From a virus, in the IMG/VR virus record IMGVR_UViG_3300042520_001624, positions 7,485-71,484 of that record: a stretch of 64,000 nt of DNA. The stretch is one strand, 5' to 3'. Both the position numbers and the translations under genes were made by a program. Position 1 is the first letter of the stretch. Each line of letters begins with the position of its first letter. Under the pieces are notes generated by a model that was not told the origin of the DNA, searched no databases, and saw only the letters and a program-made list of their open reading frames with translations. Below are positions 1 to 64,000 of this stretch, one piece after another.

Positions 1-1739
1 GAGACCCCAAGACGGAAGACTATCTACAGGCCATCATCCATTCTGGGGGCTTTTGGCCCGCGTGGATTCAAGCCCGCAACTACGGCGGTGCAATGGGATC
101 CGCCTGTGTGGGTTTCCGGTTTGTGCAGGGCAAGTGCACGTTTGAGGCACTAGATCCACGTTGGACCACTCCGGAGTTTACCGGGCGTGGGTACAAGGAA
201 CCCGCCAAGCTTACAGTCCAGTACACGTATTCTCGGGAAGTTAAAGACGAGAACGGTGTATACAAGGCTGTCTGGTACTGGTATCGCCGTGTCATTGATG
301 CAGACACAGACACCGTCTGGGTTCCTGTAAAGTGCAAGGACAAGGAGCCTAACTGGGAGTACATCCAGCGGAACACAGTCCGACATGGGCTAGGTTTTGT
401 TCCCTACGAGTGGATCCAGAATCTCCAGGATGACGATGACTGCGACGGAGATCCGGACTGTGCAGGGTGCTACGACCTTGTAAACGTGATCGACCAGCTC
501 TTGGCGGAGGTCTACACCGGGACCATCAAGAACTGCGATCCCACGCTAATGCTGGTCACGGATGCAGACTTCAAGGATGTGTCCAAGGGCTCGGACAATG
601 CCATTAAGCTGCCCGGGAGCAGCTCGGGTCAGTACCTTGAGCTAGCAGGAGCGGGAGCACGCATTGGTCTTGAGGTTATCAAAGACCTTGAGGACCGTGT
701 GTATCGTCTAGCGCAGTGCGTTCCCGACTCCGTTCTTTTCCAGAACTCCGGGGAGAAAACTGCCACAGAGATTGAGCGAATCTTCTCCAGCATGTTGGAG
801 AAGGCTGACTCGCTACGGGAACAGTATGGACCCGCCATTACTCGTCTCGGCGAGAAGATTCTGAAAGCCGTACGCATGTATACGGCTATTCGGGAACTGC
901 CGGATGGTCGTCTTATCCGCGGCCGGGTTGAAGTATCCCCCAAGGTTATTCAGCAACCAGACGGAGATGTCGTAGAGATTCCCCGTTCTATCGGCAAAGG
1001 AACTGTCTGCGAGATCAAGTGGCCCGCTTACTTCCGTCCCACAATGACGGATGCGGACACAGCTTCTCGTGTGCTTACTTCGCTACTAACCAGCGATCCG
1101 AAGCTACTTACGAAGACAACTGCCATTAAGTTCATGGCCCCCTTGCTGGACTACGACCCTCTTGCGGAGCTACAGGCCCTCAAGAAGGAGGAGCAGGACG
1201 CTGCTGCCGCCGAGGAAGCCGCTGAGCCGGAAGAGGGCGAGGAAGGTGCGGAGGAGGAAGAGGCTGCAGAGGACCCCACAGCTTCCACGTCCGGGAACCC
1301 GGCTTCGTGGAAGGCAGCCTTGGACTCGGGCATCGTTACGCTGAACGAGTACCGCGAGAAAGCCCTCGGTCTTGGGGCCATCCCGGACGGGGACCTTACG
1401 ATGGTTCAGTACCGGGCCAAGTACAGCCAGATCTTTGTCGCCAGCACTGCCGCTCAGTCTGAAAAGATGGTCGACATGGTTAACGGCAAGTTCGAGCAGG
1501 AGCAGACAGACAAGGTCCAAGACCGGGAGGAGAAGATGGCTCAGGCAGAGCAGGCCGCTGCAGAGCGTGCAGAGGCTCTCAAGGCCGCTGCAGAGCAGCC
1601 CGAAGCAGTTGGTACTTCTCCGTCCGTTGGGCAGCCAGAACAGCTCCCAGGGCGTCGTAGCAATGCTCCTGTAGCCCCTCAGTCCGGATCTGTGCAGCCA
1701 CAACCTGCTTCACCCACGCCGAAGAAGGAACAAGATTGA
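1..1739 (+). CDS. Portal protein (SPP1 gp6-like), 5'-truncated by the window
   Basis: The frame is open from position 3 with no stop before the ATG at 93. Contains HGLGFVPYEWIQN and KWPAYF-type portal motifs and an acidic C-terminal tail. It is the first gene of the head module. Confidence 0.75.
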   Translation, partial: DPKTEDYLQAIIHSGGFWPAWIQARNYGGAMGSACVGFRFVQGKCTFEALDPRWTTPEFTGRGYKEPAKLTVQYTYSREVKDENGVYKAVWYWYRRVIDADTDTVWVPVKCKDKEPNWEYIQRNTVRHGLGFVPYEWIQNLQDDDDCDGDPDCAGCYDLVNVIDQLLAEVYTGTIKNCDPTLMLVTDADFKDVSKGSDNAIKLPGSSSGQYLELAGAGARIGLEVIKDLEDRVYRLAQCVPDSVLFQNSGEKTATEIERIFSSMLEKADSLREQYGPAITRLGEKILKAVRMYTAIRELPDGRLIRGRVEVSPKVIQQPDGDVVEIPRSIGKGTVCEIKWPAYFRPTMTDADTASRVLTSLLTSDPKLLTKTTAIKFMAPLLDYDPLAELQALKKEEQDAAAAEEAAEPEEGEEGAEEEEAAEDPTASTSGNPASWKAALDSGIVTLNEYREKALGLGAIPDGDLTMVQYRAKYSQIFVASTAAQSEKMVDMVNGKFEQEQTDKVQDREEKMAQAEQAAAERAEALKAAAEQPEAVGTSPSVGQPEQLPGRRSNAPVAPQSGSVQPQPASPTPKKEQD

Positions 1740-2142
1740 GGACACCCTTCTGAACCTCTTGCTTGCTGGCCGACCGAGACCCGGTGGCCAGCAGCTTGAT
1801 GTCCTGCGGACTGACCTCGATCAGGGGGATACCTTCTAGCAGGGGGGCGATTGCTCCCCAGGCTAGTGCCATCTTCAAAGCGCTAGAGGCGTTACGGGGC
1901 CAAGACTGGGACTCTACGACCACTACGTCTGGCTTGGCTTCGGACAGAAACTCGTGTAGTTCTCGATAGATTTTCTGGGACCTACGAACGTTGTCTACGG
2001 TGGCGCTGACTTTCTCTGAGGTAGCGTTCTTCTCTGTTTCAATGACAAAACAGGAAGTGAGCAGGGCAGAGTTGTCTTCTCCAATGGCCACAGACACAAC
2101 GCCAGTAGACCGAAACGAGATGTCCAAACCAACAACGTGCAT
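1579..2142 (-). CDS. ruvC: RuvC-like Holliday junction resolvase
   Basis: Motifs VVGLDISFRSTG, VVVVE, ASKQEV and HCYDAL match the RuvC catalytic D/E/D pattern. GGAG RBS precedes the ATG at 2142. Confidence 0.8.
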   Translation of the reverse strand: MHVVGLDISFRSTGVVSVAIGEDNSALLTSCFVIETEKNATSEKVSATVDNVRRSQKIYRELHEFLSEAKPDVVVVESQSWPRNASSALKMALAWGAIAPLLEGIPLIEVSPQDIKLLATGSRSASKQEVQKGVLNLVPSSAWVKQVVAAQIRTEGLQEHCYDALGAVLAAQRTEKYQLLRAALQRP

Positions 2143-2182
2143 AGTAACTCCTTGCTTCCAGAAGTAGCGTACAGTAGAACAA

Positions 2183-2593
2183 ATGTCCAGTATGAGCAGC
2201 ACCCGACTGATTCTGAACGGTCGTGTCTATACCTACGGGGACAGGGAAGTTCCGTACTCTACGGAGCAGCTAGAAGCACCTCTAGGGTACATCAATCCTC
2301 CCCAGAACGACTACGTAGATGGTCCTTGGAAACTCCGCTACCGTCTTATGGATAAGGCTAATCCCCCGCAAGACTGGCTGACAATGCCGGAAATGCTGGA
2401 GTTGACTCGGCAGCAAGAAACCTGGATAGCAATGAAGGTAGTCGAGGGCGCCGTGGACGCTGCCATGGTACGGGGCTCGGGTATTCCCCTGTTTCGTATC
2501 CGGAACAGGACAGAGATTGTGCATGCGCTGATTACAACCCCAGCAGCAACTGGGGTTAAAAAGGTCGAGAACAAGAACAGGTGGGACAAGTGA
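2183..2593 (+). CDS. Hypothetical protein
   Basis: 136-aa ORF coupled to the next gene by a GTGA overlap. Confidence 0.55.
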   Translation: MSSMSSTRLILNGRVYTYGDREVPYSTEQLEAPLGYINPPQNDYVDGPWKLRYRLMDKANPPQDWLTMPEMLELTRQQETWIAMKVVEGAVDAAMVRGSGIPLFRIRNRTEIVHALITTPAATGVKKVENKNRWDK

Positions 2594-2979
2594 GCAAGGG
2601 AAAGACCATTCACCGCAAGCAGTTCATGGGCGGGCGGGTTACTCCGCAGGAACTGCATTCAGCATTGGCGTTTCCTGTCGGGGCCAAGTGCGTAGGTTGT
2701 GGGGGACCTCCTCTTACAACTATCCGCACGTTTGCGGAGGAAGCAGAGATGCTTAAGCGGGATCCCCGTCTGAAGATTTTGTGCATGGCGGATCCGGACA
2801 AGTACATGTCTATGCGGCTTGTCACAAAGATGGGTCCGTACCTGCGACTAGCAGAGGTCTATGCCTGCGCTCGTTGTACTCCCGAGGCAGAGCGGGCAGC
2901 TGCCAAGCATCCTAGTTGGACATTTGTTGATATTAACAGAGGTCCAGAAGCCCTAAAGCTCGTTATTGGTCCTACGTAA
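2590..2979 (+). CDS. Hypothetical zinc-binding protein
   Basis: Two CxxC pairs (CVGC, CARC). Confidence 0.55.
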   Translation: MSKGKTIHRKQFMGGRVTPQELHSALAFPVGAKCVGCGGPPLTTIRTFAEEAEMLKRDPRLKILCMADPDKYMSMRLVTKMGPYLRLAEVYACARCTPEAERAAAKHPSWTFVDINRGPEALKLVIGPT

Positions 2980-3000
2980 TTCGTGGTAGTCTAGAGGACT

Positions 3001-4212
3001 ATGGCCTCTCCTTCTCAACACTTTGGAGCTTTGCGTGACGCAACTGCGGTAAGACAGGCTCCTCCAAAAACTCGGCGTGCTCGCAGGGAAGCAAAAGGGC
3101 TAGATTTTGGCCACTTCAAGCCGCATTCTGCGACAGACTCGGGACAATTTCGACCGCACGCAGCTACAGAGGGGGACTCTGGCCACTTTGGGGCTTTGAA
3201 GAATCCTACCCAACGCACAGAACACAACGACGGTGTCAGTGTGGACGGTGCGGCTTTTCGCAATGCAAAGCGTGCAATTGCGGATCGTGTACAAGGGGGG
3301 CTTCGGCGCGCTACAGGACAAGCAGGCGCGTGGGCACGGGACACTATAGATCAGTACAAATCTGTGCACTCCAGCAGCGGATCTGTTGCAGACTGGGCAA
3401 ACGCAGATTCTACAAAGGCCAATGCCCGGTTTGCCTTGGGGTCTGCGTTTAACCAGCATCTGAAAGACAAGATGGGCAACGCTAACAAACGTGGGGGTCT
3501 AATCTCCCGCACTTTGTGGACGTTTGCGCACACTGCATTTCAGAGCACGATGAGAAACCTAAAAGAGGACCAGCGCACATTTGAGCATGTTGCGCGTGTC
3601 CGACGTGGCGATCCCAACATCAAAGACCTCACGCACAATGAGCTGCGTGCAGTTCTGGCGCACGCCGACAAGTTTGGCGGAAAAGACAAAGAGCGCGTAA
3701 AGGCAATGGCAGACGGGGAGCTTGCGCGCCGCTGGGACGTAAAAGCTACGGAGCACGCCGGGTACGATGCTGCCCGTCGAAACAAGCTAGACGCCTCTCG
3801 TGCGGGTGCCGTGCAGGCAAAAGCTGCCGAGAAGGAAATGCGCGGACAAGCTCGCGCCGCAGAAAGCGCGCATAAGCAGGAGCGGTACCACCAAGACCAG
3901 ATCCGTCGCAATGAGGAACTGCACAAACAAAAGCTCAAGCACCAGACCGAGCTTCGGCAGGTTGCTGGGGTCGGTGCAGGCGCCAAGGCTGCTACCGACG
4001 TTGCTGTAAAGCAGGCGGGTGCTCGTAAAGCCGCTAAAGACAAGCCTACAAAGACAAAAGAAGCGTTGCAGGTTGTAGGCAAAACCAAAAAAGGCAATGC
4101 AATTGTAAAGACAAAGACGGGCACGACTCGTGTAGCAACACAAGCTGAAGTTACAAAGAGTCGTGGAGCTCGAACTAAGAGCGTCACTCCTACACGTCGC
4201 ACACGGCGGTAA
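3001..4212 (+). CDS. Basic Ala/Lys/Arg-rich protein, probable virion internal protein
   Basis: 403 aa with GAGG RBS. Short G[H/Q]F repeats at the N-terminus, coiled-coil-like middle and very basic C-terminus. Function inferred from position only. Confidence 0.55.
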   Translation: MASPSQHFGALRDATAVRQAPPKTRRARREAKGLDFGHFKPHSATDSGQFRPHAATEGDSGHFGALKNPTQRTEHNDGVSVDGAAFRNAKRAIADRVQGGLRRATGQAGAWARDTIDQYKSVHSSSGSVADWANADSTKANARFALGSAFNQHLKDKMGNANKRGGLISRTLWTFAHTAFQSTMRNLKEDQRTFEHVARVRRGDPNIKDLTHNELRAVLAHADKFGGKDKERVKAMADGELARRWDVKATEHAGYDAARRNKLDASRAGAVQAKAAEKEMRGQARAAESAHKQERYHQDQIRRNEELHKQKLKHQTELRQVAGVGAGAKAATDVAVKQAGARKAAKDKPTKTKEALQVVGKTKKGNAIVKTKTGTTRVATQAEVTKSRGARTKSVTPTRRTRR

Positions 4213-4213
4213 C

Positions 4214-5131
4214 ATGCGAGAAGCAGATGGCCTTCTTCTGAATTACGGCGGCAAGTCGCGCATAGCGCACAAGCTTGTCCAGCACTTTCCGAAGGGGCCA
4301 AACTGCTATGTTGAGCCTTTTTTTGGAGGCGGAGGTGTCTTCTTCTCCGTGCCCGAGCAGCTGTATCCAGTTCAGGTAATCAACGATCTGAACAAGTCTG
4401 TTGTTACTTTCTACCGGGTACTCAGGGACCGCACAGAGGACCTGCTGCGGGTATGCTCCCTAACTCCGTTTGCTTTGGACGAGCAGCGAGCTTGTCGGGA
4501 CAGTTCTAAAGATCCCGAAGACGAGCTTGAAGTTGCTCGACGTGTCTGGGTCCGGCAGCGTCAGAACTTTGGGGGACGGCAGCACCCGTCTGCGGGTTGG
4601 CGCAGGGGTACCGAGGTACAGTCTTGTGCCTCTGCTACTGCCGCAAAGCTTCCGGAGTTTGAGCGCTTCGCGCAGAGAATGCTGTCTGTAGAGATCAACA
4701 ATACAGACGCTCTAGAGTTGGTACAAACCTACTCTAAACCAAACGTGTTCATCTACGCGGACCCTCCTTACTACCCAGAGACGCGGACGACTAACAACGA
4801 TTATGAACATGAGATGTCTCCGGAGCAGCACTTGCGGCTATCGGAACTGCTACATGCAGCTTCGGACAACGGGGCTCTGGTAGCTATCTCCGGCTACGAC
4901 TGTCCGTTCTACAACGAGCAGTATGGGTCTTGGCGAAGGGTTGAGTACCAGCACTACGTGTCCTCTACGAACTTTGTTTCGGCGGAGGAACGTACTAGAA
5001 CCGAGTGCATGTGGGTGAATTACCCTGTAAGTCTGGAGATTGGACCTGCTTGGCAGCCTAATTTGAAGGCTACAAACAGTAAAGAGAAGGCACTGCTAAG
5101 GCTGATCAACAGCCGTAGAGGTCTAAAGTGA
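4214..5131 (+). CDS. dam: DNA adenine methyltransferase (Dam/D12 class)
   Basis: Motifs YGGKSR, YVEPFFGGG, INDLN and catalytic DPPY. Confidence 0.9.
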   Translation: MREADGLLLNYGGKSRIAHKLVQHFPKGPNCYVEPFFGGGGVFFSVPEQLYPVQVINDLNKSVVTFYRVLRDRTEDLLRVCSLTPFALDEQRACRDSSKDPEDELEVARRVWVRQRQNFGGRQHPSAGWRRGTEVQSCASATAAKLPEFERFAQRMLSVEINNTDALELVQTYSKPNVFIYADPPYYPETRTTNNDYEHEMSPEQHLRLSELLHAASDNGALVAISGYDCPFYNEQYGSWRRVEYQHYVSSTNFVSAEERTRTECMWVNYPVSLEIGPAWQPNLKATNSKEKALLRLINSRRGLK

Positions 5132-5394
5132 AGCTTTTCCGAAAGACAGATGGCTATACGGAGGTTGCTGCAGTTCCGCAGGGGGATCTTGTGGAGCTGT
5201 TTGTTACGTATCCTGGGGAGTCCCAAGATGTTTTGCATGCCCATTTCTCCGCTAAAATAGCTTGGAGACTAGGCATTTGGCTGCTCTGGTACTGGATTCG
5301 AGACAGGATGTTTGGGACAAAACAGATGTTGGCAACCCAGTCGCAGAAGCGTCGACTGTTTGCAGGCGCTGAGGTAGAGACAAACGCAGACTAG
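5128..5394 (+). CDS. Hypothetical protein
   Basis: 88-aa ORF with a GTGA overlap on dam. Confidence 0.5.
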   Translation: MKLFRKTDGYTEVAAVPQGDLVELFVTYPGESQDVLHAHFSAKIAWRLGIWLLWYWIRDRMFGTKQMLATQSQKRRLFAGAEVETNAD

Positions 5395-5438
5395 TTGCTA
5401 TCTAAACTCTGCGTTGTATGATTTACGCAGAGGTAATA

Positions 5439-6065
5439 ATGGCTAGCAGCCGCGCGGGACTCAAAAAGATTACGAAGAGCGTTCGGGGCAAGAAAGGGTC
5501 TGTCCGGCGTTCTTATTGGGTAAAAGCGCAAGAAGCAGCCAAGGGTGCTGGGCGTTTTCTTAACCGGCACAAAGGTAAGATTGCGGCGGGGGCGGCTCTT
5601 GCCGGAACGGCTGCACTTGCTATCCACAACCGAGGTGCTGTTAAGGGGGCCTACCATGGAGCGCGCATTGCTCACCGAGCATCTGGAGCGGTCTCGCATG
5701 GTATGAAGACTGTAACCGGCAGTGGCATGTCTCTGCGTAACCGATTCAACATTATCCGCACGGGAGCCATTGGGGGCGCAAAACTTGGTGGGGCCGCCGA
5801 CTACCTTCGGCATAATCCAGGCGTTGCACGGGGGGCGCGGCTTGCGGGCAGGACTGCGGTAGCCGCTGGAACTGTTTACGCGGCCAGACACAATCCTGCT
5901 GCCGTGAAAATGGCTGTTTTGGACGGTATCAACACGGTCCGCGACGGCGTGTCTATGTCTAGACAGACTGGAAACATTCGATGGTTAGGACGCTCTATTG
6001 GTGGCGCGCTGCGGTATGGCACCGCGGGTGGGCACCTGCGTAAGCTGGGCAGTGTGCTGCAGTAA
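5439..6065 (+). CDS. YWVK-tag family protein 1 (basic, Gly/Ala-rich)
   Basis: N-terminus RAGLKKITKSVRGKKGSVRRSYWVKA, GAGG RBS. Confidence 0.75.
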   Translation: MASSRAGLKKITKSVRGKKGSVRRSYWVKAQEAAKGAGRFLNRHKGKIAAGAALAGTAALAIHNRGAVKGAYHGARIAHRASGAVSHGMKTVTGSGMSLRNRFNIIRTGAIGGAKLGGAADYLRHNPGVARGARLAGRTAVAAGTVYAARHNPAAVKMAVLDGINTVRDGVSMSRQTGNIRWLGRSIGGALRYGTAGGHLRKLGSVLQ

Positions 6066-6119
6066 ACACAACTTGCAGTTTGTAGCAACAGGCGTAGCAT
6101 AATCGAAAGAGGTAACAAG

Positions 6120-6875
6120 ATGGCTGGTAGCCGTGCAGGTCTCAAGAAGGTAACCAAGGTCGTTCGGGGCAAGCGGGGTTCCGTAAAGCGGACTTACTGG
6201 GTAAAGGCCCAGCAGGCTGCTAAGGGCGTTGGTGGCTTTCTGAAGCGCCACAAGGGCAAGATCGCAGCGGGTGTGGCCTTGGCCGCAGGCGCCGCACTTG
6301 CACACCGTCACCGTGGTGCCATCAAGGGTGCATACCACGGCGCCAAGATTGCCAACAGTGCCGCGGGCGGCGTAAGCCGGGGCATGTCGGCGGTTACAGG
6401 CAAGGGTCTTGGTCTTCGTAATCGGATCAAGGCCATTGCAACGGGCGCACGCGTCGGTGCCGCAGTTGGCGGGGCTGGGGACAGTGGTCGCCGCGCAATG
6501 AGTGCTGGCCGCTCAATGCTGGACAAGGCACGCAGTCTTCCCTCCGCTGCTCGCGGAGCTGTTGCTGGCGCCAAGTTTGGTGGTCGTGCTGCAGCGGGTG
6601 CGGGTCGCGCAGGCGCCGCTGCAATGGGCGCGGTCGGTCGCGCAACAGTGAGTGGCACCAAGGCGGCTGCACGTCATCTTGGTGCAGGTACTGCGGGTCG
6701 CGTAGCTCGTGCGGGTCTGGGCGCCATGGGCGCCGTTGCACGGGGGACCGTCGGCGCAGTCAAGGGCATCGCACGGGCCACTCCGACGCTGGCAAAGACT
6801 GGTGCAATGATCGGATACCACGGCAACCGCGCTCGTCTGGCGGCGGGTCGTGCGTTCGGTCGCAAGAGCAGCTAA
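6120..6875 (+). CDS. YWVK-tag family protein 2
   Basis: N-terminus RAGLKKVTKVVRGKRGSVKRTYWVKA; clear paralog of the 5439 ORF. Confidence 0.8.
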   Translation: MAGSRAGLKKVTKVVRGKRGSVKRTYWVKAQQAAKGVGGFLKRHKGKIAAGVALAAGAALAHRHRGAIKGAYHGAKIANSAAGGVSRGMSAVTGKGLGLRNRIKAIATGARVGAAVGGAGDSGRRAMSAGRSMLDKARSLPSAARGAVAGAKFGGRAAAGAGRAGAAAMGAVGRATVSGTKAAARHLGAGTAGRVARAGLGAMGAVARGTVGAVKGIARATPTLAKTGAMIGYHGNRARLAAGRAFGRKSS

Positions 6876-6885
6876 GGAGCGCTAA

Positions 6886-7350
6886 ATGCGGGCAGGGCTA
6901 AAGAAAGTCGTCAAGACCGTACGCGGTAAACGTGGAACGGTCCGACGCTCCTACTATGTGAAGGCTAACGAGGCTCCTAAAAAGCAGGGGTTTCTTAGCC
7001 GACACAAGGGCAAGATTGCGGCGGGAGCCCTTGCTCTAGGGGCTGCTGCCCTCGCCTCTCGGCACCGTCTTGCTCTTCGCGGGGCGTACCACGGAGCTAG
7101 AGCCGCGCACGTCGAGAACAAAGCAATCCACAGCAACATGCAGCGTTTTGGCAAAGGCATGAGTCTTATGACTCGGGCTAAGCACATGCTGGGTGGTGCT
7201 CGTGTCGGTGCTCAGGTCGGCAACGAGCTACGTCCGCAGAAGAGTGGAGGCTGGCGACGTCTGCGAAGCGCCGGACAGGCAGTTGCTGCAGGACGTAACG
7301 TGAGCTCGTATCTTGCTGCGTCTAACGCGCTTAGCGGCTATCGCGACTGA
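6886..7350 (+). CDS. YWVK-tag family protein 3
   Basis: N-terminus RAGLKKVVKTVRGKRGTVRRSYYVKA, AGGAG RBS. Confidence 0.8.
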   Translation: MRAGLKKVVKTVRGKRGTVRRSYYVKANEAPKKQGFLSRHKGKIAAGALALGAAALASRHRLALRGAYHGARAAHVENKAIHSNMQRFGKGMSLMTRAKHMLGGARVGAQVGNELRPQKSGGWRRLRSAGQAVAAGRNVSSYLAASNALSGYRD

Positions 7351-7395
7351 TCTGCGGGCATACAAACTCTGCAGGTTGTAGACTGTGGGGAGAAT

Positions 7396-7956
7396 ATGTC
7401 CCGTAGCAATCTCAAAAGAATCCAGAAAGTTGTGCGGACGAAGCGCGGAAGCGCTCGCCGCACCTTTTGGGTGAAAGCGGATGAAGCTCCCAAACCCGAA
7501 GTACGGCAAAGTTTCCTGCGCAGACACGCAGGCAAGATTGCTGTAGGCACAGCAGCTTTGGTCGGTGCTACGGTCTTCGCCAAGCACCGACACGGAGCCG
7601 TTGCTGCCGCGGAAGGCGCACACGCAGCCTACAAAGGCGCTCGCATCGCTGATCACGCTTCACACTTGCTAACAGGTCGCGGCATCGGTGTAGGTAACCA
7701 CTACCGAGCTGTAAAGGCTGGAGCATCCTTGGGGTACGCTGCGGGTTCCATTGCAGACCAAGGAAGGCGAAAAGTCTATAACATGCTTGGGATCTCTCCG
7801 ACCCTAATGAATCTGGGTTACGGAGTGGCCGCTCTTAGTGTAGTGGGCATTAAAGGATACCGAACTGCCCAGCGCATTATTCAGCATGTAGACAGGGCAA
7901 AAGGCGTGCACCGTCGTATCGCTCGCGAAGTGAGTGGGGTGACACGTGCGCGGTAA
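7396..7956 (+). CDS. YWVK-tag family protein 4
   Basis: N-terminus RSNLKRIQKVVRTKRGSARRTFWVKA. Confidence 0.8.
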   Translation: MSRSNLKRIQKVVRTKRGSARRTFWVKADEAPKPEVRQSFLRRHAGKIAVGTAALVGATVFAKHRHGAVAAAEGAHAAYKGARIADHASHLLTGRGIGVGNHYRAVKAGASLGYAAGSIADQGRRKVYNMLGISPTLMNLGYGVAALSVVGIKGYRTAQRIIQHVDRAKGVHRRIAREVSGVTRAR

Positions 7957-8647
7957 TCTCAAGAAGGTAATCAAGACCGTTCGCGGCAAAAGAGGTTCTG
8001 TAAAGCGGACTTACTGGGTGAAGTCCCAGGAAGCTCCCCAAAAGCAGGGATTTCTACGTCGACATGCGGGCAAGTTGCTAGCGGGCGCCGCAATTGCAGG
8101 TCTGGCTATTGCTAACCGCCACAAGCTTTCTGGAGCAGCAAGAGGTGCTCAGATGGCTCTGAACGCTCACAAGCACTCTGGTACACAGCTCAGTACGTCC
8201 GAGCGTGCAAAAGACGCTTTCCGCATGGCAAAAGTTGGTTACGCTTCTAACCGCGGCATGGACCGAGTAGACGGTCTTATGTCGCGGGCTAGAATCCAGG
8301 CGCCATTGGCCAGAGACGCCGCACAGCGCGGTCTTGCTAAGACACGAGCAGGCGCGCAGCGAGCTATGCGTAACCTCCCGGAGAAGGCAACAGCGTGGCG
8401 TCGGGGCACAGGGGCGGATCTTGCTCATCACCTAGCCACTACCGGGGGGGACGCGGCAGCTAGCCACTTTGGGTCTAGGTTTGGACAAGTTGCAGGCACC
8501 GCCCTTGGCGCGCTTGCTGGAGGCCCCGCAGGCATGGCAATTGGCGGGTTCATTGGCGGACAGGCAGGAGGCTTTTTGGGGAGTCGGCATGCAGCTCCTC
8601 ACGTTGCCCGAGGCGCAGAGTGGCTCGCCAACCGACTGCGTAGGTGA
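7946..8647 (+). CDS. YWVK-tag family protein 5 with glycine-zipper-like C-terminus
   Basis: N-terminus RGNLKKVIKTVRGKRGSVKRTYWVKS; GTALGALAGGPAGMAIGGFIGG segment near the C-terminus. Confidence 0.8.
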   Translation: MRGNLKKVIKTVRGKRGSVKRTYWVKSQEAPQKQGFLRRHAGKLLAGAAIAGLAIANRHKLSGAARGAQMALNAHKHSGTQLSTSERAKDAFRMAKVGYASNRGMDRVDGLMSRARIQAPLARDAAQRGLAKTRAGAQRAMRNLPEKATAWRRGTGADLAHHLATTGGDAAASHFGSRFGQVAGTALGALAGGPAGMAIGGFIGGQAGGFLGSRHAAPHVARGAEWLANRLRR

Positions 8648-9487
8648 TTGGTGTCTCTGCAGCGCCGAACACTGGTTGTACGCGGCAAACACGGCAGCCA
8701 CAAACAGACTTTTTGGGTAGCCAATGAGCTCCCCAAGGAGCAACGCACTCTGCGATTTGCCGAAGGGGAACGAACAAAGCCGAAAAACTCTGTAGTAAAT
8801 CCGAAAGACGGAGTAACTGTTCAGTACGGCATGCTCTTTGCACGAAAGGCAAACGAAGGTGTCGACCATGCGCTTGCTGCAATCGGCAAAGTACATGGAG
8901 TTCCTAAAGACTTGTACAAACTTCCTGTACAGGTGAAAGGAAGTCTGGGCGGGGCTAACGGTGCGTACTCTGTCTGGAGCCCAATTGGACCGAACAGCAA
9001 GCTTATGGTCTCCAAGTGGGCAGAAGGCCCTGCGGCTACTGTTGCCCATGAGTACGGACACTTTCTGGACCACCAACTGTTTGGAACGGGGAAACCTACA
9101 CTACAGGCGATGGCAACTATAAAGTGGGCTCAGCGAGAGCCCGGAGGGCGAGAAGTCGCTCCCGTTATGCGAGCTATCTGCAGCAGCAAAGCCGTGCACA
9201 GCTTGGTACTCGCGCACGAAAAGAACGTAAAGAACAACGATGGGTATGGCCAAAGACTGAGCAACTACTTGCTCATGCCCCCGGAGATGTTTGCCCGAGC
9301 CTACAACCAGTACATCGGACTCCGTAGTTCCCCGCAAATCGCGGCAGAGACACGTGAGTTTGGAAGAAGCTGGGGCAGGCACGGATACGACGCGCAATGG
9401 AATGATGCAGACTTCGCTCCTATTGCTCGTGAGTTTGATAGACTGTTCCAACGTCGGGGTCTTCTACGTCGCAGGAGTGCAGAATGA
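8648..9487 (+). CDS. YWVK-tag family protein 6 with zincin metallopeptidase / LPD1-like domain
   Basis: Degenerate tag LQRRTLVVRGKHGSHKQTFWV; HEYGHFLD (HExxH) followed by EMFARAYNQY. Confidence 0.7.
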   Translation: MVSLQRRTLVVRGKHGSHKQTFWVANELPKEQRTLRFAEGERTKPKNSVVNPKDGVTVQYGMLFARKANEGVDHALAAIGKVHGVPKDLYKLPVQVKGSLGGANGAYSVWSPIGPNSKLMVSKWAEGPAATVAHEYGHFLDHQLFGTGKPTLQAMATIKWAQREPGGREVAPVMRAICSSKAVHSLVLAHEKNVKNNDGYGQRLSNYLLMPPEMFARAYNQYIGLRSSPQIAAETREFGRSWGRHGYDAQWNDADFAPIAREFDRLFQRRGLLRRRSAE

Positions 9488-9702
9488 AACCTGAAGACAT
9501 GATCAAGGGTCTTGCTCGCCAGAAGCATTCGATTTCTTTGAAGGAGAACGACCACGAAGCGGAGGTGGAGAACGCAGAAACTCAGATGGAGTACGTCATG
9601 TACAAAGACCGACATGGCGACTTGGAGCTGGCTCCAGGGGATACTATCGACTTTGACCCTTACCAGATCGCTAAAGCCGTACAAGACGGCGAAGACTGGT
9701 AA
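9484..9702 (+). CDS. Small acidic hypothetical protein
   Basis: 72 aa, ATGA overlap with the peptidase gene. Confidence 0.55.
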   Translation: MKPEDMIKGLARQKHSISLKENDHEAEVENAETQMEYVMYKDRHGDLELAPGDTIDFDPYQIAKAVQDGEDW

Positions 9703-9747
9703 CAGCTTCTAAGTAGCTATATACTGTACGCGGACACGGGAGACTAA

Positions 9748-10170
9748 ATGTCTAAAGCGGGATTGCGAAAGGTTACAAAGACGGTTCGCGGTAAAAAGGG
9801 AACTGTGCGCCGTTCTTACTGGGTAAAGAGCGCGGACAACAATCAGCGCCGTAAGAGCGTGTTTAGTCCAGGAGAGTCAGCCTACAGGAAGAACTCAGGA
9901 CTCGCCTCGGCAAATACGGGAGCACGCGTGGGACTAATAGCTGGCCTGCTGGGCGCCCACCGAATTCCGGGGTCGCCGATTGTGTCCGGCGTCGGGGCAC
10001 AGGTACTCGCACATCGACAGCGGAAGCAATACGGCCAGCGCGGTAAGTCTATTTTTGGCAAGCTGGGACATGGCATTGCTACAGAGCTTGGCCACACCAC
10101 GGGGCACTTTGTAGGGTCGGCACTGCATGAGGTTGGCCGTGAGGGCGTTAGGCGCTTTTTCCGCAGGTAG
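9748..10170 (+). CDS. YWVK-tag family protein 7
   Basis: N-terminus KAGLRKVTKTVRGKKGTVRRSYWVKS. Confidence 0.8.
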   Translation: MSKAGLRKVTKTVRGKKGTVRRSYWVKSADNNQRRKSVFSPGESAYRKNSGLASANTGARVGLIAGLLGAHRIPGSPIVSGVGAQVLAHRQRKQYGQRGKSIFGKLGHGIATELGHTTGHFVGSALHEVGREGVRRFFRR

Positions 10171-10199
10171 CAACTTGGGATAGGTAGGAGGAAGCGATT

Positions 10200-10754
10200 T
10201 TGAAACGCGCAGGACTTGTAAAGAAGGTTATCAGCACAAAAAAGGGAAGGCGTACCTACTGGGTCAAGCCAGCCCAGCCAGCTGACCTCTCAAAACTTGT
10301 GGGGACAACTAAGTACTACGCTGCGAGAGCCAAAGACTTCCGCAAGCGGGAGGGGAAAGCTCCGCCTGCGTATTACATGGGGTATGGCAACAAGTACGCG
10401 CACAGGTTTACGCATCAAACGCGCAAGAAGCTTAGCCCCGAGGGCAAGAAGTTCGTCGACAAGACTCTATTTGAGCTGCAGAAAGCTATCGAGGACCGAC
10501 GTAGGCGCAATCCAGCGGCCTTTGCTCGGTTGGAGCGAAATCCCGAAAAACTCAAGGCGTTTGCGTACAAGTCGCACGCACCCGCTTACATACGCGGTGG
10601 TATCGGGAAACTTGGCGTGCGCGATCTTGTTCGTGTGGGCATGACGCCAGACAGAAAAGATCTGTTCAATAAGGATGGAGTTAGCCAGGGCGTAGCAGTG
10701 GCAAAACACGTTGTAGTTCGCCGATTTAAAAACGTGCGGCGGGGCCGCTGGTAA
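10200..10754 (+). CDS. YWVK-tag family protein 8 with globular cargo domain
   Basis: N-terminus RAGLVKKVISTKKGRRTYWVKP; cargo PPAYYMGYGNKY...AYKSHAPAY...TPD. Confidence 0.7.
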   Translation: MKRAGLVKKVISTKKGRRTYWVKPAQPADLSKLVGTTKYYAARAKDFRKREGKAPPAYYMGYGNKYAHRFTHQTRKKLSPEGKKFVDKTLFELQKAIEDRRRRNPAAFARLERNPEKLKAFAYKSHAPAYIRGGIGKLGVRDLVRVGMTPDRKDLFNKDGVSQGVAVAKHVVVRRFKNVRRGRW

Positions 10755-10783
10755 TCTAAACAGAACAGCTGTACAGTACGCAC

Positions 10784-11215
10784 ATGGCTGAAATGGACAT
10801 GCAAAGCTGGGCCAAGAATCGTCCTCCGCCTGGGGGCGAAGAAGACCCTGTACCCTCCGAGGAAGTACCCCCGGAGATGGGGCTAGACGCCAAACAGGGC
10901 GGGATGGGCAACAAGACCCCCGACCAGATGGAGAACATTGTCACGTTGATGCGCCAGCATCTTCCCGAGGTTGAGTCTCAGCTGGGGAACATGGATCCGG
11001 TAATGCTCTTGTCTGACGGACAAGAGTTGCCCGAGGGGGAAGCAGACCAGCTTTTGGAGCTTCTGGACACCTGGGATGACGGACTTCCGGAACTTCTCTC
11101 GGGGATTTTTCCGGACGAGGCGATCACGGTGTCGGAGGCTCTAGCAAACGAGATTCAAGAAGTAGAGCCTGTTCTAGTGGCGGCATGGATGTGGCGAGCG
11201 GGAGAGCTGGTGTGA
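10784..11215 (+). CDS. Acidic hypothetical protein
   Basis: 143-aa D/E-rich ORF in the head module. Confidence 0.6.
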   Translation: MAEMDMQSWAKNRPPPGGEEDPVPSEEVPPEMGLDAKQGGMGNKTPDQMENIVTLMRQHLPEVESQLGNMDPVMLLSDGQELPEGEADQLLELLDTWDDGLPELLSGIFPDEAITVSEALANEIQEVEPVLVAAWMWRAGELV

Positions 11216-11217
11216 AA

Positions 11218-11352
11218 ATGGCTAAGACTGTAAAGAAGAGTTCCAAACACCCCGACGAGAAAGAGGACAAGGCTCTGATCAAGAAGATGATCAAAGACTC
11301 TGGCTGCTCGTCAAAGTGCAAGAAGCCTGCTAAGTCTAAGAAGAGGGGTTAA
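11218..11352 (+). CDS. Small Lys-rich protein (44 aa, not in ORF track)
   Basis: Hand translation MAKTVKKSSKHPDEKEDKALIKKMIKDSGCSSKCKKPAKSKKRG; fills the gap exactly and has a TAATG overlap with the next gene. Confidence 0.6.
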   Translation: MAKTVKKSSKHPDEKEDKALIKKMIKDSGCSSKCKKPAKSKKRG

Positions 11353-11738
11353 TGCCAACACAGATGCTGACATTCAACGGGGAGGTTTCAGTTGAGCCTC
11401 TGTCCGGAAACAACTCGGGACAGCCGACTGTGTTGGTGTCTTACAACCAGCGAGTTGCTCAGGAGCGTCAGCTTGTGACGACCTACACCCTGGATGCAGA
11501 CGGCGCTGTGTCTGTAGATTTGGGACCTCTGACAGAAGTAAATTTCCTGTCTATTACGGCAGTGGGAAACAAGATTCGAGTCCGGATTACATCTGCTGAC
11601 GGAAACAGTCAGTCTATTCCGGTTGACCCGTCCTTGATTCTGCGCTGTGATAGTGTAGGTATAACAGCCATCGACCTGACTCGAACAGCCACGTACGACA
11701 CTGATGTCTACTTGGTTATGACGCAGATTCCAGACTGA
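11352..11738 (+). CDS. Putative virion structural protein
   Basis: Beta-rich 128-aa ORF upstream of the scaffold. Confidence 0.5.
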   Translation: MPTQMLTFNGEVSVEPLSGNNSGQPTVLVSYNQRVAQERQLVTTYTLDADGAVSVDLGPLTEVNFLSITAVGNKIRVRITSADGNSQSIPVDPSLILRCDSVGITAIDLTRTATYDTDVYLVMTQIPD

Positions 11739-11750
11739 GGAGAATAGAAA

Positions 11751-12236
11751 ATGCCCGTAACGCCCGCAGACGTGACTCTACAGCAGGTTCTCAACAAGGC
11801 GAACCTGAACCAGCTTGCGACCATTCTGCAGAAGATGAAGCTGGGCAACATGCTCAACCCCGTTCGGGTGGTTGTGACTGGTCTTACTGCAACTCAGGAG
11901 ATCAACATTACCAGCGCGGCTGTCCGAGCTGCTGCAACCATTACGGGCCTGGAGCGTGAGACCGGGGACAACCTTCCGCCCATTCTTTCGGTGAAGGTTC
12001 TCCGCGTAACTGCTTCGGGCACTGCCAACAGCGTAGGTAGCTACGCCGTTACGGACGGTCTGGTAGCGGACGTTGCTCGCTGCGTTAGCCCCACTGCAGG
12101 TGCGAACGTGGGTCTGGCCTTGCTTTCCAACGACGGCACGAAGCTGACTTTCCCGTCTACTGTGACTGCGTTTGTACTTGAGTACATTCCGCGGTCGAAC
12201 ACTGATCTCGAAGACAACTGGGTCTCCGGGGTTTGA
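11751..12236 (+). CDS. Putative head decoration/structural protein
   Basis: Strong GAGGAG RBS, Thr/Val-rich, adjacent to scaffold and capsid genes. Confidence 0.5.
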   Translation: MPVTPADVTLQQVLNKANLNQLATILQKMKLGNMLNPVRVVVTGLTATQEINITSAAVRAAATITGLERETGDNLPPILSVKVLRVTASGTANSVGSYAVTDGLVADVARCVSPTAGANVGLALLSNDGTKLTFPSTVTAFVLEYIPRSNTDLEDNWVSGV

Positions 12237-12269
12237 TAGAAACGTCTGGGCAAGGAGACGTAACTACAC

Positions 12270-13046
12270 ATGACAACTGAGAATACGAACCCCGATACCG
12301 AACTGCAGGATGTTCTGGACGATGTACTTCCCGATCCGGAAGTCCAGCTGTCTGAGCCCGAGGAGCAGCCAGCTACACGTAGCGTAGCCCAGGCACTCAA
12401 GCGGGAGGGACAGAAGGACAACGCGGCCCAGCGTAAGCAGGACCGTGAGGCCGGTCGGCAGTCGATCCTAGAGGCGTACAACAAGAAGGCAATGTCTCTT
12501 GGCTTTAAGACAGTCGAAGAGATGTTTGCTGCTCAGCAAAAGGCAGAGGGGAAGGGTGACGGTAAGAAGGTCCAGTCTGAGGCTCTTGCGCAAGCACAGT
12601 CTCAGATCGATACCCTCAATCGTCAGGTGCGCGGGTACAAGTCGCGCATCACTCAGCTTGAGACCGAGCTTCAGCTTCGTAACATTGCTTACGAGTCGGA
12701 CGTGAATCCCGAGGACATCGAGTATGCAATCTCGCGTGTTCACACGACCTACAAGGGACTTACGGATGATCAGGCAAAGTCGTTCGATCCCAAGAAGTTT
12801 CTTTCTGAGGATCTGAAGACCAAGAAGCCCAGCATCTTTCGTCAGGCGCTTGCAGCAAAGCAGGCTGCAGAGACTGCCAAGCCTGTTGAAGAGCAGCCCG
12901 TGAATACAGCCCCTGCGGGGTCTGCTCCTAAGCCCAATGGTGGGTCTTCGGAGGAAGCTCCGCGCCGTGCAACTGCGATGAGTCGTGCGGAGTATCTTGA
13001 GGCTTTGCGCTCGAAGGGCATCAAAAACCCTGCGGGCTTTGTGTGA
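12270..13046 (+). CDS. Capsid scaffolding protein
   Basis: Acidic N-terminus, coiled coil and Pro/Gly tail ending MSRAEYLEALR; directly precedes the major capsid gene. Confidence 0.7.
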   Translation: MTTENTNPDTELQDVLDDVLPDPEVQLSEPEEQPATRSVAQALKREGQKDNAAQRKQDREAGRQSILEAYNKKAMSLGFKTVEEMFAAQQKAEGKGDGKKVQSEALAQAQSQIDTLNRQVRGYKSRITQLETELQLRNIAYESDVNPEDIEYAISRVHTTYKGLTDDQAKSFDPKKFLSEDLKTKKPSIFRQALAAKQAAETAKPVEEQPVNTAPAGSAPKPNGGSSEEAPRRATAMSRAEYLEALRSKGIKNPAGFV

Positions 13047-13116
13047 GATAAGGTGGCACTAGACTTGCGTAGTGAGTCTTTTGCCAGTAGAGAATAAGGA
13101 AAGAGGAGACTAACAA

Positions 13117-14514
13117 ATGGACTTCGGCATTGCCGTAATGACCCCAGAGATTCGTTCGATCATCCAGGAAGGTTACCTGGAGCGAGCGTTTCACGATGCC
13201 CTGTTTCCCCAGCTCATCTACCGGGGCGACGTTGTTTCGGTGCCGTGGCCCGGTGAGGTTGGCGACCAGCAGATCTTTACTGGTAAGGGTCTCATTCCCC
13301 CGAAGGGCAAGCCGCTTGCTCCGGGTGTTGATCCCGAGCCCGTGTCGTACCAGCTGGAGCAGTGGGAGTCGACTCTCCAGAACTACGCTTCGACCATCGA
13401 CACGCACATGCCCACCAGCGTGCAGGCGATTGCGGACCTTCTGATGCAGAACGCTGCCCAGCTCGGTATGCAGTCGGCACAGACCCTCAACCGTCTTGTG
13501 CGTGACCGCATGCACAACGCGGCTGAGGCGGGCTGGTCGGTTGCTGACGGTGCGGCCTCGGGCGGCTCGTCTGCTTCGCTTCGCGTGAAGCGCCTCAACG
13601 GGTTTACCCGTGCGCGTAACCCGAACCTGTCGAACGGTTCGCGTGTCCGCTTTGATCAGGTGTCGAGCACCAACCCGCTTGCTATCACGGTCGGCGGGAC
13701 TGCTCGCAACGTGATTGGTTACACTCCCGATACCGCTGGCGACGAGCTTGGTCCGGGTACGCTGACTCTGAGCTCGGCTGCCAACTGGGCCGACCGTGAT
13801 GCAGTGCTCTCGGTGGACCGCTCTGGCACCCTCTTCGTGGGCGGTGGCAATCGCGTGGACGATCTTGACGTGACGGATCTGCCCCGTCTGCAGGACATTC
13901 GTAACATGGTTACCCGGCTTCGCCGGAACAACATCCCGCGTCATCCCGACGGGGACTACCATGCCCACATTGGCCCTGTGTCTGAGTCGCAGCTTCTCGC
14001 TGATACCGAGATCCAGCGCATGCTCACCGGCCGTCCGGAGAACTACATGTATCAGGACTTCGTTGTGGGTCGTATCCTCAACGTAGCCTTCGTGCAGAAC
14101 AACGAGGCCCCCACACCTCTTACGGTAGACCCGTACGACGGTGCAACCTTCAGCCAGGAGGACCCTTTCGCTCCTGAGCTGACTGCAGACGGCACCACGA
14201 CCGGCATGGAGGTTCAGCGTATCCTCTTCTCGGGTTACGGCGGCATCTTCGAGTACTTCCAGGATCCGGCCATGTACCTTACCGAGGCTGGTATCACGGG
14301 CAAGATGGGCGACGTGCAGGTCTCGAACAACGGTGTCGAGATCAACGCGGACCGCATCAAGCTCATCATGCGGGCGCCCCTCAACCGCCTGCAGGACATG
14401 GTTGCTACCTCGTGGCGCTTTGTCGGCGACTGGGTCTGCCGCACGGATGCCTCGACTGGCGACAGCGCACGTTTCAAGCGCTTCCTGTCGCTGAACACCG
14501 GTACTGCTGCCTGA
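13117..14514 (+). CDS. Major capsid protein
   Basis: 465 aa with GAGGAG RBS, after the scaffold and followed by a terminator; DYHAHIGP...L-D motif fits HK97-fold capsids. Confidence 0.8.
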   Translation: MDFGIAVMTPEIRSIIQEGYLERAFHDALFPQLIYRGDVVSVPWPGEVGDQQIFTGKGLIPPKGKPLAPGVDPEPVSYQLEQWESTLQNYASTIDTHMPTSVQAIADLLMQNAAQLGMQSAQTLNRLVRDRMHNAAEAGWSVADGAASGGSSASLRVKRLNGFTRARNPNLSNGSRVRFDQVSSTNPLAITVGGTARNVIGYTPDTAGDELGPGTLTLSSAANWADRDAVLSVDRSGTLFVGGGNRVDDLDVTDLPRLQDIRNMVTRLRRNNIPRHPDGDYHAHIGPVSESQLLADTEIQRMLTGRPENYMYQDFVVGRILNVAFVQNNEAPTPLTVDPYDGATFSQEDPFAPELTADGTTTGMEVQRILFSGYGGIFEYFQDPAMYLTEAGITGKMGDVQVSNNGVEINADRIKLIMRAPLNRLQDMVATSWRFVGDWVCRTDASTGDSARFKRFLSLNTGTAA

Positions 14515-14549
14515 TCACTACGACTCACTGAAAGCAGGCAAGAGTGGGG

Positions 14550-14590
14550 AAGGTCCCTGGGAGGTTGTAGCCCTGGGGACCTTTTCTTTT
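14550..14590 (+). terminator. Rho-independent terminator after the capsid gene
   Basis: Stem AAGGTCCCTGGG...CCCTGGGGACCTT followed by TTCTTTT. Confidence 0.75.
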
Positions 14591-14608
14591 GTGTGCTAGA
14601 GTTTTCGT

Positions 14609-14947
14609 ATGGGCAGGCCGAAGAAACACTACAATCACCACAACATTCTCCCTCCAGCAGAGAAGGAGATTACTCTGTCTTTCAATGCAGATCCGGAGAA
14701 GACAGTTCCCGGAATCTCTGCAGCAGCCGAAGCACTGTCGAAGCTTGCAGATGCTGTAGACACAACCAGCAGCGCTTTGTCTGCATTGCCTCTTCTGAAG
14801 ACTAAGTACTGGGTTGTACTGGAAGAGCGACGAGCCGCACTTAACGGCGCGCTTGTCACTGTCGCTAAGGGTAAGATTGTAAAGAGCGAAGCCATAGCTA
14901 AGCGTCTGATGGAGCAGAAGGTTCCGCTGGAGGAGAAGACTCTGTAA
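14609..14947 (+). CDS. Hypothetical protein
   Basis: 112-aa ORF, TAATG-coupled to the next gene. Confidence 0.55.
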   Translation: MGRPKKHYNHHNILPPAEKEITLSFNADPEKTVPGISAAAEALSKLADAVDTTSSALSALPLLKTKYWVVLEERRAALNGALVTVAKGKIVKSEAIAKRLMEQKVPLEEKTL

Positions 14948-15360
14948 TGTCGGCACTGCTAACAGAAGACGAGAAAGCACGATGCAGGCGCCATCTGGGC
15001 TTTCCAGAGGTCGCAGCTGTCAGTGTCTACGCAATGGGCATGGTGATTCCCATGCAGGGTGCGTTCCTTCTGGAGGCAGCGCTGAGTAGCCAGACTCAGT
15101 ACTCGGCAGAGCGTGTTCGGCAGCTGCTCGGCATTCTAGATGGCTTTGAGACCAAGATGCTCAAGGCCGCTTGCTACCTGACTGTGGAGTCTATTGGAGA
15201 CATCAAGATGCGCGGAGCGCAGTCTGGAATGACTTCTACGGACCTGCTTCGTCGGGAGTACATCTACTGGGCCAAGCGACTGTCGGACACTCTTGGTGTG
15301 CCGTACTACCCGTACGCTGAAATGTTTCAAGGACAGGGCAACATCCGGGTACGGAGGTAG
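14947..15360 (+). CDS. Putative head-tail adaptor
   Basis: N-terminus LTEDEKARCRRHLGFP; size and position after the capsid gene. Confidence 0.55.
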   Translation: MSALLTEDEKARCRRHLGFPEVAAVSVYAMGMVIPMQGAFLLEAALSSQTQYSAERVRQLLGILDGFETKMLKAACYLTVESIGDIKMRGAQSGMTSTDLLRREYIYWAKRLSDTLGVPYYPYAEMFQGQGNIRVRR

Positions 15361-15362
15361 GC

Positions 15363-15845
15363 ATGTCCAGAGCTGGACTTAAACGAGTTGTAAAAATTGT
15401 GCGCGGAAAGAGGGGCACAACTCGCCGTACGTACTGGATGAAGTCCCAAGAACGTCCCAACAGCCGGATGTCAGTTGGGGAGTTCGCTAAGAAGCATGGC
15501 AAGAACTGGATGGCTCTTCATGCGGCTTCCGGGGCTGCAGGGGGCTCTTTGGGATATCTTGCTTTGCGACATGGCAAAGTCGGAGGACATCGCGACAAAG
15601 ACGCCATGTTTTACCGTGCTTTGGCAGGCTACGGAGCGGGCGCTTACGGAAGCATGCCGCTACTTCTGCGGGGGCGTGCAGCAAAGATCTCCGAGTTTGC
15701 TGCAGACCACCGAAGACTTGGACGTGGTAGCAGGGCGCTTTTGCAAGGCGCCGGAGTGGCTGCGCAACTTGCAGGCATTGCGGGCGGGGCGTACGCCACG
15801 CACAAAGCACACTCTATCTTCAGGCAGGGAACCCGGGTAGGCTAG
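15363..15845 (+). CDS. YWVK-tag family protein 9
   Basis: N-terminus RAGLKRVVKIVRGKRGTTRRTYWMKS; lies among the neck genes. Confidence 0.75.
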   Translation: MSRAGLKRVVKIVRGKRGTTRRTYWMKSQERPNSRMSVGEFAKKHGKNWMALHAASGAAGGSLGYLALRHGKVGGHRDKDAMFYRALAGYGAGAYGSMPLLLRGRAAKISEFAADHRRLGRGSRALLQGAGVAAQLAGIAGGAYATHKAHSIFRQGTRVG

Positions 15846-15848
15846 TTT

Positions 15849-16379
15849 ATGAGTTGCAAGACTGGGCCGATTCTGGATCAGGACTACAAGGACACGCTTC
15901 TTGGCGGGTTCATGGATGGCTGCATTGACGACATCCGTCAACTAGCTTCCGACCTTGGAGCACGTCCTTATCGAGTCTTCTGGGTTCGCACACGCTGGTC
16001 CGGACGTGAGCGTGGGGAAGGTGTTGAGTCTGTTATCTCCGAAGAAGAGGTACTCCCAACTCCGAAAGTCGAGATGGGAGGTCTGCAACGTACCTTGCTG
16101 GACATCGGAACCGACGAGCAGGGTGCTGTAACTGTCACGGAGATTAGTCCTCGTTACGTAGAGACACAGCTGACAGGCGATCTTTCCAACGGAGACGCCA
16201 TCCCGAGCAACGAGACATTCTTTTGGGAGATTAGTCTTTCTCGGGGAGACTCCGATGCCAAAATCAGACGTCGGTACATGATTCAGGGGGCGCCTGTCTA
16301 CTTGGCTACACGTCTACAGTGGACAGTGCGCTTGCTAAGGTCGGGCAACGACAGAGAGGCCAACGGTTCGCCAGGATGA
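15849..16379 (+). CDS. Putative head closure/stopper protein
   Basis: Gene order; beta-rich 176 aa. Confidence 0.5.
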   Translation: MSCKTGPILDQDYKDTLLGGFMDGCIDDIRQLASDLGARPYRVFWVRTRWSGRERGEGVESVISEEEVLPTPKVEMGGLQRTLLDIGTDEQGAVTVTEISPRYVETQLTGDLSNGDAIPSNETFFWEISLSRGDSDAKIRRRYMIQGAPVYLATRLQWTVRLLRSGNDREANGSPG

Positions 16380-16456
16380 AACCTACAAACGTCGGCAAGG
16401 TTCGTAAGCGCGTAAAGGTCCACACAAAGCGCGGAGGACGTAAAGGTCGTCGGTAA
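16376..16456 (+). CDS. 26-aa basic peptide resembling a stand-alone degenerate YWVK tag
   Basis: MKPTNVGKVRKRVKVHTKRGGRKGRR; ATGA overlap upstream and TAATG overlap downstream. Confidence 0.45.
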   Translation: MKPTNVGKVRKRVKVHTKRGGRKGRR

Positions 16457-17052
16457 TGTCTCTTCGTAAAGACATCGACATCTCCAAGACTTCGGGAAAT
16501 CTTGGGGCTTACGAAAAGGCTTTCAAGCAGAGAGTTTTGCGTCCTGCGCTTGTCCGCGCAATGGACAAAGCCGCTCGGGAAGCTGTCGCTGTCTTGGCTA
16601 AGAACACACTGGATGCTCCTCCTGCAAAGCCCGGAGGCAGCAACAAGGGTGCAGTAGCGTCGGGGGCTTTCCTCAAGGCTTGGGAGATTATTCCGGATAG
16701 GCCCTCGATGGAAATAGCCATCATCAACAAGAAGATCTACTCCCCCTACGTTGAAAACGGAGTAGGTGCCGGAGCCAAAAGACTGTACTTGGGGAAGAAC
16801 GAGCGAGGTCACTCTTTCACGCTCGACATGTTTGAGCAGTGGGTTCGGGCTCGGGGACTTACCTCTCGGTACACACGCGCGAATACTCCTCGTAAGCTTG
16901 CAAGAATGATCATGTGGCGGATAAACAAGCGTACAGGTGTTCGCTTCGCTCCCCGCAACATTATCAAGAAGTCTACACAGAAGATTCGGGGTATCTTTCA
17001 GACCTGCATTCGACAAGAGGTTGAGCAGCTGGCATCAAGAAATCTGAAATGA
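16456..17052 (+). CDS. Neck/tail-completion protein (HK97 gp10-like)
   Basis: Basic protein with AVASGAFLKAW and YSPYVENG motifs; gene order. Confidence 0.6.
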   Translation: MSLRKDIDISKTSGNLGAYEKAFKQRVLRPALVRAMDKAAREAVAVLAKNTLDAPPAKPGGSNKGAVASGAFLKAWEIIPDRPSMEIAIINKKIYSPYVENGVGAGAKRLYLGKNERGHSFTLDMFEQWVRARGLTSRYTRANTPRKLARMIMWRINKRTGVRFAPRNIIKKSTQKIRGIFQTCIRQEVEQLASRNLK

Positions 17053-17187
17053 AGCTTCCCAAGGTTACATACATTGCATCGGATGCTTTGCGCTTTGGCA
17101 AGAATGCCATGGCTTACGCTCTGTTGAGGTTTAGCAAGAGACTTCCGGTATACCTGTTTGGCTGTACGACTCTGGCGGGGAGATCAC

Positions 17188-17808
17188 ATGGACCTAATAA
17201 CAAGGCTGGTAACAGAGCCAAACGACAAGCAAGCAGTGTCCGACTACCGGGAAGTGAGCTCTGTCCGAGCGGCAGTTCGGGCGCTTGCCGACTATCTTAG
17301 GGACATCACGTTCCCCATCGACGGAGGCAAACACACTTCATTCTCTGTAGTTCGGGAGATGAAAGCGGAGCCGGAAGACAAGGCTGTCTACCCCGCAGCG
17401 TCTGTGTACGTAGATGGAAACATTGAGTACGACTCAGACACAGGGGCCTTCGAGCAGTACCTTGTGAAGCAGTTTCCTAAAGGTGGGCTGTATATCAATG
17501 GGGACGTGTCGATGGAGCTCACTGTACATGTCTGGACAAACGAAGACATGCATCGTGAAAATGCTTTGATGGCTTTGGAGGACGCTTCCAACCCCGTAAA
17601 CTGGATGACAGGTTTTCGTTTGGAGATGCCCTACTATCACAATCTTCGGGCGGATTTTCTGCTGCTTCGTATGCAGTACGAAGACAACGAAGCGGACAAT
17701 CAGCGCCGCTATCGTAAGCTTGTGATGCAGTTTCGAGCCAAGACACCTTATGCGCAGTTCCTGACGCTGCCAGAACTGAAAGCAAAGCCACTGGTAGACT
17801 TTGCGTAA
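17188..17808 (+). CDS. Putative tail terminator protein
   Basis: YPAASV motif, immediately before the sheath gene; GGGGAG RBS before the ATG at 17188. Confidence 0.55.
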   Translation: MDLITRLVTEPNDKQAVSDYREVSSVRAAVRALADYLRDITFPIDGGKHTSFSVVREMKAEPEDKAVYPAASVYVDGNIEYDSDTGAFEQYLVKQFPKGGLYINGDVSMELTVHVWTNEDMHRENALMALEDASNPVNWMTGFRLEMPYYHNLRADFLLLRMQYEDNEADNQRRYRKLVMQFRAKTPYAQFLTLPELKAKPLVDFA

Positions 17809-17845
17809 CAACAGAAGTAGATTGTAGAAACTAGGAGAAGCATAA

Positions 17846-19879
17846 ATGGCCGGAGCTGGCTTTGTACGACGGTATGGCTACTTCCCCGGGACGGAAGAGC
17901 TCAACGCAATTGAGGGTGTGGTCATTGTCGACCAGCGCTCTCCCGGTCCTATTAGCGGGGCTAGCTACGGCGTCGTGTGTGTGGTCGGCGAAGCCACCAA
18001 CATGTCGTCTGTGTGCAAGGTAAACACAGCTGGCGAAGTTGTGTCTTCGTTCCGCGTGCAGGAAGTCTATGGCGGTTCGGATCTCCTCGACAAGATCGGT
18101 GGGTTCGATTCGACTCTTGGGGACTTCGGCGATGAGATGGGCAACCTCTTTGTTGAGGTTCGCAACAAGCGTTTCTCCCGTCTCGCAGTCTGCCCGGTAG
18201 ACCTTGTTCGTCCGGCTTCGGGGACTACGCAGTACGCTGTTCGCTGCTGGCGTCAGCTCCCGACCAACACGAGCGCTACGGACACAACCCCGATTACTCC
18301 GGGGGTTGCTGTACGTCTTGAGGCAGGTTCGGAGTTCCGAGCCAGCACAGACCGCGTTATCACGGCAGCTCCTGTAGATTTTTCGGGGACTCCTCCGAAG
18401 ATTGTGGGCGTGAACGGTACTACGTCGGTATCGGGTCTTCCTGCGGCCACGGTAACGCTTACATCGTCCGGTGCAAACTTCGAGACTAACGGGGTTGCTA
18501 TTGGGGATGTTGTAGTTGTTGGCTCGCTCAATGCGGTTGCTCTGTCGCAGAACCTTGTCTGCGCTGCAACTCTTCGTGTAGTGACCGTAGACTCGGAGAC
18601 GCAGCTTACTCTGCAGAAGCTTGCTGGAGGCACCTTCACCGCTAGTACCGACTGGTTGGCTGGTTCTGCTCTTGCCTACCGCGTACACCGTGGAACTGAC
18701 GCCGACTCGGGGGCTGGTTACGTGCTGTCCGGTCCGGCAGGCTACTCAGTACTTGCTCGCCCGATTACCGGTACTGTTTCGGCTGCTACAGCCCTTGCAG
18801 CGTACCCGACTCCCACTGCTCCTACAGGGGCTGTCTGGGACGAGCTTTCGGGCCTTACTGGAGTAACGCACCCGACCGGGGCACTTACCTACGATGCCAA
18901 CGTACACGCTCCGAACCTGACGACCACCTCGTTGCTCCGGACCCGCTACATTGACGCGTTCAACGCTCTTCTCAACGACGTAGAGCCCGTGAACTCGATC
19001 TCGCTGGTTACCTGCGCACGTAAGGACAACACGATTCAGAGCCACCTACGTCTGCACTGCCTGTCGGCATCGCAGCGTGGCATGTCCCGCATGTACGTCA
19101 TCTCTCCGAAGCTGACAACTCTTACCAAGTCGACCATCCTCTCGGCTGCTGCTCCTGGCGTGGGCGGCACTGGCGGTGGTGCTATCCGCAACGAGCGGGG
19201 GATTTACTCGTGGCCCGGCTGCCGCACGTTCATCCCGGAGCTTGTCGGTACCGAGGTTGATTGCTCGGACGGTACGACTACGGACGATGGCTACATTGAT
19301 GTGTCGATGGACACTTGGGTAGCCTGTCTGCTGTCGAACCTTCAGCCTGAGTTGAACCCTGGACAGGCTGCAGAGCCTGTACCGACCATCTTCAGTCCGA
19401 TCATCGGCTATCAGCGGGGCACCCCTTCGCTGGACATGTCGGACTACATCCTGTTCAAGCAGGCAGGTATCTGCGCGCTCCGGATGGATCGCGTAGTTGG
19501 TCCCATCCTCCAGTCCGGGATTACTACGTCCCTGACTTCCGGAGAGAAGAACATCAACCGTCGCCGGATGGCAGACTTCATCCAGGACTCTCTGGCTGCT
19601 CGCTACAACCAGATGTCCAAGATGCTTGGTCGCCAGTCGATTAAAGACAGCCTCCTGTCGGAGACAGTGGCTTTCTATGAGGATCTGCTCTCGGACAACA
19701 ACCCGGAAGCACAGCGGATTGAGAGCTACTCGGTAGACGACAAGTCTCCGAATACCCCCGCGCTTTCTGCGCAGGGTATCTGGATCATCAAGAGTGTGGT
19801 GCGCATGCTGCCGACCCTTGATGTGATTGTTTGCCAGTCTGAGGTAAGCCCGGATGCCATCACGGTGACGGCTAGCTGA
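17846..19879 (+). CDS. Tail sheath protein
   Basis: 677 aa; N-terminal GVVIVD...ISG and C-terminal INRRRMADFI motifs. Confidence 0.85.
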   Translation: MAGAGFVRRYGYFPGTEELNAIEGVVIVDQRSPGPISGASYGVVCVVGEATNMSSVCKVNTAGEVVSSFRVQEVYGGSDLLDKIGGFDSTLGDFGDEMGNLFVEVRNKRFSRLAVCPVDLVRPASGTTQYAVRCWRQLPTNTSATDTTPITPGVAVRLEAGSEFRASTDRVITAAPVDFSGTPPKIVGVNGTTSVSGLPAATVTLTSSGANFETNGVAIGDVVVVGSLNAVALSQNLVCAATLRVVTVDSETQLTLQKLAGGTFTASTDWLAGSALAYRVHRGTDADSGAGYVLSGPAGYSVLARPITGTVSAATALAAYPTPTAPTGAVWDELSGLTGVTHPTGALTYDANVHAPNLTTTSLLRTRYIDAFNALLNDVEPVNSISLVTCARKDNTIQSHLRLHCLSASQRGMSRMYVISPKLTTLTKSTILSAAAPGVGGTGGGAIRNERGIYSWPGCRTFIPELVGTEVDCSDGTTTDDGYIDVSMDTWVACLLSNLQPELNPGQAAEPVPTIFSPIIGYQRGTPSLDMSDYILFKQAGICALRMDRVVGPILQSGITTSLTSGEKNINRRRMADFIQDSLAARYNQMSKMLGRQSIKDSLLSETVAFYEDLLSDNNPEAQRIESYSVDDKSPNTPALSAQGIWIIKSVVRMLPTLDVIVCQSEVSPDAITVTAS

Positions 19880-20002
19880 GCTTGCTTCGCGGTCTGGGGG
19901 TTCTGTTCCTTGCCCTGGACCCCAAGCCCGTGGCCCGCGGGTAGCCGAAAGGCAGGGCGATTTTCTAGCTCGGTAGTCTGGTAATCACGAAAGGTAAATG
20001 CT

Positions 20003-20437
20003 GTGGCCCAAAGAATTCTAGGACAGAACGTAAGCGTAATCGTGATTCAGGACTCCGCACCTCTGCAGGAGATCAACTGCATCCGGAGCTTTTCGTTTAA
20101 CTACGAGCTAGAGCTGAAGGACGAGGGCTACCTTGGCGAGACTACCAACCGCAAGGACTCGGTCTTCAAGGGAATCAAGTTCGACATGGAGCTACACGCT
20201 GCGTCGAACGACATCTTCAATCTGATTCGGTCTGCTGTGGACAAGGCTCGGCGCCGTACCCCTGGCACCCGTATCAACGTGAAGGCATCGCTCACGTGGC
20301 CTAATGGCGACCGTGCAGTCATTACCTTCCCCGACGTGGAGTTCGGTCCTTTTCCTGTGAACACCAACTCGCGTACGGACTACGTGACTATCAAGCTCGA
20401 AGGCGCATGCTCTGAGGCTCTCGCCGTACTCACCTGA
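20003..20437 (+). CDS. Tail tube protein
   Basis: 144-aa beta-rich ORF after the sheath gene. Confidence 0.75.
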   Translation: MAQRILGQNVSVIVIQDSAPLQEINCIRSFSFNYELELKDEGYLGETTNRKDSVFKGIKFDMELHAASNDIFNLIRSAVDKARRRTPGTRINVKASLTWPNGDRAVITFPDVEFGPFPVNTNSRTDYVTIKLEGACSEALAVLT

Positions 20438-20481
20438 TCTGCATAGGGCAGGTCTAGTTCCAACCAAGGCAAGGAAAGAAC

Positions 20482-20871
20482 ATGTCTGACAATCAGCTGA
20501 ATCCCCGCTCGTACCGACAGCCGGTCGAGGTCACTTTCACATTCCCAGAGAAGGTACAGGCCGAGATCGGTTACGTGTCTGTAACCGTTCGGGAGCTCAA
20601 GGCTTCGTCTGAGGCGCGAGCATTGGCTCGCGCTGGCAACGACGGCGCAAAGCTTATTACAGAGCTCGTGAAGGAGTCTGTAGTGTGCGCTGTCGATCTG
20701 GACGGCGTCAGTGGCAAAATCTCAACCGCGGACGAGTCTATTGAAATTTTTATGGACCGTCTGGGACCAAAGGGCCGGACTGCTTTGATGGCTGCTTACT
20801 CGAATGTGAACCAGCCGCAGCAAGACGAGATTGCGGATTTTTTGAAGTCAGCAAAAGCAGTCGTCCGCTAA
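20482..20871 (+). CDS. Tail assembly chaperone (short form)
   Basis: Between tube and tape measure genes; VTVREL motif; slippery TTTTTTG at 20838-20844. Confidence 0.75.
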   Translation: MSDNQLNPRSYRQPVEVTFTFPEKVQAEIGYVSVTVRELKASSEARALARAGNDGAKLITELVKESVVCAVDLDGVSGKISTADESIEIFMDRLGPKGRTALMAAYSNVNQPQQDEIADFLKSAKAVVR

Positions 20872-21074
20872 CTTTTGCTGAGTATCTGCTCGGCGGAAAG
20901 AAACACGGCACTGCAGAGCACGCCGATGCTTTCTGGCAGAGGCTAGCCGTTGCCTGCCGTTACGGGCATACTACTCTGTGTGATGCAATGGAGATGCCAC
21001 TGTCCGACTTGTTCAAGTTTACTGAAGCAGTCGGTAAGCTGGTCGAGCAGGAGAACAAGCCCGGAGAGTCGTAA
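20838..21074 (+). CDS. -1 frameshift extension of the tail chaperone
   Basis: The -1 frame is open from T-TTT-TTG to the TAA at 21072-21074, which overlaps the tape-measure ATG. Confidence 0.75.
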   Translation, partial: FFEVSKSSRPLTFAEYLLGGKKHGTAEHADAFWQRLAVACRYGHTTLCDAMEMPLSDLFKFTEAVGKLVEQENKPGES

Positions 21075-23209
21075 TGTTTGAAGTAGCCCAGCAACTTTCT
21101 TACTATCTTAGAGTCGTAGATGGCGGGGCTACTTCAAAGCTTGTTTCTTTCGGACAGCAGCTTGCTTCCGTAGGAATGATTGCTTCTTCTGTTAGACAGT
21201 CTCTGCAGACTGCTCTAGCTCCAATGCAGTCGGTGGCGACTGCATGGTCTGGCCGGGAGCAGCAACTTAACAGCATGTCGCGCACTCTTCGACAGTACGA
21301 AATTGTCGGAACTTCAATTGCAGAAATCAACGAGCGGATAAACCGCAGCATGGTGAACAGCACTGTGTCGGAGCGGGCAGCCGCACAAACTGCTGCTTAC
21401 CGGCAACAGTTTACAGATGCTCGCCAGTTCTCACGCGGAATCATCCAGCAGATGTCGGAAGACGCGGCGATCCTTCCCGGAGAGCTTAACGACTATGCCG
21501 CGTCTTTTGCCAGCTTTTTGCCCGCTGCAATGGGCTCCGCAACCCGTCGAGTAAACGGACATCTCCAAACGCGCACAGTAGGGGAGATTCTTCGGACCTC
21601 CAACTACTTGACAGCAGGCGGTGTCTCTGCAGGCATTGATGCCCCGCAGGTGTCTAGAGACATCATGGGCATGATGCAGGGCGTTGCGGGTCTTGATAAC
21701 CGTACGTGGCGAGAAGTCGTTAAGAACTACGCGACTTTCCGGGGACGTAGAATCACAGACGCGGGACAGTTTAATCGCCTGACCGGAGACCAGCGGTTTG
21801 AAGTGCTTGCAGATGTGGCTTCTCGTTTGCAGCCGCTAATGGACGCAACTGGAGACGCATACGAGGCTATCATAGGCACGTTCGTGTCGCTTCGGCATGA
21901 GCTGTTCTTGTCTATTACAGAGCCGGTCTACAACGCTTGGAAAGGCATTATCTCCGCAACAACTGTACAGATGGCCCGACTAGCGCCTATTGTAGAGCGT
22001 ATTAGCGGGCGGCTGCTGCAACCTGTTACACGCTGGATGGAGCGTTTTGCGCAAGTAATGCCCAAGGTCGGAGAGAAGCTGGAGCAGTGGCTTACAGCTC
22101 TTCCCGAGAAGATGTCTCAGGTGTCGACCCGGGCATGGGCAATGTACTCCGCCGGAAAAACCCACATGAATGAAATGTTGCGTGGCTTTTTTGCTAGCCA
22201 CCCAGCGTTCGGCAGTCGAAGATCCTCTGTAAATGGAACCATGGCGGCCGTTCTTGGCGTGCCACTCGCAACGCTAGTAACAGACTTGGGAAGCGCCGCA
22301 AAGACTTTCTTCCTGCAAGCTCTGCCGTTGCTGTTGATGCGCAGCTTGGGCGTTGCATTGGGACCTGTTGGTATATTCCTTACCGTGCTGCTCGGCCGTG
22401 TATTTGGCATGGGCGCGTTTGGTGGGGCCAGCGGCACCGGGATTGTTGCGTTCATAGGACAACTTGTGACGGCGTTTGCTCCCCTTGTACTCATGCTAGA
22501 CGCGTTTATGAACGTGCTGGCGGTCGGCGTCAGCACTGTTCTTCCCGTGCTGTTCACAACGTTGCAGCTACTAGGGGGCGTTGTAACCGGCGTTCTTTTG
22601 CCAATCTTTACCGTGTTTCAAGTGCTGGTGTACGGAGCCGCAGCTATCTTGGTAGTCGCTCTGTTTGGTCTTGCGGTCGCGTTTAACATTCTGTGGGAAG
22701 TAGTTAAAGCTACCGCCCGTATTTTGCTAACAGGGTTTTCGTACATGGGGTTCCTTACGGGACCTTTGCGCAACTTGAATCTAGACATTACCAACTTCGC
22801 AGAGACGATGCGGCAGCTGTCTATGAACCTTAGAAACTGGTGGACTGAACTCGGGGAGAGCGTTCAGTACCTCAAGCTGCAGCTACACCTCATCAGTGCG
22901 GAAGAGTACCAACGCAACCTTCGGTCTCGGGAAGAGGTGCGTTTGTCCAGAGCTTTTGACGAAACAGAAGCAGGCTTGGCGGAAATTCAGCGCCGCACGA
23001 GCACGTTTAACCCAAACCGACGTGGTCGTCCGGAAGCAAACCGCCCGCAAGTTCACCAGGATTTTCGATACAGCCGGTTCGACATTACGCAGAAGTTTGC
23101 AGAGGGCTTTAGCCCCGAGCGTGTAGCTGCCGCATTTGTGGGAGACTTGGAGTCGATGGCCTCTCAGCGACTATCTAGCGGGTTTGCTCCTGCGTTCTCG
23201 AATGGGTGA
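21074..23209 (+). CDS. Tape measure protein
   Basis: 711 aa, helical and Ala-rich with a long hydrophobic stretch; canonical position. Confidence 0.8.
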   Translation: MFEVAQQLSYYLRVVDGGATSKLVSFGQQLASVGMIASSVRQSLQTALAPMQSVATAWSGREQQLNSMSRTLRQYEIVGTSIAEINERINRSMVNSTVSERAAAQTAAYRQQFTDARQFSRGIIQQMSEDAAILPGELNDYAASFASFLPAAMGSATRRVNGHLQTRTVGEILRTSNYLTAGGVSAGIDAPQVSRDIMGMMQGVAGLDNRTWREVVKNYATFRGRRITDAGQFNRLTGDQRFEVLADVASRLQPLMDATGDAYEAIIGTFVSLRHELFLSITEPVYNAWKGIISATTVQMARLAPIVERISGRLLQPVTRWMERFAQVMPKVGEKLEQWLTALPEKMSQVSTRAWAMYSAGKTHMNEMLRGFFASHPAFGSRRSSVNGTMAAVLGVPLATLVTDLGSAAKTFFLQALPLLLMRSLGVALGPVGIFLTVLLGRVFGMGAFGGASGTGIVAFIGQLVTAFAPLVLMLDAFMNVLAVGVSTVLPVLFTTLQLLGGVVTGVLLPIFTVFQVLVYGAAAILVVALFGLAVAFNILWEVVKATARILLTGFSYMGFLTGPLRNLNLDITNFAETMRQLSMNLRNWWTELGESVQYLKLQLHLISAEEYQRNLRSREEVRLSRAFDETEAGLAEIQRRTSTFNPNRRGRPEANRPQVHQDFRYSRFDITQKFAEGFSPERVAAAFVGDLESMASQRLSSGFAPAFSNG

Positions 23210-23221
23210 TAGACTGTTGTC

Positions 23222-24475
23222 ATGGCGATTTCAGAGGTTCCGGCATTCACGATCAGGGAACTAGGGGGTCGACGTCGTGCGATCACTCTTGTTGCTCGTG
23301 GTTTGCCCTATCGTCCTTTGACCCTAGAGGGTGAGCAACGGGTAAAGATCACCAATCCTGCAGGCAATCCCATTGGCTACGGCACAGTCATGGGGTCCAT
23401 GGAGGGGGAAACTCAGATCGAGGGATTTTGGAAAGACAAGTACCTCAACTACTCGACAGCTTTTGCGGAGCGTCCCGGGCAAGCCCCAATCATTCTGGTC
23501 CAGCCCCGTACTCCCGGAGCCAACGGTGGGGCACTCGGAAACTTCTCTCCGGGCACGTCGGGCACTCCAGTAACTTCTGTTGTGGACGCTATTAGTTTGC
23601 TGGACTCTGTCCGCACGGAAGGGCAGCTGCTGGAGGTCCAGTGGGGTTACGTAATCCGTCGTGGGTATCTCAAGAAACTCTCTCAGAAGTGGCACAACAT
23701 TCACGACTGCGAGTGGTCTGCCAACTTCGCCTGGGTCTCTAAAGATCGAGTACCAGAGTCTCCGGAGTTTGGTCCCCCTGCCGGACAGCGCGAGATCGGT
23801 TCCAATCTTCGTAGCCTGTTGCGAAACGCGCTTCGGATTATCGACACTCCTCGTGCTTTGATGTCGGAGTACATGCAGGAATATCGCAACTTCCTAAACA
23901 GGATTGCGGATGCTTCCTACTCCATTGATCAGAGTGTTACAGGTTTGATCGACGAGGCTTCTCCTATCCGCGCAGCGTCTGAGATACAGACTACGCTCGG
24001 CGGTATTGCTCAAACTGCTTTCAACATCAAAGACAAAACAGAAGCTGACGGGTGGGCAGGAGTCTTTGAGGACTACCGGAGAGCTATCCCGTTCGGTTCT
24101 TACATCGGGACTAGCAGCGGTAGTGCTGATAGTCGTTTTGCGGCTGCGGAACAGGCAGCTTTGGACGCCTTGGATCCGGAAGAGGTGATGAAGGCCCAGC
24201 TCTACGTTAGGGAAACGGTCTCAGACCTCCGCAGAGTGCAGGATGAGACAGAAGCACGTCGGCGGTACTTCGAGGCTACTCCGGAGCGGGCGTTGGGTCT
24301 GTATCGTGCCAGGGAAGGGGATGATCTTCGCTACGTGTCTCAACTGTATTATGGTACGCCCACTCAGTGGCGTGCTCTAATGCTATTCAACGGTCTGGAT
24401 ACTACCGAGCTGTATCCGGGACAGACCATTACAATTCCGCGCATTGATCAGCCGGAAGACGAGGCGCAGTTGTGA
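23222..24475 (+). CDS. Baseplate/tube-initiator protein with C-terminal LysM-like domain
   Basis: C-terminal EGDDLRYVSQLYYG...W...N...LYPGQTITIP. Confidence 0.7.
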   Translation: MAISEVPAFTIRELGGRRRAITLVARGLPYRPLTLEGEQRVKITNPAGNPIGYGTVMGSMEGETQIEGFWKDKYLNYSTAFAERPGQAPIILVQPRTPGANGGALGNFSPGTSGTPVTSVVDAISLLDSVRTEGQLLEVQWGYVIRRGYLKKLSQKWHNIHDCEWSANFAWVSKDRVPESPEFGPPAGQREIGSNLRSLLRNALRIIDTPRALMSEYMQEYRNFLNRIADASYSIDQSVTGLIDEASPIRAASEIQTTLGGIAQTAFNIKDKTEADGWAGVFEDYRRAIPFGSYIGTSSGSADSRFAAAEQAALDALDPEEVMKAQLYVRETVSDLRRVQDETEARRRYFEATPERALGLYRAREGDDLRYVSQLYYGTPTQWRALMLFNGLDTTELYPGQTITIPRIDQPEDEAQL

Positions 24476-26442
24476 CAGTTCTTGGTACGGAGTCTTTCTA
24501 CCCTAGCTGCGTGGTCAACCTGACGCTTATCTTTGAGAGCAAGCTACAGGTCCGCGTGCAGGAGGAATCCGGGCAGCAGACTGAGTTTCTCGTCAACCAG
24601 AGTGATTCCAGCACGTTTGTAATGAACCGGGTACCCAAGAAGTGCTCCGTACACCTACAAGGACATACCCAAGCCGCTACTTACAAGTTGATCTTTGATT
24701 ATCGGGAACTGCCGATTGATCCTCGTACAGTTGTAGCGTGCTCTGCAGAGATTCACCTCGGAACAGTCTCTGCATCCGACTTTGCAGAAGGCATGCGGCG
24801 AACTCTCCCGAATGGCAACCGCAGGTCTATTCTTGTTACTCGGACAGACGACAACGTTCCTATCGACGACAACTTGCTCATGGTTGGTCCTGCAGACAAC
24901 TGGACTGTAGAGTTCGGAGCAGACGGAGCAGAAGTTCACATCGAAGGCAGAGATCTTCGGGGGCTTTTGTTGGACTCCCCGCTTGTTTCCTTTGCAGATG
25001 TCTACGACGAGGCAAACCCCACGAGACAGGGCATGCCCTCTCGTCGCCGACGCCGGTCTACAATCTTGTCTCGTATTCAGCTGAACGTACCTATTCAGAC
25101 TGTAATCAAGCAGATTCTGGCGGAACACGACACAATCCGACATCTCCCTACCAGAGAGCAGATTCAGGTGCGTGTATACCCGGAGGAGTGGCCCGACCAG
25201 AAGGTGCTCGGTCCTGGGGACGAGGCTGTACTACCTCGTAATCGTCGGGGGGCTAACGGACAAGGGGCCAACGCTGGCGGCGCTTCCAACAGCATGAACT
25301 TCTGGGACCTAATCACACGCATGTGTTATCTGGTCGGTGCTGTCCCCAAGTTTGTAGGCAGGAATCTGGAGATTCGCTACGCCCCTTCGCTGTTCAACAT
25401 GATCGCTAGAGACCGGTCTGGACAGCCTATGGAGACTCCTTTTCGTCCTAACCGACGGCGGGAACTCGGAGAGGATGCTTGGGGAATCCGCCGTCTGGTC
25501 TGGGGTCGAGATATCCAGAGCATGAAGATCGCTCGGAAGTATGCGGGCGTAAACAAGCCGCACTCGATCCGCGTGGTGGCCCAGAACACGGGCTCAGGGG
25601 CTCGTGGGAGGCGGCAGATGCTCCAGGTTGTGTGGCCCCCCAGAACCGTGCGGGAGGCCCGTGCGCAGGGCGTGGGGTGGACTCCTATTCGTGACGCTCT
25701 TGGAGGCCAAGAGTCTCAGGAGATCCGCACCTACCGCGTCCCCGGAGTAGCATCTCTCGCACGTCTTACGCAGATTGCCCAGTCTTTCTACGAGCAGATT
25801 GGTCGCCAAGAGATGTCTGGAGACATCGAAGCTGCCCGCGTAACTTCTTTCGGAGGGACCAACGCAGACCCTGACTTGCTACGTCTGCGGGTAGGGGATC
25901 CTATCGAGCTGCTTGTAGACGCTAGCCGTCTAGACTCCAACGCCCCAATTGTGTCTACCCTGAATGCTACAGCACAGATGCCGTACGCAGAGTCTGTCGC
26001 TCAGGTCGCACGGCATCTGAACGGTAACACGGGTCTTGCTCGCGTAATTGTTGCCACCGCACGAGGTAACATCATGGGAGCACTTCGCTACTTTATGGTC
26101 TCTTCTGTGAACTTCGACTGGAGTTATGAGGAGGTCACGGTCAAAGCAGACGTACAGAACTACATCATCTACCGCTGGGGAGAAACAGATCGAGAGGGAC
26201 TCGCTAACGCTCGTCGACACTCCGGAACTCCGACTGCGCGCAGAACAGGTACTGCTAGCTCTAGAACAACGAACGCAGTACCGCAGCCCGCTGTTGCTGG
26301 GGGGCGTGTCCCTACCGCAAACTTGCCGACCGCGCCGTCCTTTGACATTGAGGAGCCCCAGACAGATTCTGCTCTTCAAGGACTTAGAGGGAATGAAGTT
26401 GCAGAGCTGAGCGAGTTCCGGTCGACAGGAAGGTGGCGATGA
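24472..26442 (+). CDS. Baseplate hub protein
   Basis: IEGRDLRGLLLD motif; between the LysM gene and the spike gene. Confidence 0.65.
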   Translation: MTVLGTESFYPSCVVNLTLIFESKLQVRVQEESGQQTEFLVNQSDSSTFVMNRVPKKCSVHLQGHTQAATYKLIFDYRELPIDPRTVVACSAEIHLGTVSASDFAEGMRRTLPNGNRRSILVTRTDDNVPIDDNLLMVGPADNWTVEFGADGAEVHIEGRDLRGLLLDSPLVSFADVYDEANPTRQGMPSRRRRRSTILSRIQLNVPIQTVIKQILAEHDTIRHLPTREQIQVRVYPEEWPDQKVLGPGDEAVLPRNRRGANGQGANAGGASNSMNFWDLITRMCYLVGAVPKFVGRNLEIRYAPSLFNMIARDRSGQPMETPFRPNRRRELGEDAWGIRRLVWGRDIQSMKIARKYAGVNKPHSIRVVAQNTGSGARGRRQMLQVVWPPRTVREARAQGVGWTPIRDALGGQESQEIRTYRVPGVASLARLTQIAQSFYEQIGRQEMSGDIEAARVTSFGGTNADPDLLRLRVGDPIELLVDASRLDSNAPIVSTLNATAQMPYAESVAQVARHLNGNTGLARVIVATARGNIMGALRYFMVSSVNFDWSYEEVTVKADVQNYIIYRWGETDREGLANARRHSGTPTARRTGTASSRTTNAVPQPAVAGGRVPTANLPTAPSFDIEEPQTDSALQGLRGNEVAELSEFRSTGRWR

Positions 26443-27164
26443 CTCGTCGAAACATAGATCCTAGCCGTCTGTCGTCTCTGGTCTCGCGGCCAGGGATCGA
26501 CCCGCGTGTACACCTCACGCTCGGTATTGTGGACAGGGTGCTTGTGGACCCCGAGCACGGTGTGTTCGCCGACATTACCTACCTTCTGCACGAGGACAAC
26601 GATACAGCCACTGTAGGGACTGCCTACGCTGGCAACTTGTTTGGCCAGCACGTTCCACTTCAAGAAGAGGACACGGTACTCATCGCAATCCCCGAAGGGG
26701 ACACAGATGCAGGTCCCGTGATCATCTCTCGCATGTGGTCTGCCGGAGACAAGCCTTTCGCAGAGCAGCAAGGTACCGCCCTTACGGGCGAGGAAGCTGG
26801 TCTCTACGAACAGGCGGAGAAGGTCGTTCTCAGGTGCAAGCCCAGCACTCCGTATGAGATCTACGTTTCAGAAGGGGCAAACATCACGATCAAGGTCGAA
26901 GGCTCTGGAAACGCTAACGTCATTGTAGACTCTGGGAAAGTCTTCTTGTCGGATGTCTCCGGAACAGAGCCTGCCGCCAAAGGACAAACCCTAAAGTCTT
27001 ATCTGGATTCTCTGAAGAGCTGGGCTGATGCGCATGTGCACGGATACGTAAGTCCTGTAGCTGCTGCGTTGACAACACCCGCAACGCTGAGCCCGTCTGG
27101 AACACCGCCTGAACCGTCCCCGACAGTACCCGACGTTCGTGCTACAAAAGTAGAGTTGAAATGA
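26439..27164 (+). CDS. Baseplate spike (gpV-like)
   Basis: OB-fold-type PLQEEDTVLIAIPEGD motif and HVH metal-binding tip motif. Confidence 0.75.
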   Translation: MTRRNIDPSRLSSLVSRPGIDPRVHLTLGIVDRVLVDPEHGVFADITYLLHEDNDTATVGTAYAGNLFGQHVPLQEEDTVLIAIPEGDTDAGPVIISRMWSAGDKPFAEQQGTALTGEEAGLYEQAEKVVLRCKPSTPYEIYVSEGANITIKVEGSGNANVIVDSGKVFLSDVSGTEPAAKGQTLKSYLDSLKSWADAHVHGYVSPVAAALTTPATLSPSGTPPEPSPTVPDVRATKVELK

Positions 27165-27511
27165 AACTAAAGAGAGCCATGTTGGTGAAGCCTCGGAAGG
27201 ACCCTTCGGGGGGTCTTACGGCTGCTGGTCGCGCTCACTACAAGCGCAAGGAGGGTGCCAACCTCAAGCCCGGTGTGAAGGGGGCTGCGGACACTCCCGA
27301 GAAGATGCGCCGTAAAGGCTCTTGGGCGGCTCGCTTCTACTGCAGGGCCAAGATGCCCCCGCTGACCAAGCCGGACGGCTCTCCGACCCGACAGGCGCTT
27401 ACTGCGCGTGCTTGGGGCGAGCCCGTACCCAAGACCCGCGAGGGCGCTGCGCGCATCTGTGCGAAGGGCCGGAACCTGCTGGCTCGCTACAAAGCTCGGA
27501 AGGGGAAGTAA
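27161..27511 (+). CDS. Small basic phage protein (DUF6321-like)
   Basis: GGLTAAGRAHY...NLKP...RRKGSWAARF...PTRQAL; family recognised from memory. Confidence 0.55.
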   Translation: MKLKRAMLVKPRKDPSGGLTAAGRAHYKRKEGANLKPGVKGAADTPEKMRRKGSWAARFYCRAKMPPLTKPDGSPTRQALTARAWGEPVPKTREGAARICAKGRNLLARYKARKGK

Positions 27512-27512
27512 C

Positions 27513-28277
27513 TTGAGCTACGGACTCGGGGAGTGGGGACTTGATGTCTGGGGTGCAGACCCTCGTCTAAGTGTTCAGGGGGCTGTGGCAACCACCACGC
27601 ACTCTGTCACTGTCACTCTCTCACGTCCTCCTCGTGCCCGGTCCGTACTGTCCGCAGGAGATGCCCTGAACCCGTCTTCGTGGACTGTCGAGCGTGTAGA
27701 CGGTTCTAGAACGTTCACCCCTATTGGTGTTCTCAAGATCACAGATCGTAGATTCCAGATCTTTCTACGGGAGCCGCTATCGTCCCGGAACTACCAGCAT
27801 CGCGTACAGTCTTTGACACTGCTGTCCGCAGCTACAGGAGCAGTGATTTCTGCTCCTCGATATGTAGATTTCCCGGGAGTGCTTCCGACTACGGCAGTGA
27901 ACGAGCCTCGGGGTGCTTGGGACTTCGAGCAGACCAACATCCTAGCCGGAGCCCTAAACACAAGCACGGCGGGAACGTATACTCGTATCTTTACCGAGGA
28001 TGTTCTCCGCAAGCTCATCTACCGGCGTCTGACGACGCTACCTGGAGCTTACTACCACTTGAACCCGGACGATTTCGGACAAGGTTTGAAGGTCAAAGAG
28101 GGTCTGAGGGCGTCTTCTCTGCCTGCTCTGAAAGTAAATATCGAGCAGGAAGTTTTGAAAGAGCCGGGAGTGCTGTCTGCAACTGCTAAACTGGAGCTGA
28201 GTGCGGGACAGTTGTCTATTCACGTACGGGCACAGACACCTGATGGAGAAGTCGAGACTACACTAGTCTCCAGTTAA
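27513..28277 (+). CDS. Baseplate wedge / sheath initiator (gp25-like C-terminus)
   Basis: RRLTTLPGAY...PDDFG...EPGV motif; TTG start just after the preceding stop. Confidence 0.65.
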   Translation: MSYGLGEWGLDVWGADPRLSVQGAVATTTHSVTVTLSRPPRARSVLSAGDALNPSSWTVERVDGSRTFTPIGVLKITDRRFQIFLREPLSSRNYQHRVQSLTLLSAATGAVISAPRYVDFPGVLPTTAVNEPRGAWDFEQTNILAGALNTSTAGTYTRIFTEDVLRKLIYRRLTTLPGAYYHLNPDDFGQGLKVKEGLRASSLPALKVNIEQEVLKEPGVLSATAKLELSAGQLSIHVRAQTPDGEVETTLVSS

Positions 28278-28281
28278 ACCT

Positions 28282-29433
28282 ATGGACCTTCCGGCGTTCT
28301 TCGACATCTTTCGCATTGGCAAATCAGAAGCTCTGATTCGCAACGGGCTTTTGTCCGCGTCGGAGATTGATCGCAAAGGCTCGGACCTGAACATCTTGTT
28401 TGCTGCGGCTTCCGCCATGGCCGACGAGTGTGTCGGACAGCTAGCCAAGATCCGCGGGGACCTCTACGTAGGCACTGCTCGGGATGCAGCCCTCGACCGG
28501 TTGATCATTGACCGCTATCCGGACCTGATTCGGAAGCAGGCATCTCCGTCGTTTGGCTACGCTAACTTCAGTTTCTCTCCTGCAGTTACAGGAGCTTTCA
28601 CCGTCCCGGACGGGACCACGCTGTCCACTTCCGACAACGTACAGTTCATTACTGTCGGAGACTTTCCGGTAGCTGTAGGTGCGACCACCGCTCGGGTACC
28701 GATCCGTTCGGTACTGGCAGGCTTCTCTCAGAAAGCCTCCGCACTGAAGATCAACAACATCACGTCCACGATTACAGGTGCTCCTACCAGTGGCATGACT
28801 GTGACCAACACAGCAGCCACCTTCGGTGGAGAGGACCGGGAGAACGACTCGGACTATGCTCTTCGATACCGTCTTCGCTATCTTGCTGCTCGTCGGGCGA
28901 CACTGGGAGCCATCGAACAGGCCATCCTGTCCGTCCCCGGAGTCGTAAAGGCCAACGTCTTCGAGAACTTGGACACTCTGGGTCGGCCGATTGGCTACGT
29001 CCAAGCTGTAGTCGCTGATAGCTTTACAGAGCAGTTGATTACGTCTGCAACGATCCCGGGCGCTTACGCTACGCAACAGGCACTACTGACCAATCAGCTA
29101 GATCAGGTCTTGACGGAATGGCGAGCTGCCGGTGTCGGGGTTCAGGTCTCTGTTGCTGCTGTTACTCTTCAAGCCCTCAGAATAGAGCTTACTTTCTCTT
29201 CTGGTTCTAATGAAGAGACTGTAACGGCGAACGTTCGGACTGCTTTAATTCAGTACATCAACAATCTGGACCCCGGACAGATGCTTCGTCTCCAAGACAT
29301 TCGCAGCATCATTCAGCGTATTCCTGGTGTGTATTACACAGGCAACGAAGTCATTAGTCCTACAGGAGACATTCAACCGTTGCCTGGAGAGGTTTTGCGG
29401 ACTTCAACTACCTTCTGTAAAGTAGGTAGTTAA
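28282..29433 (+). CDS. Baseplate J-like protein
   Basis: TARDAALD, GGEDRENDSDYALR and AILSVPGV motifs. Confidence 0.85.
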   Translation: MDLPAFFDIFRIGKSEALIRNGLLSASEIDRKGSDLNILFAAASAMADECVGQLAKIRGDLYVGTARDAALDRLIIDRYPDLIRKQASPSFGYANFSFSPAVTGAFTVPDGTTLSTSDNVQFITVGDFPVAVGATTARVPIRSVLAGFSQKASALKINNITSTITGAPTSGMTVTNTAATFGGEDRENDSDYALRYRLRYLAARRATLGAIEQAILSVPGVVKANVFENLDTLGRPIGYVQAVVADSFTEQLITSATIPGAYATQQALLTNQLDQVLTEWRAAGVGVQVSVAAVTLQALRIELTFSSGSNEETVTANVRTALIQYINNLDPGQMLRLQDIRSIIQRIPGVYYTGNEVISPTGDIQPLPGEVLRTSTTFCKVGS

Positions 29434-30968
29434 TGGCTCCTGTTGTCGCTAACATCAGTCCTACCAGCCCGTCTACTATATTGGAGACGCAGGTATTGGG
29501 CTTTGACGTTACGGGAATACCGGCCCTGCAGCGTGTGTTTGTTTTTGTGGCTTTTCCGGGAATGGAACTGGAGGAGCTGGCATTCGATGGTACAAATTTT
29601 ACGGAGCCTTATGCGTCACTGTCTTCACGTAGTGCAATCACTGATGGCCACCGCTATCTTCTCCGGCGCGGACCGGTATGGCCTGATTCTCCTGCAGTCT
29701 CTGTTTACGCTGTAGACAACGCTGCGACAGAGCTAGACCAGTCTTGGCCGTACACGTTGGTCAACGCTCCTACGGACACGGGGTACGTCCCTGTCATCCC
29801 GATATTTCCTGTAGGACCAGTGGCACCTACAGCGGACTCCGGATTCTCCGAGTTCGACCAAGAGTACTTCCTGCGGCTGATGCCAAAGGTCTTGGACCCT
29901 GAGTTTGTCGCAAGTTTGAAAGCTGGGCAGGGCTACGAGCAGCTGGAAGCTTACGCGGCCATGTTCGCTCGGGTGTCTACCGCTAGCTACAACACGGCTA
30001 CAGGGCTGCTGGCAGCCTACGCAAGAGGTCCCGGGTACTCTGAAGGGGTCGTGGAGTTCTACCGGACATCTGGGGGCACTGCCGTCACGGTCAAGCGGGG
30101 GTCAGTTGTCTCTGCAAAGGGCGGCAGGTACTATCGGACTCTTGAAGATGCAGTCTTTACTTCTGCCGATCTTGGTCCGATCACTTCTCGTGTTCGGGCT
30201 ATTTTCCCTGACTGGCAGCATAACGCTTCGGGAACTACGGTCACTCCCGCGGGAGTTACTATCCCTGGCGAGGTCGATAAGATCCACGTTCTCGTGGAGG
30301 ATCCTCCTCTTGCGGATCTTTCGATCAAAGTAAGACAGATCACGAGTTTTACGGGGGGTGCAGCACCGATGCTGGACCTGATCGCTAAATCTCAGGACAT
30401 CTCCAGAGGAGCGGGAGAGACAGATGCGAGTCTGTCTTTTCGTATTCGGAACCTGCCAGACAACATTTCTCCCGCTTCTATGTGGAGAAACGTAGAGATT
30501 CTGTTGGATCCTTGGCGAGTTCGGTACGAGTACTGGGAGCCCTTCAATCAGGATTTCCAGACTGCGTATGATGTGCCGGATGGTCTAGCCGCGTCGAATG
30601 TCTTTACGTACGACGATCCGAGGCCGAGATACTTCCCTGCAAAGAACTGGTACGCGGACAAGACCGAGCAGTGGGGAACTTTCTACATTAACCTCGGGAA
30701 GATTCAGACCATTCGGGATTTCGGTGGTTGTTATGATGACACAGCTGCGGATACAGCGGACTGCATTGTTCCCATAACAGGGGGGCGTCGGGCTGTTGCG
30801 GCTTACGATCTTCCGGATTCGTCCACGTACGGGACAGGCGAAGACTTGGGTCTTTGCTATGATGGTAGGGATGTTGGGATTGATGGTCTGACGACTTCGA
30901 TCTCTGGGATGATGCAATCTAACCGCGCTGCCGGAATCGTGGCAGGTCTACAACAAGAGGGCTGGTAA
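29433..30968 (+). CDS. Baseplate wedge protein
   Basis: Follows J; LDLIA...RGAGETDASLSFRI motif. Confidence 0.6.
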   Translation: MAPVVANISPTSPSTILETQVLGFDVTGIPALQRVFVFVAFPGMELEELAFDGTNFTEPYASLSSRSAITDGHRYLLRRGPVWPDSPAVSVYAVDNAATELDQSWPYTLVNAPTDTGYVPVIPIFPVGPVAPTADSGFSEFDQEYFLRLMPKVLDPEFVASLKAGQGYEQLEAYAAMFARVSTASYNTATGLLAAYARGPGYSEGVVEFYRTSGGTAVTVKRGSVVSAKGGRYYRTLEDAVFTSADLGPITSRVRAIFPDWQHNASGTTVTPAGVTIPGEVDKIHVLVEDPPLADLSIKVRQITSFTGGAAPMLDLIAKSQDISRGAGETDASLSFRIRNLPDNISPASMWRNVEILLDPWRVRYEYWEPFNQDFQTAYDVPDGLAASNVFTYDDPRPRYFPAKNWYADKTEQWGTFYINLGKIQTIRDFGGCYDDTAADTADCIVPITGGRRAVAAYDLPDSSTYGTGEDLGLCYDGRDVGIDGLTTSISGMMQSNRAAGIVAGLQQEGW

Positions 30969-30970
30969 GA

Positions 30971-32218
30971 ATGTCTTACGGTAGTTTCCAGAAGCGTGTG
31001 CTGATCCCTGTGCGGCAGCGTCCAAGCTCGGAGGACCTCAATGCCCTTCAGTGGGAACGTGCTGCTAGCGAGCTGATTGCTGCGGGCACTGCGTACGGCC
31101 AAAATGTATTTTCGTCTCCAGGAAGTTGCGTTCCGTCAGCCATGCTGGGCGCCAGAGGTTTTTCTGGCGGGGGCTTTTACGTAGCTGTGGACTCTACTGC
31201 ACCTCCATTTGGTGTAACTGTGCAAGCGGGGGTTGGGTACAACTACGTGGGTCCGGCTTCTGCAACAGACATTGACTCTAACCAAGGCGCAGACTGGGTT
31301 CTTAACAACAGCTGGGCGGTTCCGTTGGTATTGTCCGCGGATCAGGACTTTATTGTTCCGGCGCCCCCGGCAGTGGGGTCCAGCCGGATCGACATTATCG
31401 AAGTGCGTGCAGATTACCTTGCAGCAGATCCCCAAACTGTAGGCATTTTTGATCCGGGCAGCTCCGCGTTCAACCCTACTGTGTCTAACAAGTCTTTGTC
31501 TTGGGATCTGGCGGGACGCACAGGTAGCGTAAACGCTCCTAGTGTTTCTACGGCGTGCATTAGCTACGTCAAGGGACAGTCTGCTGTTGGGGCCATTACA
31601 GCCGCTACTGTGCCCTCTACCACCTCTGGCTACATTAAGATTGCGCAGATCAATTTGGATGCTTCGGGAGGCGCAATTGCTGCGGTCACCGAAGCCATGA
31701 TTGCGGATTACCGACCGCTGCTATTTCCCCAGTCAACACTCTGCGTTGGTGGGCGTTTTACAGCTGCCGGAGTTTTGGGCGGGCTGGGCTCGATTAATTT
31801 CGGTTCAGTAGAAGTGCCCCCCGGAGTGCACGTAGTCGGTCTTGTACAGACAGGCGCTGCCGCACCTTCGGTGGGGTCTGCCTACCCAGTCTACGTTTAC
31901 ATTTTTGGCGGAGACCTGAGACCGCGTTCTGCCGGTCTGACTCCCGGATTTCCCGAATACAGAGGTGCGGTAAGCACTTCTCCCTCTGGCAATAGGTATG
32001 TAGCTGCTGGCAGTGTATACGGGATTTTGGACGCCACAGAAGTGTCTAGATTAAGCGGGGGTGCTGTGGGCTGGTCTACGTACGGCAGCAGCGTGTCCGG
32101 AAACTACGCTTATGGACAGCCATATTGGAGACTCACATTTCAATTGGGGAGTCCGACAGCTGCTGCTTTGAACAACACAGAGAGTTTTTACTTTAACGCA
32201 ATGCTGAACCTGGGGTGA
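30971..32218 (+). CDS. Tail fibre / baseplate-attachment protein
   Basis: SRIDII...YVKG...IKIAQI...IADYRP motifs typical of fibre N-termini. Confidence 0.6.
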   Translation: MSYGSFQKRVLIPVRQRPSSEDLNALQWERAASELIAAGTAYGQNVFSSPGSCVPSAMLGARGFSGGGFYVAVDSTAPPFGVTVQAGVGYNYVGPASATDIDSNQGADWVLNNSWAVPLVLSADQDFIVPAPPAVGSSRIDIIEVRADYLAADPQTVGIFDPGSSAFNPTVSNKSLSWDLAGRTGSVNAPSVSTACISYVKGQSAVGAITAATVPSTTSGYIKIAQINLDASGGAIAAVTEAMIADYRPLLFPQSTLCVGGRFTAAGVLGGLGSINFGSVEVPPGVHVVGLVQTGAAAPSVGSAYPVYVYIFGGDLRPRSAGLTPGFPEYRGAVSTSPSGNRYVAAGSVYGILDATEVSRLSGGAVGWSTYGSSVSGNYAYGQPYWRLTFQLGSPTAAALNNTESFYFNAMLNLG

Positions 32219-32221
32219 TAC

Positions 32222-33754
32222 GTGGCTCAAGCACTCATCACGATAAACGCCGTTACAGGGTCTAACCCGCCCAACGGCACTGCTTTGGTCATCGACACCG
32301 TTGTTTCTTTGTCGAACATCAACAACGGTGGGGAGGTCTCGTACCTTTGGGAGTTTCTGGACCGTCCGGAGGGCTCTACCGCCGCGTTCTCGTCTTCGAC
32401 AGTTCAGAGCCCTACGTTCACTCCTGACTGCGAGGGAACCTATCTCATTCGCTTGACGGTGAACGCAGCCTTGTCTACAGAGTCTATAAACACGGTCATT
32501 GCGGCTATCGCCCAGATGAAATCCGGGATTCGCATTCCGGCTGCAGGAGAGACCACGGAGGAGGACACTGCTCGGGGCTGGGCAGAAGACGTAAACCGCG
32601 GGATGCAGATGCTGGACAGCCTGCGTGCGGACCCTGGATACGTAACTGGGTTTGCGGGTGTTGCTCTGGCCAGAGGACAGATTGTCTACATCTCTGGAAT
32701 GACTCTCATCAAAGCCGGTCTTCCAGACGAGGAGTACATCCCGACGTTCAACAAGGCACTGGCCAACAATGCCAGCCGAATGCTTTTGCCTCTGTACATT
32801 GTCCAGAACCTGATTGATGGCGGCACTTCTGTGTTGGCCAACAAGATCTTCTACGCACGAGACAAGGGCATTTGTGGTCCTGTCACTACGCTCGGCGCTG
32901 CTGCAGGTACCCCTGTCTACGTCTCGGACACTGGTACGCTGTCGCTAACTCCCGGAACTAATCCGCGTCGTGTAGGCACCATCGCGTACACGGATGGGTC
33001 TACGTTCGACTGGATCTACTTTGACGGTGGGATGGTTCACGGCGAGAGCGACCTATACCTTGAAGACGGCGCTCGGATTATCCAGCGAGACGGAGATCTT
33101 GTTCTGGACAACCAGGGCTCTGGAGACGTGGTTGCTCTGGGCTCCGGAGATTTTCAGGTTACAGTATCCGGAGATGCCACGCTCAGTGCGGGCACAGACG
33201 CTGTAATCCAGTCTGCTTTGGCGGATCTTACGCTGTCTGCAGCGGGAGCGGTGACGTTTGGTCCAACTGCACGGGTTGTTAGCGGTGTTAACACGCCAGT
33301 TGCGGGGACTGACGCAACCAACAAAACCTATGTAGACGGGCTGATTGCAGCTGTCCCGCAGCCTGTAAACGGCTACTTCTTCTTCGGGAACATAGCGACA
33401 ATCAGCGCTTCTACAGAGTGCGTTTTGGATCCGGGCTTTGGCAACCGGACAGCTGTTGCAGCTGCCAGTAGCCATCCCCTGCTCCCGATTTCTAAGTCCG
33501 GAGTACTTCGGGACTTGGAAGTCCGGTCTGTAACAGGTCCCGTTGGAGCCAGTCTGGACTACACCGTTTGGAAAAACGGTCTTGTAACCACGATTACCTG
33601 CACGCAGGCTATCGCAGGTCTGACGGCTTCGGACCACTCTAACAGTGTCTCTGTTGCTGCGGGAGACTACATCGAACTCCGTGTAAAGAGCGGGGGAGTG
33701 ATTGTCAGCGGCGCGGTAGACGTTGCTGCTATGCTAAGACTTGCACCCTCGTGA
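32222..33754 (+). CDS. Tail fibre-related protein with PKD/Ig-like N-terminus
   Basis: SYLWEF...PTFTPD.EGTYLIRLTV; TDATNKTYVD fibre motif. Confidence 0.6.
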   Translation: MAQALITINAVTGSNPPNGTALVIDTVVSLSNINNGGEVSYLWEFLDRPEGSTAAFSSSTVQSPTFTPDCEGTYLIRLTVNAALSTESINTVIAAIAQMKSGIRIPAAGETTEEDTARGWAEDVNRGMQMLDSLRADPGYVTGFAGVALARGQIVYISGMTLIKAGLPDEEYIPTFNKALANNASRMLLPLYIVQNLIDGGTSVLANKIFYARDKGICGPVTTLGAAAGTPVYVSDTGTLSLTPGTNPRRVGTIAYTDGSTFDWIYFDGGMVHGESDLYLEDGARIIQRDGDLVLDNQGSGDVVALGSGDFQVTVSGDATLSAGTDAVIQSALADLTLSAAGAVTFGPTARVVSGVNTPVAGTDATNKTYVDGLIAAVPQPVNGYFFFGNIATISASTECVLDPGFGNRTAVAAASSHPLLPISKSGVLRDLEVRSVTGPVGASLDYTVWKNGLVTTITCTQAIAGLTASDHSNSVSVAAGDYIELRVKSGGVIVSGAVDVAAMLRLAPS

Positions 33755-33762
33755 GGAGTTAG

Positions 33763-34047
33763 ATGGACGCACTAACAACAGTTTCAGTAACGCTGACTAC
33801 ATATCCTACGAATCCGCAGGTTACACAGACCTGGGAACCGGACTCGATTATGTTTGTGGTTGCCAGTACGACTGCAGCAGACCTCATCTATGTGTCGTTC
33901 AACGGGACTTCTGATGCGGGAGTGCTGCGACCCGGAGTTACAGGTGCGGTTGCTTGGCAGTCTAAGCGCACGAACATCTGGCTCCGTCTAGGTCCTGCGG
34001 CCACCAACCCTACGTCTGTAGACGTGATGACAAGCACGGTGCGCTGA
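33763..34047 (+). CDS. Small structural protein
   Basis: 94 aa with GAGGAG RBS. Confidence 0.55.
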   Translation: MDALTTVSVTLTTYPTNPQVTQTWEPDSIMFVVASTTAADLIYVSFNGTSDAGVLRPGVTGAVAWQSKRTNIWLRLGPAATNPTSVDVMTSTVR

Positions 34048-34874
34048 TGCCTGTTCCTGCTCCAATCCCCGGCCCTGCAGGGTCTGCAGGTTCTCCGGGA
34101 GCAACTGGTCCCGCAGGCCCTGCTCCGTCTGGTACAGGGCTTGTTTCTGTAACTGGCGGTGTGCTGGACACTCCTACTACGCTAGTCGCAAGAGTAACGG
34201 CCGACGCTGCTGCAATTCGTAGTGCCATCGGCGCTGCTGAGGGCACCACCGCCGTCGACCCGCTCACGGGCACGGGGTGGACGACCACGCCCGAGAGCGG
34301 TGTCACGGTCACGTGGTCGGGCACGGCGCTCACGCTCGCCGCGGCGGCTGGCGTCACCAGCCTCGGCTTCGTGACGCGCGATGCGACGCCCCTCGGTGCG
34401 TCGTCGACCTCGTGGGAAATCGCCGTGCGCCTGCGGGTGACCGCGGGCGATGGCCTCGGTGCGCCGCGCGGATTTTTCCTCATGGGCTTTTATTTCAACG
34501 CCAGCAACTACTCGCTGTCGACGCTGCGTTCCGACCGTTTTGTGGGCATGTTCACGAACGCCTCGGGCGGGTTCACCAACGTGGGCGAGACCACGGGGCC
34601 GTCAAGCGGCGACCTCACGGGCGGGCAGTTCTGGCTGCGGCACTCGCGCACGCAGCAGGGGCTTTTCATCTCGTGGTGGGGTGTCGGCACGGGTGGCGCG
34701 CTCCCGACCGTGTGGCGCCAACTCTACACGGTCAGCAACGTGTCTCTGATGACGGCGCTCCCGACGACGACGACGATCTACGTCGGCTCCGGTGCCTACG
34801 GCGAGGGCGCAATCGCGAGTCCGTGGACCGTCGAGGTCCTCGCGATCCGCATGACCTCGATGGGGTCGCTGTGA
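34047..34874 (+). CDS. Fibre / receptor-binding protein with short collagen-like N-terminus
   Basis: GPAGSAGSPGATGPAGPA repeat; beta-rich C-terminal domain encoded by GC-rich DNA. Confidence 0.6.
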   Translation: MPVPAPIPGPAGSAGSPGATGPAGPAPSGTGLVSVTGGVLDTPTTLVARVTADAAAIRSAIGAAEGTTAVDPLTGTGWTTTPESGVTVTWSGTALTLAAAAGVTSLGFVTRDATPLGASSTSWEIAVRLRVTAGDGLGAPRGFFLMGFYFNASNYSLSTLRSDRFVGMFTNASGGFTNVGETTGPSSGDLTGGQFWLRHSRTQQGLFISWWGVGTGGALPTVWRQLYTVSNVSLMTALPTTTTIYVGSGAYGEGAIASPWTVEVLAIRMTSMGSL

Positions 34875-34902
34875 GCGCTCCGATAACCAGATGGACACTG
34901 AT

Positions 34903-34986
34903 ATGAACACACGCGAAGTACTTACTCTGGTCTTGCAGGCCACCAACCCCACGTCTGTAGACGTAATGGCGAGCACGGTGCACTGA
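34903..34986 (+). pseudogene. Chimeric recombination relic (holin 5' end fused to the 3' end of the 33763 gene)
   Basis: MNTREVLTLVLQAT-NPTSVDVMASTVH; DNA similar to 36839-36880 and to 33999-34060. Confidence 0.7.
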
Positions 34987-35402
34987 TGCCTATTCCTGCA
35001 ATGATATCTAACCCGCTAGGCGGGGGAACAGTCATCTCGCCCCGGATTGAGTGTCTGGCGGGGCTTGTTTCAACTACCACCAGCGTTGGGCACGATGTCG
35101 TTGGTTACGCGCGGATAGACCCGGCTACGTACGCTCGCAGCGGGGAGACTACTGTCCTTACGCTGGAGGCTTTTGGTCGTGTCGTAAGTGGTGTTACGGG
35201 CACTCTAGTTCTCTACAATCTGGACACAGCAGCAACTGTTGCCACACTTGCATGGACGGAGACCGCCGTTACACGCAAGACCGCCTCTGTGGCCGTTCCT
35301 GTTAGTGCTAGTCGCTATGAACTACGAGTGTCTAAGAGCGGCGGAGCCGTGTCGGACTTTGCCGTTGTAGGCGGCGCAACTGTTTTGATTACCTGGAGCT
35401 GA
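34986..35402 (+). CDS. Putative fibre-associated protein
   Basis: 138 aa beta-rich; its start is paralogous to the start of the 34047 gene. Confidence 0.55.
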   Translation: MPIPAMISNPLGGGTVISPRIECLAGLVSTTTSVGHDVVGYARIDPATYARSGETTVLTLEAFGRVVSGVTGTLVLYNLDTAATVATLAWTETAVTRKTASVAVPVSASRYELRVSKSGGAVSDFAVVGGATVLITWS

Positions 35403-35404
35403 CA

Positions 35405-36364
35405 ATGGCGACCCTCACCAACGTTTCTTCCCCTGCAAACGGCACCGCCGCGGTCTTCTCGCTCCTTACACAGCTCTGCGCCGCGGGCTGGATCGTGAAG
35501 CGCTGGAGCGATGCGACCTCGCTGTCATTGGACAACGTCAACCTTACCAGCAACCCCTACGGCGGCAGCGGCAGCGGCGCTGGCAACCTCGGGAACACCT
35601 CGGCGTGGTTCCGCGTGGCAGCGTCGGGCGGCTCGCGCGAGTGGCTCTTTCAGCGCGGCTCGGGCGATGCGACGTGGACCATCTCGCGCTCCAAGGCGGG
35701 CTTCACTGGCGGCTCCCCGAACGCGACGACGGCGAGCACCGCAACCGACGCGACGCCGCTGTTCAGCGCAGCGACTGCGTTCAGCGCGACGCCCGGCCGG
35801 TGGTTCATCTCCGGCGACGACGCGGACGGCTTCGGCTGGACGGCCTACGCGATCCCGGTGGGTGGCGGCAACGTGCTGACCTTCTTGTCGGATGAGCCGC
35901 TGCTCACGGGCACCTTCGCGGCCGAGGACACCGACCCCTATCTGTGGCTTGGATACTACAATGTGACGGGGCTCGCGGCGACGGGGACGTTCATCGTGAC
36001 CTCGAACAGCGCGCTGCTGCTCGGGTACAAGCGATACACCACGGCGGGATCAAACCAACGCATCACATACGGGACGATCCACATGGCCGCGAACGCGGAG
36101 GCCATCGCGCCCGCGGTCAACACGAGCACGCAGCAGATGGGGCAGACGCCCGTCGGCGGGTTGGAGGTGCCCTGGCAGATCCCCGTGTTCCGCAACGCCG
36201 CCGCGAGCACGTCGTCGGGATGGGTGGGCGTCCCGAGTCGCCACCGCTGGTGCACCGTCGGGGGGCGTGCCAACGGCGACAAGCTCGTCTCGGGCTCTGA
36301 CAACTGGTTGTATGCTGCTGGTTTGTGGGTCAAGTGGGACTCGTCGACTCCGACGCTGAGCTGA
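35405..36364 (+). CDS. Putative virion / receptor-binding protein
   Basis: 319 aa, G/S/T/W-rich, with distinct GC-rich codon usage. Confidence 0.55.
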   Translation: MATLTNVSSPANGTAAVFSLLTQLCAAGWIVKRWSDATSLSLDNVNLTSNPYGGSGSGAGNLGNTSAWFRVAASGGSREWLFQRGSGDATWTISRSKAGFTGGSPNATTASTATDATPLFSAATAFSATPGRWFISGDDADGFGWTAYAIPVGGGNVLTFLSDEPLLTGTFAAEDTDPYLWLGYYNVTGLAATGTFIVTSNSALLLGYKRYTTAGSNQRITYGTIHMAANAEAIAPAVNTSTQQMGQTPVGGLEVPWQIPVFRNAAASTSSGWVGVPSRHRWCTVGGRANGDKLVSGSDNWLYAAGLWVKWDSSTPTLS

Positions 36365-36370
36365 GGAATC

Positions 36371-36574
36371 ATGGCTACATTCAACGCTTTCGTAATCCCA
36401 GCGCCTACTACCTCCTTTGCGGCACGTTGCGGCACTGTACGCGGAGCTCTGCCCGTGCTGCAAGGGGGCATAACTACCTACAATTACTTCACTTCTGCGG
36501 GTGTGTTTGGCAACACCACCGATCCGAGTGCAGTACCTTCTACTGCGGGCATCGTGCGTGTGGTAACGACATAA
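36371..36574 (+). CDS. Small hypothetical protein
   Basis: 67 aa with GAGG RBS. Confidence 0.5.
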   Translation: MATFNAFVIPAPTTSFAARCGTVRGALPVLQGGITTYNYFTSAGVFGNTTDPSAVPSTAGIVRVVTT

Positions 36575-36618
36575 GTAAAACGTAAGCTGTGGGATGGTGC
36601 GGCGTGGAGGAGACGGAC

Positions 36619-36819
36619 ATGAATGCGGGGCACAAATGGGGGTTTTTGCCAGTGGAAACACTGGTATTTACGGCGTTTGGCCAATTCGCACACATTGTTG
36701 CGGAGATACCCCCGTGGGTAGGTGGTGGCGTTAGTGCCCTACTAGTCGGGCTGCTACTACGTTTTCTGGACCCAAGTCTAAAGGTTTGGGGAGAGCGTTT
36801 TCGGGACCGGAAGAAGTAA
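36619..36819 (+). CDS. Small membrane protein (lysis module)
   Basis: GGAGGAG RBS; hydrophobic helix followed by a basic tail. Confidence 0.5.
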   Translation: MNAGHKWGFLPVETLVFTAFGQFAHIVAEIPPWVGGGVSALLVGLLLRFLDPSLKVWGERFRDRKK

Positions 36820-36838
36820 AGTCTGGTAGGCTTTTCGT

Positions 36839-37231
36839 ATGAGCACACGAGAAGTACTTACTTTGGTTCTACAGGCCACTACGCCGCTACTGCTGGCGGT
36901 GTTTGGTCTGTTTCTGGCTTGGCTACAGCGGAAGGTTTCGGCTGCGACCAAGAACCAGCAACTGCTAAGTGCAGTAGACCTTCTTGCGCACGGAGCACAG
37001 GGTGTTGTTGCGGAGCTGGCCCAGTCGGTAGTAAAGGATCTCAAGGATCCTAACAAGCCTGGAAGCTGGGACAAGGTTACTCAGGAGTCTGTAAAGGCCA
37101 CAGCTATCCGGCGTTTGCAGGAGCTTTACCCGCACGCCATTGCAGAACTGCAACAGTCTAACCCGGACAAGGTTTCTGCAATGGTAGGTACCTTTGTAGA
37201 GGCTGCAGTCCTAAAGTACAAGAAGCCGTGA
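36839..37231 (+). CDS. Putative holin
   Basis: Single N-terminal TM segment and C-terminal VEAAV motif, resembling LL-H-type holins. Confidence 0.6.
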   Translation: MSTREVLTLVLQATTPLLLAVFGLFLAWLQRKVSAATKNQQLLSAVDLLAHGAQGVVAELAQSVVKDLKDPNKPGSWDKVTQESVKATAIRRLQELYPHAIAELQQSNPDKVSAMVGTFVEAAVLKYKKP

Positions 37232-37527
37232 AACCCAAGAAGCACAAGGTTCCTGTAGACACGTTCGACCAGATTATCCCGGACGGGGCTGGGTACGTGT
37301 CTACGACCAATGATGCTACCGGGAAAATCACTATTCCCGAACACGCACAGCTGCTTTGGAACCTGTCTTCTGGTCCGTTCTGGTCTTGGAACCAAGAGAC
37401 CCATTTCCGAGACGACAGCTGTCCTATCTGCAAGACTGCCAAGCACTGTACGCAGAACGTGACTGTATGGAGTCGCAGTCGTACAGTGCTTGTAGTACAC
37501 GACTACAAACCCGTCCGCCCGTGCTGA
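37228..37527 (+). CDS. Hypothetical protein
   Basis: 99 aa, GTGA overlap, one CxxC. Confidence 0.45.
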   Translation: MKPKKHKVPVDTFDQIIPDGAGYVSTTNDATGKITIPEHAQLLWNLSSGPFWSWNQETHFRDDSCPICKTAKHCTQNVTVWSRSRTVLVVHDYKPVRPC

Positions 37528-37617
37528 GGTATATGAATCGACAACTGAAGTATTCTCTTTCTGGAGTCTGGCTGCTGCTTGCTCTTGTTTTGTTTGCAGT
37601 AGCTTGTCCGAGAGTAC

Positions 37618-38238
37618 TTAACTAGTCTGTAACGCCTGTTCCGGGGATGCACCTCGTTTAAGACGCTTGCATATAGTGCTGAGGCACAAAGACCGCTCTT
37701 CTGCCCACTCAGAGAGGCGCTGGGTTTTGCCGAAAGCCGTCAGGGGTACAACGTTTTTTCTATTTTGGGACTGCTGACGGACAGTTGCCCACCGACAGTT
37801 CGAGGGCTCGTAATTTTTTGCAGAGTCTATACGGTCTAGAGTATGGGCTTGTGAAGGCGCCGGACCCATGTCGTTGTAGAAGTTTAAAAAGTCGTTCCAA
37901 CGGTCGCAAACCTCTACGCCTAGTCCACCATATCTTGCGTAGTTTGCAGCTTTGGGGTTGCGACATCGCGTACGCATGGACAGCCAGATGCTGTACTCTC
38001 GACAACTTTTACGTTGCGTGCCGGAAAAGCCGTGACGCAGTTTTGACACTCGGCACAGAGAAGCTTTCAAGCAACCACACGAAGAAGTTTTTCCGAGAAA
38101 AACATGGCTGGCATTGTAGCTTCTTACTCGACCGCACACACAGCGGGCGTAGACTCTGTGTAGGCTGTAGGTGGTAACGTCGGAAACTACAAGCAGGGAA
38201 CCGTGTACGCTTCCTGCTAGCACTCGTTTGGTTCGCAT
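37618..38238 (-). mobile_element. Free-standing HNH homing endonuclease
   Basis: CVCG...SSCGC, YSIWLSMRTRC, YGGLGVEVCDRW and TLDRID...NYEPSNCRWAT motifs; antisense insertion in the lysis module. Confidence 0.85.
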
Positions 38239-38277
38239 CTGAGAACTCTGACACACCTTTAGCAAGGAGCAACTGGA

Positions 38278-38556
38278 ATGCGTTTGGTCACGTTTTTGTG
38301 CCTGTGTTTGCTGGCCTGTCCGCAATGGAACCGCCCGAAGTGTCCGCGTGTCGGGGTACACTCGTGCCTGAACAACCAGCCGCACTTCTGTTCTCCGACA
38401 GGGGAGCTGACTCCTTCTGGAGACGAGCCTTGTAGTTTGCAGAGCCCCGCACGTGTCTGTCAGGTAGACCCGTCCGACGGGCGTGCGTACTGTGCCCCTA
38501 TTCTAGATGCAGGAGAGGTGTCTGATGCCGCCCAAGAAGCTAGCCTTGACCAGTGA
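38278..38556 (+). CDS. Cys-rich lipoprotein (possible spanin/lysis accessory)
   Basis: Signal peptide ending in lipobox LLAC; six further cysteines. Confidence 0.5.
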   Translation: MRLVTFLCLCLLACPQWNRPKCPRVGVHSCLNNQPHFCSPTGELTPSGDEPCSLQSPARVCQVDPSDGRAYCAPILDAGEVSDAAQEASLDQ

Positions 38557-39238
38557 GCGTTTGTCCGAGGTCCTTGCCGGACTTACGGAGGCCCTGAACG
38601 CAGACATGCCCGCCGCTGTCGTGGACAAGGAGTCTTCGATCCTGCACAACGGTATTGCTCTGGGGTTTGATCTCGGACGTAATACCGTGGAGGATGTCCG
38701 GGCTCTGGCTTCGCATCTCTCGATTGATATTCCCGGATTGAAGCTTCCTTCCGGAAAAGAGTATCTTGAGAACTTTGCGACCAGCATCGGGACTGAGATC
38801 GCTATTCCTACAGGATTTTCTGTAGAGCAGCGACTTCTCACGGTCCCGCACGAGTGGGTACACGTCTACCAGCACAAGCGCGGTGTCGACGCAGGTTGGT
38901 GGCCCAACTCTGTGTCCCACTCTGTTTTGTACCTTTGCTCGTTCTCTACTAAGGATGCAGCCGAGTACCTCGGCAAGGTCGAGGCAGACGCCTACGCAAC
39001 CACAGAGTGCGTTCGGAAGTTCCTGTATGGTGGGGGACTTCGTCCCATCGTCAGTATCACCAAGAGTCTCCGGGACCACTACGCTCTTATGACCGAGGGC
39101 GCACAGGTTGCCGAGCAGGTACTGCTGACGCACTACAAGACCATGGATACCGGGGGCATTCCGAACGTGACGGGATGTCGCATCGCCATGGACTACTTGC
39201 ACAAGAACGCCAAGGACCTCCAGGGGTCTCTGGTCTGA
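38525..39238 (+). CDS. Putative zincin-like metalloprotein
   Basis: HEWVHVYQ followed by EADAY. Confidence 0.6.
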   Translation: MPPKKLALTSERLSEVLAGLTEALNADMPAAVVDKESSILHNGIALGFDLGRNTVEDVRALASHLSIDIPGLKLPSGKEYLENFATSIGTEIAIPTGFSVEQRLLTVPHEWVHVYQHKRGVDAGWWPNSVSHSVLYLCSFSTKDAAEYLGKVEADAYATTECVRKFLYGGGLRPIVSITKSLRDHYALMTEGAQVAEQVLLTHYKTMDTGGIPNVTGCRIAMDYLHKNAKDLQGSLV

Positions 39239-39255
39239 GCTAGGACGGAGCAAGC

Positions 39256-40164
39256 ATGGAAATCAAGCCCGGAATCGGCGTGACCTTTTACGGTCGTTTG
39301 CCCGCGATTTTGAACACAGATGTCGTAGAAGCTTGCGACATCGTCTGTCTGCATACAGCGCTAGACAGCACAGATCCCAAGACTGTAGAGCAGGTTCGGA
39401 AGATCAATCCTGATGCTCAGATCTGGATTGGCTTCCCTGCGAATTATCTGTCGAGGATGGATCTCTTCCAGAGTCGGAAGAAGGTAATTGCGGAGGTGGA
39501 TCGCATCGCTGCGGTCGCTTTGGATTGTGGTGCTGATGTTCTTGAGCCCAACGGAGAGGGCTCGTCGGATGGTAAGATTGTCGGGGACTGGGTTGGTCCC
39601 ATGGGAGATGCAGCGGAAGCTGCTCGTCTGGAGGAGCTAAGCAAGGCTGTCATGGAACGGTTCAAGGACCGTCTCCAAGGCAAGATGGCTCTGGGCTGGA
39701 CCTCGCACGATGGTACAGGTTTCCGCATTCCCCGAAACGTATTGAAGAATGCAGATCTGCACTCCCCGCAGCACTATCCTGCGTTTGGAAAGCACATGAT
39801 TTCGCAGCGGGAGCTGGATCGTCGCTTCCAGTGGTCTAAGGGCCAGTGGGAGGTGCTCGCGGCACGGGGCATCGTATCCCCTGATGTGTGCCCCTACGGG
39901 GCCAAGTGGAGCCCGTACCTGCAAGGGTGGGGGCACTCGGTGAACGCTCTAGTTTGGGGCCTCTGCGAGGCTCCTACGGCCCGCATGTGGGCCTGCCCGG
40001 GGAGCTGGTCCCCGGAAGCTCTGGAGGCTCTCAAGCTGGCTCGCAAGCTACGTGCGAAGCACGGGTACGGTCCGAATGCCATCGAGCGGTTCCAGGCTGC
40101 AAGCGGTCTGGATGACGATGGCATTGTCGGGAAGCTAACGCTTGCAGCTCTCAGAGCTTTGTGA
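39256..40164 (+). CDS. Putative endolysin (hydrolase domain plus C-terminal peptidoglycan-binding domain)
   Basis: C-terminal AIERFQAASGLDDDGIVGKLTLAAL matches PG_binding_1; last gene of the + strand arm. Confidence 0.7.
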   Translation: MEIKPGIGVTFYGRLPAILNTDVVEACDIVCLHTALDSTDPKTVEQVRKINPDAQIWIGFPANYLSRMDLFQSRKKVIAEVDRIAAVALDCGADVLEPNGEGSSDGKIVGDWVGPMGDAAEAARLEELSKAVMERFKDRLQGKMALGWTSHDGTGFRIPRNVLKNADLHSPQHYPAFGKHMISQRELDRRFQWSKGQWEVLAARGIVSPDVCPYGAKWSPYLQGWGHSVNALVWGLCEAPTARMWACPGSWSPEALEALKLARKLRAKHGYGPNAIERFQAASGLDDDGIVGKLTLAALRAL

Positions 40165-40738
40165 GCGTGCCCCACTGCTCCGCCATGGCGGCAGCAATCC
40201 CAGCATAGGTCTTAGACCGGAGCAGCCATCTGTCCGGACTAGGACCTAGTTTGTTCTGACCGCTGGGTGTCTGGTTGTCCCAGACACCTCGTGCAGGCAA
40301 AGGCAGCACGTTAGTAGGTCGAAGTCTGGGCAAGTTCTTCAGCCACAGACATGTCTTCTTGGATTCTGGATGTCCGTATTCGTATGGTTGGATAATCTGC
40401 TCTGGCTTGCGTATGCGAGAAGAGATCACGGAAACCGGATTCTCAACACAGATTCGGGGAACAGGGAGCTGCATCAGGGCGCGGACAAAATCAAGTGCAG
40501 CTTCTTGTTCTACTCGCTTGTCCTTGAACCAACGGGAGCCTGAAACTGCCAGATGCGTACAGGGTGGATGGCAGATTAGCAGGTCGTAGCCAGACCAATC
40601 AAAGGACAAGCAGTCTCTCTGCAAGTGCGGTCCAGGTACTGCAGTTGGGAGAAGATCGCAGGACACTGCTTCATGCCCCAGGGAGATGAAAGCGTCTCGG
40701 ACAGTTCCGGAGAACTCACAGAGTACGCCGACCTTCAT
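40151..40738 (-). CDS. Short DNA cytosine-C5 methyltransferase-like protein
   Basis: CEFSGTVRDAF, catalytic HPPCT, ENP and KKTCLW motifs. Confidence 0.8.
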   Translation of the reverse strand: MKVGVLCEFSGTVRDAFISLGHEAVSCDLLPTAVPGPHLQRDCLSFDWSGYDLLICHPPCTHLAVSGSRWFKDKRVEQEAALDFVRALMQLPVPRICVENPVSVISSRIRKPEQIIQPYEYGHPESKKTCLWLKNLPRLRPTNVLPLPARGVWDNQTPSGQNKLGPSPDRWLLRSKTYAGIAAAMAEQWGTLTKL

Positions 40739-40974
40739 CGCTTGAAGCTCTCCGCAAGCTGTAGGAATTTGTCTAAAGGACAGTCCTGAACATGGTGTCC
40801 GGGTGGGAAGCCACACACCCGGCACTCTGCTTTTGTCCAGCCGTCAGCATGGCTAGTTTCTGTCGCTAGAGCTTCTGCGATGTCGACCATTTGCCCAATG
40901 GCAGCTTCGACCTTCTCTACACGCAGTTTGAGTTTGGCGATCTCTGCGACCAGATCAGCAGTTGCTTTGTTCAT
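40735..40974 (-). CDS. Hypothetical coiled-coil / zinc protein
   Basis: Starts MNKATADL; CRVC...H...C; ATGA overlaps on both sides. Confidence 0.55.
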   Translation of the reverse strand: MNKATADLVAEIAKLKLRVEKVEAAIGQMVDIAEALATETSHADGWTKAECRVCGFPPGHHVQDCPLDKFLQLAESFKR

Positions 40975-41320
40975 AGCTTCTCCGAACAGACCAAGCGAAA
41001 TCCTGTCATTTCGTGCACTACGTCTTCGTGAAGGGCGCCACAAAAGCCGGAGCTAGGACGCGGAATCCGGGAGTACATTCCATCCCACCACGAAAAAGCT
41101 TTAGTGACTAGGAAGTCAGGCACAAGCGGAATCCTCTTCGTTTGTCTCGGCTTAGCTTTCCGGGGAGTGTTGCAGGAGTGAGCATGGACTTCAGCTGCAC
41201 AGCCGGTTCCAAAACAGCTTTGCCCATCTTGTGATACAGCTTCCAGTCGTAACACTTCCCTATGGTTCGCACGTGGAAAAGCCCCAGCATGCCTGGAGCT
41301 AGCTGAAGCGCGGCGCTCAC
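40971..41320 (-). CDS. GxRL microprotein locus 1 (2 ORFs)
   Basis: 41320-41108 ends GFRLCLTS; 41123-40971 MPDFLVTKAFSWWDG...GFRLVCSEKL. Confidence 0.65.
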
Positions 41321-41688
41321 TGCAGACTCGCAGAGTAGTCCGAGAAGGACTGGGGGCAGAGTAGTCCTACCCGAACTTCTTTGCTAATCGCCGCTAAGCT
41401 TTCTGGAGCCACAGCCGTAGCGGTCAGGTGCTCGTTGAAGTTACCTTCGTCTTGGGCTTCGACGAGAGTAACGTTTGGGAAGAAGCAGTAAACTCCTGTG
41501 AGGTTTACGCGTACTCCAGAAGCGTTGTACTCCTGTAGTGTTCCCCAGAGGGACTGTCCATCGGCAAACATGACCTTTACGGTGAGCTTGCGAGCCGGTC
41601 CAAGAACTGCTGGTCTAGCTGTTGGGACTCCCGCAGGAGTGCTTCTGCTCGTCTTCTTGATTGGGGATCTCTGTGCGCGGTTGGACAT
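41317..41688 (-). CDS. Hypothetical protein
   Basis: 123-aa ORF in the operon. Confidence 0.5.
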   Translation of the reverse strand: MSNRAQRSPIKKTSRSTPAGVPTARPAVLGPARKLTVKVMFADGQSLWGTLQEYNASGVRVNLTGVYCFFPNVTLVEAQDEGNFNEHLTATAVAPESLAAISKEVRVGLLCPQSFSDYSASLQ

Positions 41689-41692
41689 AGAC

Positions 41693-42568
41693 CTAACTCC
41701 CTGAGATGCAGGCTGTGGGCGTGATTACAAGACAGCGCAAGCTGATAGAAGGAACGCTCCCAGTATCCGGGATTGTCGACATTGAGACAGTGGATGCCGC
41801 AGCTAACGCAGACAACTGCGCCTTCTTCCGTGAGGAGCTTGCCCCGTTCTTGGCGGCAGCAGCTGCATGTCTGGCCTTCGTGTGCTGAGTCCAGAGCTCG
41901 AAGATCTCGTCCCATTCTTTGGCTTTCAGTCTGTACTTTCTGTACAGCTTGGGCAGCTTGTAGTGCCTACAGATGCGGTTGAGCGTGCACTTTGTCTTGC
42001 CCAAGCGCTTGCAAGCATCCTCGACAGTCTCACGAGCAAAGTAGGACTTGGCCCCTGCGATTATTTGATGCTCGTAGAACTTCAGAACACGCCCTACAGT
42101 TTTGGAAGACTGCAGACGAAAGTTGCCTTTGGCATTGGGGTCCGCTTGGACGGTCGTCGTTCCCCAATTCAGGGCTACGGGCTTTACTTCCTCTAGCTCC
42201 ATGATTTTCAGGAGCTGGCGACGTCCTACTCCGACTTTGTCTGCCGCTTCTGGAACGCTCAGGAGTGTCGCAAGCCGTGGTCCAAGCTTGAGAGAGCCTG
42301 CTTTCTTTCGGATGGATATGAACGTCCGTCCGGGAAGTGCATGAACCATCTCTCGGTAGCTTGCGTGGGGCCAAGCTGCCTTTAGTACGTCGAGCTCTTT
42401 TGGAGACCAGTGAGCGGTACGTACGTGTAGTCCCATCTGGTTGGACCTCCAGCGGACTGTTCCTGCGCTTCTCTGTAGTTTCTTTGCGCAGTACTCTATG
42501 CCCCGGCGCTTGTAGTTCTTCTTCAGGAACTCAAGTTCTTCCTTGGACCAAAGCTTTCCGTTCGCCAC
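41693..42568 (-). CDS. DNA-binding protein with tandem HTH (Myb/SANT-like) repeats
   Basis: WSKEELEFLKKNY and WSPKELDVLKAAW repeats plus an LSVPEAADKVGV HTH. Confidence 0.65.
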   Translation of the reverse strand: MANGKLWSKEELEFLKKNYKRRGIEYCAKKLQRSAGTVRWRSNQMGLHVRTAHWSPKELDVLKAAWPHASYREMVHALPGRTFISIRKKAGSLKLGPRLATLLSVPEAADKVGVGRRQLLKIMELEEVKPVALNWGTTTVQADPNAKGNFRLQSSKTVGRVLKFYEHQIIAGAKSYFARETVEDACKRLGKTKCTLNRICRHYKLPKLYRKYRLKAKEWDEIFELWTQHTKARHAAAAAKNGASSSRKKAQLSALAAASTVSMSTIPDTGSVPSISLRCLVITPTACISGS

Positions 42569-42572
42569 GTGT

Positions 42573-42785
42573 TCAGCTCTTGCTGGTTAGGAGTTTTTCG
42601 ATGCGGAGATTGGACTTGAGAATCTCGACAAGCAAATCTTCGCTGGACAGCCCGGAGCCGTTACAGGTTTCGCAGGTCTTTTGTACGGTTTCCCACTCTC
42701 CCGAAGTCTTTCGCTCGAATACGGTGTACTTGGAACCTCCGCACTCTCTGCAGAGGAAGTTGTCCCTGTCGAACTCTGTAGCCAT
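42573..42785 (-). CDS. Small zinc-finger protein
   Basis: CRECGG and CETCNGSG. Confidence 0.6.
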   Translation of the reverse strand: MATEFDRDNFLCRECGGSKYTVFERKTSGEWETVQKTCETCNGSGLSSEDLLVEILKSNLRIEKLLTSKS

Positions 42786-42786
42786 G

Positions 42787-43002
42787 TTAGATGCCTGTTT
42801 TGTACGGGGGATGGAGGGCTCCTGAGCGTGTTTCAGTCTCGGGAGTTTCTTCTACGGGGGTGCCATTGGCGTCTGTAGGTCCCGGCTGTATTGCAGCGGG
42901 CACGCTTGGCGTCTTGATGACTTTCTCAGAGAAATACTGATTCACCCGAAGAAAGAACTGTTCAAGTGTCTCTCTCGGTTTGCGGCTGTCGAAGATCGAC
43001 AT
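42787..43002 (-). CDS. Hypothetical protein
   Basis: 71 aa with GAGG RBS. Confidence 0.5.
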   Translation of the reverse strand: MSIFDSRKPRETLEQFFLRVNQYFSEKVIKTPSVPAAIQPGPTDANGTPVEETPETETRSGALHPPYKTGI

Positions 43003-43009
43003 GGCTACC

Positions 43010-43390
43010 TCAGTTGGCGAAGGTTCGGGAGGTATTGTTCAGACGGAAGGCAGCGAGGGGCTTTACCTGATACCGGCGCCCCCCGCTTTCGATCCACATG
43101 TCCCAAGAGTAGGTACCTGGAGCGATGTAGGCAGGGAGATTGATGTCGAGGTTTGCTCGACCCAGACGATCTCCCTGCGTGGTCGATATACTGTACAGAG
43201 GCGACATGTTGTAGTCGACTAGCCGGAAGGACAACGTGGTCCCGATCAAGCTAGCTTCCTGTCCGCTGTTCAGGAGGATTTGCACCTCCATGTTCATGCT
43301 CTCACCCTTGGGAAGGTCGAGAGTGTTCGCGGTTACAACCTCATTGTCGTCTTCGGCAATGTTCCAGACACCTACAATGTACTTGTACAT
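43010..43390 (-). CDS. Hypothetical beta-sandwich protein
   Basis: 126 aa; PGTYSWDMWI Ig-like strand. Confidence 0.5.
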   Translation of the reverse strand: MYKYIVGVWNIAEDDNEVVTANTLDLPKGESMNMEVQILLNSGQEASLIGTTLSFRLVDYNMSPLYSISTTQGDRLGRANLDINLPAYIAPGTYSWDMWIESGGRRYQVKPLAAFRLNNTSRTFAN

Positions 43391-43410
43391 CTCTTACTCT
43401 TTGTTTTGAG

Positions 43411-44184
43411 TTACTCAGTCTCCTCTTCTGTAGCACTCTCGGCGAGCTTTTCCAGAAGGTTAGGACCATTCTCAAACCAAACAGGCTCGACTTCTTCGAT
43501 CTTGAGACCCTCAGCTTCAAGAACCGAGCGGACTTCGGCATCTAGAATCGTGTCCTTGTGGGTCAGACCGAAGGTGGGATAGACCTCTTTCGTGTCCGGA
43601 TCTGTGTAGAGCAGGATCACGAGCTTGGTCGAGGGGGGCTTCTTCGCCTTGGGGGTCTTGCCGCCCCCTGCGCCTTCTTGCAGGTTGTCCTCGGGAAGCC
43701 CTGTAGGCTCCTCCAGAGAGGTCTGCAGAGCCTCCATGAACGCGGAAGAGATGGTCGCATGCTTCCGGATCTCATCGGCATCTGCGCCCGCATCCATGAG
43801 GTCCTGAATCATGGTTGCAAACTCCGCATCCACCACCTCGGCGCTCACGTTGAACGAGAGCATGCCCAGGTCTGCATCCGTCTTGGACAGCCCATCCGGG
43901 AGCAGGACAACGGGGATACGGTCCGCTCCACGAGACTCTAGTTCCTCAACGCGGTGATGGCCGTCTACGATTCCGTACGTGCCGTCTTCGTTGCGTACGA
44001 CAGTAATCAGGTCCTGAAACCCGAACTTGTCGACAGAAGCCTGCAGAGTCTCCTTCTGCTGGGCGTTCATCTTCCGGTAGTTCTTACGCCGGATTGCCAG
44101 CTTGGACATCGGCACTGTACCGACAGTGACCTGATTGATTCCTGCATCTAGCGTTACGAACTTCTCTTTGGCTTCTTTGCTCAT
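43411..44184 (-). CDS. ParB/Srx N-terminal domain protein
   Basis: NYRKM...SVDKFGF...IVDGHHR motif. Confidence 0.8.
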   Translation of the reverse strand: MSKEAKEKFVTLDAGINQVTVGTVPMSKLAIRRKNYRKMNAQQKETLQASVDKFGFQDLITVVRNEDGTYGIVDGHHRVEELESRGADRIPVVLLPDGLSKTDADLGMLSFNVSAEVVDAEFATMIQDLMDAGADADEIRKHATISSAFMEALQTSLEEPTGLPEDNLQEGAGGGKTPKAKKPPSTKLVILLYTDPDTKEVYPTFGLTHKDTILDAEVRSVLEAEGLKIEEVEPVWFENGPNLLEKLAESATEEETE

Positions 44185-44471
44185 GTTTCCTCAGTAGCGA
44201 GTTGGTACTTGGCCCCGCCGTTACGGCGGGGACCGCAGTGTACCTTAGTCCCCGGCTTGTTGTGGCTGGGAATGTAGAACCAGTACGTCTTGTGGGTCGG
44301 TCCGCGTTTAACTTTGCGGGTTCCGACTATGTGCTTGTTGCACAGCGGACAGACCAACTCTGTCAGTTCGGGAGCTCGCTGGGGAGCTTTTGGTTTGAGA
44401 GCTGTGGGTTTTCTTGGCCGCGTGCATAGCCAAACACTGCGCATGAAAGCAGAAACTTCGGGCGTTTCCAC
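44181..44471 (-). CDS. Hypothetical zinc-binding protein
   Basis: CPLC...H...C; start position uncertain. Confidence 0.45.
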   Translation of the reverse strand: METPEVSAFMRSVWLCTRPRKPTALKPKAPQRAPELTELVCPLCNKHIVGTRKVKRGPTHKTYWFYIPSHNKPGTKVHCGPRRNGGAKYQLATEET

Positions 44472-44473
44472 GA

Positions 44474-44824
44474 CTACTCCCAGGCCAGGATGTACGAAAC
44501 TCGAATTAGGAGTCTCGCTTTGTTGTCTTCGGAGAAGGGCTGGGAGTTGGCCCAGTCCATGAACTTGCCGGGATCCTTGCACATGATGCGGGGGATCTTG
44601 TAGCGGTCTTTGGAGGAGTAGTAGACCTCGCAGAAGCTTCCAAGGTCTGGATGTCTGCCCGCGACTACTTCCCAGCGTTTGTAAGTTACGCCTTCTTGCA
44701 GCTCTTTCAGGAGCATTACAAGATCGAACTCTACAGTTGCAATGTCTGAATCTCGCTCCCTTGGGGCAAGGGGTGTGCTGCATGGCTCACGAGAATCACC
44801 TGACGTGTCTGTCCGATCTGGCAC
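44474..44824 (-). CDS. Hypothetical protein
   Basis: ORF overlaps the end of sbcC; true start uncertain. Confidence 0.4.
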   Translation of the reverse strand: MPDRTDTSGDSREPCSTPLAPRERDSDIATVEFDLVMLLKELQEGVTYKRWEVVAGRHPDLGSFCEVYYSSKDRYKIPRIMCKDPGKFMDWANSQPFSEDNKARLLIRVSYILAWE

Positions 44825-46269
44825 GCTAGCAATAGGAGCGCATCTACCCCGTCGCTGTCAAGCGTGTCCAGCGCTTCGTCGATGATCATGGGCGTGTTCG
44901 GGGTGATGTTCCCCGAGTTGGCAGCTACCTGCGACATGGCCAGGAGCAAGCAGATGTCGATGCGGCGCTGCTCTCCGGAAGAACAGTCGGAGTAGCTGGT
45001 CGCTCCTGTTCCAGAGACCAGAATCTCCAACTTGCCTTTCTCCAAGACCATTTCGATGGAGTGCTTGGCCTCGATCAGTTGCAGGTACTGGTTTGCAAGA
45101 CTCCCAATCCTAACTGCGTAGTCGAGCATGTACTGAACGCGAGCACGTTCTACAGCTTGCTTGGCGAGTTTTAGGACCTCCAAGCTATTGGACAGTACTT
45201 CGTACTCTTTGTCGTGCTCTGTTAGTTTCTCCGCTGCTTCGATGTAAGCAACAGCGTCCATGTACAGGCTTTCCTCGTGCTGATTGAGAGCATACTCGGA
45301 GGTCTGAGCTACTTCGTACTTGGCTATTGCTGTTTGAAGTTCAGAGTCTGCAATGGATTTAGCATTGCGGTCTAGGTGCAGTCTGCGTTGCAATGTTGAG
45401 AGCTGGTCTTGGATAGCATCCCGCTCTTTGGTAACTGTTGTAAGCGTTGCACGTAGCTGCTCCCGAACCGGATGGGGCTTTGCTTGTCCACAAACAAAAC
45501 AGGTGTCTGCTTCCGGACAGTTTCTGTAAGCTGTCTGGGCTTCCTCCAGTGCTCGACTATTTTGAAAAGCTTCTAGGAGTTTTCCCGCTTCGCAGAGCTC
45601 GTTGGTTGTCGCTTGCACAAGTGCTGCGTGCTGCTGTACGTGTTGCTGGCAGAGCTTTACGGTAGCCTCTGCCGCAAGGACGTTAGGACCTCCGGGAAGC
45701 ACCCTGTGACGCCGCTGGCGGTCACTGAACGCTTGGTACGCCCGTGAGGCCGCCCAGTTCAACGGCTGCCCCGCATTGGCTTTCTGCGTGCTCTGAACGT
45801 GGAGCGTTTGCAGCTGGCCGGACAGGTTCTCGATGACCTTCCGGAAAAGGACAGCATCAATGACCTGCTCAAGATGCTGCCATTTCTCAGAAGGACTACT
45901 AGAAGTAAACTTTCCTACAGTCTTGCCTGTGATGTACAGGGTTCGGACCCAAGCCTCGTACGTCCCAAAGTCTGCTTCTATCTGCGGAGCAATGCGAGTC
46001 TTGTTGCTGTTCTTGATGCCGCCATAGTCCACCAGCTCCGACGGTTTTGTCCGTCGGTAGATAGCCCCCTTAGATGTCAGTAGTCGAACGGAACTAGACT
46101 CTGTAAGGGTTCGGAGTTTCTTTCCCCACAGAGCCCAGATAATGGACTGGACAAGAGATGTCTTGCCGGATCCGTTCGCTCCACAGATAAGGGTTACTCC
46201 CTTTGCGTTGAGGTGGAACTTCTTGTTCTTGTGAACGAGAAACTCTCCTATGGCGACATTAGAAATCAT
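44731..46269 (-). CDS. sbcC: SbcC/Rad50 (T4 gp46-like) ATPase
   Basis: Walker A GANGSGKT, zinc hook CFVCGQ, signature SSGE, Walker B IIDEALD and VSH motif. Confidence 0.9.
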   Translation of the reverse strand: MISNVAIGEFLVHKNKKFHLNAKGVTLICGANGSGKTSLVQSIIWALWGKKLRTLTESSSVRLLTSKGAIYRRTKPSELVDYGGIKNSNKTRIAPQIEADFGTYEAWVRTLYITGKTVGKFTSSSPSEKWQHLEQVIDAVLFRKVIENLSGQLQTLHVQSTQKANAGQPLNWAASRAYQAFSDRQRRHRVLPGGPNVLAAEATVKLCQQHVQQHAALVQATTNELCEAGKLLEAFQNSRALEEAQTAYRNCPEADTCFVCGQAKPHPVREQLRATLTTVTKERDAIQDQLSTLQRRLHLDRNAKSIADSELQTAIAKYEVAQTSEYALNQHEESLYMDAVAYIEAAEKLTEHDKEYEVLSNSLEVLKLAKQAVERARVQYMLDYAVRIGSLANQYLQLIEAKHSIEMVLEKGKLEILVSGTGATSYSDCSSGEQRRIDICLLLAMSQVAANSGNITPNTPMIIDEALDTLDSDGVDALLLLACQIGQTRQVILVSHAAHPLPQGSEIQTLQL

Positions 46270-46562
46270 CCGGCCTGCTCTCGGAGTTCTTTGGTTCTGT
46301 CTGCGATGTAGTGCCGACTCGCCAGGACCACGAGCAACGAAGCTACCTTCTCCTTGAGGGAGAAGTCTCCGTACTCTCGACCAGAAGCCAGAGCAGCCTC
46401 TGCAGTCGCCCGGTTGTCTTTGTAGATGATAGAACCTTTCAGGTCTGGCGTAGCCTCCAGAGTGGCTCGAATCTCCCCTGTCGTTAGCTTGCTGATGTCC
46501 AGTTCTTCCGGCTTTACGGAGCTGTAGGTTACGTCGTACTTACCCAGAAATAGATCGCTCAT
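46266..46562 (-). CDS. Hypothetical protein
   Basis: 98 aa between sbcD and sbcC with overlapping start and stop codons. Confidence 0.55.
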   Translation of the reverse strand: MSDLFLGKYDVTYSSVKPEELDISKLTTGEIRATLEATPDLKGSIIYKDNRATAEAALASGREYGDFSLKEKVASLLVVLASRHYIADRTKELREQAG

Positions 46563-47614
46563 CGGGACTCCTGTATGGCTTTGTTGATGGTCTCTGCAAG
46601 ATCTGTCTGCTTGTCTGTCTCAACCTGAGAAGCAGCAGTCCAGATGTAGGATTCAGGATCTTCGCATCCGGCTACGGGATTGGTCATCTCGTACTCGCCT
46701 TCAGCATACGCTTGGTGGACTTGGTATCCGGACAGAAGCCCGGAGGATACCAGATCTTTCGCGTGCTCTTCTTGGTGCTGCTCTACCCGAGCGTACACCG
46801 AGAAGTCGGAGAGGTACTTCAGATCTGCCATCCACGTAACAAACTTGTCTGGACTGCCTGTGATTGACAGTGGCAGCCCTCGCAAGTCCAGGAACTTGGG
46901 AGTCAGGGCGGAGGGAATGCTTACACGTCCGTCTGTTGTAAAGACGCGTAGAGGCTTGTCTACGTCCGAGAAGTTCAGGGGGAGTAGAGATCCGCAGGAA
47001 ACTCCCCAAGAGGTTGTCGTTGTAGAGTCGTGCTCGTGTCCAAAGAACGCTTTGACAGTTCCACGATTGAACATGCCGATAAGCTTGCTCATGTCTGCGG
47101 CTGTAACACAGTCCGGACGGGGACTTGTGTCTACAAAACCGTAGTGAACTGCTAGATTGCAGCGCCCTTGGGCGGACAGTTGCTCCAGAACTTTCAAAGC
47201 TTCCATGGCATTTGGTCCGGAGTAGGGAACCATTAGCCAACGCTCTCCGCGGATCTGTGCAAACTGGGCTGTGTCGCAGATACAGACATTACCCGCATGG
47301 TTCATGGGAGCCAATGCGCTAGGAGCGTCATAAGACGCGATGTCATGGTTCCCTGCGATGATGTGCCACTCGACTCCGGTGGCAGCGATCATATCCAGAG
47401 ATGCGTTTAGAATCTGGGGGGATGGCTTGGGACCATCGAAGAAGTCCCCCAGCTGTACGATGTGCGTAACACCGTAGTGGAGCTTTGCGTACTCAACAAT
47501 CTGATAAACAGACTGGAGAATGTCTCGGCACCTGCGATTGAGACCGGCGACTACTGGACCCCCAAACTGTTTGTGGTTCCAGACATGGAGGTCGCCCAAC
47601 ACCAGGGTTGTCAT
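46559..47614 (-). CDS. sbcD: SbcD/Mre11 (T4 gp47-like) metallophosphoesterase nuclease
   Basis: GDLH, GDFFD, GNHD and GHEH motifs. Confidence 0.9.
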   Translation of the reverse strand: MTTLVLGDLHVWNHKQFGGPVVAGLNRRCRDILQSVYQIVEYAKLHYGVTHIVQLGDFFDGPKPSPQILNASLDMIAATGVEWHIIAGNHDIASYDAPSALAPMNHAGNVCICDTAQFAQIRGERWLMVPYSGPNAMEALKVLEQLSAQGRCNLAVHYGFVDTSPRPDCVTAADMSKLIGMFNRGTVKAFFGHEHDSTTTTSWGVSCGSLLPLNFSDVDKPLRVFTTDGRVSIPSALTPKFLDLRGLPLSITGSPDKFVTWMADLKYLSDFSVYARVEQHQEEHAKDLVSSGLLSGYQVHQAYAEGEYEMTNPVAGCEDPESYIWTAASQVETDKQTDLAETINKAIQESR

Positions 47615-47930
47615 GTGGTTACGCTCAGCCGCAGTCCAAGCCAGTCAAACTTGTAGTAGTCGCTTCCGGTTTGTTTGGTGTGGCGGTCTCTGTAAGAACG
47701 TACTTCTTCCCAAGAGTAAACGTAGCCTAGCGCTAGTTTTTGTCTGTTGTTTGAGTAGCTACGCACAGTCTTACACCGTTTCGTTCGTAGATTTTTCCAG
47801 CTGTCATTAGGTCGGGAAGACGGCAGTCCATTTGCCTTGCCCACATGAAATGAAAACCGTAACTTACTAGAGCGTGTTTTGCTCTCGGAGGTCGCGGCGT
47901 ACTGTTCCGCAGAAACGCTGGAAGTGGCAT
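47611..47930 (-). CDS. GxRL microprotein locus 2 (2 ORFs)
   Basis: 47930-47733 contains GVRLCVAT; 47766-47611 ...VYSWEE...LGLRLSVTT. Confidence 0.65.
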
Positions 47931-47932
47931 AG

Positions 47933-48006
47933 TCCCCACGCCCGGACTCGAACCGGGACATATCTACTTTTGACGTAGACGCCGCTGCCAATTGGGCTAC
48001 GTGGGG
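47933..48006 (-). tRNA. tRNA with CAA anticodon (Leu), short variable loop, CCA not encoded
   Basis: Acceptor CCCCACG/CGTGGGG with A73; D arm TAGCCCAATTGGCAGCGGC; anticodon arm TCTAC-GTCAAAA-GTAGA; T arm CCCGG-TTCGAGT-CCGGG. Confidence 0.85.
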
Positions 48007-48010
48007 AAGC

Positions 48011-48030
48011 GGGGCGGCGAAAGCCGCCCC
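48011..48030. other. Perfect GC-rich hairpin between the SSB gene and the tRNA
   Basis: GGGGCGGC-GAAA-GCCGCCCC with no U-tract. Confidence 0.6.
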
Positions 48031-48036
48031 TGTATC

Positions 48037-48948
48037 TCAGAACGGAACGTCGTCGCTGTCCAGTTCCTCCTGCAGGGACTTGGCACGTCCCGCGGGCTTC
48101 TTGGGCGTCTTGGGAGCATTGGCGGCTGCCTCTGCTGCCTGCACAATACGCTCGAACGGCTCAAGGGCAGCCATCACTTCGTCCCGGGTCTTGGTCCGGG
48201 TGAAGATCTGGAGGTTGTGGCGAGCCTCCAGCAGCTTGGCCTGCTCCGCAGGGTCGGAGTGGATCGGACCCACGTCGGGGACTGCCATCTGGAGCTTACG
48301 CCCCCCAACATCCACCAACTGGAGGTTGCTGGCAAGCTCTACCTTGTAGTTCGTGTCCAGACCTTCGCCGGTCTTGGTCAGGGAGATCTCACAGCCCTCG
48401 TCCGCGTCGAAAAACGGGACAGAGCCATTGGTCTGGGCTTCCTGCATCAACTTCAGGAAGTTCCCGATCTCGGTCTTGTGAGTGCCGCGCCAAACGCCAC
48501 GGCTGAACTCAAGGATGCGTACGCCCTGTAGGTCCTCGGGAACGGGCACGGCGCTCTCCCCATCGGTCCAGGACGTAAAGACAACGTTCATGCGGATGAT
48601 TGTCTTGGCACGCCACTGCTTGCCGTCGCGCTCACGCCCTGCGGCGATCATGCGCTCTGCAAGCTTCTGGCCGGGGTCTGTGTACCCCATGTCCAGATAG
48701 GAGGCGACTGCCTTGGTTGCTGCGTCGTACAGGAAGTGTTCCTCCGTACGGACCCACGGAAGACCGCGCATGTCGTCGGTCGGGGGGAGTACGCGCAAAC
48801 GAACGGTGCCTTGGGGTAGCTTGGACTGCCGGACGATGATGTCCCGGAGCTTGGGACCGTCCTTGAAGGACTTCTTTCCGGAAGCTGCGGCAAGCTCCGC
48901 GTCGAGTGCGGTGGTGTCGATCTTGCCCTTGTTTACGATCTTTGCCAT
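48037..48948 (-). CDS. Single-stranded DNA-binding protein (T4 gp32-like)
   Basis: RLRVLPP...PW...H, FFDADEGCEISLTKTG...TNY and acidic DDVPF C-terminus. Confidence 0.8.
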   Translation of the reverse strand: MAKIVNKGKIDTTALDAELAAASGKKSFKDGPKLRDIIVRQSKLPQGTVRLRVLPPTDDMRGLPWVRTEEHFLYDAATKAVASYLDMGYTDPGQKLAERMIAAGRERDGKQWRAKTIIRMNVVFTSWTDGESAVPVPEDLQGVRILEFSRGVWRGTHKTEIGNFLKLMQEAQTNGSVPFFDADEGCEISLTKTGEGLDTNYKVELASNLQLVDVGGRKLQMAVPDVGPIHSDPAEQAKLLEARHNLQIFTRTKTRDEVMAALEPFERIVQAAEAAANAPKTPKKPAGRAKSLQEELDSDDVPF

Positions 48949-48988
48949 GATGATTCGTGTCTCCAAAAGTGGGCTTTCCGCCCTATGA

Positions 48989-49013
48989 TCTGACAAGAAC
49001 AACTCTTGTCAGA
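48989..49013. promoter_or_regulatory. Perfect 10-bp inverted repeat upstream of the SSB gene
   Basis: TCTGACAAGA-ACAAC-TCTTGTCAGA. Confidence 0.45.
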
Positions 49014-49149
49014 AGCTCATGCACAACCGCAGTCCTACCCAGAAGCAGGAGTCGTGCGGGCTTTGCGTTAGGTCGTTGTCGCGTCCGTACAGATCTACTT
49101 CAAAGTACGACCAGCGTTTACCGAACAGCCTGTACTCAACCTCGGACAT
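49009..49149 (-). CDS. GxRL microprotein locus 3 (1 ORF, not in track)
   Basis: MSEVEYRLFGKRWSYFEVDLYGRDNDLTQSPHDSCFWVGLRLCMSF. Confidence 0.65.
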   Translation of the reverse strand: MSEVEYRLFGKRWSYFEVDLYGRDNDLTQSPHDSCFWVGLRLCMSF

Positions 49150-49537
49150 GGTCGACGCCTGCGCGGACCTGCATCCGATGGTTGGACCCCAGCTGAATGA
49201 GTGCGTCTTTCTTGGCTCGGAGGGACTCTACCAGAGCGCGCATCTTGCGGGCGTTGCCTTCCGCTTCGATGTGCTTGGCGACGTAGCGACGGTACTCCGG
49301 GTCCAGCTCTACCTCTGCGGAGAGGAGGGCTTCGGTGGCCTTGTCCTTGCGGGACATCTCCTTGAGAACCTTGTAGGTCCGTGCGTGAGCTTGCTCCATG
49401 TCGGCCTTGGCCGTCAGAGCTAGCTGGTACGCATCTGCTTCGAGGCTGCCGTAATGCCAGAGTAGCGTGGGCAGTCCTACCAGATCGTTGTCGATGTCTT
49501 CGCTGATGGCTACGTGATTCTTGATCTTGTCTTCCAT
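49136..49537 (-). CDS. UvsY-like recombination mediator
   Basis: 133-aa helical protein with KATEA...DPEY...KKDALIQLG; near the SSB gene. Confidence 0.6.
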   Translation of the reverse strand: MEDKIKNHVAISEDIDNDLVGLPTLLWHYGSLEADAYQLALTAKADMEQAHARTYKVLKEMSRKDKATEALLSAEVELDPEYRRYVAKHIEAEGNARKMRALVESLRAKKDALIQLGSNHRMQVRAGVDHVRG

Positions 49538-49558
49538 GATGCGGTGCTCCTGATGCGC

Positions 49559-50475
49559 TTACGCGCGCTGTGCACAAGGAGAAGATAGCAACTCGCTACC
49601 GGCCTTGTCAAGCCCATTGTCATTGTGTGTCACTGCCAGCCGAAACGAACCTTGGCGTGTGTAGTCTCGGTCGGGCATTGGGTAGTCTCCCAGCAAGAAG
49701 TATTTTCCGCTGGCGATGTACCCGTTAGTGTAGGTTACGATCATACGTCACCGACAGTCGTAAGCCTATCGCCCCGTGAGATCCTGAAAGTTCTCTGAAA
49801 GCGAACAGATGCCCTGTGAGCACGCAAGAGCTGCTGTGCGTTCCTTCTACTGCCCAGCCAAAGCTTGCGTAGGTTACTATGGGCGGGTTTGGTCTGTACT
49901 TATGCATACGTCATTTTCAGACGAAACCCCATACGGTCTGTCCTAACTGTAATTCTGTAATGCCACTTCAGACAGTTAAAGTCTGTGGCCCTAGAAAGAG
50001 CTGAATTCTCCATGTCGTAGAAGCAGGGGGCCACAGTCTCTACTTGAGCTTCGTCATGCATACGTCATCTCCAGCCTAAACCCCATCTGATTGCGTTCAG
50101 TATGGTCTTTAAACTTCCAAGACCAGTCGCCGTCTTGTGCTTCTGACAAAACAGCTGTGGCCTGTTCGCGCCAGCTGGGAGACACAGTCTGTACCCAAGC
50201 AGCCTTCACTTGATCTTCGTCATGCATACGTCATTTCCAGTCGCAAAGATCCGTACTTTGGCTGGAGGTCGCGTTTCGCAATAAAACTATCCAGCAGCAA
50301 GCTTGTGTTTAGCGAGTGAAAGCTGTAACTCCAGATTACCATGTGTTTATGGCGCATAAAACACTCCCAGTCGGAACGAGCCATTGTTGCCATGCTCGTC
50401 CCCAGGAAACTGCCAGCTTTGAAAGTGCGACACTTCTGGATACGTCAGTGCGTTACCACGTGAAAGCACTCTCAT
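49559..50475 (-). CDS. GxRL microprotein locus 4 (6 ORFs)
   Basis: 50475-50347 (SFRLGVFYAP), 50357-50220 (SLRLEMTYA), 50227-50054 (GFRLEMTYA), 50061-49900 (GFRLKMTYA), 49907-49725 (GLRLSVTY), 49744-49559 (SFRLAVTH). Confidence 0.75.
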
Positions 50476-50480
50476 GTAAG

Positions 50481-53237
50481 CTACTTTACCTTTTGCATGT
50501 TTCCCCATGAGGGACCTCTCTTTGCATCCGCAGTCAGCGGAGTGTTACCGAACAGGGGCTGCGTCATTGCAGTCTTGAGAAACTGAACAGTCTTCTCGAC
50601 GTCTTCAGTTCGGACCATGACCATGATTGAGTCGTAGACCTGCAGGATGAGCTTGCCGCCGTCTGTATTGGCACGCAGCCAGAGCACAGTCTCCCAGAGG
50701 TGGGAAGCAATGACGTCTACGGAGCTGCCCTGCACAGGCCCGTTGTACGTACTACGCGCTGCGTTAAGGTCGTAACGCTTTCTGTTCTCTCTGTCTTTCT
50801 TGATACCTTTCTCAAGATCAGACAAGGTAGAAGGGTTACGGCCAAGACCCCAGAGAGGTCTACGTCGAGCAGACTCCCCCTTCCAGCTAGTCCGAGAGTA
50901 ACCTGCAGACCAAGCTGCAGAGTACTGCTCTTCCATCCAAGCCCGGAGTCGGGTGTAGGTTTGGAACATGGAGACAGCGAGGGCCTCACCGTCTTTGTTG
51001 GGGATGCCCAAGCGACCTGCAAGCATTCCTCCGAGCTCGGAAGGTATTTCGTAGATCGCTGCGAAGTTACTGGTCTTAGCGTTCTCTCTGTCGAGGTCTG
51101 TAACCTTCTCGGGATCCTTGCCTACGGCTACAGCGAACTTCTTGGCAGAAGCCATGTGGAAGTCTGTGCCTGCTGTAAGCATCTCGTGCATCGCAGGGTC
51201 GCCAGACAGGTGGGCAGCACCCCTGATCTCGATTTGCCCTGCGTCTACTTCTACGATCTCCCATCCGGGGGAACAGCTGAAGCAAGCACGTAGCTTGTCG
51301 GCCAGCTTCTTCTTACGCTCGGTTCTACCCTTGCTCACATTGAACAAGTTAGGATCTTGACTGGAGGCTCGGCCGCTCTCAGTCCCGTCTGCAAGGTAGC
51401 TGGGATGTACGTAGCCGTCGGACCGGACAAAGTGCCCGTAGCCAATGGCGTATGTCCCAAGCTGCTTGGTAAGCTCCCGATGCTGTAGAATGAGATCTAC
51501 AATTGGATGCTTCTTCTTGAAGTCTTCCAGAGCATCGTCAGAGTAAGAAGGCTTACCGCTGGATGTCTTCTTCTTGGGGACAATGCCAAGAGTAGACAGG
51601 TAAGCACCTACCTGCGGAGAAGATCCGGGATTGAGTCCGGGCTTGTACCCGTCGATCTTGGCCTGTACCTGCTTGAGCTCTGTCTCAAGGTACTGTGCGA
51701 ACAGCTGGAGGCCCCCCTTGTCGAGGGGCATGCCGTTCATGCGCATCTCGCAGTAAGCCCACATAGCGGGCTTGGAGACTTCCTCCCAGAGCAGGCACAT
51801 GCCGGGATCAAGGATCAGGCGGGAGTTGCACCAGTCTTCCAGATGCCATGTGGTAAAGGCGTCTCGGGCACAGTACCTCCAGAGAATGTCCTTGGGCATG
51901 AAGCGGTATGCAAACTTCTCCTCGTCGAAACCTGCATCGAGATACTCGAACCACTTGTTCCAAGTGGCTGTGTCCAGAGCAGCTGGCTGAATGTAGGTAA
52001 GAGTCGGAGGCTTACGTGTCTTGCCAGTGGGTGTCGTCTGGAAAGACATGCGGTACTTGCGGAGCTCATCGCAGATAGCTGCGAGTACTGTGTGAGCTTC
52101 CTGCTTGTGTCCGCCCATACCGATGAGGTTGGCGGAGGTACCGAGGTCTGCAGCTGCGTCTGCCTCCAGCAGCTTACGCTTGATGCGGGCGTCTGACTGC
52201 AGGTTCATACTGCCGTGCTCTGTTTTGTATAGAGCAGAGCGGGAGCCAGCACCTACACGGGCATCGTGGTACCCGTAGCCGTACCTTGCTTCTGGGTCAC
52301 ACTGGAAGGCAGTGTAGTCGTACTGCCCATTCCAAGATGTCTGCGGCAGAGATAGAATCTGCTGCATGTAGGGATGGGGCATGTCTGGGGGGATGTCGTA
52401 GTCATCCCCCTGGTATGCAAACCAGTACTCACGGGGCCAGACCCATACATGGTCTTCTGTGGAGGTAGCCACGCACTCAATGCGGAAGTCATCCTCGAAC
52501 ATCATCCCGGAGGTCTCAACGTCCGTGGCGATGTAAGGTGCCTTGCGGCACTCTAGGAGGGCATTGCGGGCAGCCTCCAGCGTGGTGACGACGGTGTACT
52601 GGGCGTCGAGCAATCGGGCACTGGGCGGGCTCTGGAGGGCTGTAGCGATGTCCTGCTCCAGAGCCATGCGGATGAGGCGGTTGGAGAGGGCGTAGCTGGG
52701 ATCTGGCAGGAAAAAGACAGGCTTGGGACCATCGTTGTAGAACCAGCCGTAGCCAGTACGTACAGACAGAGCCCTGTACGTCTCCCCAAGGACAGACAGA
52801 CCCGCAAGAGGACCTACGAGGAAGATGACCTTGGCATCGGAATCTACAATGTCCTGATGCATGTAAGGTCTACACGCATCTACACATGCAGGGATGTCCT
52901 GATCTGGAACCAGCTCCCCGTCGGGCTTACGCTTGAAGGTAGGCTTGCAGCCCAGCGATAGCGAGTAGACTACGTCCCTGCCCGGAGCCACAGACTCGAA
53001 GATGGCTCGGAGGGACTGGCCTGCGTTGTCCGCAAGGGGGCGCCCAAGTCTGCGCTCGAACTCTCCGGGGTACTCACCGACAACCAAGATGTCTCCGGGG
53101 GTTCCCTCGGGGGAGATACAGCGCTGTCCTGCTGGCGTTAGCGTGTGTAGCTCGCAACGGGTACAAGCACTGGAGCGTTCGAGGGGCTGAACTGTCTGAA
53201 CGACGGGGAGTCGCTTGCCGGGAAACAGGGGGAGCAC
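50481..53237 (-). CDS. polA: Family A DNA polymerase with N-terminal family-4 uracil-DNA glycosylase-like domain (SPO1-type)
   Basis: CTRCELH...GEYPG (UDG4), DVET exonuclease I, YCARD, SGRASSQDPNL, DAGQIEIR, RENAKTSNF and QVYDS. Confidence 0.9.
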   Translation of the reverse strand: MLPLFPGKRLPVVQTVQPLERSSACTRCELHTLTPAGQRCISPEGTPGDILVVGEYPGEFERRLGRPLADNAGQSLRAIFESVAPGRDVVYSLSLGCKPTFKRKPDGELVPDQDIPACVDACRPYMHQDIVDSDAKVIFLVGPLAGLSVLGETYRALSVRTGYGWFYNDGPKPVFFLPDPSYALSNRLIRMALEQDIATALQSPPSARLLDAQYTVVTTLEAARNALLECRKAPYIATDVETSGMMFEDDFRIECVATSTEDHVWVWPREYWFAYQGDDYDIPPDMPHPYMQQILSLPQTSWNGQYDYTAFQCDPEARYGYGYHDARVGAGSRSALYKTEHGSMNLQSDARIKRKLLEADAAADLGTSANLIGMGGHKQEAHTVLAAICDELRKYRMSFQTTPTGKTRKPPTLTYIQPAALDTATWNKWFEYLDAGFDEEKFAYRFMPKDILWRYCARDAFTTWHLEDWCNSRLILDPGMCLLWEEVSKPAMWAYCEMRMNGMPLDKGGLQLFAQYLETELKQVQAKIDGYKPGLNPGSSPQVGAYLSTLGIVPKKKTSSGKPSYSDDALEDFKKKHPIVDLILQHRELTKQLGTYAIGYGHFVRSDGYVHPSYLADGTESGRASSQDPNLFNVSKGRTERKKKLADKLRACFSCSPGWEIVEVDAGQIEIRGAAHLSGDPAMHEMLTAGTDFHMASAKKFAVAVGKDPEKVTDLDRENAKTSNFAAIYEIPSELGGMLAGRLGIPNKDGEALAVSMFQTYTRLRAWMEEQYSAAWSAGYSRTSWKGESARRRPLWGLGRNPSTLSDLEKGIKKDRENRKRYDLNAARSTYNGPVQGSSVDVIASHLWETVLWLRANTDGGKLILQVYDSIMVMVRTEDVEKTVQFLKTAMTQPLFGNTPLTADAKRGPSWGNMQKVK

Positions 53238-53246
53238 TTGAACCTC

Positions 53247-53881
53247 TTAGCGGGTTTGAGTGGTGAGTCTGAGTCCGAAGATGGTGGTTCGGGCTTGAGG
53301 ACGACTGATTGTGCCGAAACGTATAGCGTGTACAAACAGTATTGTTTCGTCGTCCCAAGACGCATTGGCAGCGTACATTACACTACGCATAGTCTTATCC
53401 CGAAGTACTTTGTTGTTGCCGACTGCGGAAAAGGTTCGCCGCTAAGAAAACAGGACTCGTCTTCATACGCAGTAAAGACTGCCAGTCGGGCTCTTAGTGC
53501 AGACATAGTCGCAGTCCCATGTAGCGAAGACGTCGCGTTTTCGGCTCTATGCCAAAGGACATTTCGCCGTTGAGCAGCAACCAGCGCGTATCGCAGTCTC
53601 CTACAAACGAGTGTCGGAAATACAGACTCACTTGGCACCTACGCACAGCCGGAAAGACATGCGGTAGCGGTATACACTCTTTTCAAAGTCTGTTTCTCCG
53701 TTTGCAAAGTGTGTTGTTCCGTAGGAAAACCCGAAGATGTGTACCATGTAGCGATCCTCAGCGAGAATCTCGGGTTCTGGTCTGTTAGCTGGGCTGTCCA
53801 TGGATAGGGCCTGTGTTTGAGAAGGGAGAAGTAGTCGTTCCAAGATCCGCCCAGAATCTTCTGAACTCGGAAAGTCTGCAT
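53247..53881 (-). CDS. GxRL microprotein locus 5 (5 ORFs)
   Basis: 53881-53639 (ILGGSWND...SLRIAT), 53747-53628 (SFRLCVGAK), 53631-53494 (GLRLCLH), 53506-53378 (GIRLCVV), 53390-53247 (ASWDD...GLRLTT). Confidence 0.75.
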
Positions 53882-53888
53882 GTGTATA

Positions 53889-53912
53889 GGGTGGGGCTGC
53901 AAAGCCCCACCC
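53889..53912. promoter_or_regulatory. 9-bp hairpin at the head of microprotein locus 5
   Basis: GGGTGGGGC-TGCAAA-GCCCCACCC, next to an AT-richer promoter-like stretch at 53915-53945. Confidence 0.45.
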
Positions 53913-53963
53913 GCAACACACTATGTATTTATGCAGAGTCGCAAGGAAGTTTCCGGGAGATAG

Positions 53964-54944
53964 CTACTTGTCGAGGAGCTTGGTCTTGGCTGCGCCAGCA
54001 TACAGCTTCATCGTGGACTGTCGGGTGATCTTGTAGATCTCTTCGGGAGTGACGTTGAGCGCCGGGTGCTTCCCGATCATGGAGACGAGCAGGTCTTCGA
54101 CCATCTGGGCGCTGACACCCTGCTCTGTCTTGAGATGCGTACAGGCGTGCTTGACTGCCAGACCGAGCATGGGCTTGGGTTCCCCCGCCAGGGCTTCCAG
54201 CACGCTGTTGGCTGCCTCGGAGGGAGCGTTAGCGACCGGAGAGGCTACAGGTGCGTTCACGGGCACTGCAGGGGCTGCTACGGGCTCCTGCGGAGCCTCT
54301 GCCTTCTTCCCGGACATGGCAGCCCGGAAAAGCTCCTTGGCTTCCTCGGGTTCTACGTTCAGGACTTCTGCCAGTCGGAAGGCCAGAGTATTGGACCCCC
54401 TAAGCTTGTCGGGCTCTGCCAGCTTCTTGATGGCTCCCGCATGGTCCTTCCAGACCTTCAGAGCATCCTGCATGGTCTTGATCTTCTTACAGTCTTCTTC
54501 AAAGAGGAAGAGGACGTCGTTGACCAGCTTGGGGCTGTCGACTTCCGGAGCGACGTGGACCTTGGGGGGTGCAACCGCGGGAGGAGCCACTACGACCGGA
54601 GGGGGCTCGGGGGCTGCAACTTCCTGAACGACCGGAGCGTACGTGACGATGTTCTCCGGCTTGAACAGGGGTACCTGTCGCTCGTCGGTCTGCTGCAGGA
54701 GTTCCTTCTTGAAGGCTTCCGCAATGTTCTGCGGGTTCACGCTGGGGTTGATGGTGACGGTCAGGTCTTGGGGTGCTGCTCGGTAGTTGAACTTCCGGAT
54801 GTAGTCGAAGAGTTCTGTGTACTCTTCGTAGCTGTCGACGACCACTTCGATGCTGACCGTCTTCTTCGGGTCGTGGCCGTCGTGGTGGGTTCGGTACTCG
54901 CTGAAATCAACGTTGAGATCTCGGATGGTCATGGTCTCGCTCAC
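53964..54944 (-). CDS. Hypothetical protein with Pro/Ala-rich linkers
   Basis: 326-aa ORF with typical codon usage. Confidence 0.65.
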   Translation of the reverse strand: MSETMTIRDLNVDFSEYRTHHDGHDPKKTVSIEVVVDSYEEYTELFDYIRKFNYRAAPQDLTVTINPSVNPQNIAEAFKKELLQQTDERQVPLFKPENIVTYAPVVQEVAAPEPPPVVVAPPAVAPPKVHVAPEVDSPKLVNDVLFLFEEDCKKIKTMQDALKVWKDHAGAIKKLAEPDKLRGSNTLAFRLAEVLNVEPEEAKELFRAAMSGKKAEAPQEPVAAPAVPVNAPVASPVANAPSEAANSVLEALAGEPKPMLGLAVKHACTHLKTEQGVSAQMVEDLLVSMIGKHPALNVTPEEIYKITRQSTMKLYAGAAKTKLLDK

Positions 54945-55258
54945 TTGGTCTGGGGTGGAAGGTAGATGGAGAGGACAACGCCGGAGGCGTCTACCTGGGT
55001 CACTTTGGCGTGCATGTTGTAGCCATGCTGCTTGAGCCGGAAGACTACTTCCTTGAGGATGCTACGAGCCACGTATCCGGCTTGCTCCAGTCCGTGATAG
55101 ACAGCAACTGCAGTGTTGTCGTGCGGGTTGCGAGGCTCGATCTCTAGCGACAGTGTCTTGTTGAGGATCGAGGCGGGGTTGGGGATGTCGTGATGCTTGT
55201 AGCCCGCGAGGGTACAGTCGAACAGCTTGAAATACTCGGGATCGGTTGTGATTGTCAT
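54941..55258 (-). CDS. HIRAN domain protein
   Basis: LAGYKH...LEIEPRNPHDNTAVAV...AGYV motif. Confidence 0.75.
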   Translation of the reverse strand: MTITTDPEYFKLFDCTLAGYKHHDIPNPASILNKTLSLEIEPRNPHDNTAVAVYHGLEQAGYVARSILKEVVFRLKQHGYNMHAKVTQVDASGVVLSIYLPPQTK

Positions 55259-56127
55259 TGTTCTTCTTTCAGAGTGAGGGAGAGTCTTAGGCCAAAGGCT
55301 TTGGAATAGTAAGCTGTGTGGACATAGCTGCTCCAGCCACCGACCAGCGCAGCTACGGGCACTTGCAGGTCCCAAGCATGTCCTGCGGTGTGTTTTACGT
55401 TACCGAAGTACACAGTCTTATGCTCTTGTAGGAGACGCCGTGAGTTGGATATGAACTTCTGAAAGACTGGCTGGGAGGTCGAAAGAAGCCGCGCGTGCTT
55501 TCGTCCCACGCGAACCACAAAGACATTGTTATTGAATGCACAGTCTTAGTCCTACGTATTCGGCGTCCGTCTCAACGAATCGGATACTTACGGCTCGGAG
55601 TGGATTAAAGTCGTCCCACGAAGTCCAAATCATCCGTTTGACATACAACATAGCCGAACTCCCATGCAGTGATACTTTTTAACGACCAGCAGAATGACGG
55701 GCGCGTGCTTTGGTTGCCAGTCGTCGTTCCAAGACGTGTTTGCGATAGCCGTCGCACTCATTTTAGGCGTTACGAAACGCATAGTCTCAGTCCGAAGTAC
55801 AGGGCTTGGGTGCCTCTAAAGTAAGACCAGTGTACACGGCGATAGGAGGTTACTTGGTCGTCCCAAGAGATCCAAGACTTTACTAGATGATCTTCGTGCA
55901 CAGCCGTACTCCCAGATAGACTCTGTCTGAACTGTCGCTGTAATACCACGTCATGCTAAGGTGCCGATTGTCGTGATCGTCCCAAGAGATCAAAGGTTTG
56001 ACTCTTAGATTGCAGTACACAGTCTTACTCCTCTCCACGGGGCTTTTGTTTGCGCGTAGTTGCATGCTGCGTCTCTGGACGGTAGCCACCCTTCGTCCCA
56101 GCTGCCGAAGAAGTAGTAGCCGTACAT
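55255..56127 (-). CDS. GxRL microprotein locus 6 (7 ORFs)
   Basis: 56127-56005, 56020-55883, 55901-55770, 55782-55630, 55651-55529, 55541-55395 and 55413-55255; all have [S/A]W[D/N] and [G/S][V/L/I]RL[C/S]. Confidence 0.8.
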
Positions 56128-56129
56128 GG

Positions 56130-56990
56130 CTAGGCGAGGCACTTTTGAATCTCTGTTTGTAGCCATGAGGATTCTACGTCGTCTGGATCGAGGGTCGGGG
56201 GGAGTCTCACAAAGCCAGCACGGACTCCGTACAGCTTTAGCTTCATGGACAGGGCTTCGCCTTTTCTCCAGGCGTCTCCGTCCAGAACAACTGCAACAGG
56301 TCTGCGTGCTTCTCGGAGGATCTGAACTTGCGCCTCCGACCAAGTCCCGAGAGTAGCTACTGCATTGGGCCAGACGTACGCTACGTCCAGAGTGCCTTCG
56401 ACAACGAGGAGGGGTTCCTCGGTCTGTATGTACACTTGCTTCTGGTTGTAGAGAATCTCACCGCGGAACATACCGCGTTTGTACATGTAGGTCAGGTTGC
56501 TCTTGCCGAGGGTCCTACCTACATAACCGAGCCATGTTGTATTGTCTGCGTCGAGAACTGGAATGATGATTCTGTTTCTGAAGTCTTGCTCGTCTTCAGA
56601 CAGAGGACGAGAAGTAGAAACACCCATTTGAGTTTGTGCGATTGCGACGGGTTGGATACCGCGCGATCTGGCATACGAGTAGGCGGTGCTAGTGACCGCT
56701 GTAGGGCGTTCTCCGATGGGTACCCACCCTGCGGGCGGATCGAACACGGGGAGGGCTTTCCCGCGGCTCCTAGAGGCCGCTACGGCTGCCTCGTCGGCTT
56801 CCCAGCCATCGAGGTGCCCGAGCTTGTGGCAGCGGAAGCAAAACCACTTACCCGTTGCCCTGTCAAGGGTCAGGTTCTTTTTCTTGGTAGCGTGACCATA
56901 CATGACGCAGAACGGGCAGACAGCTCGCGTGGTCTGAACCCCACGAGTCCCATCCTGCAATGCGGAAACTACCAGACTGTTTTTAGACAT
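56130..56990 (-). CDS. DNA primase (zinc finger plus TOPRIM)
   Basis: CPFC...CFRC, NRIIIP, VGR, VVEGTLD and LDGD; start reassigned to MSKNSL. Confidence 0.85.
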   Translation of the reverse strand: MSKNSLVVSALQDGTRGVQTTRAVCPFCVMYGHATKKKNLTLDRATGKWFCFRCHKLGHLDGWEADEAAVAASRSRGKALPVFDPPAGWVPIGERPTAVTSTAYSYARSRGIQPVAIAQTQMGVSTSRPLSEDEQDFRNRIIIPVLDADNTTWLGYVGRTLGKSNLTYMYKRGMFRGEILYNQKQVYIQTEEPLLVVEGTLDVAYVWPNAVATLGTWSEAQVQILREARRPVAVVLDGDAWRKGEALSMKLKLYGVRAGFVRLPPTLDPDDVESSWLQTEIQKCLA

Positions 56991-57251
56991 GATGTGTGTT
57001 TGTGGACAGTCGAAATCCCCAACCGTTGCGGTGGACGCTCTCGCGGGCATACGACTTTCCAAACGCTGTCATGCTGGACAAAAGCACGCTGGTTTTATTG
57101 AAGTAGCCGCTGCTGGTTAGAACGAAGCGCATAGCCGTACTCCAAAGTTGTAAGCTGTGTACCAGCAATCAAAGCGGTTGAAACTCCGTTTGGAAGCTAT
57201 ACTTAGCCAGTTTCCCTGGAAAACTACTTTACTTCCCGAGATAGGAGACAT
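56983..57251 (-). CDS. GxRL microprotein locus 7 (2 ORFs)
   Basis: 57251-57117 (FQGNW...GVRLCASF); 57132-56983 (GFRLSTN). Confidence 0.7.
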
Positions 57252-58557
57252 CGGACATTCTCGACATGTGGCGAAAGTGGGGGATAGGTCCGAGCACAGT
57301 TCCGGTCCTGCCGTAGTACCGATCCGCGTCGATGTACCAGAGGTATCCGTCGGAAGCTTTCATGTCCGGCTGGGGAGTAGCCGTCAGGAAGAAGTCAGAC
57401 AGTCGGTACTTGTGGACGCTGTCTGCAACGTCCTTGCGTGTCAGCATGGGCATGACTTGTCCCGGGCGTGCTTCCGGACGCTTGGACTGCGTAGCGGTCA
57501 AGACCCAGTTGGGAGCTTCCTCTCGGGCTGCCATGTTGTACAGAGCTGTCCAGACGGTCTTGCCGCGGCCATACTCGGACTCACGATCCTCGCGCTTGGA
57601 GCTAGCGATCAGATCGCCGTAGTCCATAACGCGGTATCGGAATCGGGTATTGTGCTCCTTCTCCTGTCGATCAAACCAAGCAACGACTTCTTTTTCGTTG
57701 ATGGCTTGCTGCTCGAACTTCTCGACAACAACCTTGCCGACTCGTCCGGACTGTCGCAGCTGCTTGTATACCCGCAGAGCTTCCGCACGTAGCTTGGCGT
57801 TGAGCAGGTCGTTAATCGGTATGCCCAGGGTCGCTGCGATGACACGGCGATGGATCTCTTCGCGGGGGAGCTCCATGGAGAGATACGCAACGTCCTCGCC
57901 ATGCATGGAGGCCACAGCAGCTAGCTGACACAGGTATACGGACTTACCAGCTTTGGAATCCATGAGAGTCGTGGTGAGCGTGCCGCAGGGCAGCCCGCCA
58001 CCGAACTCGGAGTCCAGCTCGCAGATACCTGTCGGCATCTGCTCTGCGCGGGTAGAACACTCAAGGAGCAACTCGGAGTCTTCGCCGATCTCCGAGGCTT
58101 TGGTCTCTATGTCTGCTGCGGCAGCACCCAACTGGTCGCAAGCTGCCATGAGGTCGACAAGGTCTCCGAACTTGGAGCCGTTGCCGTAACGCTCTACAGC
58201 TTTGGAGACAAGACCCTGCATCATGTGACGGCGAACTGGCTCGACCAGCTCTGTCACAGTGGCGTCGATGTCAACCTCACCATCTTGAGAAGCCAACGCT
58301 TCTCCGATGTTGAGAACTGTCTGCTCGTCGATCTTGCCTTCTGACATCCAGAGAGAAGCACGCTGGCAAACGAGGTCCTCTGTGGGATTGTTGTGGTCGA
58401 CGGCAACGGCCTTGGCAAGCTTCACCAAAGTCTGGTTGGTTGGGTCGGCTAGCTCGTCGGGAGCTACTTTGTTTCCGATGCGCAGCCAGAACAACTTGTG
58501 GCTTGCGCAGAGGACAGAAACCTGCCGTTCAAACTTGGGATTGAGGTTGTAGCTCAC
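57229..58557 (-). CDS. Replicative DnaB-like helicase
   Basis: PTGICELD...GGLPCG, AGKS, YLSME, DYGDLI, TATQ and VADS motifs. Confidence 0.8.
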   Translation of the reverse strand: MSYNLNPKFERQVSVLCASHKLFWLRIGNKVAPDELADPTNQTLVKLAKAVAVDHNNPTEDLVCQRASLWMSEGKIDEQTVLNIGEALASQDGEVDIDATVTELVEPVRRHMMQGLVSKAVERYGNGSKFGDLVDLMAACDQLGAAAADIETKASEIGEDSELLLECSTRAEQMPTGICELDSEFGGGLPCGTLTTTLMDSKAGKSVYLCQLAAVASMHGEDVAYLSMELPREEIHRRVIAATLGIPINDLLNAKLRAEALRVYKQLRQSGRVGKVVVEKFEQQAINEKEVVAWFDRQEKEHNTRFRYRVMDYGDLIASSKREDRESEYGRGKTVWTALYNMAAREEAPNWVLTATQSKRPEARPGQVMPMLTRKDVADSVHKYRLSDFFLTATPQPDMKASDGYLWYIDADRYYGRTGTVLGPIPHFRHMSRMSDVSYLGK

Positions 58558-59316
58558 GCTTGGGTCCTTGTTGTGAGTCGGAAGGTTGCGCCAGGGGGTC
58601 GAGGAACATCAAACTGTAATTGGCACCTTCGCACGTCGTAGAGTCCTCGGTAGAATTGGAGGTTTCCGCCGATCCGTATAATGCCGATGGCTACGTTGTA
58701 GGTCCTCACGGCAGTCCTACGCAGAGTCGGAAGGTTCTACCAGTGTATTTGTTGTAGGGAGCAAGATGGCCGAGGCTGTAGTGGCACCACGATACACGGT
58801 ACATCGAGTAGCCATTCCGAACATGCAAAGTCACCATTGTATCCTCGTGCACAGTCGGAGTGTCTGGTCGTCGCAGCGCATTGTAGGTCCCCAAGAACAG
58901 GCAGTTTTGTACACCCGTTGAGCGGTGTCTGACCAGTAACAACCGAAACCTATCACTATCCGGGCTTTACGCATAACCGGACTCCGTCAACGCTGTGTCT
59001 ATCTTTTGAGTTGCTTGAGTAGCGGCGGAATCTGCACCACTTCGCGTCTACGAAAGACGACCACTTTACTTGTACGAAAGACATAGTCGCATTCCGTCGA
59101 GGTTGTATCTGACGTATCTATGAGCCCAATCGAAACGCAGATCGCACCTGTGTGCATCTAGGAACTGCGCCCACTTTACTTGTACGAAAGACATAGTCTT
59201 ATCGTGTCTGTGAAGTACCGAAGGTTTGCAAAGTATACGAGCCAGTTTCGTCTATAGAACTGGCCTTTCCAGCAGCTCCAAGAAGTTTGAATCACGTAAG
59301 TGTCGGAGCTCACCAT
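58554..59316 (-). CDS. GxRL microprotein locus 8 (6 ORFs)
   Basis: 59316-59176 (TIRLCLSYK), 59194-59066 (GMRLCLSYK), 59084-58956 (GVRLCVKPG), 58974-58831 (TLRLCTRIQW), 58837-58706 (TFRLCVGLP), 58709-58554 (TFRLTT). Confidence 0.75.
59061..59198. repeat. 28-bp exact direct repeat spanning two microprotein junctions
   Basis: CCACTTTACTTGTACGAAAGACATAGTC at 59061-59088 and 59171-59198. Confidence 0.9.
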
Positions 59317-59894
59317 ACGTACTCTCCGGACTGCACAGCTTTCAGCAGAGACTTGGCTGCTTGTTGATTGGCTTGCTGCGCTGCTTCGAGCTTGAGCAGG
59401 TAGTCTCGCTCGCTTGTCTTTTGCAGGCGGAGTTTTTGCCATTCTGCAATGGCGATTCTGCTTTCGGGAGTGAGCACGGTCCGGGGGACTCCGAGTTGGT
59501 GGAGCCAGGACATAGGCCCTTCCAGCTCTCTCGCCAGCGCATTCGGAGAAAACACAAACCCGAACGGGGGATGCGTCAGCTTTTCCGGGACATCGGAGCC
59601 GAGGAAGGCGTTGTACCGGTGGAGGACCCAAGCAGCCGGGGGGATGTCCAGAGCGTACAGCTGGCCGATGCAGAGCTTGGCGGCAGGACTGATCTGCTTC
59701 GGGGGGCTAGCCCAGTGCCCGCACAGCCGCCGCAGGGCCGTGGTCCAGAGCTTGGTGTAGTACGGGTCTGGCTGGGCTTCTGCGGGGGCTACAGGGGCCA
59801 CAGGGAGCACGGCGGCGTGGAGTAGCTCAGGGGTCGGAAAGGGCGGAAGGTTGTCGATCCGCAGGGTCCTGCTGAAGACTTGCAGAGGTTCCAT
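59310..59894 (-). CDS. Hypothetical protein (replication module)
   Basis: 194-aa ORF between the two helicases. Confidence 0.6.
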   Translation of the reverse strand: MEPLQVFSRTLRIDNLPPFPTPELLHAAVLPVAPVAPAEAQPDPYYTKLWTTALRRLCGHWASPPKQISPAAKLCIGQLYALDIPPAAWVLHRYNAFLGSDVPEKLTHPPFGFVFSPNALARELEGPMSWLHQLGVPRTVLTPESRIAIAEWQKLRLQKTSERDYLLKLEAAQQANQQAAKSLLKAVQSGEYVW

Positions 59895-60521
59895 GTTGGC
59901 TCTCTATGGTGGAGGTGTATGTAACTGCAAGCCGGAAGCCTGAGATGTCTACTTCGGTGTTGACGTCTTTAATGCAGGGGTAGAGGAGAGCGTCACCTTC
60001 CCATTCCCAGTGTGAGTACACGCCGAGGCTCACGTCCAAGAAACGCATAGTCTTACCGAGATGTTTTTGTGGTGGAATTTTGCGTGAAACAAGGTAGAGA
60101 ACTTCTTGCACCACTGATGTGAAAAGTGAGAGTAGACTATTGAATACATAGTCTTACTCCCACAACAAAAGCACGGTACTCAGCTCGTGTTACTTGCTGC
60201 GCGTAATCTAGGTTGGAGCCTGCGTAGGACCAGTGGAGATAAACTACTCTGGATACGAGCAGCATAGTCTGAATCCTCCGATGTCGAGTTTATTGTCGTT
60301 GGAGTGAGCACAGCGTGTGCGCGTAGCATCGCCAGCCCAAAACCAATGCGCGTACACACCTAGTCCGTATTCTATGTACAGCATAGACGAAAAGTCCCTA
60401 CGTAGGTGCTCTCATAGCTATATCGCTCGGGGAGAGTCAGACGAGCGTTCATGCCCCAGTGATATGGGGCATAGTTGGCTATCTTGCGCTTTTCTGGCTC
60501 AACGTTCTGTTTTGACGACAT
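59827..60521 (-). CDS. GxRL microprotein locus 9 (5 ORFs)
   Basis: 60521-60372 (TFRLCCT), 60384-60244 (GFRLCCSY), 60265-60137 (GVRLCIQ), 60149-60030 (SVRLCVSWT), 60048-59827 (GFRLAVTY). Confidence 0.75.
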
Positions 60522-61857
60522 AGCCGAATCTTTCGTAGGCTTGTTTACGTTCTTGGGAATGCTTTTCGAGCCACTGGCAGCCTTTGTGTTGCTGCTTGCC
60601 TTGGCATCCGCATCCCCTGTCTAAAACATCGAAGACGTAGAAGTTGTCTTTTGTAGTACCATCTTTCATGTGTCGGCGGGACCCTCTGCCAACTTTCTGA
60701 ATGATGTCGACAACAGCTTTACCTCCCGATGCTTGTATGACAGTGGCGATCTCGGGAATGTCCACACCCTGTCGGAAGATCGGGGTTGAGACCAGAGTAC
60801 CTACAGTTCCGTTGACGAGTTGCCGAACGGCTCTGTTGGCATCGTTCATTGGTACTTTGTCGTTGACGTGAACTGCGGTAGCGCCAAGCTGTTTCATTAG
60901 AATGGCTTGGTGCTCGTGTGTCCTTACGAAGACAATACGAGGTGCTGGCGTTGTTGCTATCAGCCGGAGAATCAGGTTGTTCCGGACTGTATTCTTGACG
61001 ATAGCGTGCTTCTCCCAAGCAACATACCCCATTGCTGCGGACACGGGAGCATGGTGCATGGGCACCATTGTGAGATTGGCTTTTGCTGTGATGCCATCAG
61101 ACGCTGCCTGTGAAGGCATGTACTTGTCGATGACATCTCCGAAAGCTCCAATGGTATAGATGCTTTTCTTGTCGGAGCGGTGTAGGGGTGTCCCGGAAAA
61201 CCCTATTCGTATCTCTGCGTTTATGCAGGAGAGAACAACTCCGAGGTAGGTATTACCTCCGCTGCCGTGAACCTCATCTCCGAGCACAGCAACGAAAGAC
61301 TCTATCTTGTCTTTCGGGAGTTTGGCAGCACTATTTACTGTCGCAACAATGACAGGTCGCTTGAGCTCTTTGTAGGAGTCTCCGAATCTCCCTGCTGTGA
61401 TCTCTGCAACTTTCTTAATTCTGTCGTACATTTCGTGCATGAGCTTGATGCTCGTGACAAGGACAAGAGTAGGTGCATTGATCTCTGCGACCAGGGCTGC
61501 AATGGTTGTCGCTTTGCCAGTCCCGGTTGCGTGTTGGATGATGCCTTTCCGGCTCTCCCAGATGGCGTCTAGCGCCCGGACTTGGTGCGGCCAGAGACCG
61601 TCCCGGGGGACAGCGAGGGGCGCCACCGATGGCTTACGGGAGGCAACAGCCACCTCCATACCTCGCTCCCGTGCCGCAGCGACCACGCGCGCTGCAAGCC
61701 CAGCCGGGAACATTCGAGTGCTGGAAAGAAGACAGTGGGAGGTGTCTTTGCCTTGTGGGTTGGACGAGTGGAATGTGAGGTACTCACGGAGAAAAGACTC
61801 CTCTTGCGTTGTTGCTTGGATTATCTTGGCGTATGAGTTTCCAACAGCGAGCTGCAT
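60499..61857 (-). CDS. Superfamily 2 helicase (UvsW-like)
   Basis: LWPHQ, ATGTGK, DEVH, SGTP, GVDIP and QKVGRGSR motifs. Confidence 0.9.
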   Translation of the reverse strand: MQLAVGNSYAKIIQATTQEESFLREYLTFHSSNPQGKDTSHCLLSSTRMFPAGLAARVVAAARERGMEVAVASRKPSVAPLAVPRDGLWPHQVRALDAIWESRKGIIQHATGTGKATTIAALVAEINAPTLVLVTSIKLMHEMYDRIKKVAEITAGRFGDSYKELKRPVIVATVNSAAKLPKDKIESFVAVLGDEVHGSGGNTYLGVVLSCINAEIRIGFSGTPLHRSDKKSIYTIGAFGDVIDKYMPSQAASDGITAKANLTMVPMHHAPVSAAMGYVAWEKHAIVKNTVRNNLILRLIATTPAPRIVFVRTHEHQAILMKQLGATAVHVNDKVPMNDANRAVRQLVNGTVGTLVSTPIFRQGVDIPEIATVIQASGGKAVVDIIQKVGRGSRRHMKDGTTKDNFYVFDVLDRGCGCQGKQQHKGCQWLEKHSQERKQAYERFGYVVKTER

Positions 61858-62387
61858 GTCGGAATACTAACACACAGCCGCGTAGACACTACAACTCTGC
61901 GGGTTTCAGAAGCGTAGACAGACATCTCCCACTTGTTCTTGGGATAATCCTTTTCGCACCAAGCAGGGAGAAAAGTGTGCTGGGCTAGCGGTCTGGGACG
62001 GTCATGCATAGTCGAAAGCTCCTGTCTCTGAAGTCGCTCTCAACGTCTCCTCTCCATTTTGCTGGGGAGGTAGACCGAAAACGGCCGAACGAGGGGTAGA
62101 ACGCGGTAACAACTACATGAAACATAGTCTTATCCCCAAGTAAGAGGTTCCGCTAGTTTTCAGGCGGTCTCCAATACCTTGTGTGCCGAGGGACAGCCAA
62201 CTTGATCCGAACAAGAAGTAGTAGGCTACAGAGATGCGCACAGACGTAGTCCTAACCAGAGTTGGTTGAAACCCGCATGTCTGCGTCGAGAGTCTTTTGT
62301 CTTTTCCAAGCTACTAAAAAGCAGACGGTCTTTAGCTTCGTAGTAGGTAACGCCGCAGATGCTGGGATACCTAAGCCGCAGGTACAT
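61821..62387 (-). CDS. GxRL microprotein locus 10 (4 ORFs)
   Basis: 62387-62226 (GLRLCASL), 62241-62113 (FGSSW...GIRLCFM), 62125-61985 (SFRLCMT), 62009-61821 (STRLCVS). Confidence 0.75.
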
Positions 62388-62625
62388 AGGTGTTTGAAGG
62401 TTCATCGAATTTCCACTGTCGCATTAGTTCGTCGTACACGATCTTACCGAGGTGCTTGGCGATGTCCGGGAGGTACACGTACACAACCCCGTTTGCACGG
62501 TGCAACGTATACGTCTTGTCGGATATGCGATTGTAAAGTGTCCGCTTTGAAAAGCGGAACATCTTTACTGCCAAGTCGACGTGGACTAGCTCACGTCCCA
62601 TACCTTTGATACGTGTCTGCTTCAC
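62371..62625 (-). CDS. Small HTH (excisionase-like) DNA-binding protein
   Basis: VDLAVKMFRFSKRTLYNRI helix-turn-helix pattern. Confidence 0.55.
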   Translation of the reverse strand: MKQTRIKGMGRELVHVDLAVKMFRFSKRTLYNRISDKTYTLHRANGVVYVYLPDIAKHLGKIVYDELMRQWKFDEPSNTYVPAA

Positions 62626-63083
62626 GGCTCCTCCTTGTCTGGCTCCGATGCAATGAGCAGGAGCTTCTCTGTTTCGTACTTGGCGAAGAGATTCTTTACG
62701 TACTCTTCTGCCACGCGACTTGCAGCTCTGGCAATCGCAAGATCGACTTGCTCGTTTACTTTGGTTGCAATACGCCGCTGTAGATCTTTATTGTCTTGCA
62801 GCTGTAGTACTTGCAACGTCGTTTCGTACACGATGCGGTCTTCGATAGATTTGTCCAGTGCAGTAAGAGCTGCATTCTTGTTAGGGTTGGGGGTACTGTA
62901 GTTCCCAAAGAGCTTGTTGAGGGCTCGCTCTTGGGCGGACTCCATTACACGCCGGATGGCGTAGTCAGTTTCGTGCTCTCTGGCGGAGAGGCTGCGCTTG
63001 TCGGACAGCCGAGCAGCGACCTGCTTTTCGATGCGAGCAAGCGTGGCCTTTTCCAAGGCTGCTTTGGCATCGGTAAGAGACAT
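62622..63083 (-). CDS. Hypothetical helical protein
   Basis: 153 aa from MSLTDAK. Confidence 0.55.
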   Translation of the reverse strand: MSLTDAKAALEKATLARIEKQVAARLSDKRSLSAREHETDYAIRRVMESAQERALNKLFGNYSTPNPNKNAALTALDKSIEDRIVYETTLQVLQLQDNKDLQRRIATKVNEQVDLAIARAASRVAEEYVKNLFAKYETEKLLLIASEPDKEEP

Positions 63084-63093
63084 AGGAGTCTTT

Positions 63094-63597
63094 CTACTCG
63101 CCACGGGTTTTGTTCTTTCGTGCGGAGGGGGTTTGTCGACGGGGAGGTGCTCGGAAAGCGCGCTGGTATGCTGAGTGTGCGTCTCTCCAGGCATGGTCTT
63201 TGATGTAGCGGTTCATGCTTTCTGTGTAAGACCGAATGTACTCGTTCTTTGCGACTTCAAGAATCTGTGCTTGGTACTCCGGAGTAGACATGTGCTCTTC
63301 GGCCATCTCTTTTGCCTTCTCCAGAGCAGCCTGTGGAACCTCGTGATTCTCAAGAGCACCGCGGTATCTAGAGACAATGTAGTCGTCTCCGATCCGACGA
63401 ACGAACTCTTCTTTGACGAGCTCACGAAGAGCGTCCGGAGTCGCGAGGTACCCGGTCATTACCTCGATCACAGCGTCTCGGGCTTGTTGTTCCAGAAGCT
63501 GAATGACGTCTCGGGCTTCTGTGTTCTTGAAGCCTTCTTTCAGACTTTGCAGAACTTGTGCATAGCTCGGAGGTTTGGAAGGCTTATTCTTTGCCAT
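63094..63597 (-). CDS. Hypothetical helical protein
   Basis: 167-aa ORF. Confidence 0.55.
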   Translation of the reverse strand: MAKNKPSKPPSYAQVLQSLKEGFKNTEARDVIQLLEQQARDAVIEVMTGYLATPDALRELVKEEFVRRIGDDYIVSRYRGALENHEVPQAALEKAKEMAEEHMSTPEYQAQILEVAKNEYIRSYTESMNRYIKDHAWRDAHSAYQRAFRAPPRRQTPSARKNKTRGE

Positions 63598-63870
63598 GAT
63601 CTTGTTTTGTCGAGAGTGTGGTTACGCACAGCCGAATACTGTTGGAGGAGTCGTGACTTGAAGGTTTCTCGGGCACTGTGGTTTTCTTGCTGTTTTGAAA
63701 GTTCAGGTCTTTGGCGAGGGTGTCTTCAAACACACCTCCGATCATTAGGCGCTCTTTGTAGCTGCGCATAGTCTTAGTCCCCTCAGCCGGAAATATGCCC
63801 ACGCCAACCCCAGCCGACTGCGTAGAAGTTTGAGATCAGGGGAGAGGTCGTCGGGAAAGGCGCTAGACAT
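63584..63870 (-). CDS. GxRL microprotein locus 11 (2 ORFs)
   Basis: 63870-63745 (GLRLCAATKSA); 63769-63584 (LMIGGVFED...SIRLCVTT). Confidence 0.7.
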
Positions 63871-64000
63871 TACCAGCACTGCTTTAGTCCGTGGCAATGG
63901 ACATGCTCGCGAAGCCCGCACGCAGAGACATGATCTGGTCTCGGAGGGCGGGGAGCTTGGTGTCGAACAGCGACTCGTACTTCTCTACGACGGTGAGCTG

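Follow-up and report, generated by a model that had tools for sequence, protein, structure and literature searches.

Nine open reading frames (ORFs) on the + strand of the head module of a tailed, uncultured phage begin with variants of one short basic peptide, whose consensus is M-x-RAGLKKVxKTVRGKxGxVRRxYWVK. This peptide is predicted to fold as a beta hairpin and is probably (at a probability of roughly 0.6) an address that loads its bearers into the procapsid by docking on a component of the head. The window, i.e., the whole stretch of viral DNA analyzed (64,000 nucleotides), is part of a 71,484-bp record, and its relevant features are listed in Table 1. The nine ORFs with a common N-terminal tag that a first-pass annotation of the window had pointed out are all present at the coordinates given there.

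Table 1. Features of the head region (positions counted from the first nucleotide of the window)
Feature	Coordinates	Tag	Strand	Remarks
Portal gene, 3′ part	1..1739		+	tblastn to annotated portal proteins
Tagged protein 1	5439..6065	5439-5525	+	Gly/Ala-rich polycationic paralog; pI 12.0, net charge +33
Tagged protein 2	6120..6875	6120-6206	+	Paralog of protein 1; net charge +46, G+A 45%
Tagged protein 3	6886..7350	6886-6963	+	Paralog
Tagged protein 4	7396..7956	7396-7476	+	Paralog
Tagged protein 5	7946..8647	7946-8023	+	GTG start; paralog, glycine-zipper-like C-terminal stretch
Tagged zincin metallopeptidase	8648..9487	8648-8719 (diverged)	+	TTG start; 279 aa
Tagged protein 7	9748..10170	9748-9828	+	Basic cargo of another cluster
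Tagged protein 8	10200..10754	10200-10268 (shortened)	+	TTG start; basic cargo
Acidic protein, 143 aa	10784..11215		+	After the array; pI 4.05, net charge -25
Scaffold-position ORF	12270..13046		+	N-terminus acidic; immediately 5′ of the capsid gene; position only
Major capsid protein	13117..14514		+	Similarity to annotated major capsid proteins
Tagged protein 9	15363..15845	15363-15443	+	Outside the array, among head-completion genes

The tag spans 23–29 residues and, in an alignment of the nine, shows 43–80% identity to the first tag. A profile made from the nine tags gives nine matches in the whole 71,484-bp record (E from 1.7e-21 to 1.2e-13) and no tenth place among the 12 candidates scored, and a loose regular expression applied in six frames recovers 7/9 tags and nothing besides. 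For a negative control, 702,403 bases from 46 unrelated bacterial loci were searched with this profile, which matches there only once, in a true homolog. When seven of the tags are compared in pairs, amino-acid identity is 70% and nucleotide identity 63%, with different codons at 63% of the identical residues. The peptide has thus been preserved through a turnover of its codons, and it is the peptide that is under selection. Gene conversion as the cause of the likeness between tags was rejected in view of the same codon differences.

In the AF2 model of ORF 8648 the tag is a beta hairpin (strands 4–13 and 16–25; block pLDDT 76–87), and a linker (block pLDDT 51–71, with residues 36–40 below 50) joins it to a confident domain. 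With its mean net charge of +9.4 (150 cluster representatives), the tag fits the earlier description of a basic, beta-hairpin-like segment of about 25 aa. Its hydrophobic positions (V9, V13, V20, Y24, and V26 in tag numbering) are conserved as one face of the hairpin, which suggests protein docking. No cleavage motif is conserved after the tag across the 150 representatives. A search of PDB sequences with the tag profile returns nothing significant, the sole similarity being to a hairpin of ribosomal protein uL6 at chance level (E = 2).

The charge also raises the question of whether the hairpin is mainly a DNA-binding basic beta ribbon, in which case its bearers would coat or condense DNA, the peptidase would be tethered to DNA, and capsid entry would occur by other means. 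A hairpin of about +9 on uniformly polycationic proteins (148 cargoes with pI > 9.7, and nine window proteins with pI 10.1–12.0) fits such an element, and the ribosomal hairpin, chance-level as it is, points the same way. A further parallel is a protein of phage SPP1, reportedly gp7. This protein is directed to the procapsid through the portal and is called DNA-binding in the title of its description (Stiege et al. 2003, listed as reference 32 in PMC5576092). Against DNA binding as the main function stands the conserved hydrophobic face of the tag. As is established for DNA packaging, DNA-bound proteins cannot enter through the portal channel along with DNA, and hence head entry would still require an address. 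DNA binding also leaves unexplained why, in peptidase homologs, the place of the tag is held by MuF or portal parts (see following). We regard this explanation as unlikely, and the two roles are in any case compatible.

The five tagged proteins encoded at 5439, 6120, 6886, 7396, and 7946 are alike past the tag and are thus paralogs rather than unrelated cargo. In this respect the first-pass annotation, which had described the cargo as unrelated, overstated the case: a single similarity cluster holds 5/9 proteins here and 76/157 cargoes overall. Nor do the cargoes lend support to the panel of effectors that had been envisaged: peptidase aside, 148 of the 148 examined are small, polycationic, and Gly/Ala-rich proteins (median pI 11.7), and the HExxH motif is found in 0/150 tag cluster representatives. 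Searches of the nine tagged proteins against Pfam and PHROGs give nothing above cut-offs and no internal-protein family; tagged protein 5 matches Gly-zipper_Omp of Pfam below cut-off (E = 0.031). The cargo of ORF 10200 is probably helical, and its homologs form three clusters confined to the tag clade, with no cultured-phage match and no untagged or MuF-fused homolog found. The start of tagged protein 1 is an internal ATG of a longer ORF (5418-6065), and a homolog in locus L012 backs this start.

Such a family of paralogs might suggest that the tag is simply the conserved N-terminus of fast-diverging proteins that act late in the cell (e.g., at the membrane, for lysis, or in counter-defence) and are not packaged. 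The size of the main similarity cluster, the Gly/Ala-rich composition with its glycine-zipper-like stretches, and the location of all the genes in the late operon are compatible with this. On the other hand, the peptidase is of separate origin (it has untagged, MuF-fused, and portal-fused homologs), and the tag is conserved far more than the protein bodies. The usual Kyte-Doolittle threshold for a typical transmembrane helix is about 1.6, and the best 19-residue means of the Gly/Ala-rich bodies are 0.65–1.36, with none above 1.36, so that a transmembrane or holin reading was rejected and no segment reaches typical transmembrane hydrophobicity. An unpackaged role in the cell seems very unlikely.

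A profile search for the tag elsewhere, which the first-pass annotation had proposed, was productive. A six-tag alignment finds the tag 84 times at E ≤ 0.01 in other viral contigs, spread over 14 loci on 13 contigs, and every match is at an ORF start and runs in the direction of the head genes. Among 1.84 billion protein cluster representatives, 186 match the tag profile at E ≤ 0.001, and the tag envelope begins at residue 1 in 156/159 proteins. No match is found in cultured phages at E ≤ 1, no relative was confirmed by a scan of 185,579 species genomes with the tag pattern, and a search of titles and abstracts in the literature found no description of such a hairpin tag. By its sequence distribution, the tag defines a clade. 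Complete arrays in the related loci contain 5–11 tagged genes each, and their content differs while the flanking genes stay conserved; tagged protein 9, for example, is missing from the corresponding position of L001. In L003 and L009 a variant tag is present alongside the main form. This coexistence, together with the amphipathic pattern and the occurrence of the same strand-turn-strand element on many co-encoded proteins, could indicate that the hairpins are a hetero-oligomerization module, joining into one shared beta structure within a single internal complex, e.g., a core on the portal. Arrays that range from 5 to 11 tagged genes among close relatives are hard to fit with a fixed complex, and we consider this quite improbable; moreover, it would be a special case of the address model rather than a true alternative.

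Eight of the nine tagged genes follow the portal gene and precede the scaffold-position ORF that adjoins the major capsid gene. The position assigned by the first-pass annotation is thereby borne out, with "scaffold" being a positional label only, as this ORF has no family match. The closest cultured relative has a single ORF between its portal and capsid genes. The portal ORF begins 372 nt before the first nucleotide of the window, and the full-length protein has 703 aa rather than 548, with an acidic C-terminal stretch. In tblastn it matches annotated portal proteins, those of Ralstonia phages (identity 26.6% with 61% of the query covered; E = 4e-16) and those of Komagataeibacter phages. The portal identity rests on tblastn, because the AF2 model of the 703 aa is too poor (pLDDT 44.6); the match to DUF4055 is weak (E = 0.012), and in other prophages ORFs at the portal position score 109–115 bits with this family. 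The capsid protein is 26–30% identical to annotated major capsid proteins of seven phage records, with at least 95% of the query aligned, and matches phrog_1357 (E = 9.2e-9) and, below cut-off, TIGR04387 (E = 3.8e-7). Searches of PDB sequences with the capsid and portal proteins return nothing significant. The acidic 143-aa protein is present in every locus covering its region, with 18 invariant columns over 10 genomes, and is a candidate, and only that, for a receptor or chaperone of the tagged proteins. Its predicted complex with the tag alignment has a score of 0.00, from a run made without controls, which carries no weight either way. The protein atlas returns only low-scoring unnamed clusters for it and for ORF 10200. 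Prohead proteases of families S77 (PF03420, to E ≤ 1) and S78 (PF04586) were not detected in the 71,484-bp record, which is estimated to be 81% complete, and hence their absence is not proven; with none found, tag removal as in T4 has no known agent here.

The first-pass annotation had also named a metallopeptidase among the cargoes, and the HExxH motif of ORF 8648 and the zincin fold of its AF2 model (pLDDT 91.2) agree with this. The linker extends up to about residue 48–60 and the peptidase domain covers about residues 49–271. H134, E135, H138, and E213 are invariant across 44 peptidase sequences, as is D141, and E213, on a later helix, would be the third metal ligand. In VIA-align, the model matches M34-type zincins, namely PPEP-2 (6fpc; Z 9.0, rmsd 3.4 Å, 148 aligned), PPEP-3 (Z 8.8, rmsd 3.5 Å, 152 aligned), and the peptidase domain of lethal factor (Z 8.6, rmsd 3.9 Å, 149 aligned), where a Z near 9 is only slightly higher than the typical background of 7–8. 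Zinc metallopeptidases are most of the 50 matches listed. Foldseek gives no match to the model at E ≤ 0.001. The Pfam family LPD1 (PF18796; curated cut-off 27 bits) scores 15.3 bits (E = 0.021) against ORF 8648 and 16.8–22.7 bits in 8/20 scanned long-ORF homologs, and is precomputed on 2/74 clusters of peptidase homologs. NCBIfam, run on ORF 8648 and nine neighboring head-module proteins, adds nothing above cut-off for any of them. The peptidase gene is kept in 12/12 related loci covering its region.

The peptidase domain has other carriers in other phages and prophages. The tag is missing from the 7 most distant of its 74 homolog clusters, and in 28 of 46 bacterial-genome loci with the domain, the domain forms the C-terminal part of a long ORF. 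A Pfam scan of 20 long ORFs finds Phage_Mu_F at the N-terminus in 13 (in 11 of them above the curated cut-off), a portal fusion in 2 (Portal_Mu, 120 bits; Phage_portal, 146 bits), and neither in 5. The ORFs upstream of peptidase homologs (seven scanned) correspond to Portal_Mu in four cases, DUF4055 in two, and a DNA methylase in one, and in two Akkermansia phages the peptidase match is in genes annotated "head morphogenesis." MuF proteins are presented as portal-binding head components in PMC5576092 and PMC5512222. In the tagged peptidase, the tag takes the place held by MuF or portal in these homologs, an argument that bears directly on the peptidase only, and not on the other eight cargoes. 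In 16/46 loci the peptidase is encoded by a short ORF with neither tag nor MuF, which indicates that the domain does not always depend on a visible carrier. An alternative N-terminal tag common to these short peptidase genes and their neighbors was sought and is not a general pattern among the 16 loci; a common N-terminus is shared only by two duplicated peptidase genes (L037, L048). MuF itself (PF04233) has no match in the 71,484-bp record or in the nine tagged proteins, hhalign gives it a probability below 1% in three candidate genes of the record, and for the tag compared with the MuF portions of 11 fusion proteins the probability is 0.3%.

The proposal of a capsid-loading signal made by the first-pass annotation is therefore retained in part. 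The N-terminal location of the tag (156/159), the selection on the peptide, the separation of the peptidase by a linker, and the MuF and portal carriers found elsewhere argue for it indirectly; the panel of effectors it was said to deliver is not supported. In the address model, the amphipathic and strongly basic hairpin, predicted to fold by itself on a flexible linker, would dock on a head component of the assembling procapsid and so recruit its bearer. Candidate receptors are the portal, by way of its acidic C-terminal stretch, the scaffold-position protein, the 143-aa acidic protein, and the capsid protein on its inner face. The tagged proteins would be internal head proteins: the zincin metallopeptidase would be one bearer, constant across the genomes of the clade, and the others would form a fast-turning-over polycationic Gly/Ala-rich set, probably with the packed DNA and exiting alongside it. 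That the hairpin binds a component of the head, and that its bearers occur in virions, are ejected, and may lose the tag, is inferred. A more tentative extension, which we find possible but doubtful, is that the hairpin is a minimal transferable signal that replaces the MuF domain or portal fusion and loads an interchangeable set of 5–11 proteins, and that the co-loaded zincin, the only tagged gene in every genome, processes the tagged proteins (e.g., by clipping tags or linkers) in the head or on entry, there being no classical prohead protease.

Detailed knowledge of short head-loading signals in tailed phages comes from very few systems, chiefly T4. If the address model is true, a structured and unrelated signal, some 27 residues long and carried by many genes across a clade, would indicate that the strategy arose more than once, and would provide a second small tag with which selected proteins could be packed into phage capsids. 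Three routes of the same peptidase into the head (tag, MuF domain, and portal fusion) would likewise be linked, and the variable polycationic array could inform on the internal proteins that accompany packed DNA.

Several known systems resemble this one. Encapsulin cargo-loading peptides are short, usually C-terminal, and guide diverse cargo into an HK97-fold shell free of DNA. The likeness, drawn by description, is that of a short terminal peptide for diverse cargo; the usual terminus and the shell without DNA differ. The capsid targeting sequence of T4, according to PMC3012670, brings diverse internal and foreign proteins into the head. As here, the T4 internal proteins (IPI, IPII, IPIII, and Alt) carry a short N-terminal sequence on diverse, mostly basic proteins of one phage. 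Unlike in T4, the present tag, a putative packaging signal, is a predicted beta hairpin of 23–29 residues with a charge of about +9, found only in an uncultured clade, with no S77 prohead protease detected and no conserved cleavage motif after it. MuF head proteins (MuF toxins and phage-type polyvalent proteins) likewise have an N-terminal head-targeting part and a variable C-terminal cargo, are encoded near the portal gene, and carry the same zincin peptidase domain in 13/20 scanned homologs; a metallopeptidase is indeed a common MuF cargo, at 20% of the 191 putative toxins counted in PMC5576092. The carrier, however, is here a tag of 23–29 residues, with no detectable homology to the MuF domain of about 110 residues, and each genome has it on 5–11 different genes; a MuF carrier, by comparison, is one multidomain protein. 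The zincins of polyvalent proteins with LPD1 are alike in the HExxH motif and downstream Glu, the zincin fold, the weak LPD1 match, and the head-module context, and Iyer et al. (PMC5512222) propose that such peptidases process co-delivered polypeptides. Those zincins belong to giant polyproteins, however, and the peptidase described here is a 279-aa protein that stands alone and bears a tag of its own.

The basic hairpin of 23-29 residues that opens nine ORFs of the window (the tag) would, with a probability of about 0.6, be a procapsid-loading address, a reading that draws on the analogy with the capsid targeting sequence of T4 (PMC3012670) and with MuF. The nine ORFs reported in the first-pass annotation are all present on the + strand, their N-termini all being variants of M-x-RAGLKKVxKTVRGKxGxVRRxYWVK. 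Run against the whole 71,484-bp record, a profile built from the nine tags retrieved exactly those nine sites (E from 1.7e-21 to 1.2e-13; 12 candidates scored), and a loose pattern applied in six frames recovered seven of them and no additional site. A control run of the profile on 46 unrelated bacterial loci (702,403 bases) gave a single match, a true homologue. The start of ORF 5439 is an ATG internal to ORF 5418-6065, and ORFs 7946, 8648, and 10200 have GTG or TTG start codons.

The wider profile search proposed in that annotation was run and found homologues in 14 loci and among cluster representatives. The loci, reached with tag patterns, lie on 13 other IMG/VR contigs (one holds both L010 and L011) and contain 84 profile matches at E ≤ 0.01, all at ORF starts and on the same strand as the head genes. 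From L001 to L014 the counts are 7, 7, 5, 11, 9, 9, 6, 6, 7, 1, 7, 5, 3, and 1, the pairs L005/L006 and L007/L008 being near-identical in appearance and L013 and L014 being cut by contig ends. Among 1.84 billion cluster representatives, 186 matched at E ≤ 0.001 and 39 at E ≤ 1e-10. The tag envelope begins at residue 1 in 156 of 159 proteins of 59-333 aa (the 150 representatives listed and the nine window proteins). Cultured phages searched with the tag gave no match, and no relative was confirmed when 185,579 species genomes were scanned for the tag pattern.

The consensus of the 150 representatives is M-[ASN]-R-A-G-L-K-K-V-[VT]-K-T-V-R-G-K-K-G-[TS]-V-R-R-S-Y-W-V-K, with a mean net charge of +9.4. 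Compared pairwise, the seven indel-free tags share 70% amino-acid identity and 63% nucleotide identity, and 63% of their identical residues have different codons. Hence, the likeness is not explained by recent duplication or gene conversion, and by this codon comparison the tag is kept by selection as a peptide. In an AlphaFold2 model of ORF 8648 built with 43 homologues (mean pLDDT 91.2), the tag is predicted to fold as a hairpin whose strands span residues 4-13 and 16-25 (block pLDDT 76-87), followed by a low-confidence linker (block pLDDT 51-71, residues 36-40 below 50) and a confident domain. The two predicted strands place V9, V13, V20, Y24, and V26 on a hydrophobic face, the opposite face being polar and basic.

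The protein parts following the tag (the cargoes) had been described as unrelated, which is right in part only. With the tag removed, single-linkage clustering (blastp, E ≤ 1e-4) divides 157 cargoes into 40 clusters, 23 of them singletons, but the largest unites 76 cargoes, five of them from the nine proteins of the window. The cargo of ORF 10200 matches three clusters only, every one tagged. All 148 representative cargoes are basic (median pI 11.7, minimum 9.76), with a median Gly/Ala content of 34%; the nine proteins of the window range in pI from 10.1 to 12.0 and in net charge from +17 to +46, and none has a 19-residue stretch as hydrophobic as membrane helices usually are. The HExxH motif occurs in none of the 150 representatives. 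Such uniformly polycationic bodies fit proteins that would sit with the packed DNA, and the hairpin itself may have a DNA-binding role.

The metallopeptidase placed among the tagged proteins by the first reading holds up: H134, E135, H138, D141, and E213 of ORF 8648 are invariant across 44 sequences, and the best structural alignments of its model are with zincins of the M34 type (Z 9.0, rmsd 3.4 Å, 148 aligned; further ones Z 8.8, 3.5 Å, 152 aligned, and Z 8.6, 3.9 Å, 149 aligned). Zinc metallopeptidases make up most of the structural matches listed; Foldseek returned no match at E ≤ 0.001, and Pfam LPD1 matches weakly, being precomputed on two of the 74 homologue clusters. The tag is found in 61 of these 74 clusters at E ≤ 0.01 and more weakly in three others; three clusters are N-terminal fragments, and the seven most distant (28-36% identity) lack the tag.

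When bacterial genomes were scanned with the alignment of the peptidase, 46 loci were obtained; one, L016, encodes the tagged form. In 28 of the 46, a long ORF (280-982 aa) ends C-terminally in the peptidase domain. Pfam, applied to 20 of these 28 ORFs, places Phage_Mu_F at the N-terminus of 13 (11 of them passing the curated cut-off); two are portal-protein fusions, and five have neither. Directly upstream of seven MuF-peptidase genes lie Portal_Mu (four), DUF4055 (two), and a DNA methylase (one). Two Akkermansia phages also have peptidase matches, in genes annotated "head morphogenesis". The portal-binding protein of SPP1 is named gp7. MuF proteins are head components, that of SPP1 attaching to the portal (passages of PMC5576092), and fusions to MuF or to the portal are interpreted as vehicles that deliver effectors (passages of PMC5512222). 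The peptidase thus rides on a known head-internal carrier elsewhere and on the hairpin in this record. This is the strongest argument for the hairpin as a head address, although its direct reach is a single one of the nine tagged proteins. Against it stand 16 loci with short peptidase genes that lack both tag and MuF, their N-termini not being common to neighbouring genes. No MuF domain was found in the whole record, and neither three candidate genes nor the tag show likeness to MuF.

Location of the tagged genes and their neighbours (window positions unless a locus is named; L015 is upstream DNA of the same record, L062 covers the whole portal ORF, L002, L003, L009, and L010 related IMG/VR loci)
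Feature	Location	Strand	Remarks
Large terminase subunit	L015:3492-6134	-	Upstream of window; phrog_38, E 1.2e-52, residues 460-870
Portal	1-1739, extending 372 nt upstream (whole ORF, L062:213-2324)	+	Full ORF 703 aa
RuvC-like resolvase	1579-2202	-	Antisense in head operon; 3' end overlaps portal 3' end by about 160 nt
Dam-type methylase	4163-5131		Between portal and tagged array
Tagged array	5439, 6120, 6886, 7396, 7946, 8648 (peptidase, 8648-9487), 9748, 10200	+
Acidic 143-aa protein	10784-11215	+
55-aa ORF	11185-11352		Overlaps end of acidic protein gene; opens SGRAGVKMAKTVKK
Scaffold-position ORF	12270-13046	+	Named by position
Major capsid protein	13117-14514	+	Matches capsid proteins of the Ralstonia and Komagataeibacter phages matched by the portal, and of a Streptomyces phage
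Solitary tagged gene	15363	+	Structural module, away from array
677-aa ORF	17846-19879		Expected tail sheath position
Solitary tagged genes of relatives	L002 16913; L010 10001		Structural modules
Second tag form (KKITVRSKKGKTYQRSVMVK)	L003:9540 and 11411; L009:7457 and 7856		Alongside main form

The portal ORF has matches among the annotated portal proteins of phages of Ralstonia and Komagataeibacter, and its long C-terminal extension holds a strongly acidic stretch, acidic in relatives as well. Ralstonia phage Hyacinthe, a cultured relative, has a single ORF between the portal and capsid genes, the only genes of that stretch common to Hyacinthe and the window; in the tagged clade the gap is about 11 kb. 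Gene order is conserved here: the portal is followed by the RuvC-like gene (- strand), three ORFs that are small or basic, the Dam methylase, one small ORF, the tagged array, the acidic 143-aa protein, a further two small ORFs, the scaffold-position ORF, and capsid. The flanks are conserved between loci and the array is variable in gene number and content, the tagged peptidase being its constant member (12 of the 12 loci covering the region).

The antisense RuvC-like arrangement recurs in eight of the related loci covering the region (L002-L006, L009, L011, and L012). The Dam-type methylase is tandem-duplicated in L009 (L009:4666-6539), and in an unrelated prophage a DNA methylase (L028:7006-7644) directly precedes the MuF-peptidase gene. 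The 55-aa ORF, conserved in L001 and L012, starts like tag strand 1 without the YWVK strand, and may represent either a degenerate tag or a genuine small gene. The N-terminal part of the terminase (residues about 84-451) has weak Hint/intein-type matches and may contain an intein. Because the 677-aa ORF matches neither PHROGs nor the opening 1.3 kb of the sheath gene of Hyacinthe, a contractile tail is not confirmed. GC content peaks at 0.64 at 34001-36000, against 0.52-0.60 across the remaining window.

For a loading address, candidate receptors of complementary charge would be the portal, through its acidic C-terminal stretch, the acidic 143-aa protein (net charge -25, 18 invariant alignment columns), and the scaffold-position ORF, through its acidic N-terminus. 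Neither S77 nor S78 prohead proteases were found in the record, and the 150 representatives have no conserved cleavage motif after the tag; if the tag is removed, the tagged peptidase would, speculatively, be a candidate agent. Literature searches returned no description of this hairpin tag. No tested feature makes the tag system a member of the T4 or the MuF family, but it probably works as they do.

Follow-up and report, generated by a model that had tools for sequence, protein, structure and literature searches.

A lineage-specific family of about 42 chained small genes between the replication genes of a phage

The stretch of viral DNA analysed here (the window, 64,000 nt, positions 7,485 to 71,484 of IMG/VR record IMGVR_UViG_3300042520_001624) carries a series of replication genes, and the spaces between them are packed head-to-tail with small open reading frames (ORFs) of the same strand and direction. 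By translation, we recovered 42 such units of 39-80 amino acids (median 47.5) on the minus strand of 40971-63870, in 11 arrays of 2, 4, 5, 6, 2, 7, 5, 6, 1, 2 and 2 units from 63870 down to 40971, the same counts that a first-pass annotation had given for small ORFs filling these gaps. The 22,900 nt of this region comprise 17,232 nt of larger genes, 5,380 nt of small ORFs only and 288 nt of neither; that is, small ORFs take up 95% of the 5,668 bases outside larger genes. Each unit begins with a short hydrophobic segment, usually followed by a Trp; about 20-27 residues of low conservation then lead to a C-terminal motif, [G/S/T]-hydrophobic-R-L, a tail of 2-6 residues and a stop. The middle is rich in aromatic residues, Arg and Ser and is highly divergent between units; the surplus of R, S, C, W and H in the units would also be compatible with weakly constrained sequence. 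Counted from the unit table, a Trp lies 20-27 residues before the motif Gly/Ser/Thr in 28 of the 42 units, so the SW(D/N) element that had been listed among the shared features is common rather than universal, while the shared C-terminal motif was borne out.

All 11 arrays lie on the minus strand. Array 1 (63584..63870) has two units, 63745-63870 and 63584-63769, ending in GLRLC and SIRLC, and the second starts inside the Leu-Cys codons of the first. The four units of array 2 (61821..62405; 62226-62405, 62113-62241, 61985-62125 and 61821-62009) overlap their neighbours by 16, 13 and 25 nt and lie upstream of a SNF2/ResIII helicase gene, whose ATG falls within the tail of the last unit; this unit, 61821-62009, has orthologues on other contigs (P0005 and P0013). 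Array 3 (59827..60521) has five units, 60372-60521, 60244-60384, 60137-60265, 60030-60149 and 59827-60048, the last of which ends in GFRLA without an embedded start and has the orthologues P0009, P0014 and P0015. Array 4 (58554..59316), upstream of a DnaB-like helicase gene, has six (59176-59316, 59066-59194, 58956-59084, 58831-58974, 58706-58837 and 58554-58709), and the stop of the last overlaps the helicase GTG. Between this helicase and a primase lies array 5 (56983..57251; units 57117-57251 and 56983-57132), and between the primase and a HIRAN-domain gene lies array 6 (55255..56127), with seven units: 56005-56127, 55883-56020, 55770-55901, 55630-55782, 55529-55651, 55395-55541 and 55255-55413. 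Array 6 shows the clearest SW[D/N] of all arrays; six of its seven units hold the next start within the Leu-Cys codons, and the last ends in GLRLS.

Array 7 (53247..53881), upstream of a UDG-PolA gene, has five units (53639-53881, 53628-53747, 53494-53646, 53378-53506 and 53247-53390), of which 53639-53881 has an atypical 36-codon tail overlapping the next unit and fails the leave-one-out profile search described below. Downstream of PolA, the six units of array 8 (49559..50508; 50347-50508, 50220-50357, 50054-50227, 49900-50061, 49725-49907 and 49559-49744) form a subfamily that ends in R-L-x-M/V-T-Y and lacks the Cys; here the next start follows the motif and neighbours overlap by 8-20 nt, and direct repeats lie at 50034-50074 and 50200-50240. 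Array 9 (49009..49149) is a single unit upstream of a gp32-like gene, ending in GLRLC (leave-one-out E 0.0014). Array 10 (47611..47930; units 47733-47930 and 47611-47766) lies upstream of an Mre11-like gene, whose ATG is overlapped by the stop of the last unit. Array 11 (40971..41290) has units 41108-41290 and 40971-41123, the latter peripheral (leave-one-out E 100).

To quantify the motif, we counted ORFs (stop to stop, 25 codons or more) that have [GST][FLVIM]RL no more than 17 codons from the stop. The minus strand of 40971-63870 holds 40 such ORFs, against 4 on the plus strand of the same region and a mean of 3.2 (sd 1.8, maximum 8) in 100 dinucleotide shuffles; the two strands of 1-40970 hold 6 and 5. 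The in-frame motif is far commoner than in controls, as the first-pass annotation required. The minus frames contain the string [FLVIM]RLC 12, 11 and 10 times, and 29 of the 33 copies lie above 40.9 kb; each plus frame contains it 2-3 times. The motif Arg is kept in 42/42 units through AGA (14), CGG (11), CGA (10), CGT (3), AGG (2) and CGC (2), and the motif Leu in 41/42 through six codons. By codon usage, the annotated frame scores best in 36 of 42 units, with a mean log-likelihood ratio of 0.01 compared to -0.16 to -0.30 in other frames, although this coding-potential score of 0.01 is much weaker than the 0.195 of long genes. Judged from these sequence features, the units evidently form a real family conserved at the protein level.

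Paralogous units match each other significantly from end to end (E 5e-13, 1e-11 and 1e-10, for example), the first of these pairs being 60244-60384 and 59827-60048 of array 3, with 43% identity over 44 amino acids. With leave-one-out profiles, 34/42 units outscore all non-member ORFs of the contig, 19/42 of the family at E<0.01, and the other 8 are recognised by the four-residue motif and position only; the family of about 42 microgenes thus comprises 34 robust and 8 peripheral members. Among the contig's 1,683 ORFs, no non-member scores better than E 0.33 against the family profile. A profile search of 1.84 billion representative proteins returned 12 matches at E<=1e-3, namely four of the window's own units, three close orthologues and five long proteins, four of which are internally repetitive on inspection, with P0006, the remaining one, showing 30 matched stretches. 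For the units, neither Pfam nor PHROGs gave a consistent match, and the arrays are absent at two phage loci with a 42-43% identical polymerase. Among the proteins searched, the family appears restricted to this lake-water phage lineage.

The first-pass annotation had likened the units to free-standing variable regions of FGE-sulfatase-type C-type lectin (CLec) domains. The largest class of DGR targets carries its variable region (VR) at the C-terminus of such a domain, according to Wu et al. 2018 (PMC5758913), in agreement with the background given in that annotation. Compared with the FGE-type variable region (CLec1, category b, of the same paper; TvpA-like), the units appear to share a layout of (G)(G)SW, about 24 residues, G-hydrophobic-R-L, a short tail and a stop, with an aromatic-rich variable stretch between two anchors. 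However, at 39-80 amino acids they lack the preceding scaffold of about 200 residues, and the Cys/Arg-Ser-Ala-x-Arg motif found mid-segment in the FGE consensus is absent; nor is there a Pfam match, RT, TR or adenine-specific variation in the 71.5-kb contig. With hhalign, the family profile aligned to 120 or 70 FGE homologues over 42 columns with Prob 45-48% and P ~2e-4 (reversed controls, P 0.77 and 0.88), in register with the C-terminal RGG(S/C)W...GFRL, the homologue set being mildly biased as it was seeded from a protein found with the family profile. Taken by itself, the C half of the profile found the right site (P=0.0023), and the N half went to the wrong SW (P=0.14). When columns were permuted, 0/150 permutations of all columns reached the observed score, and 4/150 did so when only upstream columns were permuted. 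The signal lies mostly in the G-x-R-L block, upstream column order adding little, and the resemblance is modest. In hmmscan at E<=10, a search whose HMMER filters discard most matches weaker than E of about 0.1, PF03781 (FGE-sulfatase) matched 0/42 units, and a six-frame search of the whole contig with PF03781 at E<=10 gave no candidates. The likeness proposed earlier is partly supported, by a modest in-register profile match.

In a word-indexed search biased towards proteins with G-F-R-L-C words, the only longer protein at E<=10 (E 0.3) has G-x-R-[LI]-C at the end of each of its four FGE-sulfatase domains. The Trp-to-motif spacing of 20-27 residues in the units brackets the 24 counted by eye in the FGE C-termini P0018 and P0022. 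Since the units are laid out like the end of an FGE-type CLec domain (its last two strands and variable loop), they may derive from such a C-terminus, a descent that we regard as possible although short of probable. It is a larger step, and one we think unlikely, to read them as free-standing variable-region ends that complete a scaffold or swap strands to block host FGE proteins such as immune sensors. The profile match, the spacing and the four-domain protein all favour that step, as does the existence of defence-associated STAND receptors with FGE-sulfatase-like sensor domains (PMC13581612). An AlphaFold2 model of unit 55532-55651 (36-row alignment) showed no secondary structure (pLDDT 59.6, pTM 0.14), as a fragment of a larger fold might, which lends weak support, and the units do not amount to a complete CLec/FGE fold of about 250 residues. 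Against it, beyond the missing Pfam matches, the misplaced N-terminal half and the bias of the word search, the scaffold lacking its last strands that had been anticipated was not found in the contig, and no structural protein ends with the unit motif.

The manner in which the units are joined bears on a second alternative. Of the 28 units whose motif ends in Cys, 27 have the next unit's ATG or GTG within their Leu-Cys codons, and 24 of these 27 starts lead into ORFs of 35 codons or more; embedded starts occur in 0/14 units without Cys. The Cys of RLC, taken earlier for a motif residue, is thus a by-product of the next unit's start. Neighbouring units typically overlap by 13-25 nt, and several arrays run into the adjoining large gene, their last unit overlapping its start. 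The motif Gly is encoded by GGA in 19/27 cases compared to 23% in long genes, and AGA (33% vs 10%) and CTA (33% vs 11%) are likewise raised among motif codons. This GGA lies 8-11 nt upstream of the embedded start, like a Shine-Dalgarno element. The geometry is that of a translationally coupled chain, with start/stop overlap and a Shine-Dalgarno-like element upstream, from which we infer coupling between units: a ribosome terminating on one unit would be positioned to initiate on the following one. The units could then be cis-acting relays, in which translating each one matters for handing ribosomes onward, the released peptides have no role of their own, and the Trp and C-terminal G-x-R-L would be nascent-chain or termination-context signals. 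Starts embedded in the motif at a fixed short distance from the stop, the overlaps with large genes, the skew to GGA, AGA and CTA and the poorly constrained centres would all fit, and the unit length is about what the ribosome exit tunnel can hold. We nevertheless find this improbable, since G/S-x-R-L is kept equally well in the 14 units without an embedded start, a spacer role leaves 42 units unexplained where direct gene overlap would do, and free gain and loss of units between strains is left unexplained too.

Such gain and loss is seen in strain X5. In array 8, the 166 nt between the direct repeats are missing, which removes one unit; in array 1, the contig skips 63626-63769 (144 nt), so that one unit is missing; and in array 5, 227 different letters stand in place of 57140-57229 (90 nt). 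The contig of run X3 has 1 difference in 53402-55692, and that of run X9 has 0 differences in 55576-56071 and in 58650-59096. Across the arrays both contigs are identical or near-identical to the window, contigs being prone to drop rare variants, and orthologues of units are mostly conserved. The pair 59066-59194 and 58956-59084 of array 4 has 77/129 nt in common; the 52/129 differences involve all bases and substitution types (codon positions 21/11/20). The variability described earlier thus holds for the middles of paralogs, where it appears to reflect old divergence with whole-unit gain and loss between strains, and not ongoing mutagenesis. A very improbable reading makes the units VRs or TRs of a DGR whose RT would sit in the 19% of the genome that the contig lacks; in its favour, they are VR-sized, end as FGE-type VRs do, and belong to a contig estimated to be 81% complete. 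However, the RT and TR sought after the first-pass annotation did not appear: the 71.5-kb contig has no RVT_1 match, and neither its 14 direct-repeat families nor an all-against-all blastn of units holds a TR/VR pair. The youngest pair, the closest found, has mismatches at every kind of base and every codon position, with no adenine-specific pattern, and the X3, X9 and X5 contigs, which drop rare variants, show no VR-focused variation within the population. On this contig, about 81% of the genome, the units do not look like products of an active DGR. That they are no genes at all, merely a nucleotide-level repeat or chance pattern, may be dismissed as scarcely credible despite short ORFs and weak coding scores, as the conserved Arg and Leu draw on all of their synonymous codon families, blastn of the units finds no DNA-level repeat beyond physical overlaps, motif ORFs number 40 against 3.2 in shuffles, and the reading frame is unbroken over 95% of the bases outside larger genes.

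Known systems offer partial parallels. Between their replication genes, phages carry small early or host-takeover ORFs in clusters, packed, often overlapping and with fast turnover between strains. Our units are likewise small, packed, on the strand of the replication genes and quick to turn over, but the 42 form one paralogous family with fixed anchor motifs, in which a unit's start codon is built into the conserved motif of the preceding one. Precursor arrays of ribosomal natural products, such as prochlorosins, join a conserved to a hypervariable part, and the units similarly are many short paralogous peptides with a conserved, recognition-like and a divergent segment; unlike those precursors, they are conserved at both ends rather than in a leader and sit in a phage replication module. 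Among the 30 larger proteins of the window, Pfam (and PHROGs for ten) revealed no RiPP modifying or processing enzymes, only matches to replication, recombination, HTH, HIRAN and structural families. With translationally coupled operons they share the stop/start overlap and a Shine-Dalgarno-like element inside the upstream gene, but here the overlap is 13-25 nt, recurs up to seven times in succession and falls within a conserved peptide motif.

Taken together, we favour, with some confidence, a reading in which these are about 42 real microgenes of one lineage-specific paralogous family, translationally chained, whose products may be binder or decoy peptides. The family probably grew by local tandem duplication, with gain and loss of units, followed by strong divergence of the protein middles. 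Ribosomes would thus be passed along an array from unit to unit and in the end to the large replication gene. The peptides would be made together with the early and middle replication genes. Their most likely role would be that of diversified small binding or decoy peptides aimed at host factors.

The contig is a linear IMG/VR record of 71,484 bp with an estimated completeness of 81%, and its bases 7485-71484 make up the window. Its plus-strand half carries the virion genes (major head protein, baseplate J, and proteins with LysM and PKD domains), while a replication and recombination module lies on the minus strand beyond about 40 kb and extends as far as the end of the contig. Among the members of this module are a SNF2/ResIII helicase, a DnaB-like helicase, a primase, a UDG-PolA fusion, gp32-like, Mre11-like, Rad50-like and ParB-like proteins, a HIRAN-domain protein and an HTH regulator. 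The fusion (50481-53237, minus strand) is a family A DNA polymerase with an N-terminal uracil-DNA-glycosylase-superfamily domain (E 6e-13 for UDG and 6e-66 for DNA_pol_A). When the polymerase was compared with GenBank phages by tblastn, nothing exceeded 33% identity, and no cultured phage was closer. Twenty-four public runs, none of them RNA, contain the sequence; they belong to 23 studies, among which is one possible source, and in 8 runs half or more of the sampled words are present. All are recorded as lake-water or freshwater metagenomes except two labelled just 'metagenome'. In the head module, direct-repeat families D1-D4 (5459-9828 and 15426-15461) reflect a stretch of ~25 aa common to the N-terminal regions of several ORFs, and the fibre-to-lysis region holds the direct-repeat pairs D5 and D10 (33999-34060/34938-34999 and 34902-34943/36838-36879), which are 86-90% identical. 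Upstream of the window, at contig positions 3492-6134 (minus strand), an 880-aa ORF adjoins the portal gene; judged by its place, we took it to be a candidate large terminase. It is unusually long for one and may contain an insertion, for instance an intein.

Translation of the minus strand between 40971 and 63870 yielded 42 microprotein ORFs of 39-80 aa, referred to here as units, in 11 arrays of 2, 4, 5, 6, 2, 7, 5, 6, 1, 2 and 2, reproducing the numbers of ORFs and arrays in the first-pass annotation. This 22,900-nt region comprises 17,232 nt of larger genes, 5,380 nt of small ORFs only and 288 nt of neither. ORFs with the motif [GST][FLVIM]RL within 17 codons of the stop number 40 on the array strand of the region and 4 on the opposite strand. 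Elsewhere in the window there are 6 and 5, and the mean across 100 dinucleotide shuffles was 3.2 ± 1.8 (maximum 8). Promoter-like and terminator-like sites were not enriched in the arrays (8 versus 8.0 expected, and 22 versus 17.5). The units form a paralogous family conserved at the peptide level. In several pairs the similarity spans the whole unit (E 5e-13, 1e-11, 1e-10 and 3e-8), leave-one-out profiles rank 34 of the 42 above all non-member ORFs of the contig (19 at E<0.01) with 8 units peripheral, and the full family profile found no non-member better than E 0.33 among the contig's 1,683 ORFs. A Trp lies 20-27 residues upstream of the motif in 28 of the 42 units. Tyr, Phe, Trp, His, Cys, Arg and Ser are abundant, Ala and Glu scarce, and the AlphaFold2 monomer of a unit is of low confidence. 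A 126-aa ORF at 43010-43390 (minus strand), with two hydrophobic-F-R-L motifs, VW and SWD, resembles two fused units; it has no match to the family profile at E<=10.

Within the reach of our searches, this predicted family appears to be confined to the lineage of this phage. Searching 1.84 billion cluster representatives with a HMMER profile returned 12 matches at E<=1e-3, namely four of the contig's own units, three orthologues from closely related contigs (P0005, P0009 and P0010) and five long proteins. The long proteins were judged spurious as family members, the four that were fetched being internally repetitive and the fifth, P0006, whose sequence was not fetched, having 30 matched stretches; none of the 11 matches inspected resembled an FGE protein. 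A word-indexed homologue search with the family sequences (A1) gave only three matches of near-unit length, all from this lineage, and related-locus searches found none for P0009 in viral or metagenome contigs and none for P0005 in metagenome contigs. Scans of each unit against Pfam and PHROGs produced only scattered single matches at E>=0.018 and no family match, and a feature search of the ESM Atlas produced no usable match. No such arrays occur in two viral contigs with a polymerase of 42-43% identity. In L002, a distantly related viral contig, ~2.4 kb downstream of the polymerase region (13300-15700) lack long ORFs and may harbour RNA genes.

The units had initially been likened to free-standing variable regions of FGE/CLec folds. 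This likeness is seen in a profile-profile alignment in register; a Pfam match is absent and the N-terminal half aligns elsewhere. Using hhalign, the family aligned with the ends of FGE domains over 42 columns (Prob 45-48%, P ~2e-4; reversed controls, P 0.77 and 0.88), placing the unit SW on RGG(S/C)W and G-x-R-L-C on GFRL. When the profile was split, the C-terminal block alone found the right site (P 0.0023) and the N-terminal half alone a different SW site (P 0.14). Permuting all match columns reached the observed FGE score in 0 of 150 trials, and permuting the upstream columns only in 4 of 150. A direct test against Pfam FGE-sulfatase gave no match in any unit or in any frame of the contig. 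In a word-indexed search, which favours such shared words, the one longer protein at E<=10 (E 0.3) carries four FGE-sulfatase domains, each of which terminates in G-x-R-[LI]-C. Co-folding of a truncated FGE domain (residues 1-195 of A3, an FGE-domain protein, with its last strands removed) with the unit A2 scored 0.31 against a mark of 0.32, a value that speaks neither for nor against binding. The background to the likeness, an FGE-type CLec C-terminus in targets of diversity-generating retroelements (DGRs), is confirmed by Wu et al. (2018; PMC5758913). Supplements to that paper list a DGR target of just 44 aa, which may bear on whether stand-alone targets the size of a variable repeat (VR) are already on record. 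We give descent of the family from an FGE/CLec C-terminus slightly less than an even chance. The fuller mechanism takes the ~42 hairpins as a heritable library that mimics the last two strands and ligand loop of FGE-type CLec folds, is made by ribosome relay with the replication genes, and supplies either decoys or poisons aimed at FGE-type immune receptors of the host (STAND or kinase sensors) or interchangeable inserts completing the fold in trans. We consider this improbable.

Another possibility is that the arrays act purely in cis, as a ribosome relay. The units overlap head-to-tail, typically by 13-25 nt, with embedded starts, and in several arrays the last unit overlaps the start of a large downstream gene. 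Of the 28 units with Cys after the motif, 27 have Leu-Cys codons that read xT[A/G]TG[C/T] and thereby embed an ATG or GTG; in 24 of those 27 the next unit, an ORF of at least 35 codons, begins at this start. In the 14 units whose fifth residue is not Cys, no start is embedded; eight of them are last in their array, and five of the remaining six are members of the array-8 subfamily, in which the motif precedes the next start. Since a TG-initial codon following the embedded start can only be Cys, Trp or stop, the motif Cys is largely a by-product. Moreover, motif codons are skewed towards GGA, AGA and CTA relative to the long genes, which provides an SD-like GGA(G) 8-11 nt upstream of the embedded start. 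The motif Arg is invariant across the 42 units and is written with all six of its codons, Leu occurs in 41 and likewise draws on six codons, and the preceding residue is hydrophobic in 41 (Thr in the other one), with 14 codons in total. Conservation across synonymous codons identifies a peptide motif and would not arise from an element of DNA or RNA alone. We favour a reading in which the units would be co-transcribed with the replication genes and translated by serial termination-reinitiation along each array, their products probably acting as diversified small binders or decoys against host factors.

A third explanation takes the units for DGR cassettes. No RVT_1 match for a reverse transcriptase was found in the contig, itself ~81% complete, nor any repeat pair resembling a template repeat and VR; it is possible that a reverse transcriptase lies in the missing 19% of the genome. 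The youngest unit pair differs at 52 of 129 nt, with all substitution types and codon positions 21/11/20. Between samples the arrays are nearly identical: a contig from run X3 has one difference in 53402-55692, and one from X9 has none in 55576-56071 and none in 58650-59096. In a third run or strain, X5, a 16.7-kb contig is ~98% identical (297 other letters over ~16.5 kb), and every structural difference falls inside the arrays, including a 166-nt loss between the direct repeats 50034-50074 and 50200-50240 (D11) and the replacement of 90 nt at 57140-57229 by 227 nt; a second X5 contig has a 144-nt loss at 63626-63769. Whole units are thus gained and lost between strains. Peptides orthologous to the units in other contigs show little change for the most part (P0013, P0014 and P0016), the centre of P0010 having diverged. 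Together, these comparisons place the variability between paralogues, and the term 'hypervariable' in the first-pass annotation does not hold in the sense of ongoing mutation. An active DGR is therefore disfavoured by the missing RVT_1 and repeat pair, the non-specific differences and the stability across samples.

That the units are non-genes has on its side a codon-usage score far weaker per codon than that of long genes (0.01 versus 0.195), and against it that this score is highest in the annotated frame for 36 of the 42. Silent cassettes for gene conversion into the tail-fibre gene were rejected, no structural-module ORF of at least 100 codons (window 1-40000) ending with the motif; two plus-strand motif matches above 40 kb are antisense to replication-module genes. 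A single long repeat protein made by serial frameshifting was likewise rejected, each unit having its own start, independent assemblies agreeing and no slippery sequence being seen by eye at the junctions, as were WD40-like repeats, whose order of motifs is incompatible.

To conclude, ~8% of the 71.5-kb contig (5.8 kb) consists of one microprotein family overlooked by standard gene callers and family libraries. The predicted arrays have no Pfam or PHROG family, no relatives beyond the lineage and, in a limited check, no account in the literature, and we rate them as outside known kinds of system. Their chain grammar, with one conserved peptide motif serving also as the ribosome-binding site and start codon for the gene that follows, offers a directly testable model of serial translational coupling. 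If translated, the units would represent, within the reach of our searches, a paralogous expansion that is unusually large given the size of the phage, and a clean natural case of mini-binders designed on the principle of 'fixed anchors, free loop'. Should the FGE/CLec link hold, phage counter-defence would be tied to the FGE-type sensor domains now emerging in bacterial immune receptors. Were the library reading true, the arrays would both mirror DGR-diversified host sensors on the phage side and counteract them, with gene-family expansion taking the place of retro-mutagenesis.

What the first reader, a model, noticed from the sequence alone, without database searches (positions are those of the whole stretch)
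53247..62387. Self-chaining gene grammar: the R-L-C codons of each unit supply the start codon of the next
Seen: junctions read like GGA GTA AGA CT[A TG]T or AGA CT[G TG]C. The Leu-Cys codons contain the ATG/GTG of the next ORF, and the preceding Gly codon (often GGAG/GGGA) sits at Shine-Dalgarno distance. On the + strand this appears as CATAGTC/CACAGTC/CATAGCC, recurring about every 100-140 bp inside arrays (e.g. 53388, 53504, 55411, 55539, 55649, 55780, 55899, 56018, 59082, 59192, 60046, 60147, 60263, 62007, 62123). Last units of arrays often lose the Cys (GLRLTT, GLRLSL, GFRLST, TFRLTT, GFRLAV). Inference: one element of about 15 bp serves as protein motif, RBS/start and recombination homology. 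Any duplicated unit would therefore be expressed automatically, giving an expandable cassette format.
Basis: partly seen in the sequence, partly recalled or inferred. Interest (0 to 1): 0.8.

Follow-up and report, generated by a model that had tools for sequence, protein, structure and literature searches.

The report
Chain-linked small genes in phages
A lake-water phage carries about 42 tiny genes strung in chains, each ending in the same short protein motif whose codons also hold the start signal of the next gene; the same arrangement occurs in a second, unrelated phage, and chain links come and go between natural strains.

Summary
On the minus strand, 42 small ORFs (39-97 aa) end in [G/S/T]-hydrophobic-Arg-Leu. 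In 24 of the 29 with Cys after Arg-Leu, the Leu-Cys codons hold the ATG/GTG of the next family ORF. Motif spacing is 2 mod 3 in 25 of 25 such pairs.

The motif is kept at protein level: all six Arg and all six Leu codons occur. The units form 10 arrays and one single unit between replication genes, from 40971 to 63921, wider than the reported span.

Eight of 11 terminal units lack Cys. A six-unit subfamily chains through a different junction, so the motif does not depend on the start.

A strain contig lacks one unit (166 nt) and another (net 140 nt, leaving Ser for Cys), and has a third unit body replaced.

A DNA pattern scan found an unrelated 15-kb phage record with 24 such units. There, 23 of 23 Cys junctions carry ATG with a GGAG-like box upstream.

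No known family, fold or RNA structure matches. Translation and function are untested.

Best reading: a new, fast-evolving small-protein family in an expandable, self-chaining cassette format.

The parts
63584..63921 (-). Array of 2 chain units (tails GLRLCAATKSA and SIRLCVTT...). The second unit (63626-63769) is absent in strain contigs of runs X4 and X10.
   Evidence: chain walk; joint 63625->63770
61821..62405 (-). Array of 4 units between an 84-aa gene and the SNF2-type helicase. The last unit (STRLC) keeps Cys, but its GTG opens only 2 codons.
59827..60521 (-). Array of 5 units between the helicase and a 194-aa gene. The terminal unit GFRLAV lacks Cys.
58554..59316 (-). Array of 6 units between the 194-aa gene and the DnaB-like helicase. 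The fifth unit has Cys but Leu = CTC; the sixth starts at a GTGA stop/start overlap and ends TFRLTT.
56983..57251 (-). Array of 2 units between DnaB-like helicase and primase. The body of the first unit (57140-57229) is replaced by 227 other letters in strain X4, and X10 diverges at the same edge.
55255..56127 (-). Array of 7 units (the S-W-D-D subfamily) between primase and a HIRAN-domain gene. The terminal unit is GLRLSL, and its TGA overlaps the next gene's ATG.
53247..54001 (-). Array of 4 units plus a 26-aa remnant (SLRLCINT) between a 326-aa gene and the DNA polymerase. The terminal unit is GLRLTT.
49559..50508 (-). Array of 6 units of the second junction type (R-L-[E/K/S]-[M/V]-T-Y-[A/D], next ATG in the Tyr-Ala/Asp codons, 8-nt overlap in 3 of 5 links). 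Unit 50042-50207 is absent in strain X4.
49009..49149 (-). Single unit (GLRLCMSF). It keeps Cys, but its GTG opens only 13 codons.
47611..47930 (-). Array of 2 units just downstream of tRNA-Leu. The terminal unit is GLRLSVTT, and its TGA overlaps the ATG of the phosphoesterase gene.
40971..41290 (-). Array of 2 units. The terminal unit is GFRLVCSEKL.

Best explanation
These are real, translated, lineage-restricted small genes: a new family of 39-97-aa proteins, median about 48 aa, basic and rich in aromatic residues.

Each protein has a short hydrophobic N-terminal stretch, a Trp or Tyr about 10-18 residues in, a fast-changing middle, and a C-terminal [G/S/T]-hydrophobic-Arg-Leu-small-hydrophobic tail.

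The genes sit head to tail in 10 arrays plus one single unit, filling almost every junction between the early/replication genes of a lake-water phage.

Inside an array each gene overlaps the next out of frame. The residue after Arg-Leu must be small. Cys is the only small residue whose codon begins with TG, so CTA/CTG + TGY gives both ...Leu-Cys... and the ATG/GTG of the next gene. A Gly(-Val) codon pair (GGAG...) 7 nt upstream can serve as ribosome-binding box.

Because a unit runs from one embedded start to the next, and each unit shifts the frame by the same amount, any unit gained, lost or swapped by recombination between junction blocks leaves an intact chain. This makes an expandable cassette format.

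Shown: the anatomy, protein-level conservation of the motif, unit turnover between strains, and presence in a second unrelated phage.

Inferred: translation and coupling, recombination as the mechanism, and that the peptides are host-directed accessory proteins sharing a docking tail with a variable middle.
For: Chain anatomy. There are 42 motif instances; 24 of 29 Cys units supply the next start. Spacing is 2 mod 3 in 25 of 25 pairs and 1 mod 3 in 5 of 5 type-2 pairs. A chain walk gives the same links. Overlaps are 4-34 nt, median 16.

Protein-level selection. All six Arg and all six Leu codons are used. Information sits at second codon positions (1.0-2.2 bits), not third positions (0.07-0.61). 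R-L persists in 8 Cys-less terminal units and in the type-2 subfamily. A codon model trained on large genes favours the proposed frame in sum and in 27 of 40 units. All 47 junction codons in the two phages are TGY and none is TGG.

Cassette behaviour. A 19-kb contig of run X4 skips 166 nt, exactly one type-2 unit, with the edge in the shared block just after the start. It skips a net 140 nt, one unit, leaving ...Arg-Leu-Ser-Val-Thr-Thr; X10 shows this too. It also replaces 90 nt of a unit body by 227 letters, with one edge inside the motif. The best paralogue lies in the same array for 15 of 40 units against 3.7 expected, p = 0.0005.

Fast middles. The orthologue P0004 is 80% identical. A DnaB copy whose longest contig has the same length (14,771 nt) is 440/442 identical.

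Second phage, G001 (15,070 nt, GC 43.6%). It has two arrays of 14 and 10 motif units. In 23 of 23 the Cys junction carries ATG. Overlap is 10 nt and duplex energy -5.4 or better in the 21 junctions scored. The terminal unit reads SIRLSI. It shares nothing else with the window. In reciprocal HMM searches, the top 15 and top 14 hits are array ORFs, ranked ahead of 1,213 control ORFs.

Not RNA or regulatory. There is no Rfam match, the mean fold z is -0.15 at 24 junctions, and promoter-like and terminator-like sites are at shuffle level.
Against: There is no direct evidence of translation. No RNA run held the stretch (0 rows on record as RNA), and no ribosome or proteome data were available.

AlphaFold2 with family alignments gave no fold (pLDDT 62.6 and 56.3).

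GC at first codon positions is 0.507 in units against 0.611 in large genes, and 13 of 40 units prefer another frame in the codon model.

Overlaps of 13-34 nt are longer than those found efficient for reinitiation in the reporter work summarised in PMC12548453 (passages).

Eleven of 24 window junctions have weak boxes.

Exceptions to the Cys rule: 3 of 11 terminal units keep Cys, and 2 inner units keep Cys although Leu = CTC gives no start.

No homologue was found outside close relatives and G001. However, the profile search is insensitive: only 2 of the window's 40 units (P0001 and P0015) pass E = 0.001 against 1.84 billion proteins; the third small hit, P0013, is an orthologue from a relative.

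Function is unknown.
Confidence: 0.72

Rival explanations
1. MIRU-like selfish relay repeats. The units are insertions at gene junctions of an operon. Their reading frames are kept open only so that ribosomes run on from one essential gene to the next. The peptides themselves do nothing.
For: Units fill nearly every junction between replication genes and overlap the flanking stops and starts. Their middles change fast next to a nearly invariant DnaB. No fold is predicted. First-position GC is weak. Unit number varies between strains. MIRUs are described as inserting at start codons with a coupled ORF (PMC12548453, passage), and earlier scan notes describe similar relays.
Against: The motif is conserved as amino acids with full synonymous turnover, which a pure relay does not need. 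A Trp/Tyr and a hydrophobic N-terminal stretch are shared across two unrelated phages. In G001, array alpha ends about 65 nt before the next gene; that gene has its own AGGAG box and is preceded by a hairpin-like inverted repeat, so the array relays to nothing. Units take 5,777 nt of the window and roughly a fifth of the 15-kb G001 record.
Confidence: 0.17
2. Precursor peptides of a modified-peptide (RiPP-like) pathway. These would be many small paralogues with constant ends and a variable middle, whose invariant Cys is the site of modification.
For: The peptides are small and multi-copy, with conserved ends and a variable middle. In G001, a COOH-NH2 ligase (PF14395), a class-II glutamine amidotransferase and an FGE-sulfatase-like protein lie between the two arrays.
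Against: The window's 71-kb record has no PF14395 or PF03781 match (the PF14395 search also rang in none of its 14 control genomes, so that negative is weak). None of the 20 larger neighbours scanned is a known maturase. Cys is lost in 8 of 11 terminal units and is absent from the whole type-2 subfamily, so it is not essential to the peptide. No Pfam, PHROG or NCBIfam family matches.
Confidence: 0.05
3. Non-coding repeat. The roughly 15-nt element would be a promoter, terminator, processing site or part of a structured RNA, and the ORFs would be incidental.
For: A short nucleotide block (AGACTATG and variants) recurs at about 120-nt spacing on one strand only.
Against: There is no Rfam family and only one tRNA. 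Junction folds are no more stable than shuffles (mean z -0.15). Promoter-like sites number 8 against 6.8 expected and terminator-like sites 18 against 15.0. Conservation has codon periodicity and synonymous turnover. Frame arithmetic holds in 30 of 30 pairs.
Confidence: 0.03
4. One long repeat protein made by programmed frameshifting at every junction.
For: The frame shifts by the same amount at each type-1 junction.
Against: No slippery heptamer lies at the junctions (sequence). Every link has its own ATG/GTG, often with a box upstream. The old frame runs 1-10 codons past the Cys to a stop. Type-2 units shift by a different amount.
Confidence: 0.02

Closest known systems
MIRUs (mycobacterial interspersed repetitive units), as described in the review PMC12548453 (passage read) and in earlier notes of this scan
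   Same: Short units, often tandem, lie at gene junctions inside operons. Each has an ORF in the orientation of the neighbours that overlaps stop and start codons. Copy number differs between strains.
   Different: As described in the review passage, MIRUs couple with a 4-nt overlap; from recall, they are nucleotide-level repeats of about 40-100 bp in mycobacterial chromosomes. Here the units are 101-166 nt with unique bodies. Only a 20-30-nt junction block aligns (63-86% identity). Conservation is at amino-acid level with all synonymous Arg/Leu codons. Overlaps are 10-34 nt. The family is in phages, and in G001 an array does not bridge to the next gene.
Translational coupling of overlapping co-directional genes (NTGA, -1 and -8 spacings; review PMC12548453, passages)
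   Same: These are co-directional ORFs with the start inside the end of the upstream ORF. Type-2 links use an 8-nt overlap in 3 of 5 cases, and one type-1 link uses GTGA.
   Different: In most links the overlap is fixed by a conserved peptide motif rather than by the stop codon. It is 13-25 nt in the window and 10 nt in G001, repeated up to 14 times in a row.
Multi-copy precursor-peptide gene families with a constant part and a hypervariable part, such as prochlorosin precursors (recalled; no call)
   Same: There are dozens of small paralogues, with conserved segments flanking a fast-changing segment.
   Different: No modifying enzyme was found in the window's genome. The constant parts lie at both ends. 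The genes are chained by out-of-frame overlaps.
Integron cassette arrays (recalled; no call)
   Same: This is an expandable row of short cassettes whose expression follows from position in the array. Content varies between close strains.
   Different: No integrase or attC-like site was seen. Chaining is at the level of translation start signals inside a coding motif, and the cassettes are paralogues of one family.

Membership tests
MIRU-type junction repeats | Nucleotide-level repeat of about 40-100 bp with high identity between copies | tested here: not met
   Periods are 101-166 nt. Only 19-31-nt junction blocks align, at 63-86% identity. Bodies are unrelated.
MIRU-type junction repeats | Lies between co-oriented genes of an operon, with its ORF overlapping the flanking stop and start codons | tested here: met
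   In the window, first units overlap upstream stops by 7-35 nt or follow them by 2 nt. Last units overlap or abut downstream starts. This does not hold for G001 array alpha.
MIRU-type junction repeats | Copy number varies between strains | tested here: met
   Two unit-sized skips and one replacement are seen in the X4 contig; one skip also occurs in X10.
Termination-reinitiation coupling | Stop/start overlap of 1, 4 or 8 nt or a very short spacer | tested here: inconclusive
   Four of 29 links are at 4 or 8 nt. The other 25 are at 11-34 nt. G001 has 10 nt in the 21 junctions scored.
Termination-reinitiation coupling | Downstream translation depends on upstream translation | not testable with these tools
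   This needs reporter fusions or ribosome profiling.
RiPP-like precursor family | Cognate modifying enzyme encoded nearby | tested here: not met
   There is none among 20 larger window proteins. PF14395 and PF03781 are absent from the 71-kb record. Such enzymes are present in G001 only.
Structured RNA / Rfam family | Match to a covariance model, or a fold more stable than shuffles | tested here: not met
   There are 0 Rfam matches, and mean z is -0.15 over 24 junctions.
The family defined here (small ORF ending [G/S/T]-h-R-L-small-h, chained) | C-terminal x-h-R-L motif within 40 codons of the stop, in an ORF of about 40-100 codons | tested here: met
   42 instances in the window and 24 in G001.
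The family defined here (small ORF ending [G/S/T]-h-R-L-small-h, chained) | Start of the next ORF inside the Leu-Cys codons | tested here: met
   24 of 29 Cys units in the window and 23 of 23 in G001. A six-unit subfamily uses another junction.
The family defined here (small ORF ending [G/S/T]-h-R-L-small-h, chained) | Homology beyond the motif between the two phages | tested here: inconclusive
   Reciprocal profile searches rank array ORFs first (15 of the top 15, 14 of the top 14), but the best E-values are only 0.0015 and 0.0069.

The most novel reading that the evidence does not exclude
A translational cassette system. This would be a family of small phage effector genes whose conserved protein tail is at the same time the ribosome-binding box, the start codon and the recombination handle of the next gene. 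Any cassette that is duplicated, swapped in from another phage or shuffled would then be expressed at once. That would give phages a rapidly evolving, portable library of host-directed peptides without any dedicated recombinase, a translation-level counterpart of an integron.
Probability: 0.3. Interest if true: 0.85.

Novelty: new variant of a known kind. Interest (0 to 1): 0.72.

Why it matters
If the units are translated, about 8% of one phage genome, and roughly a fifth of the recovered part of another, is given over to an undescribed small-protein family.

The gene format explains how tiny genes can multiply and be exchanged without losing expression. A single short coding motif does three jobs, and the genetic code itself (Cys being the only small residue with a TG- codon) fixes the motif.

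It gives a concrete, testable case of how overlapping signals shape protein sequence, and of how phage dark-matter genes turn over. Unit-scale changes lie next to a replication gene that is 440/442 identical between strains.

It also warns annotators. Gene callers reported only some of these ORFs, and sometimes with wrong starts (P0016).

Tried and rejected
Known families. Pfam, PHROGs and NCBIfam scans of the units gave nothing below chance level. The PDB profile search gave 0 hits. ESM Atlas gave no usable hit.

Structure. Two AlphaFold2 runs with family alignments gave no confident fold, so no fold search was made.

Clamp-binding idea. The tail resembles, from memory, the h-x-L-x-h pattern of sliding-clamp-binding peptides. 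One complex job with the E. coli clamp as stand-in gave 'no answer', which says nothing either way.

Relatives.
- Polymerase relatives at about 42% identity (L001, L002) and a DnaB relative at 51% (L005) have no such arrays.
- The one metagenome scan returned only distant DnaB relatives.
- Scans for the close orthologues in IMG/VR, and for a 65%-identical DnaB in genome contigs, found nothing. So the DNA of intermediate relatives (DnaB 70-89% identical) could not be read.
- The megablast against cultured phages was empty. The best cultured polymerase relatives are 22-32% identical.

Profile search of 1.84 billion proteins. It returned only the window's own units and one orthologue from a relative, plus three repeat proteins that look spurious.

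Pattern hits. The IMG/VR hit G002 is a false positive: the opposite strand of a 20-aa leucine-rich-type repeat protein. No hit was found in 185,579 species genomes with the three-motif pattern.

Other checks. The nascent-peptide arrest idea was dropped because the tail after Cys varies from 2 to 10 residues in the window. A diversity-generating retroelement was not supported: no reverse transcriptase appeared among the 20 larger proteins scanned, which is not an exhaustive search. Literature searches (listings and abstracts only, except passages of PMC12548453) found no description of such a family. Supplementary files could not be consulted.


Full report
WHAT THE WINDOW IS. The window is bases 7485-71484 of a 71,484-nt IMG/VR virus record estimated 81% complete. 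Structural genes lie on the + strand up to about 40 kb. From 40.1 to 64 kb everything is on the minus strand.

The larger minus-strand genes are a family-A DNA polymerase with an N-terminal UDG-like domain, a primase-like protein, a DnaB-like helicase, an SNF2-type helicase and a HIRAN-domain protein. There are also an SbcC/SbcD-like pair, a ParB-like nuclease and several proteins without a family.

Runs that hold the DNA are lake-water and freshwater metagenomes. No cultured phage is close: megablast was empty, and the best polymerase matches are 22-32% identical.

THE OBSERVATION. The heptamer class is concentrated on one strand of the early region: 34 of 37 + strand matches lie in 40.9-64 kb, and none lies on the other strand inside 53247-62387.

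On the minus strand the element reads [G/S/T/A]-hydrophobic-Arg-Leu, usually followed by Cys, one to ten more residues and a stop. I found 42 instances between 41003 and 63780.

Twenty-nine of the 42 have Cys after Arg-Leu. In 24 of those the last base of the Leu codon plus TG of the Cys codon is ATG or GTG, and it opens an ORF that ends in the next motif. A chain walk that simply follows these starts reproduces the arrays link by link.

The distance between successive motifs is 2 mod 3 in 25 of 25 such pairs. The instances were picked frame by frame without reference to their neighbours, so this is independent evidence that the chain of reading frames is maintained. The chance of it is (1/3)^25.

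IT IS A PEPTIDE MOTIF FIRST. Across the 42 instances all six Arg codons and all six Leu codons occur. AGN is always AGR and TTN is always TTR.

Information content peaks at second codon positions (1.0, 2.1, 1.9 and 2.2 bits). It is low at third positions (0.21, 0.07, 0.61 and 0.46). Caveat: Arg and Leu were part of the search pattern. However, the arrays are gap-free, so no link escapes by lacking them.

The motif persists where it cannot serve initiation. One case is the eight terminal units without Cys. The other is six units at 49.6-50.5 kb that read R-L-[G/E/K/S/A]-[V/M]-[F/T]-[Y/H]... In five of these six the next ATG lies in Tyr-Ala/Asp codons, 11 nt beyond its type-1 position, and their spacing is 1 mod 3 in 5 of 5 pairs.

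The units also share a Trp (or Tyr/Phe) 10-18 residues from the start and a hydrophobic beginning.

A codon model trained on 25 large genes prefers the proposed frame in sum (-6817 against -7107 and -6980). It does so in 27 of 40 units. First-position GC is lower than in large genes, 0.507 against 0.611.

The proteins are basic (median pI 9.2) and 14% aromatic.

WHY CYS. Where the Leu-x codons provide a start, x must be Cys or Trp. All 47 such junctions in the two phages are TGY and none is TGG.

Where no unit follows, the position holds Ser, Thr, Ala or Val in 8 of 11 terminal units of the window.

The simplest reading is that the position needs a small residue, and that chaining selects the only small residue whose codon starts with TG.

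Exceptions are reported in full. Three terminal units keep Cys (63640, 61886, 49035). Two inner units keep Cys although Leu is CTC; one hands over at a GTGA overlap and the other is a 26-aa remnant.

THE RIBOSOME-BINDING CLAIM. Large genes of this phage have clear GGAG/GAGG boxes, with a median duplex energy of -6.5 kcal/mol. Random positions give -2.7. The 24 junction starts give a median of -5.5, and 13 of them are at -5.5 or better. Seven of the 24 have Ser/Thr codons in place of Gly and no box. So this claim is only partly true in the window.

NOT AN RNA OR TRANSCRIPTION SIGNAL. There is no Rfam match and only one tRNA. Junction segments fold no better than dinucleotide shuffles, with a mean z of -0.15 over 24. 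Promoter-like and terminator-like sites are at shuffle level, 8 against 6.8 and 18 against 15.0. This fits long polycistronic transcripts.

UNITS COME AND GO BETWEEN STRAINS. Contigs of four other lake runs were laid on 47000-64000. A 19,097-nt contig of run X4 (depth 21) matches with 0.7-3% other letters and shows three unit-scale differences.

(a) It skips 166 nt (50042-50207), which is exactly one type-2 unit. The joint lies in the block shared by the two neighbouring units just after their start codons. The result is an in-frame hybrid start on the next unit.

(b) It skips 144 nt with 4 letters between, a net 140 nt, which equals the motif-to-motif distance at 63780/63640. Run X10 shows the same. 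Read in frame, the joined form gives ...Arg-Leu-Ser-Val-Thr-Thr. So the strain without the downstream unit has Ser where the window has Cys.

(c) Ninety nucleotides of a unit body (57140-57229) are replaced by 227 other letters. One edge is at the DnaB stop and the other is inside the motif. X10 diverges at the same edge, and its loose end, read in frame, again ends Ser-Ile-Arg-Leu-Cys.

Apart from two 1-nt insertions and one 1-nt deletion near the tRNA, no other indel was listed. The shared blocks are shorter than an assembler's 31-mers, and two of the events are seen in two runs, so assembly artefacts are unlikely. This last point is inference.

Within the window, the best-matching paralogue lies in the same array for 15 of 40 units, against 3.7 expected (p = 0.0005). 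This fits local duplication.

THE MIDDLES CHANGE FAST. Orthologues from metagenome proteins keep both ends and differ in the middle. For the unit at 55529-55651 they are 85% and 80% identical. For the terminal unit at 55255-55413 the last 14 residues are identical while the middle differs at many positions.

A DnaB copy whose longest contig has the same length (14,771 nt) as that of the 80% orthologue is 440/442 identical to the window's. That the two lie on one contig is inferred from that length only. Without the DNA I cannot tell neutral change from diversifying change.

A SECOND, UNRELATED PHAGE. A DNA pattern of three chained motifs found one true further record in IMG/VR: G001 (15,070 nt, GC 43.6%, 32% complete). 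A second hit, G002, is a false positive on the opposite strand of a repeat protein.

G001 has two minus-strand chains. One has 14 units. The other starts with a 117-aa protein that ends in the same tail, followed by 9 more units and a 60-aa hydrophobic ORF without the motif.

All 23 Cys units carry ATG in the Leu-Cys codons. In the 21 junctions scored, the overlap is a constant 10 nt. Sixteen of the 23 motifs scanned read Gly-Val (GGAGT...). All 21 have a duplex energy of -5.4 or better, with a median of -6.8 against -2.9 at random positions.

The one clean terminal unit reads Ser-Ile-Arg-Leu-Ser-Ile. It has lost Gly, Cys and the box together, and is followed by an inverted repeat and a gene with its own AGGAG. 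An out-of-frame SVRLTT stretch at the end of the other chain looks like a broken terminal unit.

G001 shares no other detectable similarity with the window. tblastx at E = 1e-5 and tblastn of 12 proteins at E = 0.01 were both empty.

Profiles built from one phage rank the other phage's array ORFs first: 15 of the top 15 and 14 of the top 14, ahead of 1,213 control ORFs. E-values are modest, 0.0015 and 0.0069.

The three-motif pattern found nothing in 185,579 species genomes.

WHAT IT IS NOT KNOWN AS. No Pfam, PHROG, NCBIfam or PDB match was found. There is no confident predicted fold and no Atlas neighbour.

The profile search of 1.84 billion proteins found only the window's own units and one orthologue from a relative, plus three spurious repeat proteins. 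Only 2 of the window's own 40 units pass its threshold (P0001, P0015). So this says little about spread.

More distant relatives of the phage lack the arrays. Four literature searches gave no description of such a family.

HOW IT MOST LIKELY WORKS. Shown: a protein-level C-terminal motif; a start codon, and often a box, for the next gene written into that motif; a constant frame step; unit turnover between strains at or near junctions; and the same format in two unrelated phages.

Inferred: the units are translated from long early transcripts, each start being used either de novo through its box or by ribosomes that have just terminated 10-34 nt downstream. Reporter work summarised in PMC12548453 (passages) found reinitiation to fall off with overlaps of this length. 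For that reason I favour box-driven initiation helped by upstream ribosomes keeping the site unfolded.

Also inferred: recombination between junction blocks adds, removes and swaps units, and the format guarantees that the product is again an intact chain.

The function of the peptides is unknown. I commit, at about even odds within the main reading, to host-directed accessory peptides that share a docking tail and vary in the middle. The alternative is that the peptides are nearly functionless passengers.

The main rival overall is a MIRU-like relay (passage; earlier notes). It explains the position at junctions and the free middles. It does not explain the amino-acid-level motif, the shared N-terminal features, the array in G001 that relays to nothing, or the share of genome spent.

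VERDICT. This is a new small-protein family in a new variant of overlapping, coupled gene organisation.

Noticed in passing
window 47932-48006 (-): tRNA-Leu (anticodon CAA) sits inside the minus-strand early block. A chain unit starts 2 nt after it (ATG at 47930). The X4 strain contig shows two 1-nt insertions and one 1-nt deletion at 47975, 47977 and 48021, in or next to the tRNA.
   Followed up: no
window 50481-53237 (-): The family-A DNA polymerase (918 aa) carries an N-terminal uracil-DNA-glycosylase-superfamily domain (PF03167, residues 49-187) fused to the polymerase domain.
   Followed up: no
window 7380, 9741, 11732, 13107, 14937, 23211, 28255 (+): The pentamer AGACT, which is also the Arg-Leu core of many junctions, lies 7-27 nt upstream of the start of seven + strand structural genes, often right after a GGAG-like box (for example at 9741, 13107 and 14937). 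Enrichment was only estimated roughly, not tested against shuffles.
   Followed up: partly
L008 (G001) 3288-5780 (-): Between the two chains of the second phage lie a phiEco32-type COOH-NH2 ligase (PF14395), a class-II glutamine amidotransferase and an FGE-sulfatase-like protein, that is, a possible peptide- or metabolite-modifying module. The window's genome has no PF14395 or PF03781 match.
   Followed up: partly
L008 (G001) 5752-5934 (-): The last link of one chain is a 60-aa ORF with a strongly hydrophobic N-terminal half and no R-L tail. An out-of-frame SVRLTT stretch beside it looks like a frameshifted terminal unit.
   Followed up: partly
window 53921-54001 (-): A 26-aa ORF ending SLRLCINT overlaps the end of the 326-aa gene by 38 nt. 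It looks like a decayed first unit of the array in front of the polymerase.
   Followed up: no
window 44731-47614 (-): An SbcC/Rad50-like ATPase (512 aa) and a calcineurin-like phosphoesterase (351 aa) form an SbcCD-like pair. A ParB-like nuclease lies at 43411-44184.
   Followed up: no
L002 13300-15700 (+): A polymerase relative (43% identity) has a 2.4-kb stretch without convincing ORFs. Its translations look like tRNA arms, so it is possibly a tRNA cluster. It was not scanned with the tRNA tool.
   Followed up: no
L005 8339-10726 (+): The DnaB homologue of a 51%-identical relative is 795 aa, against 442 aa in the window. This suggests an insertion such as an intein. Not examined.
   Followed up: no
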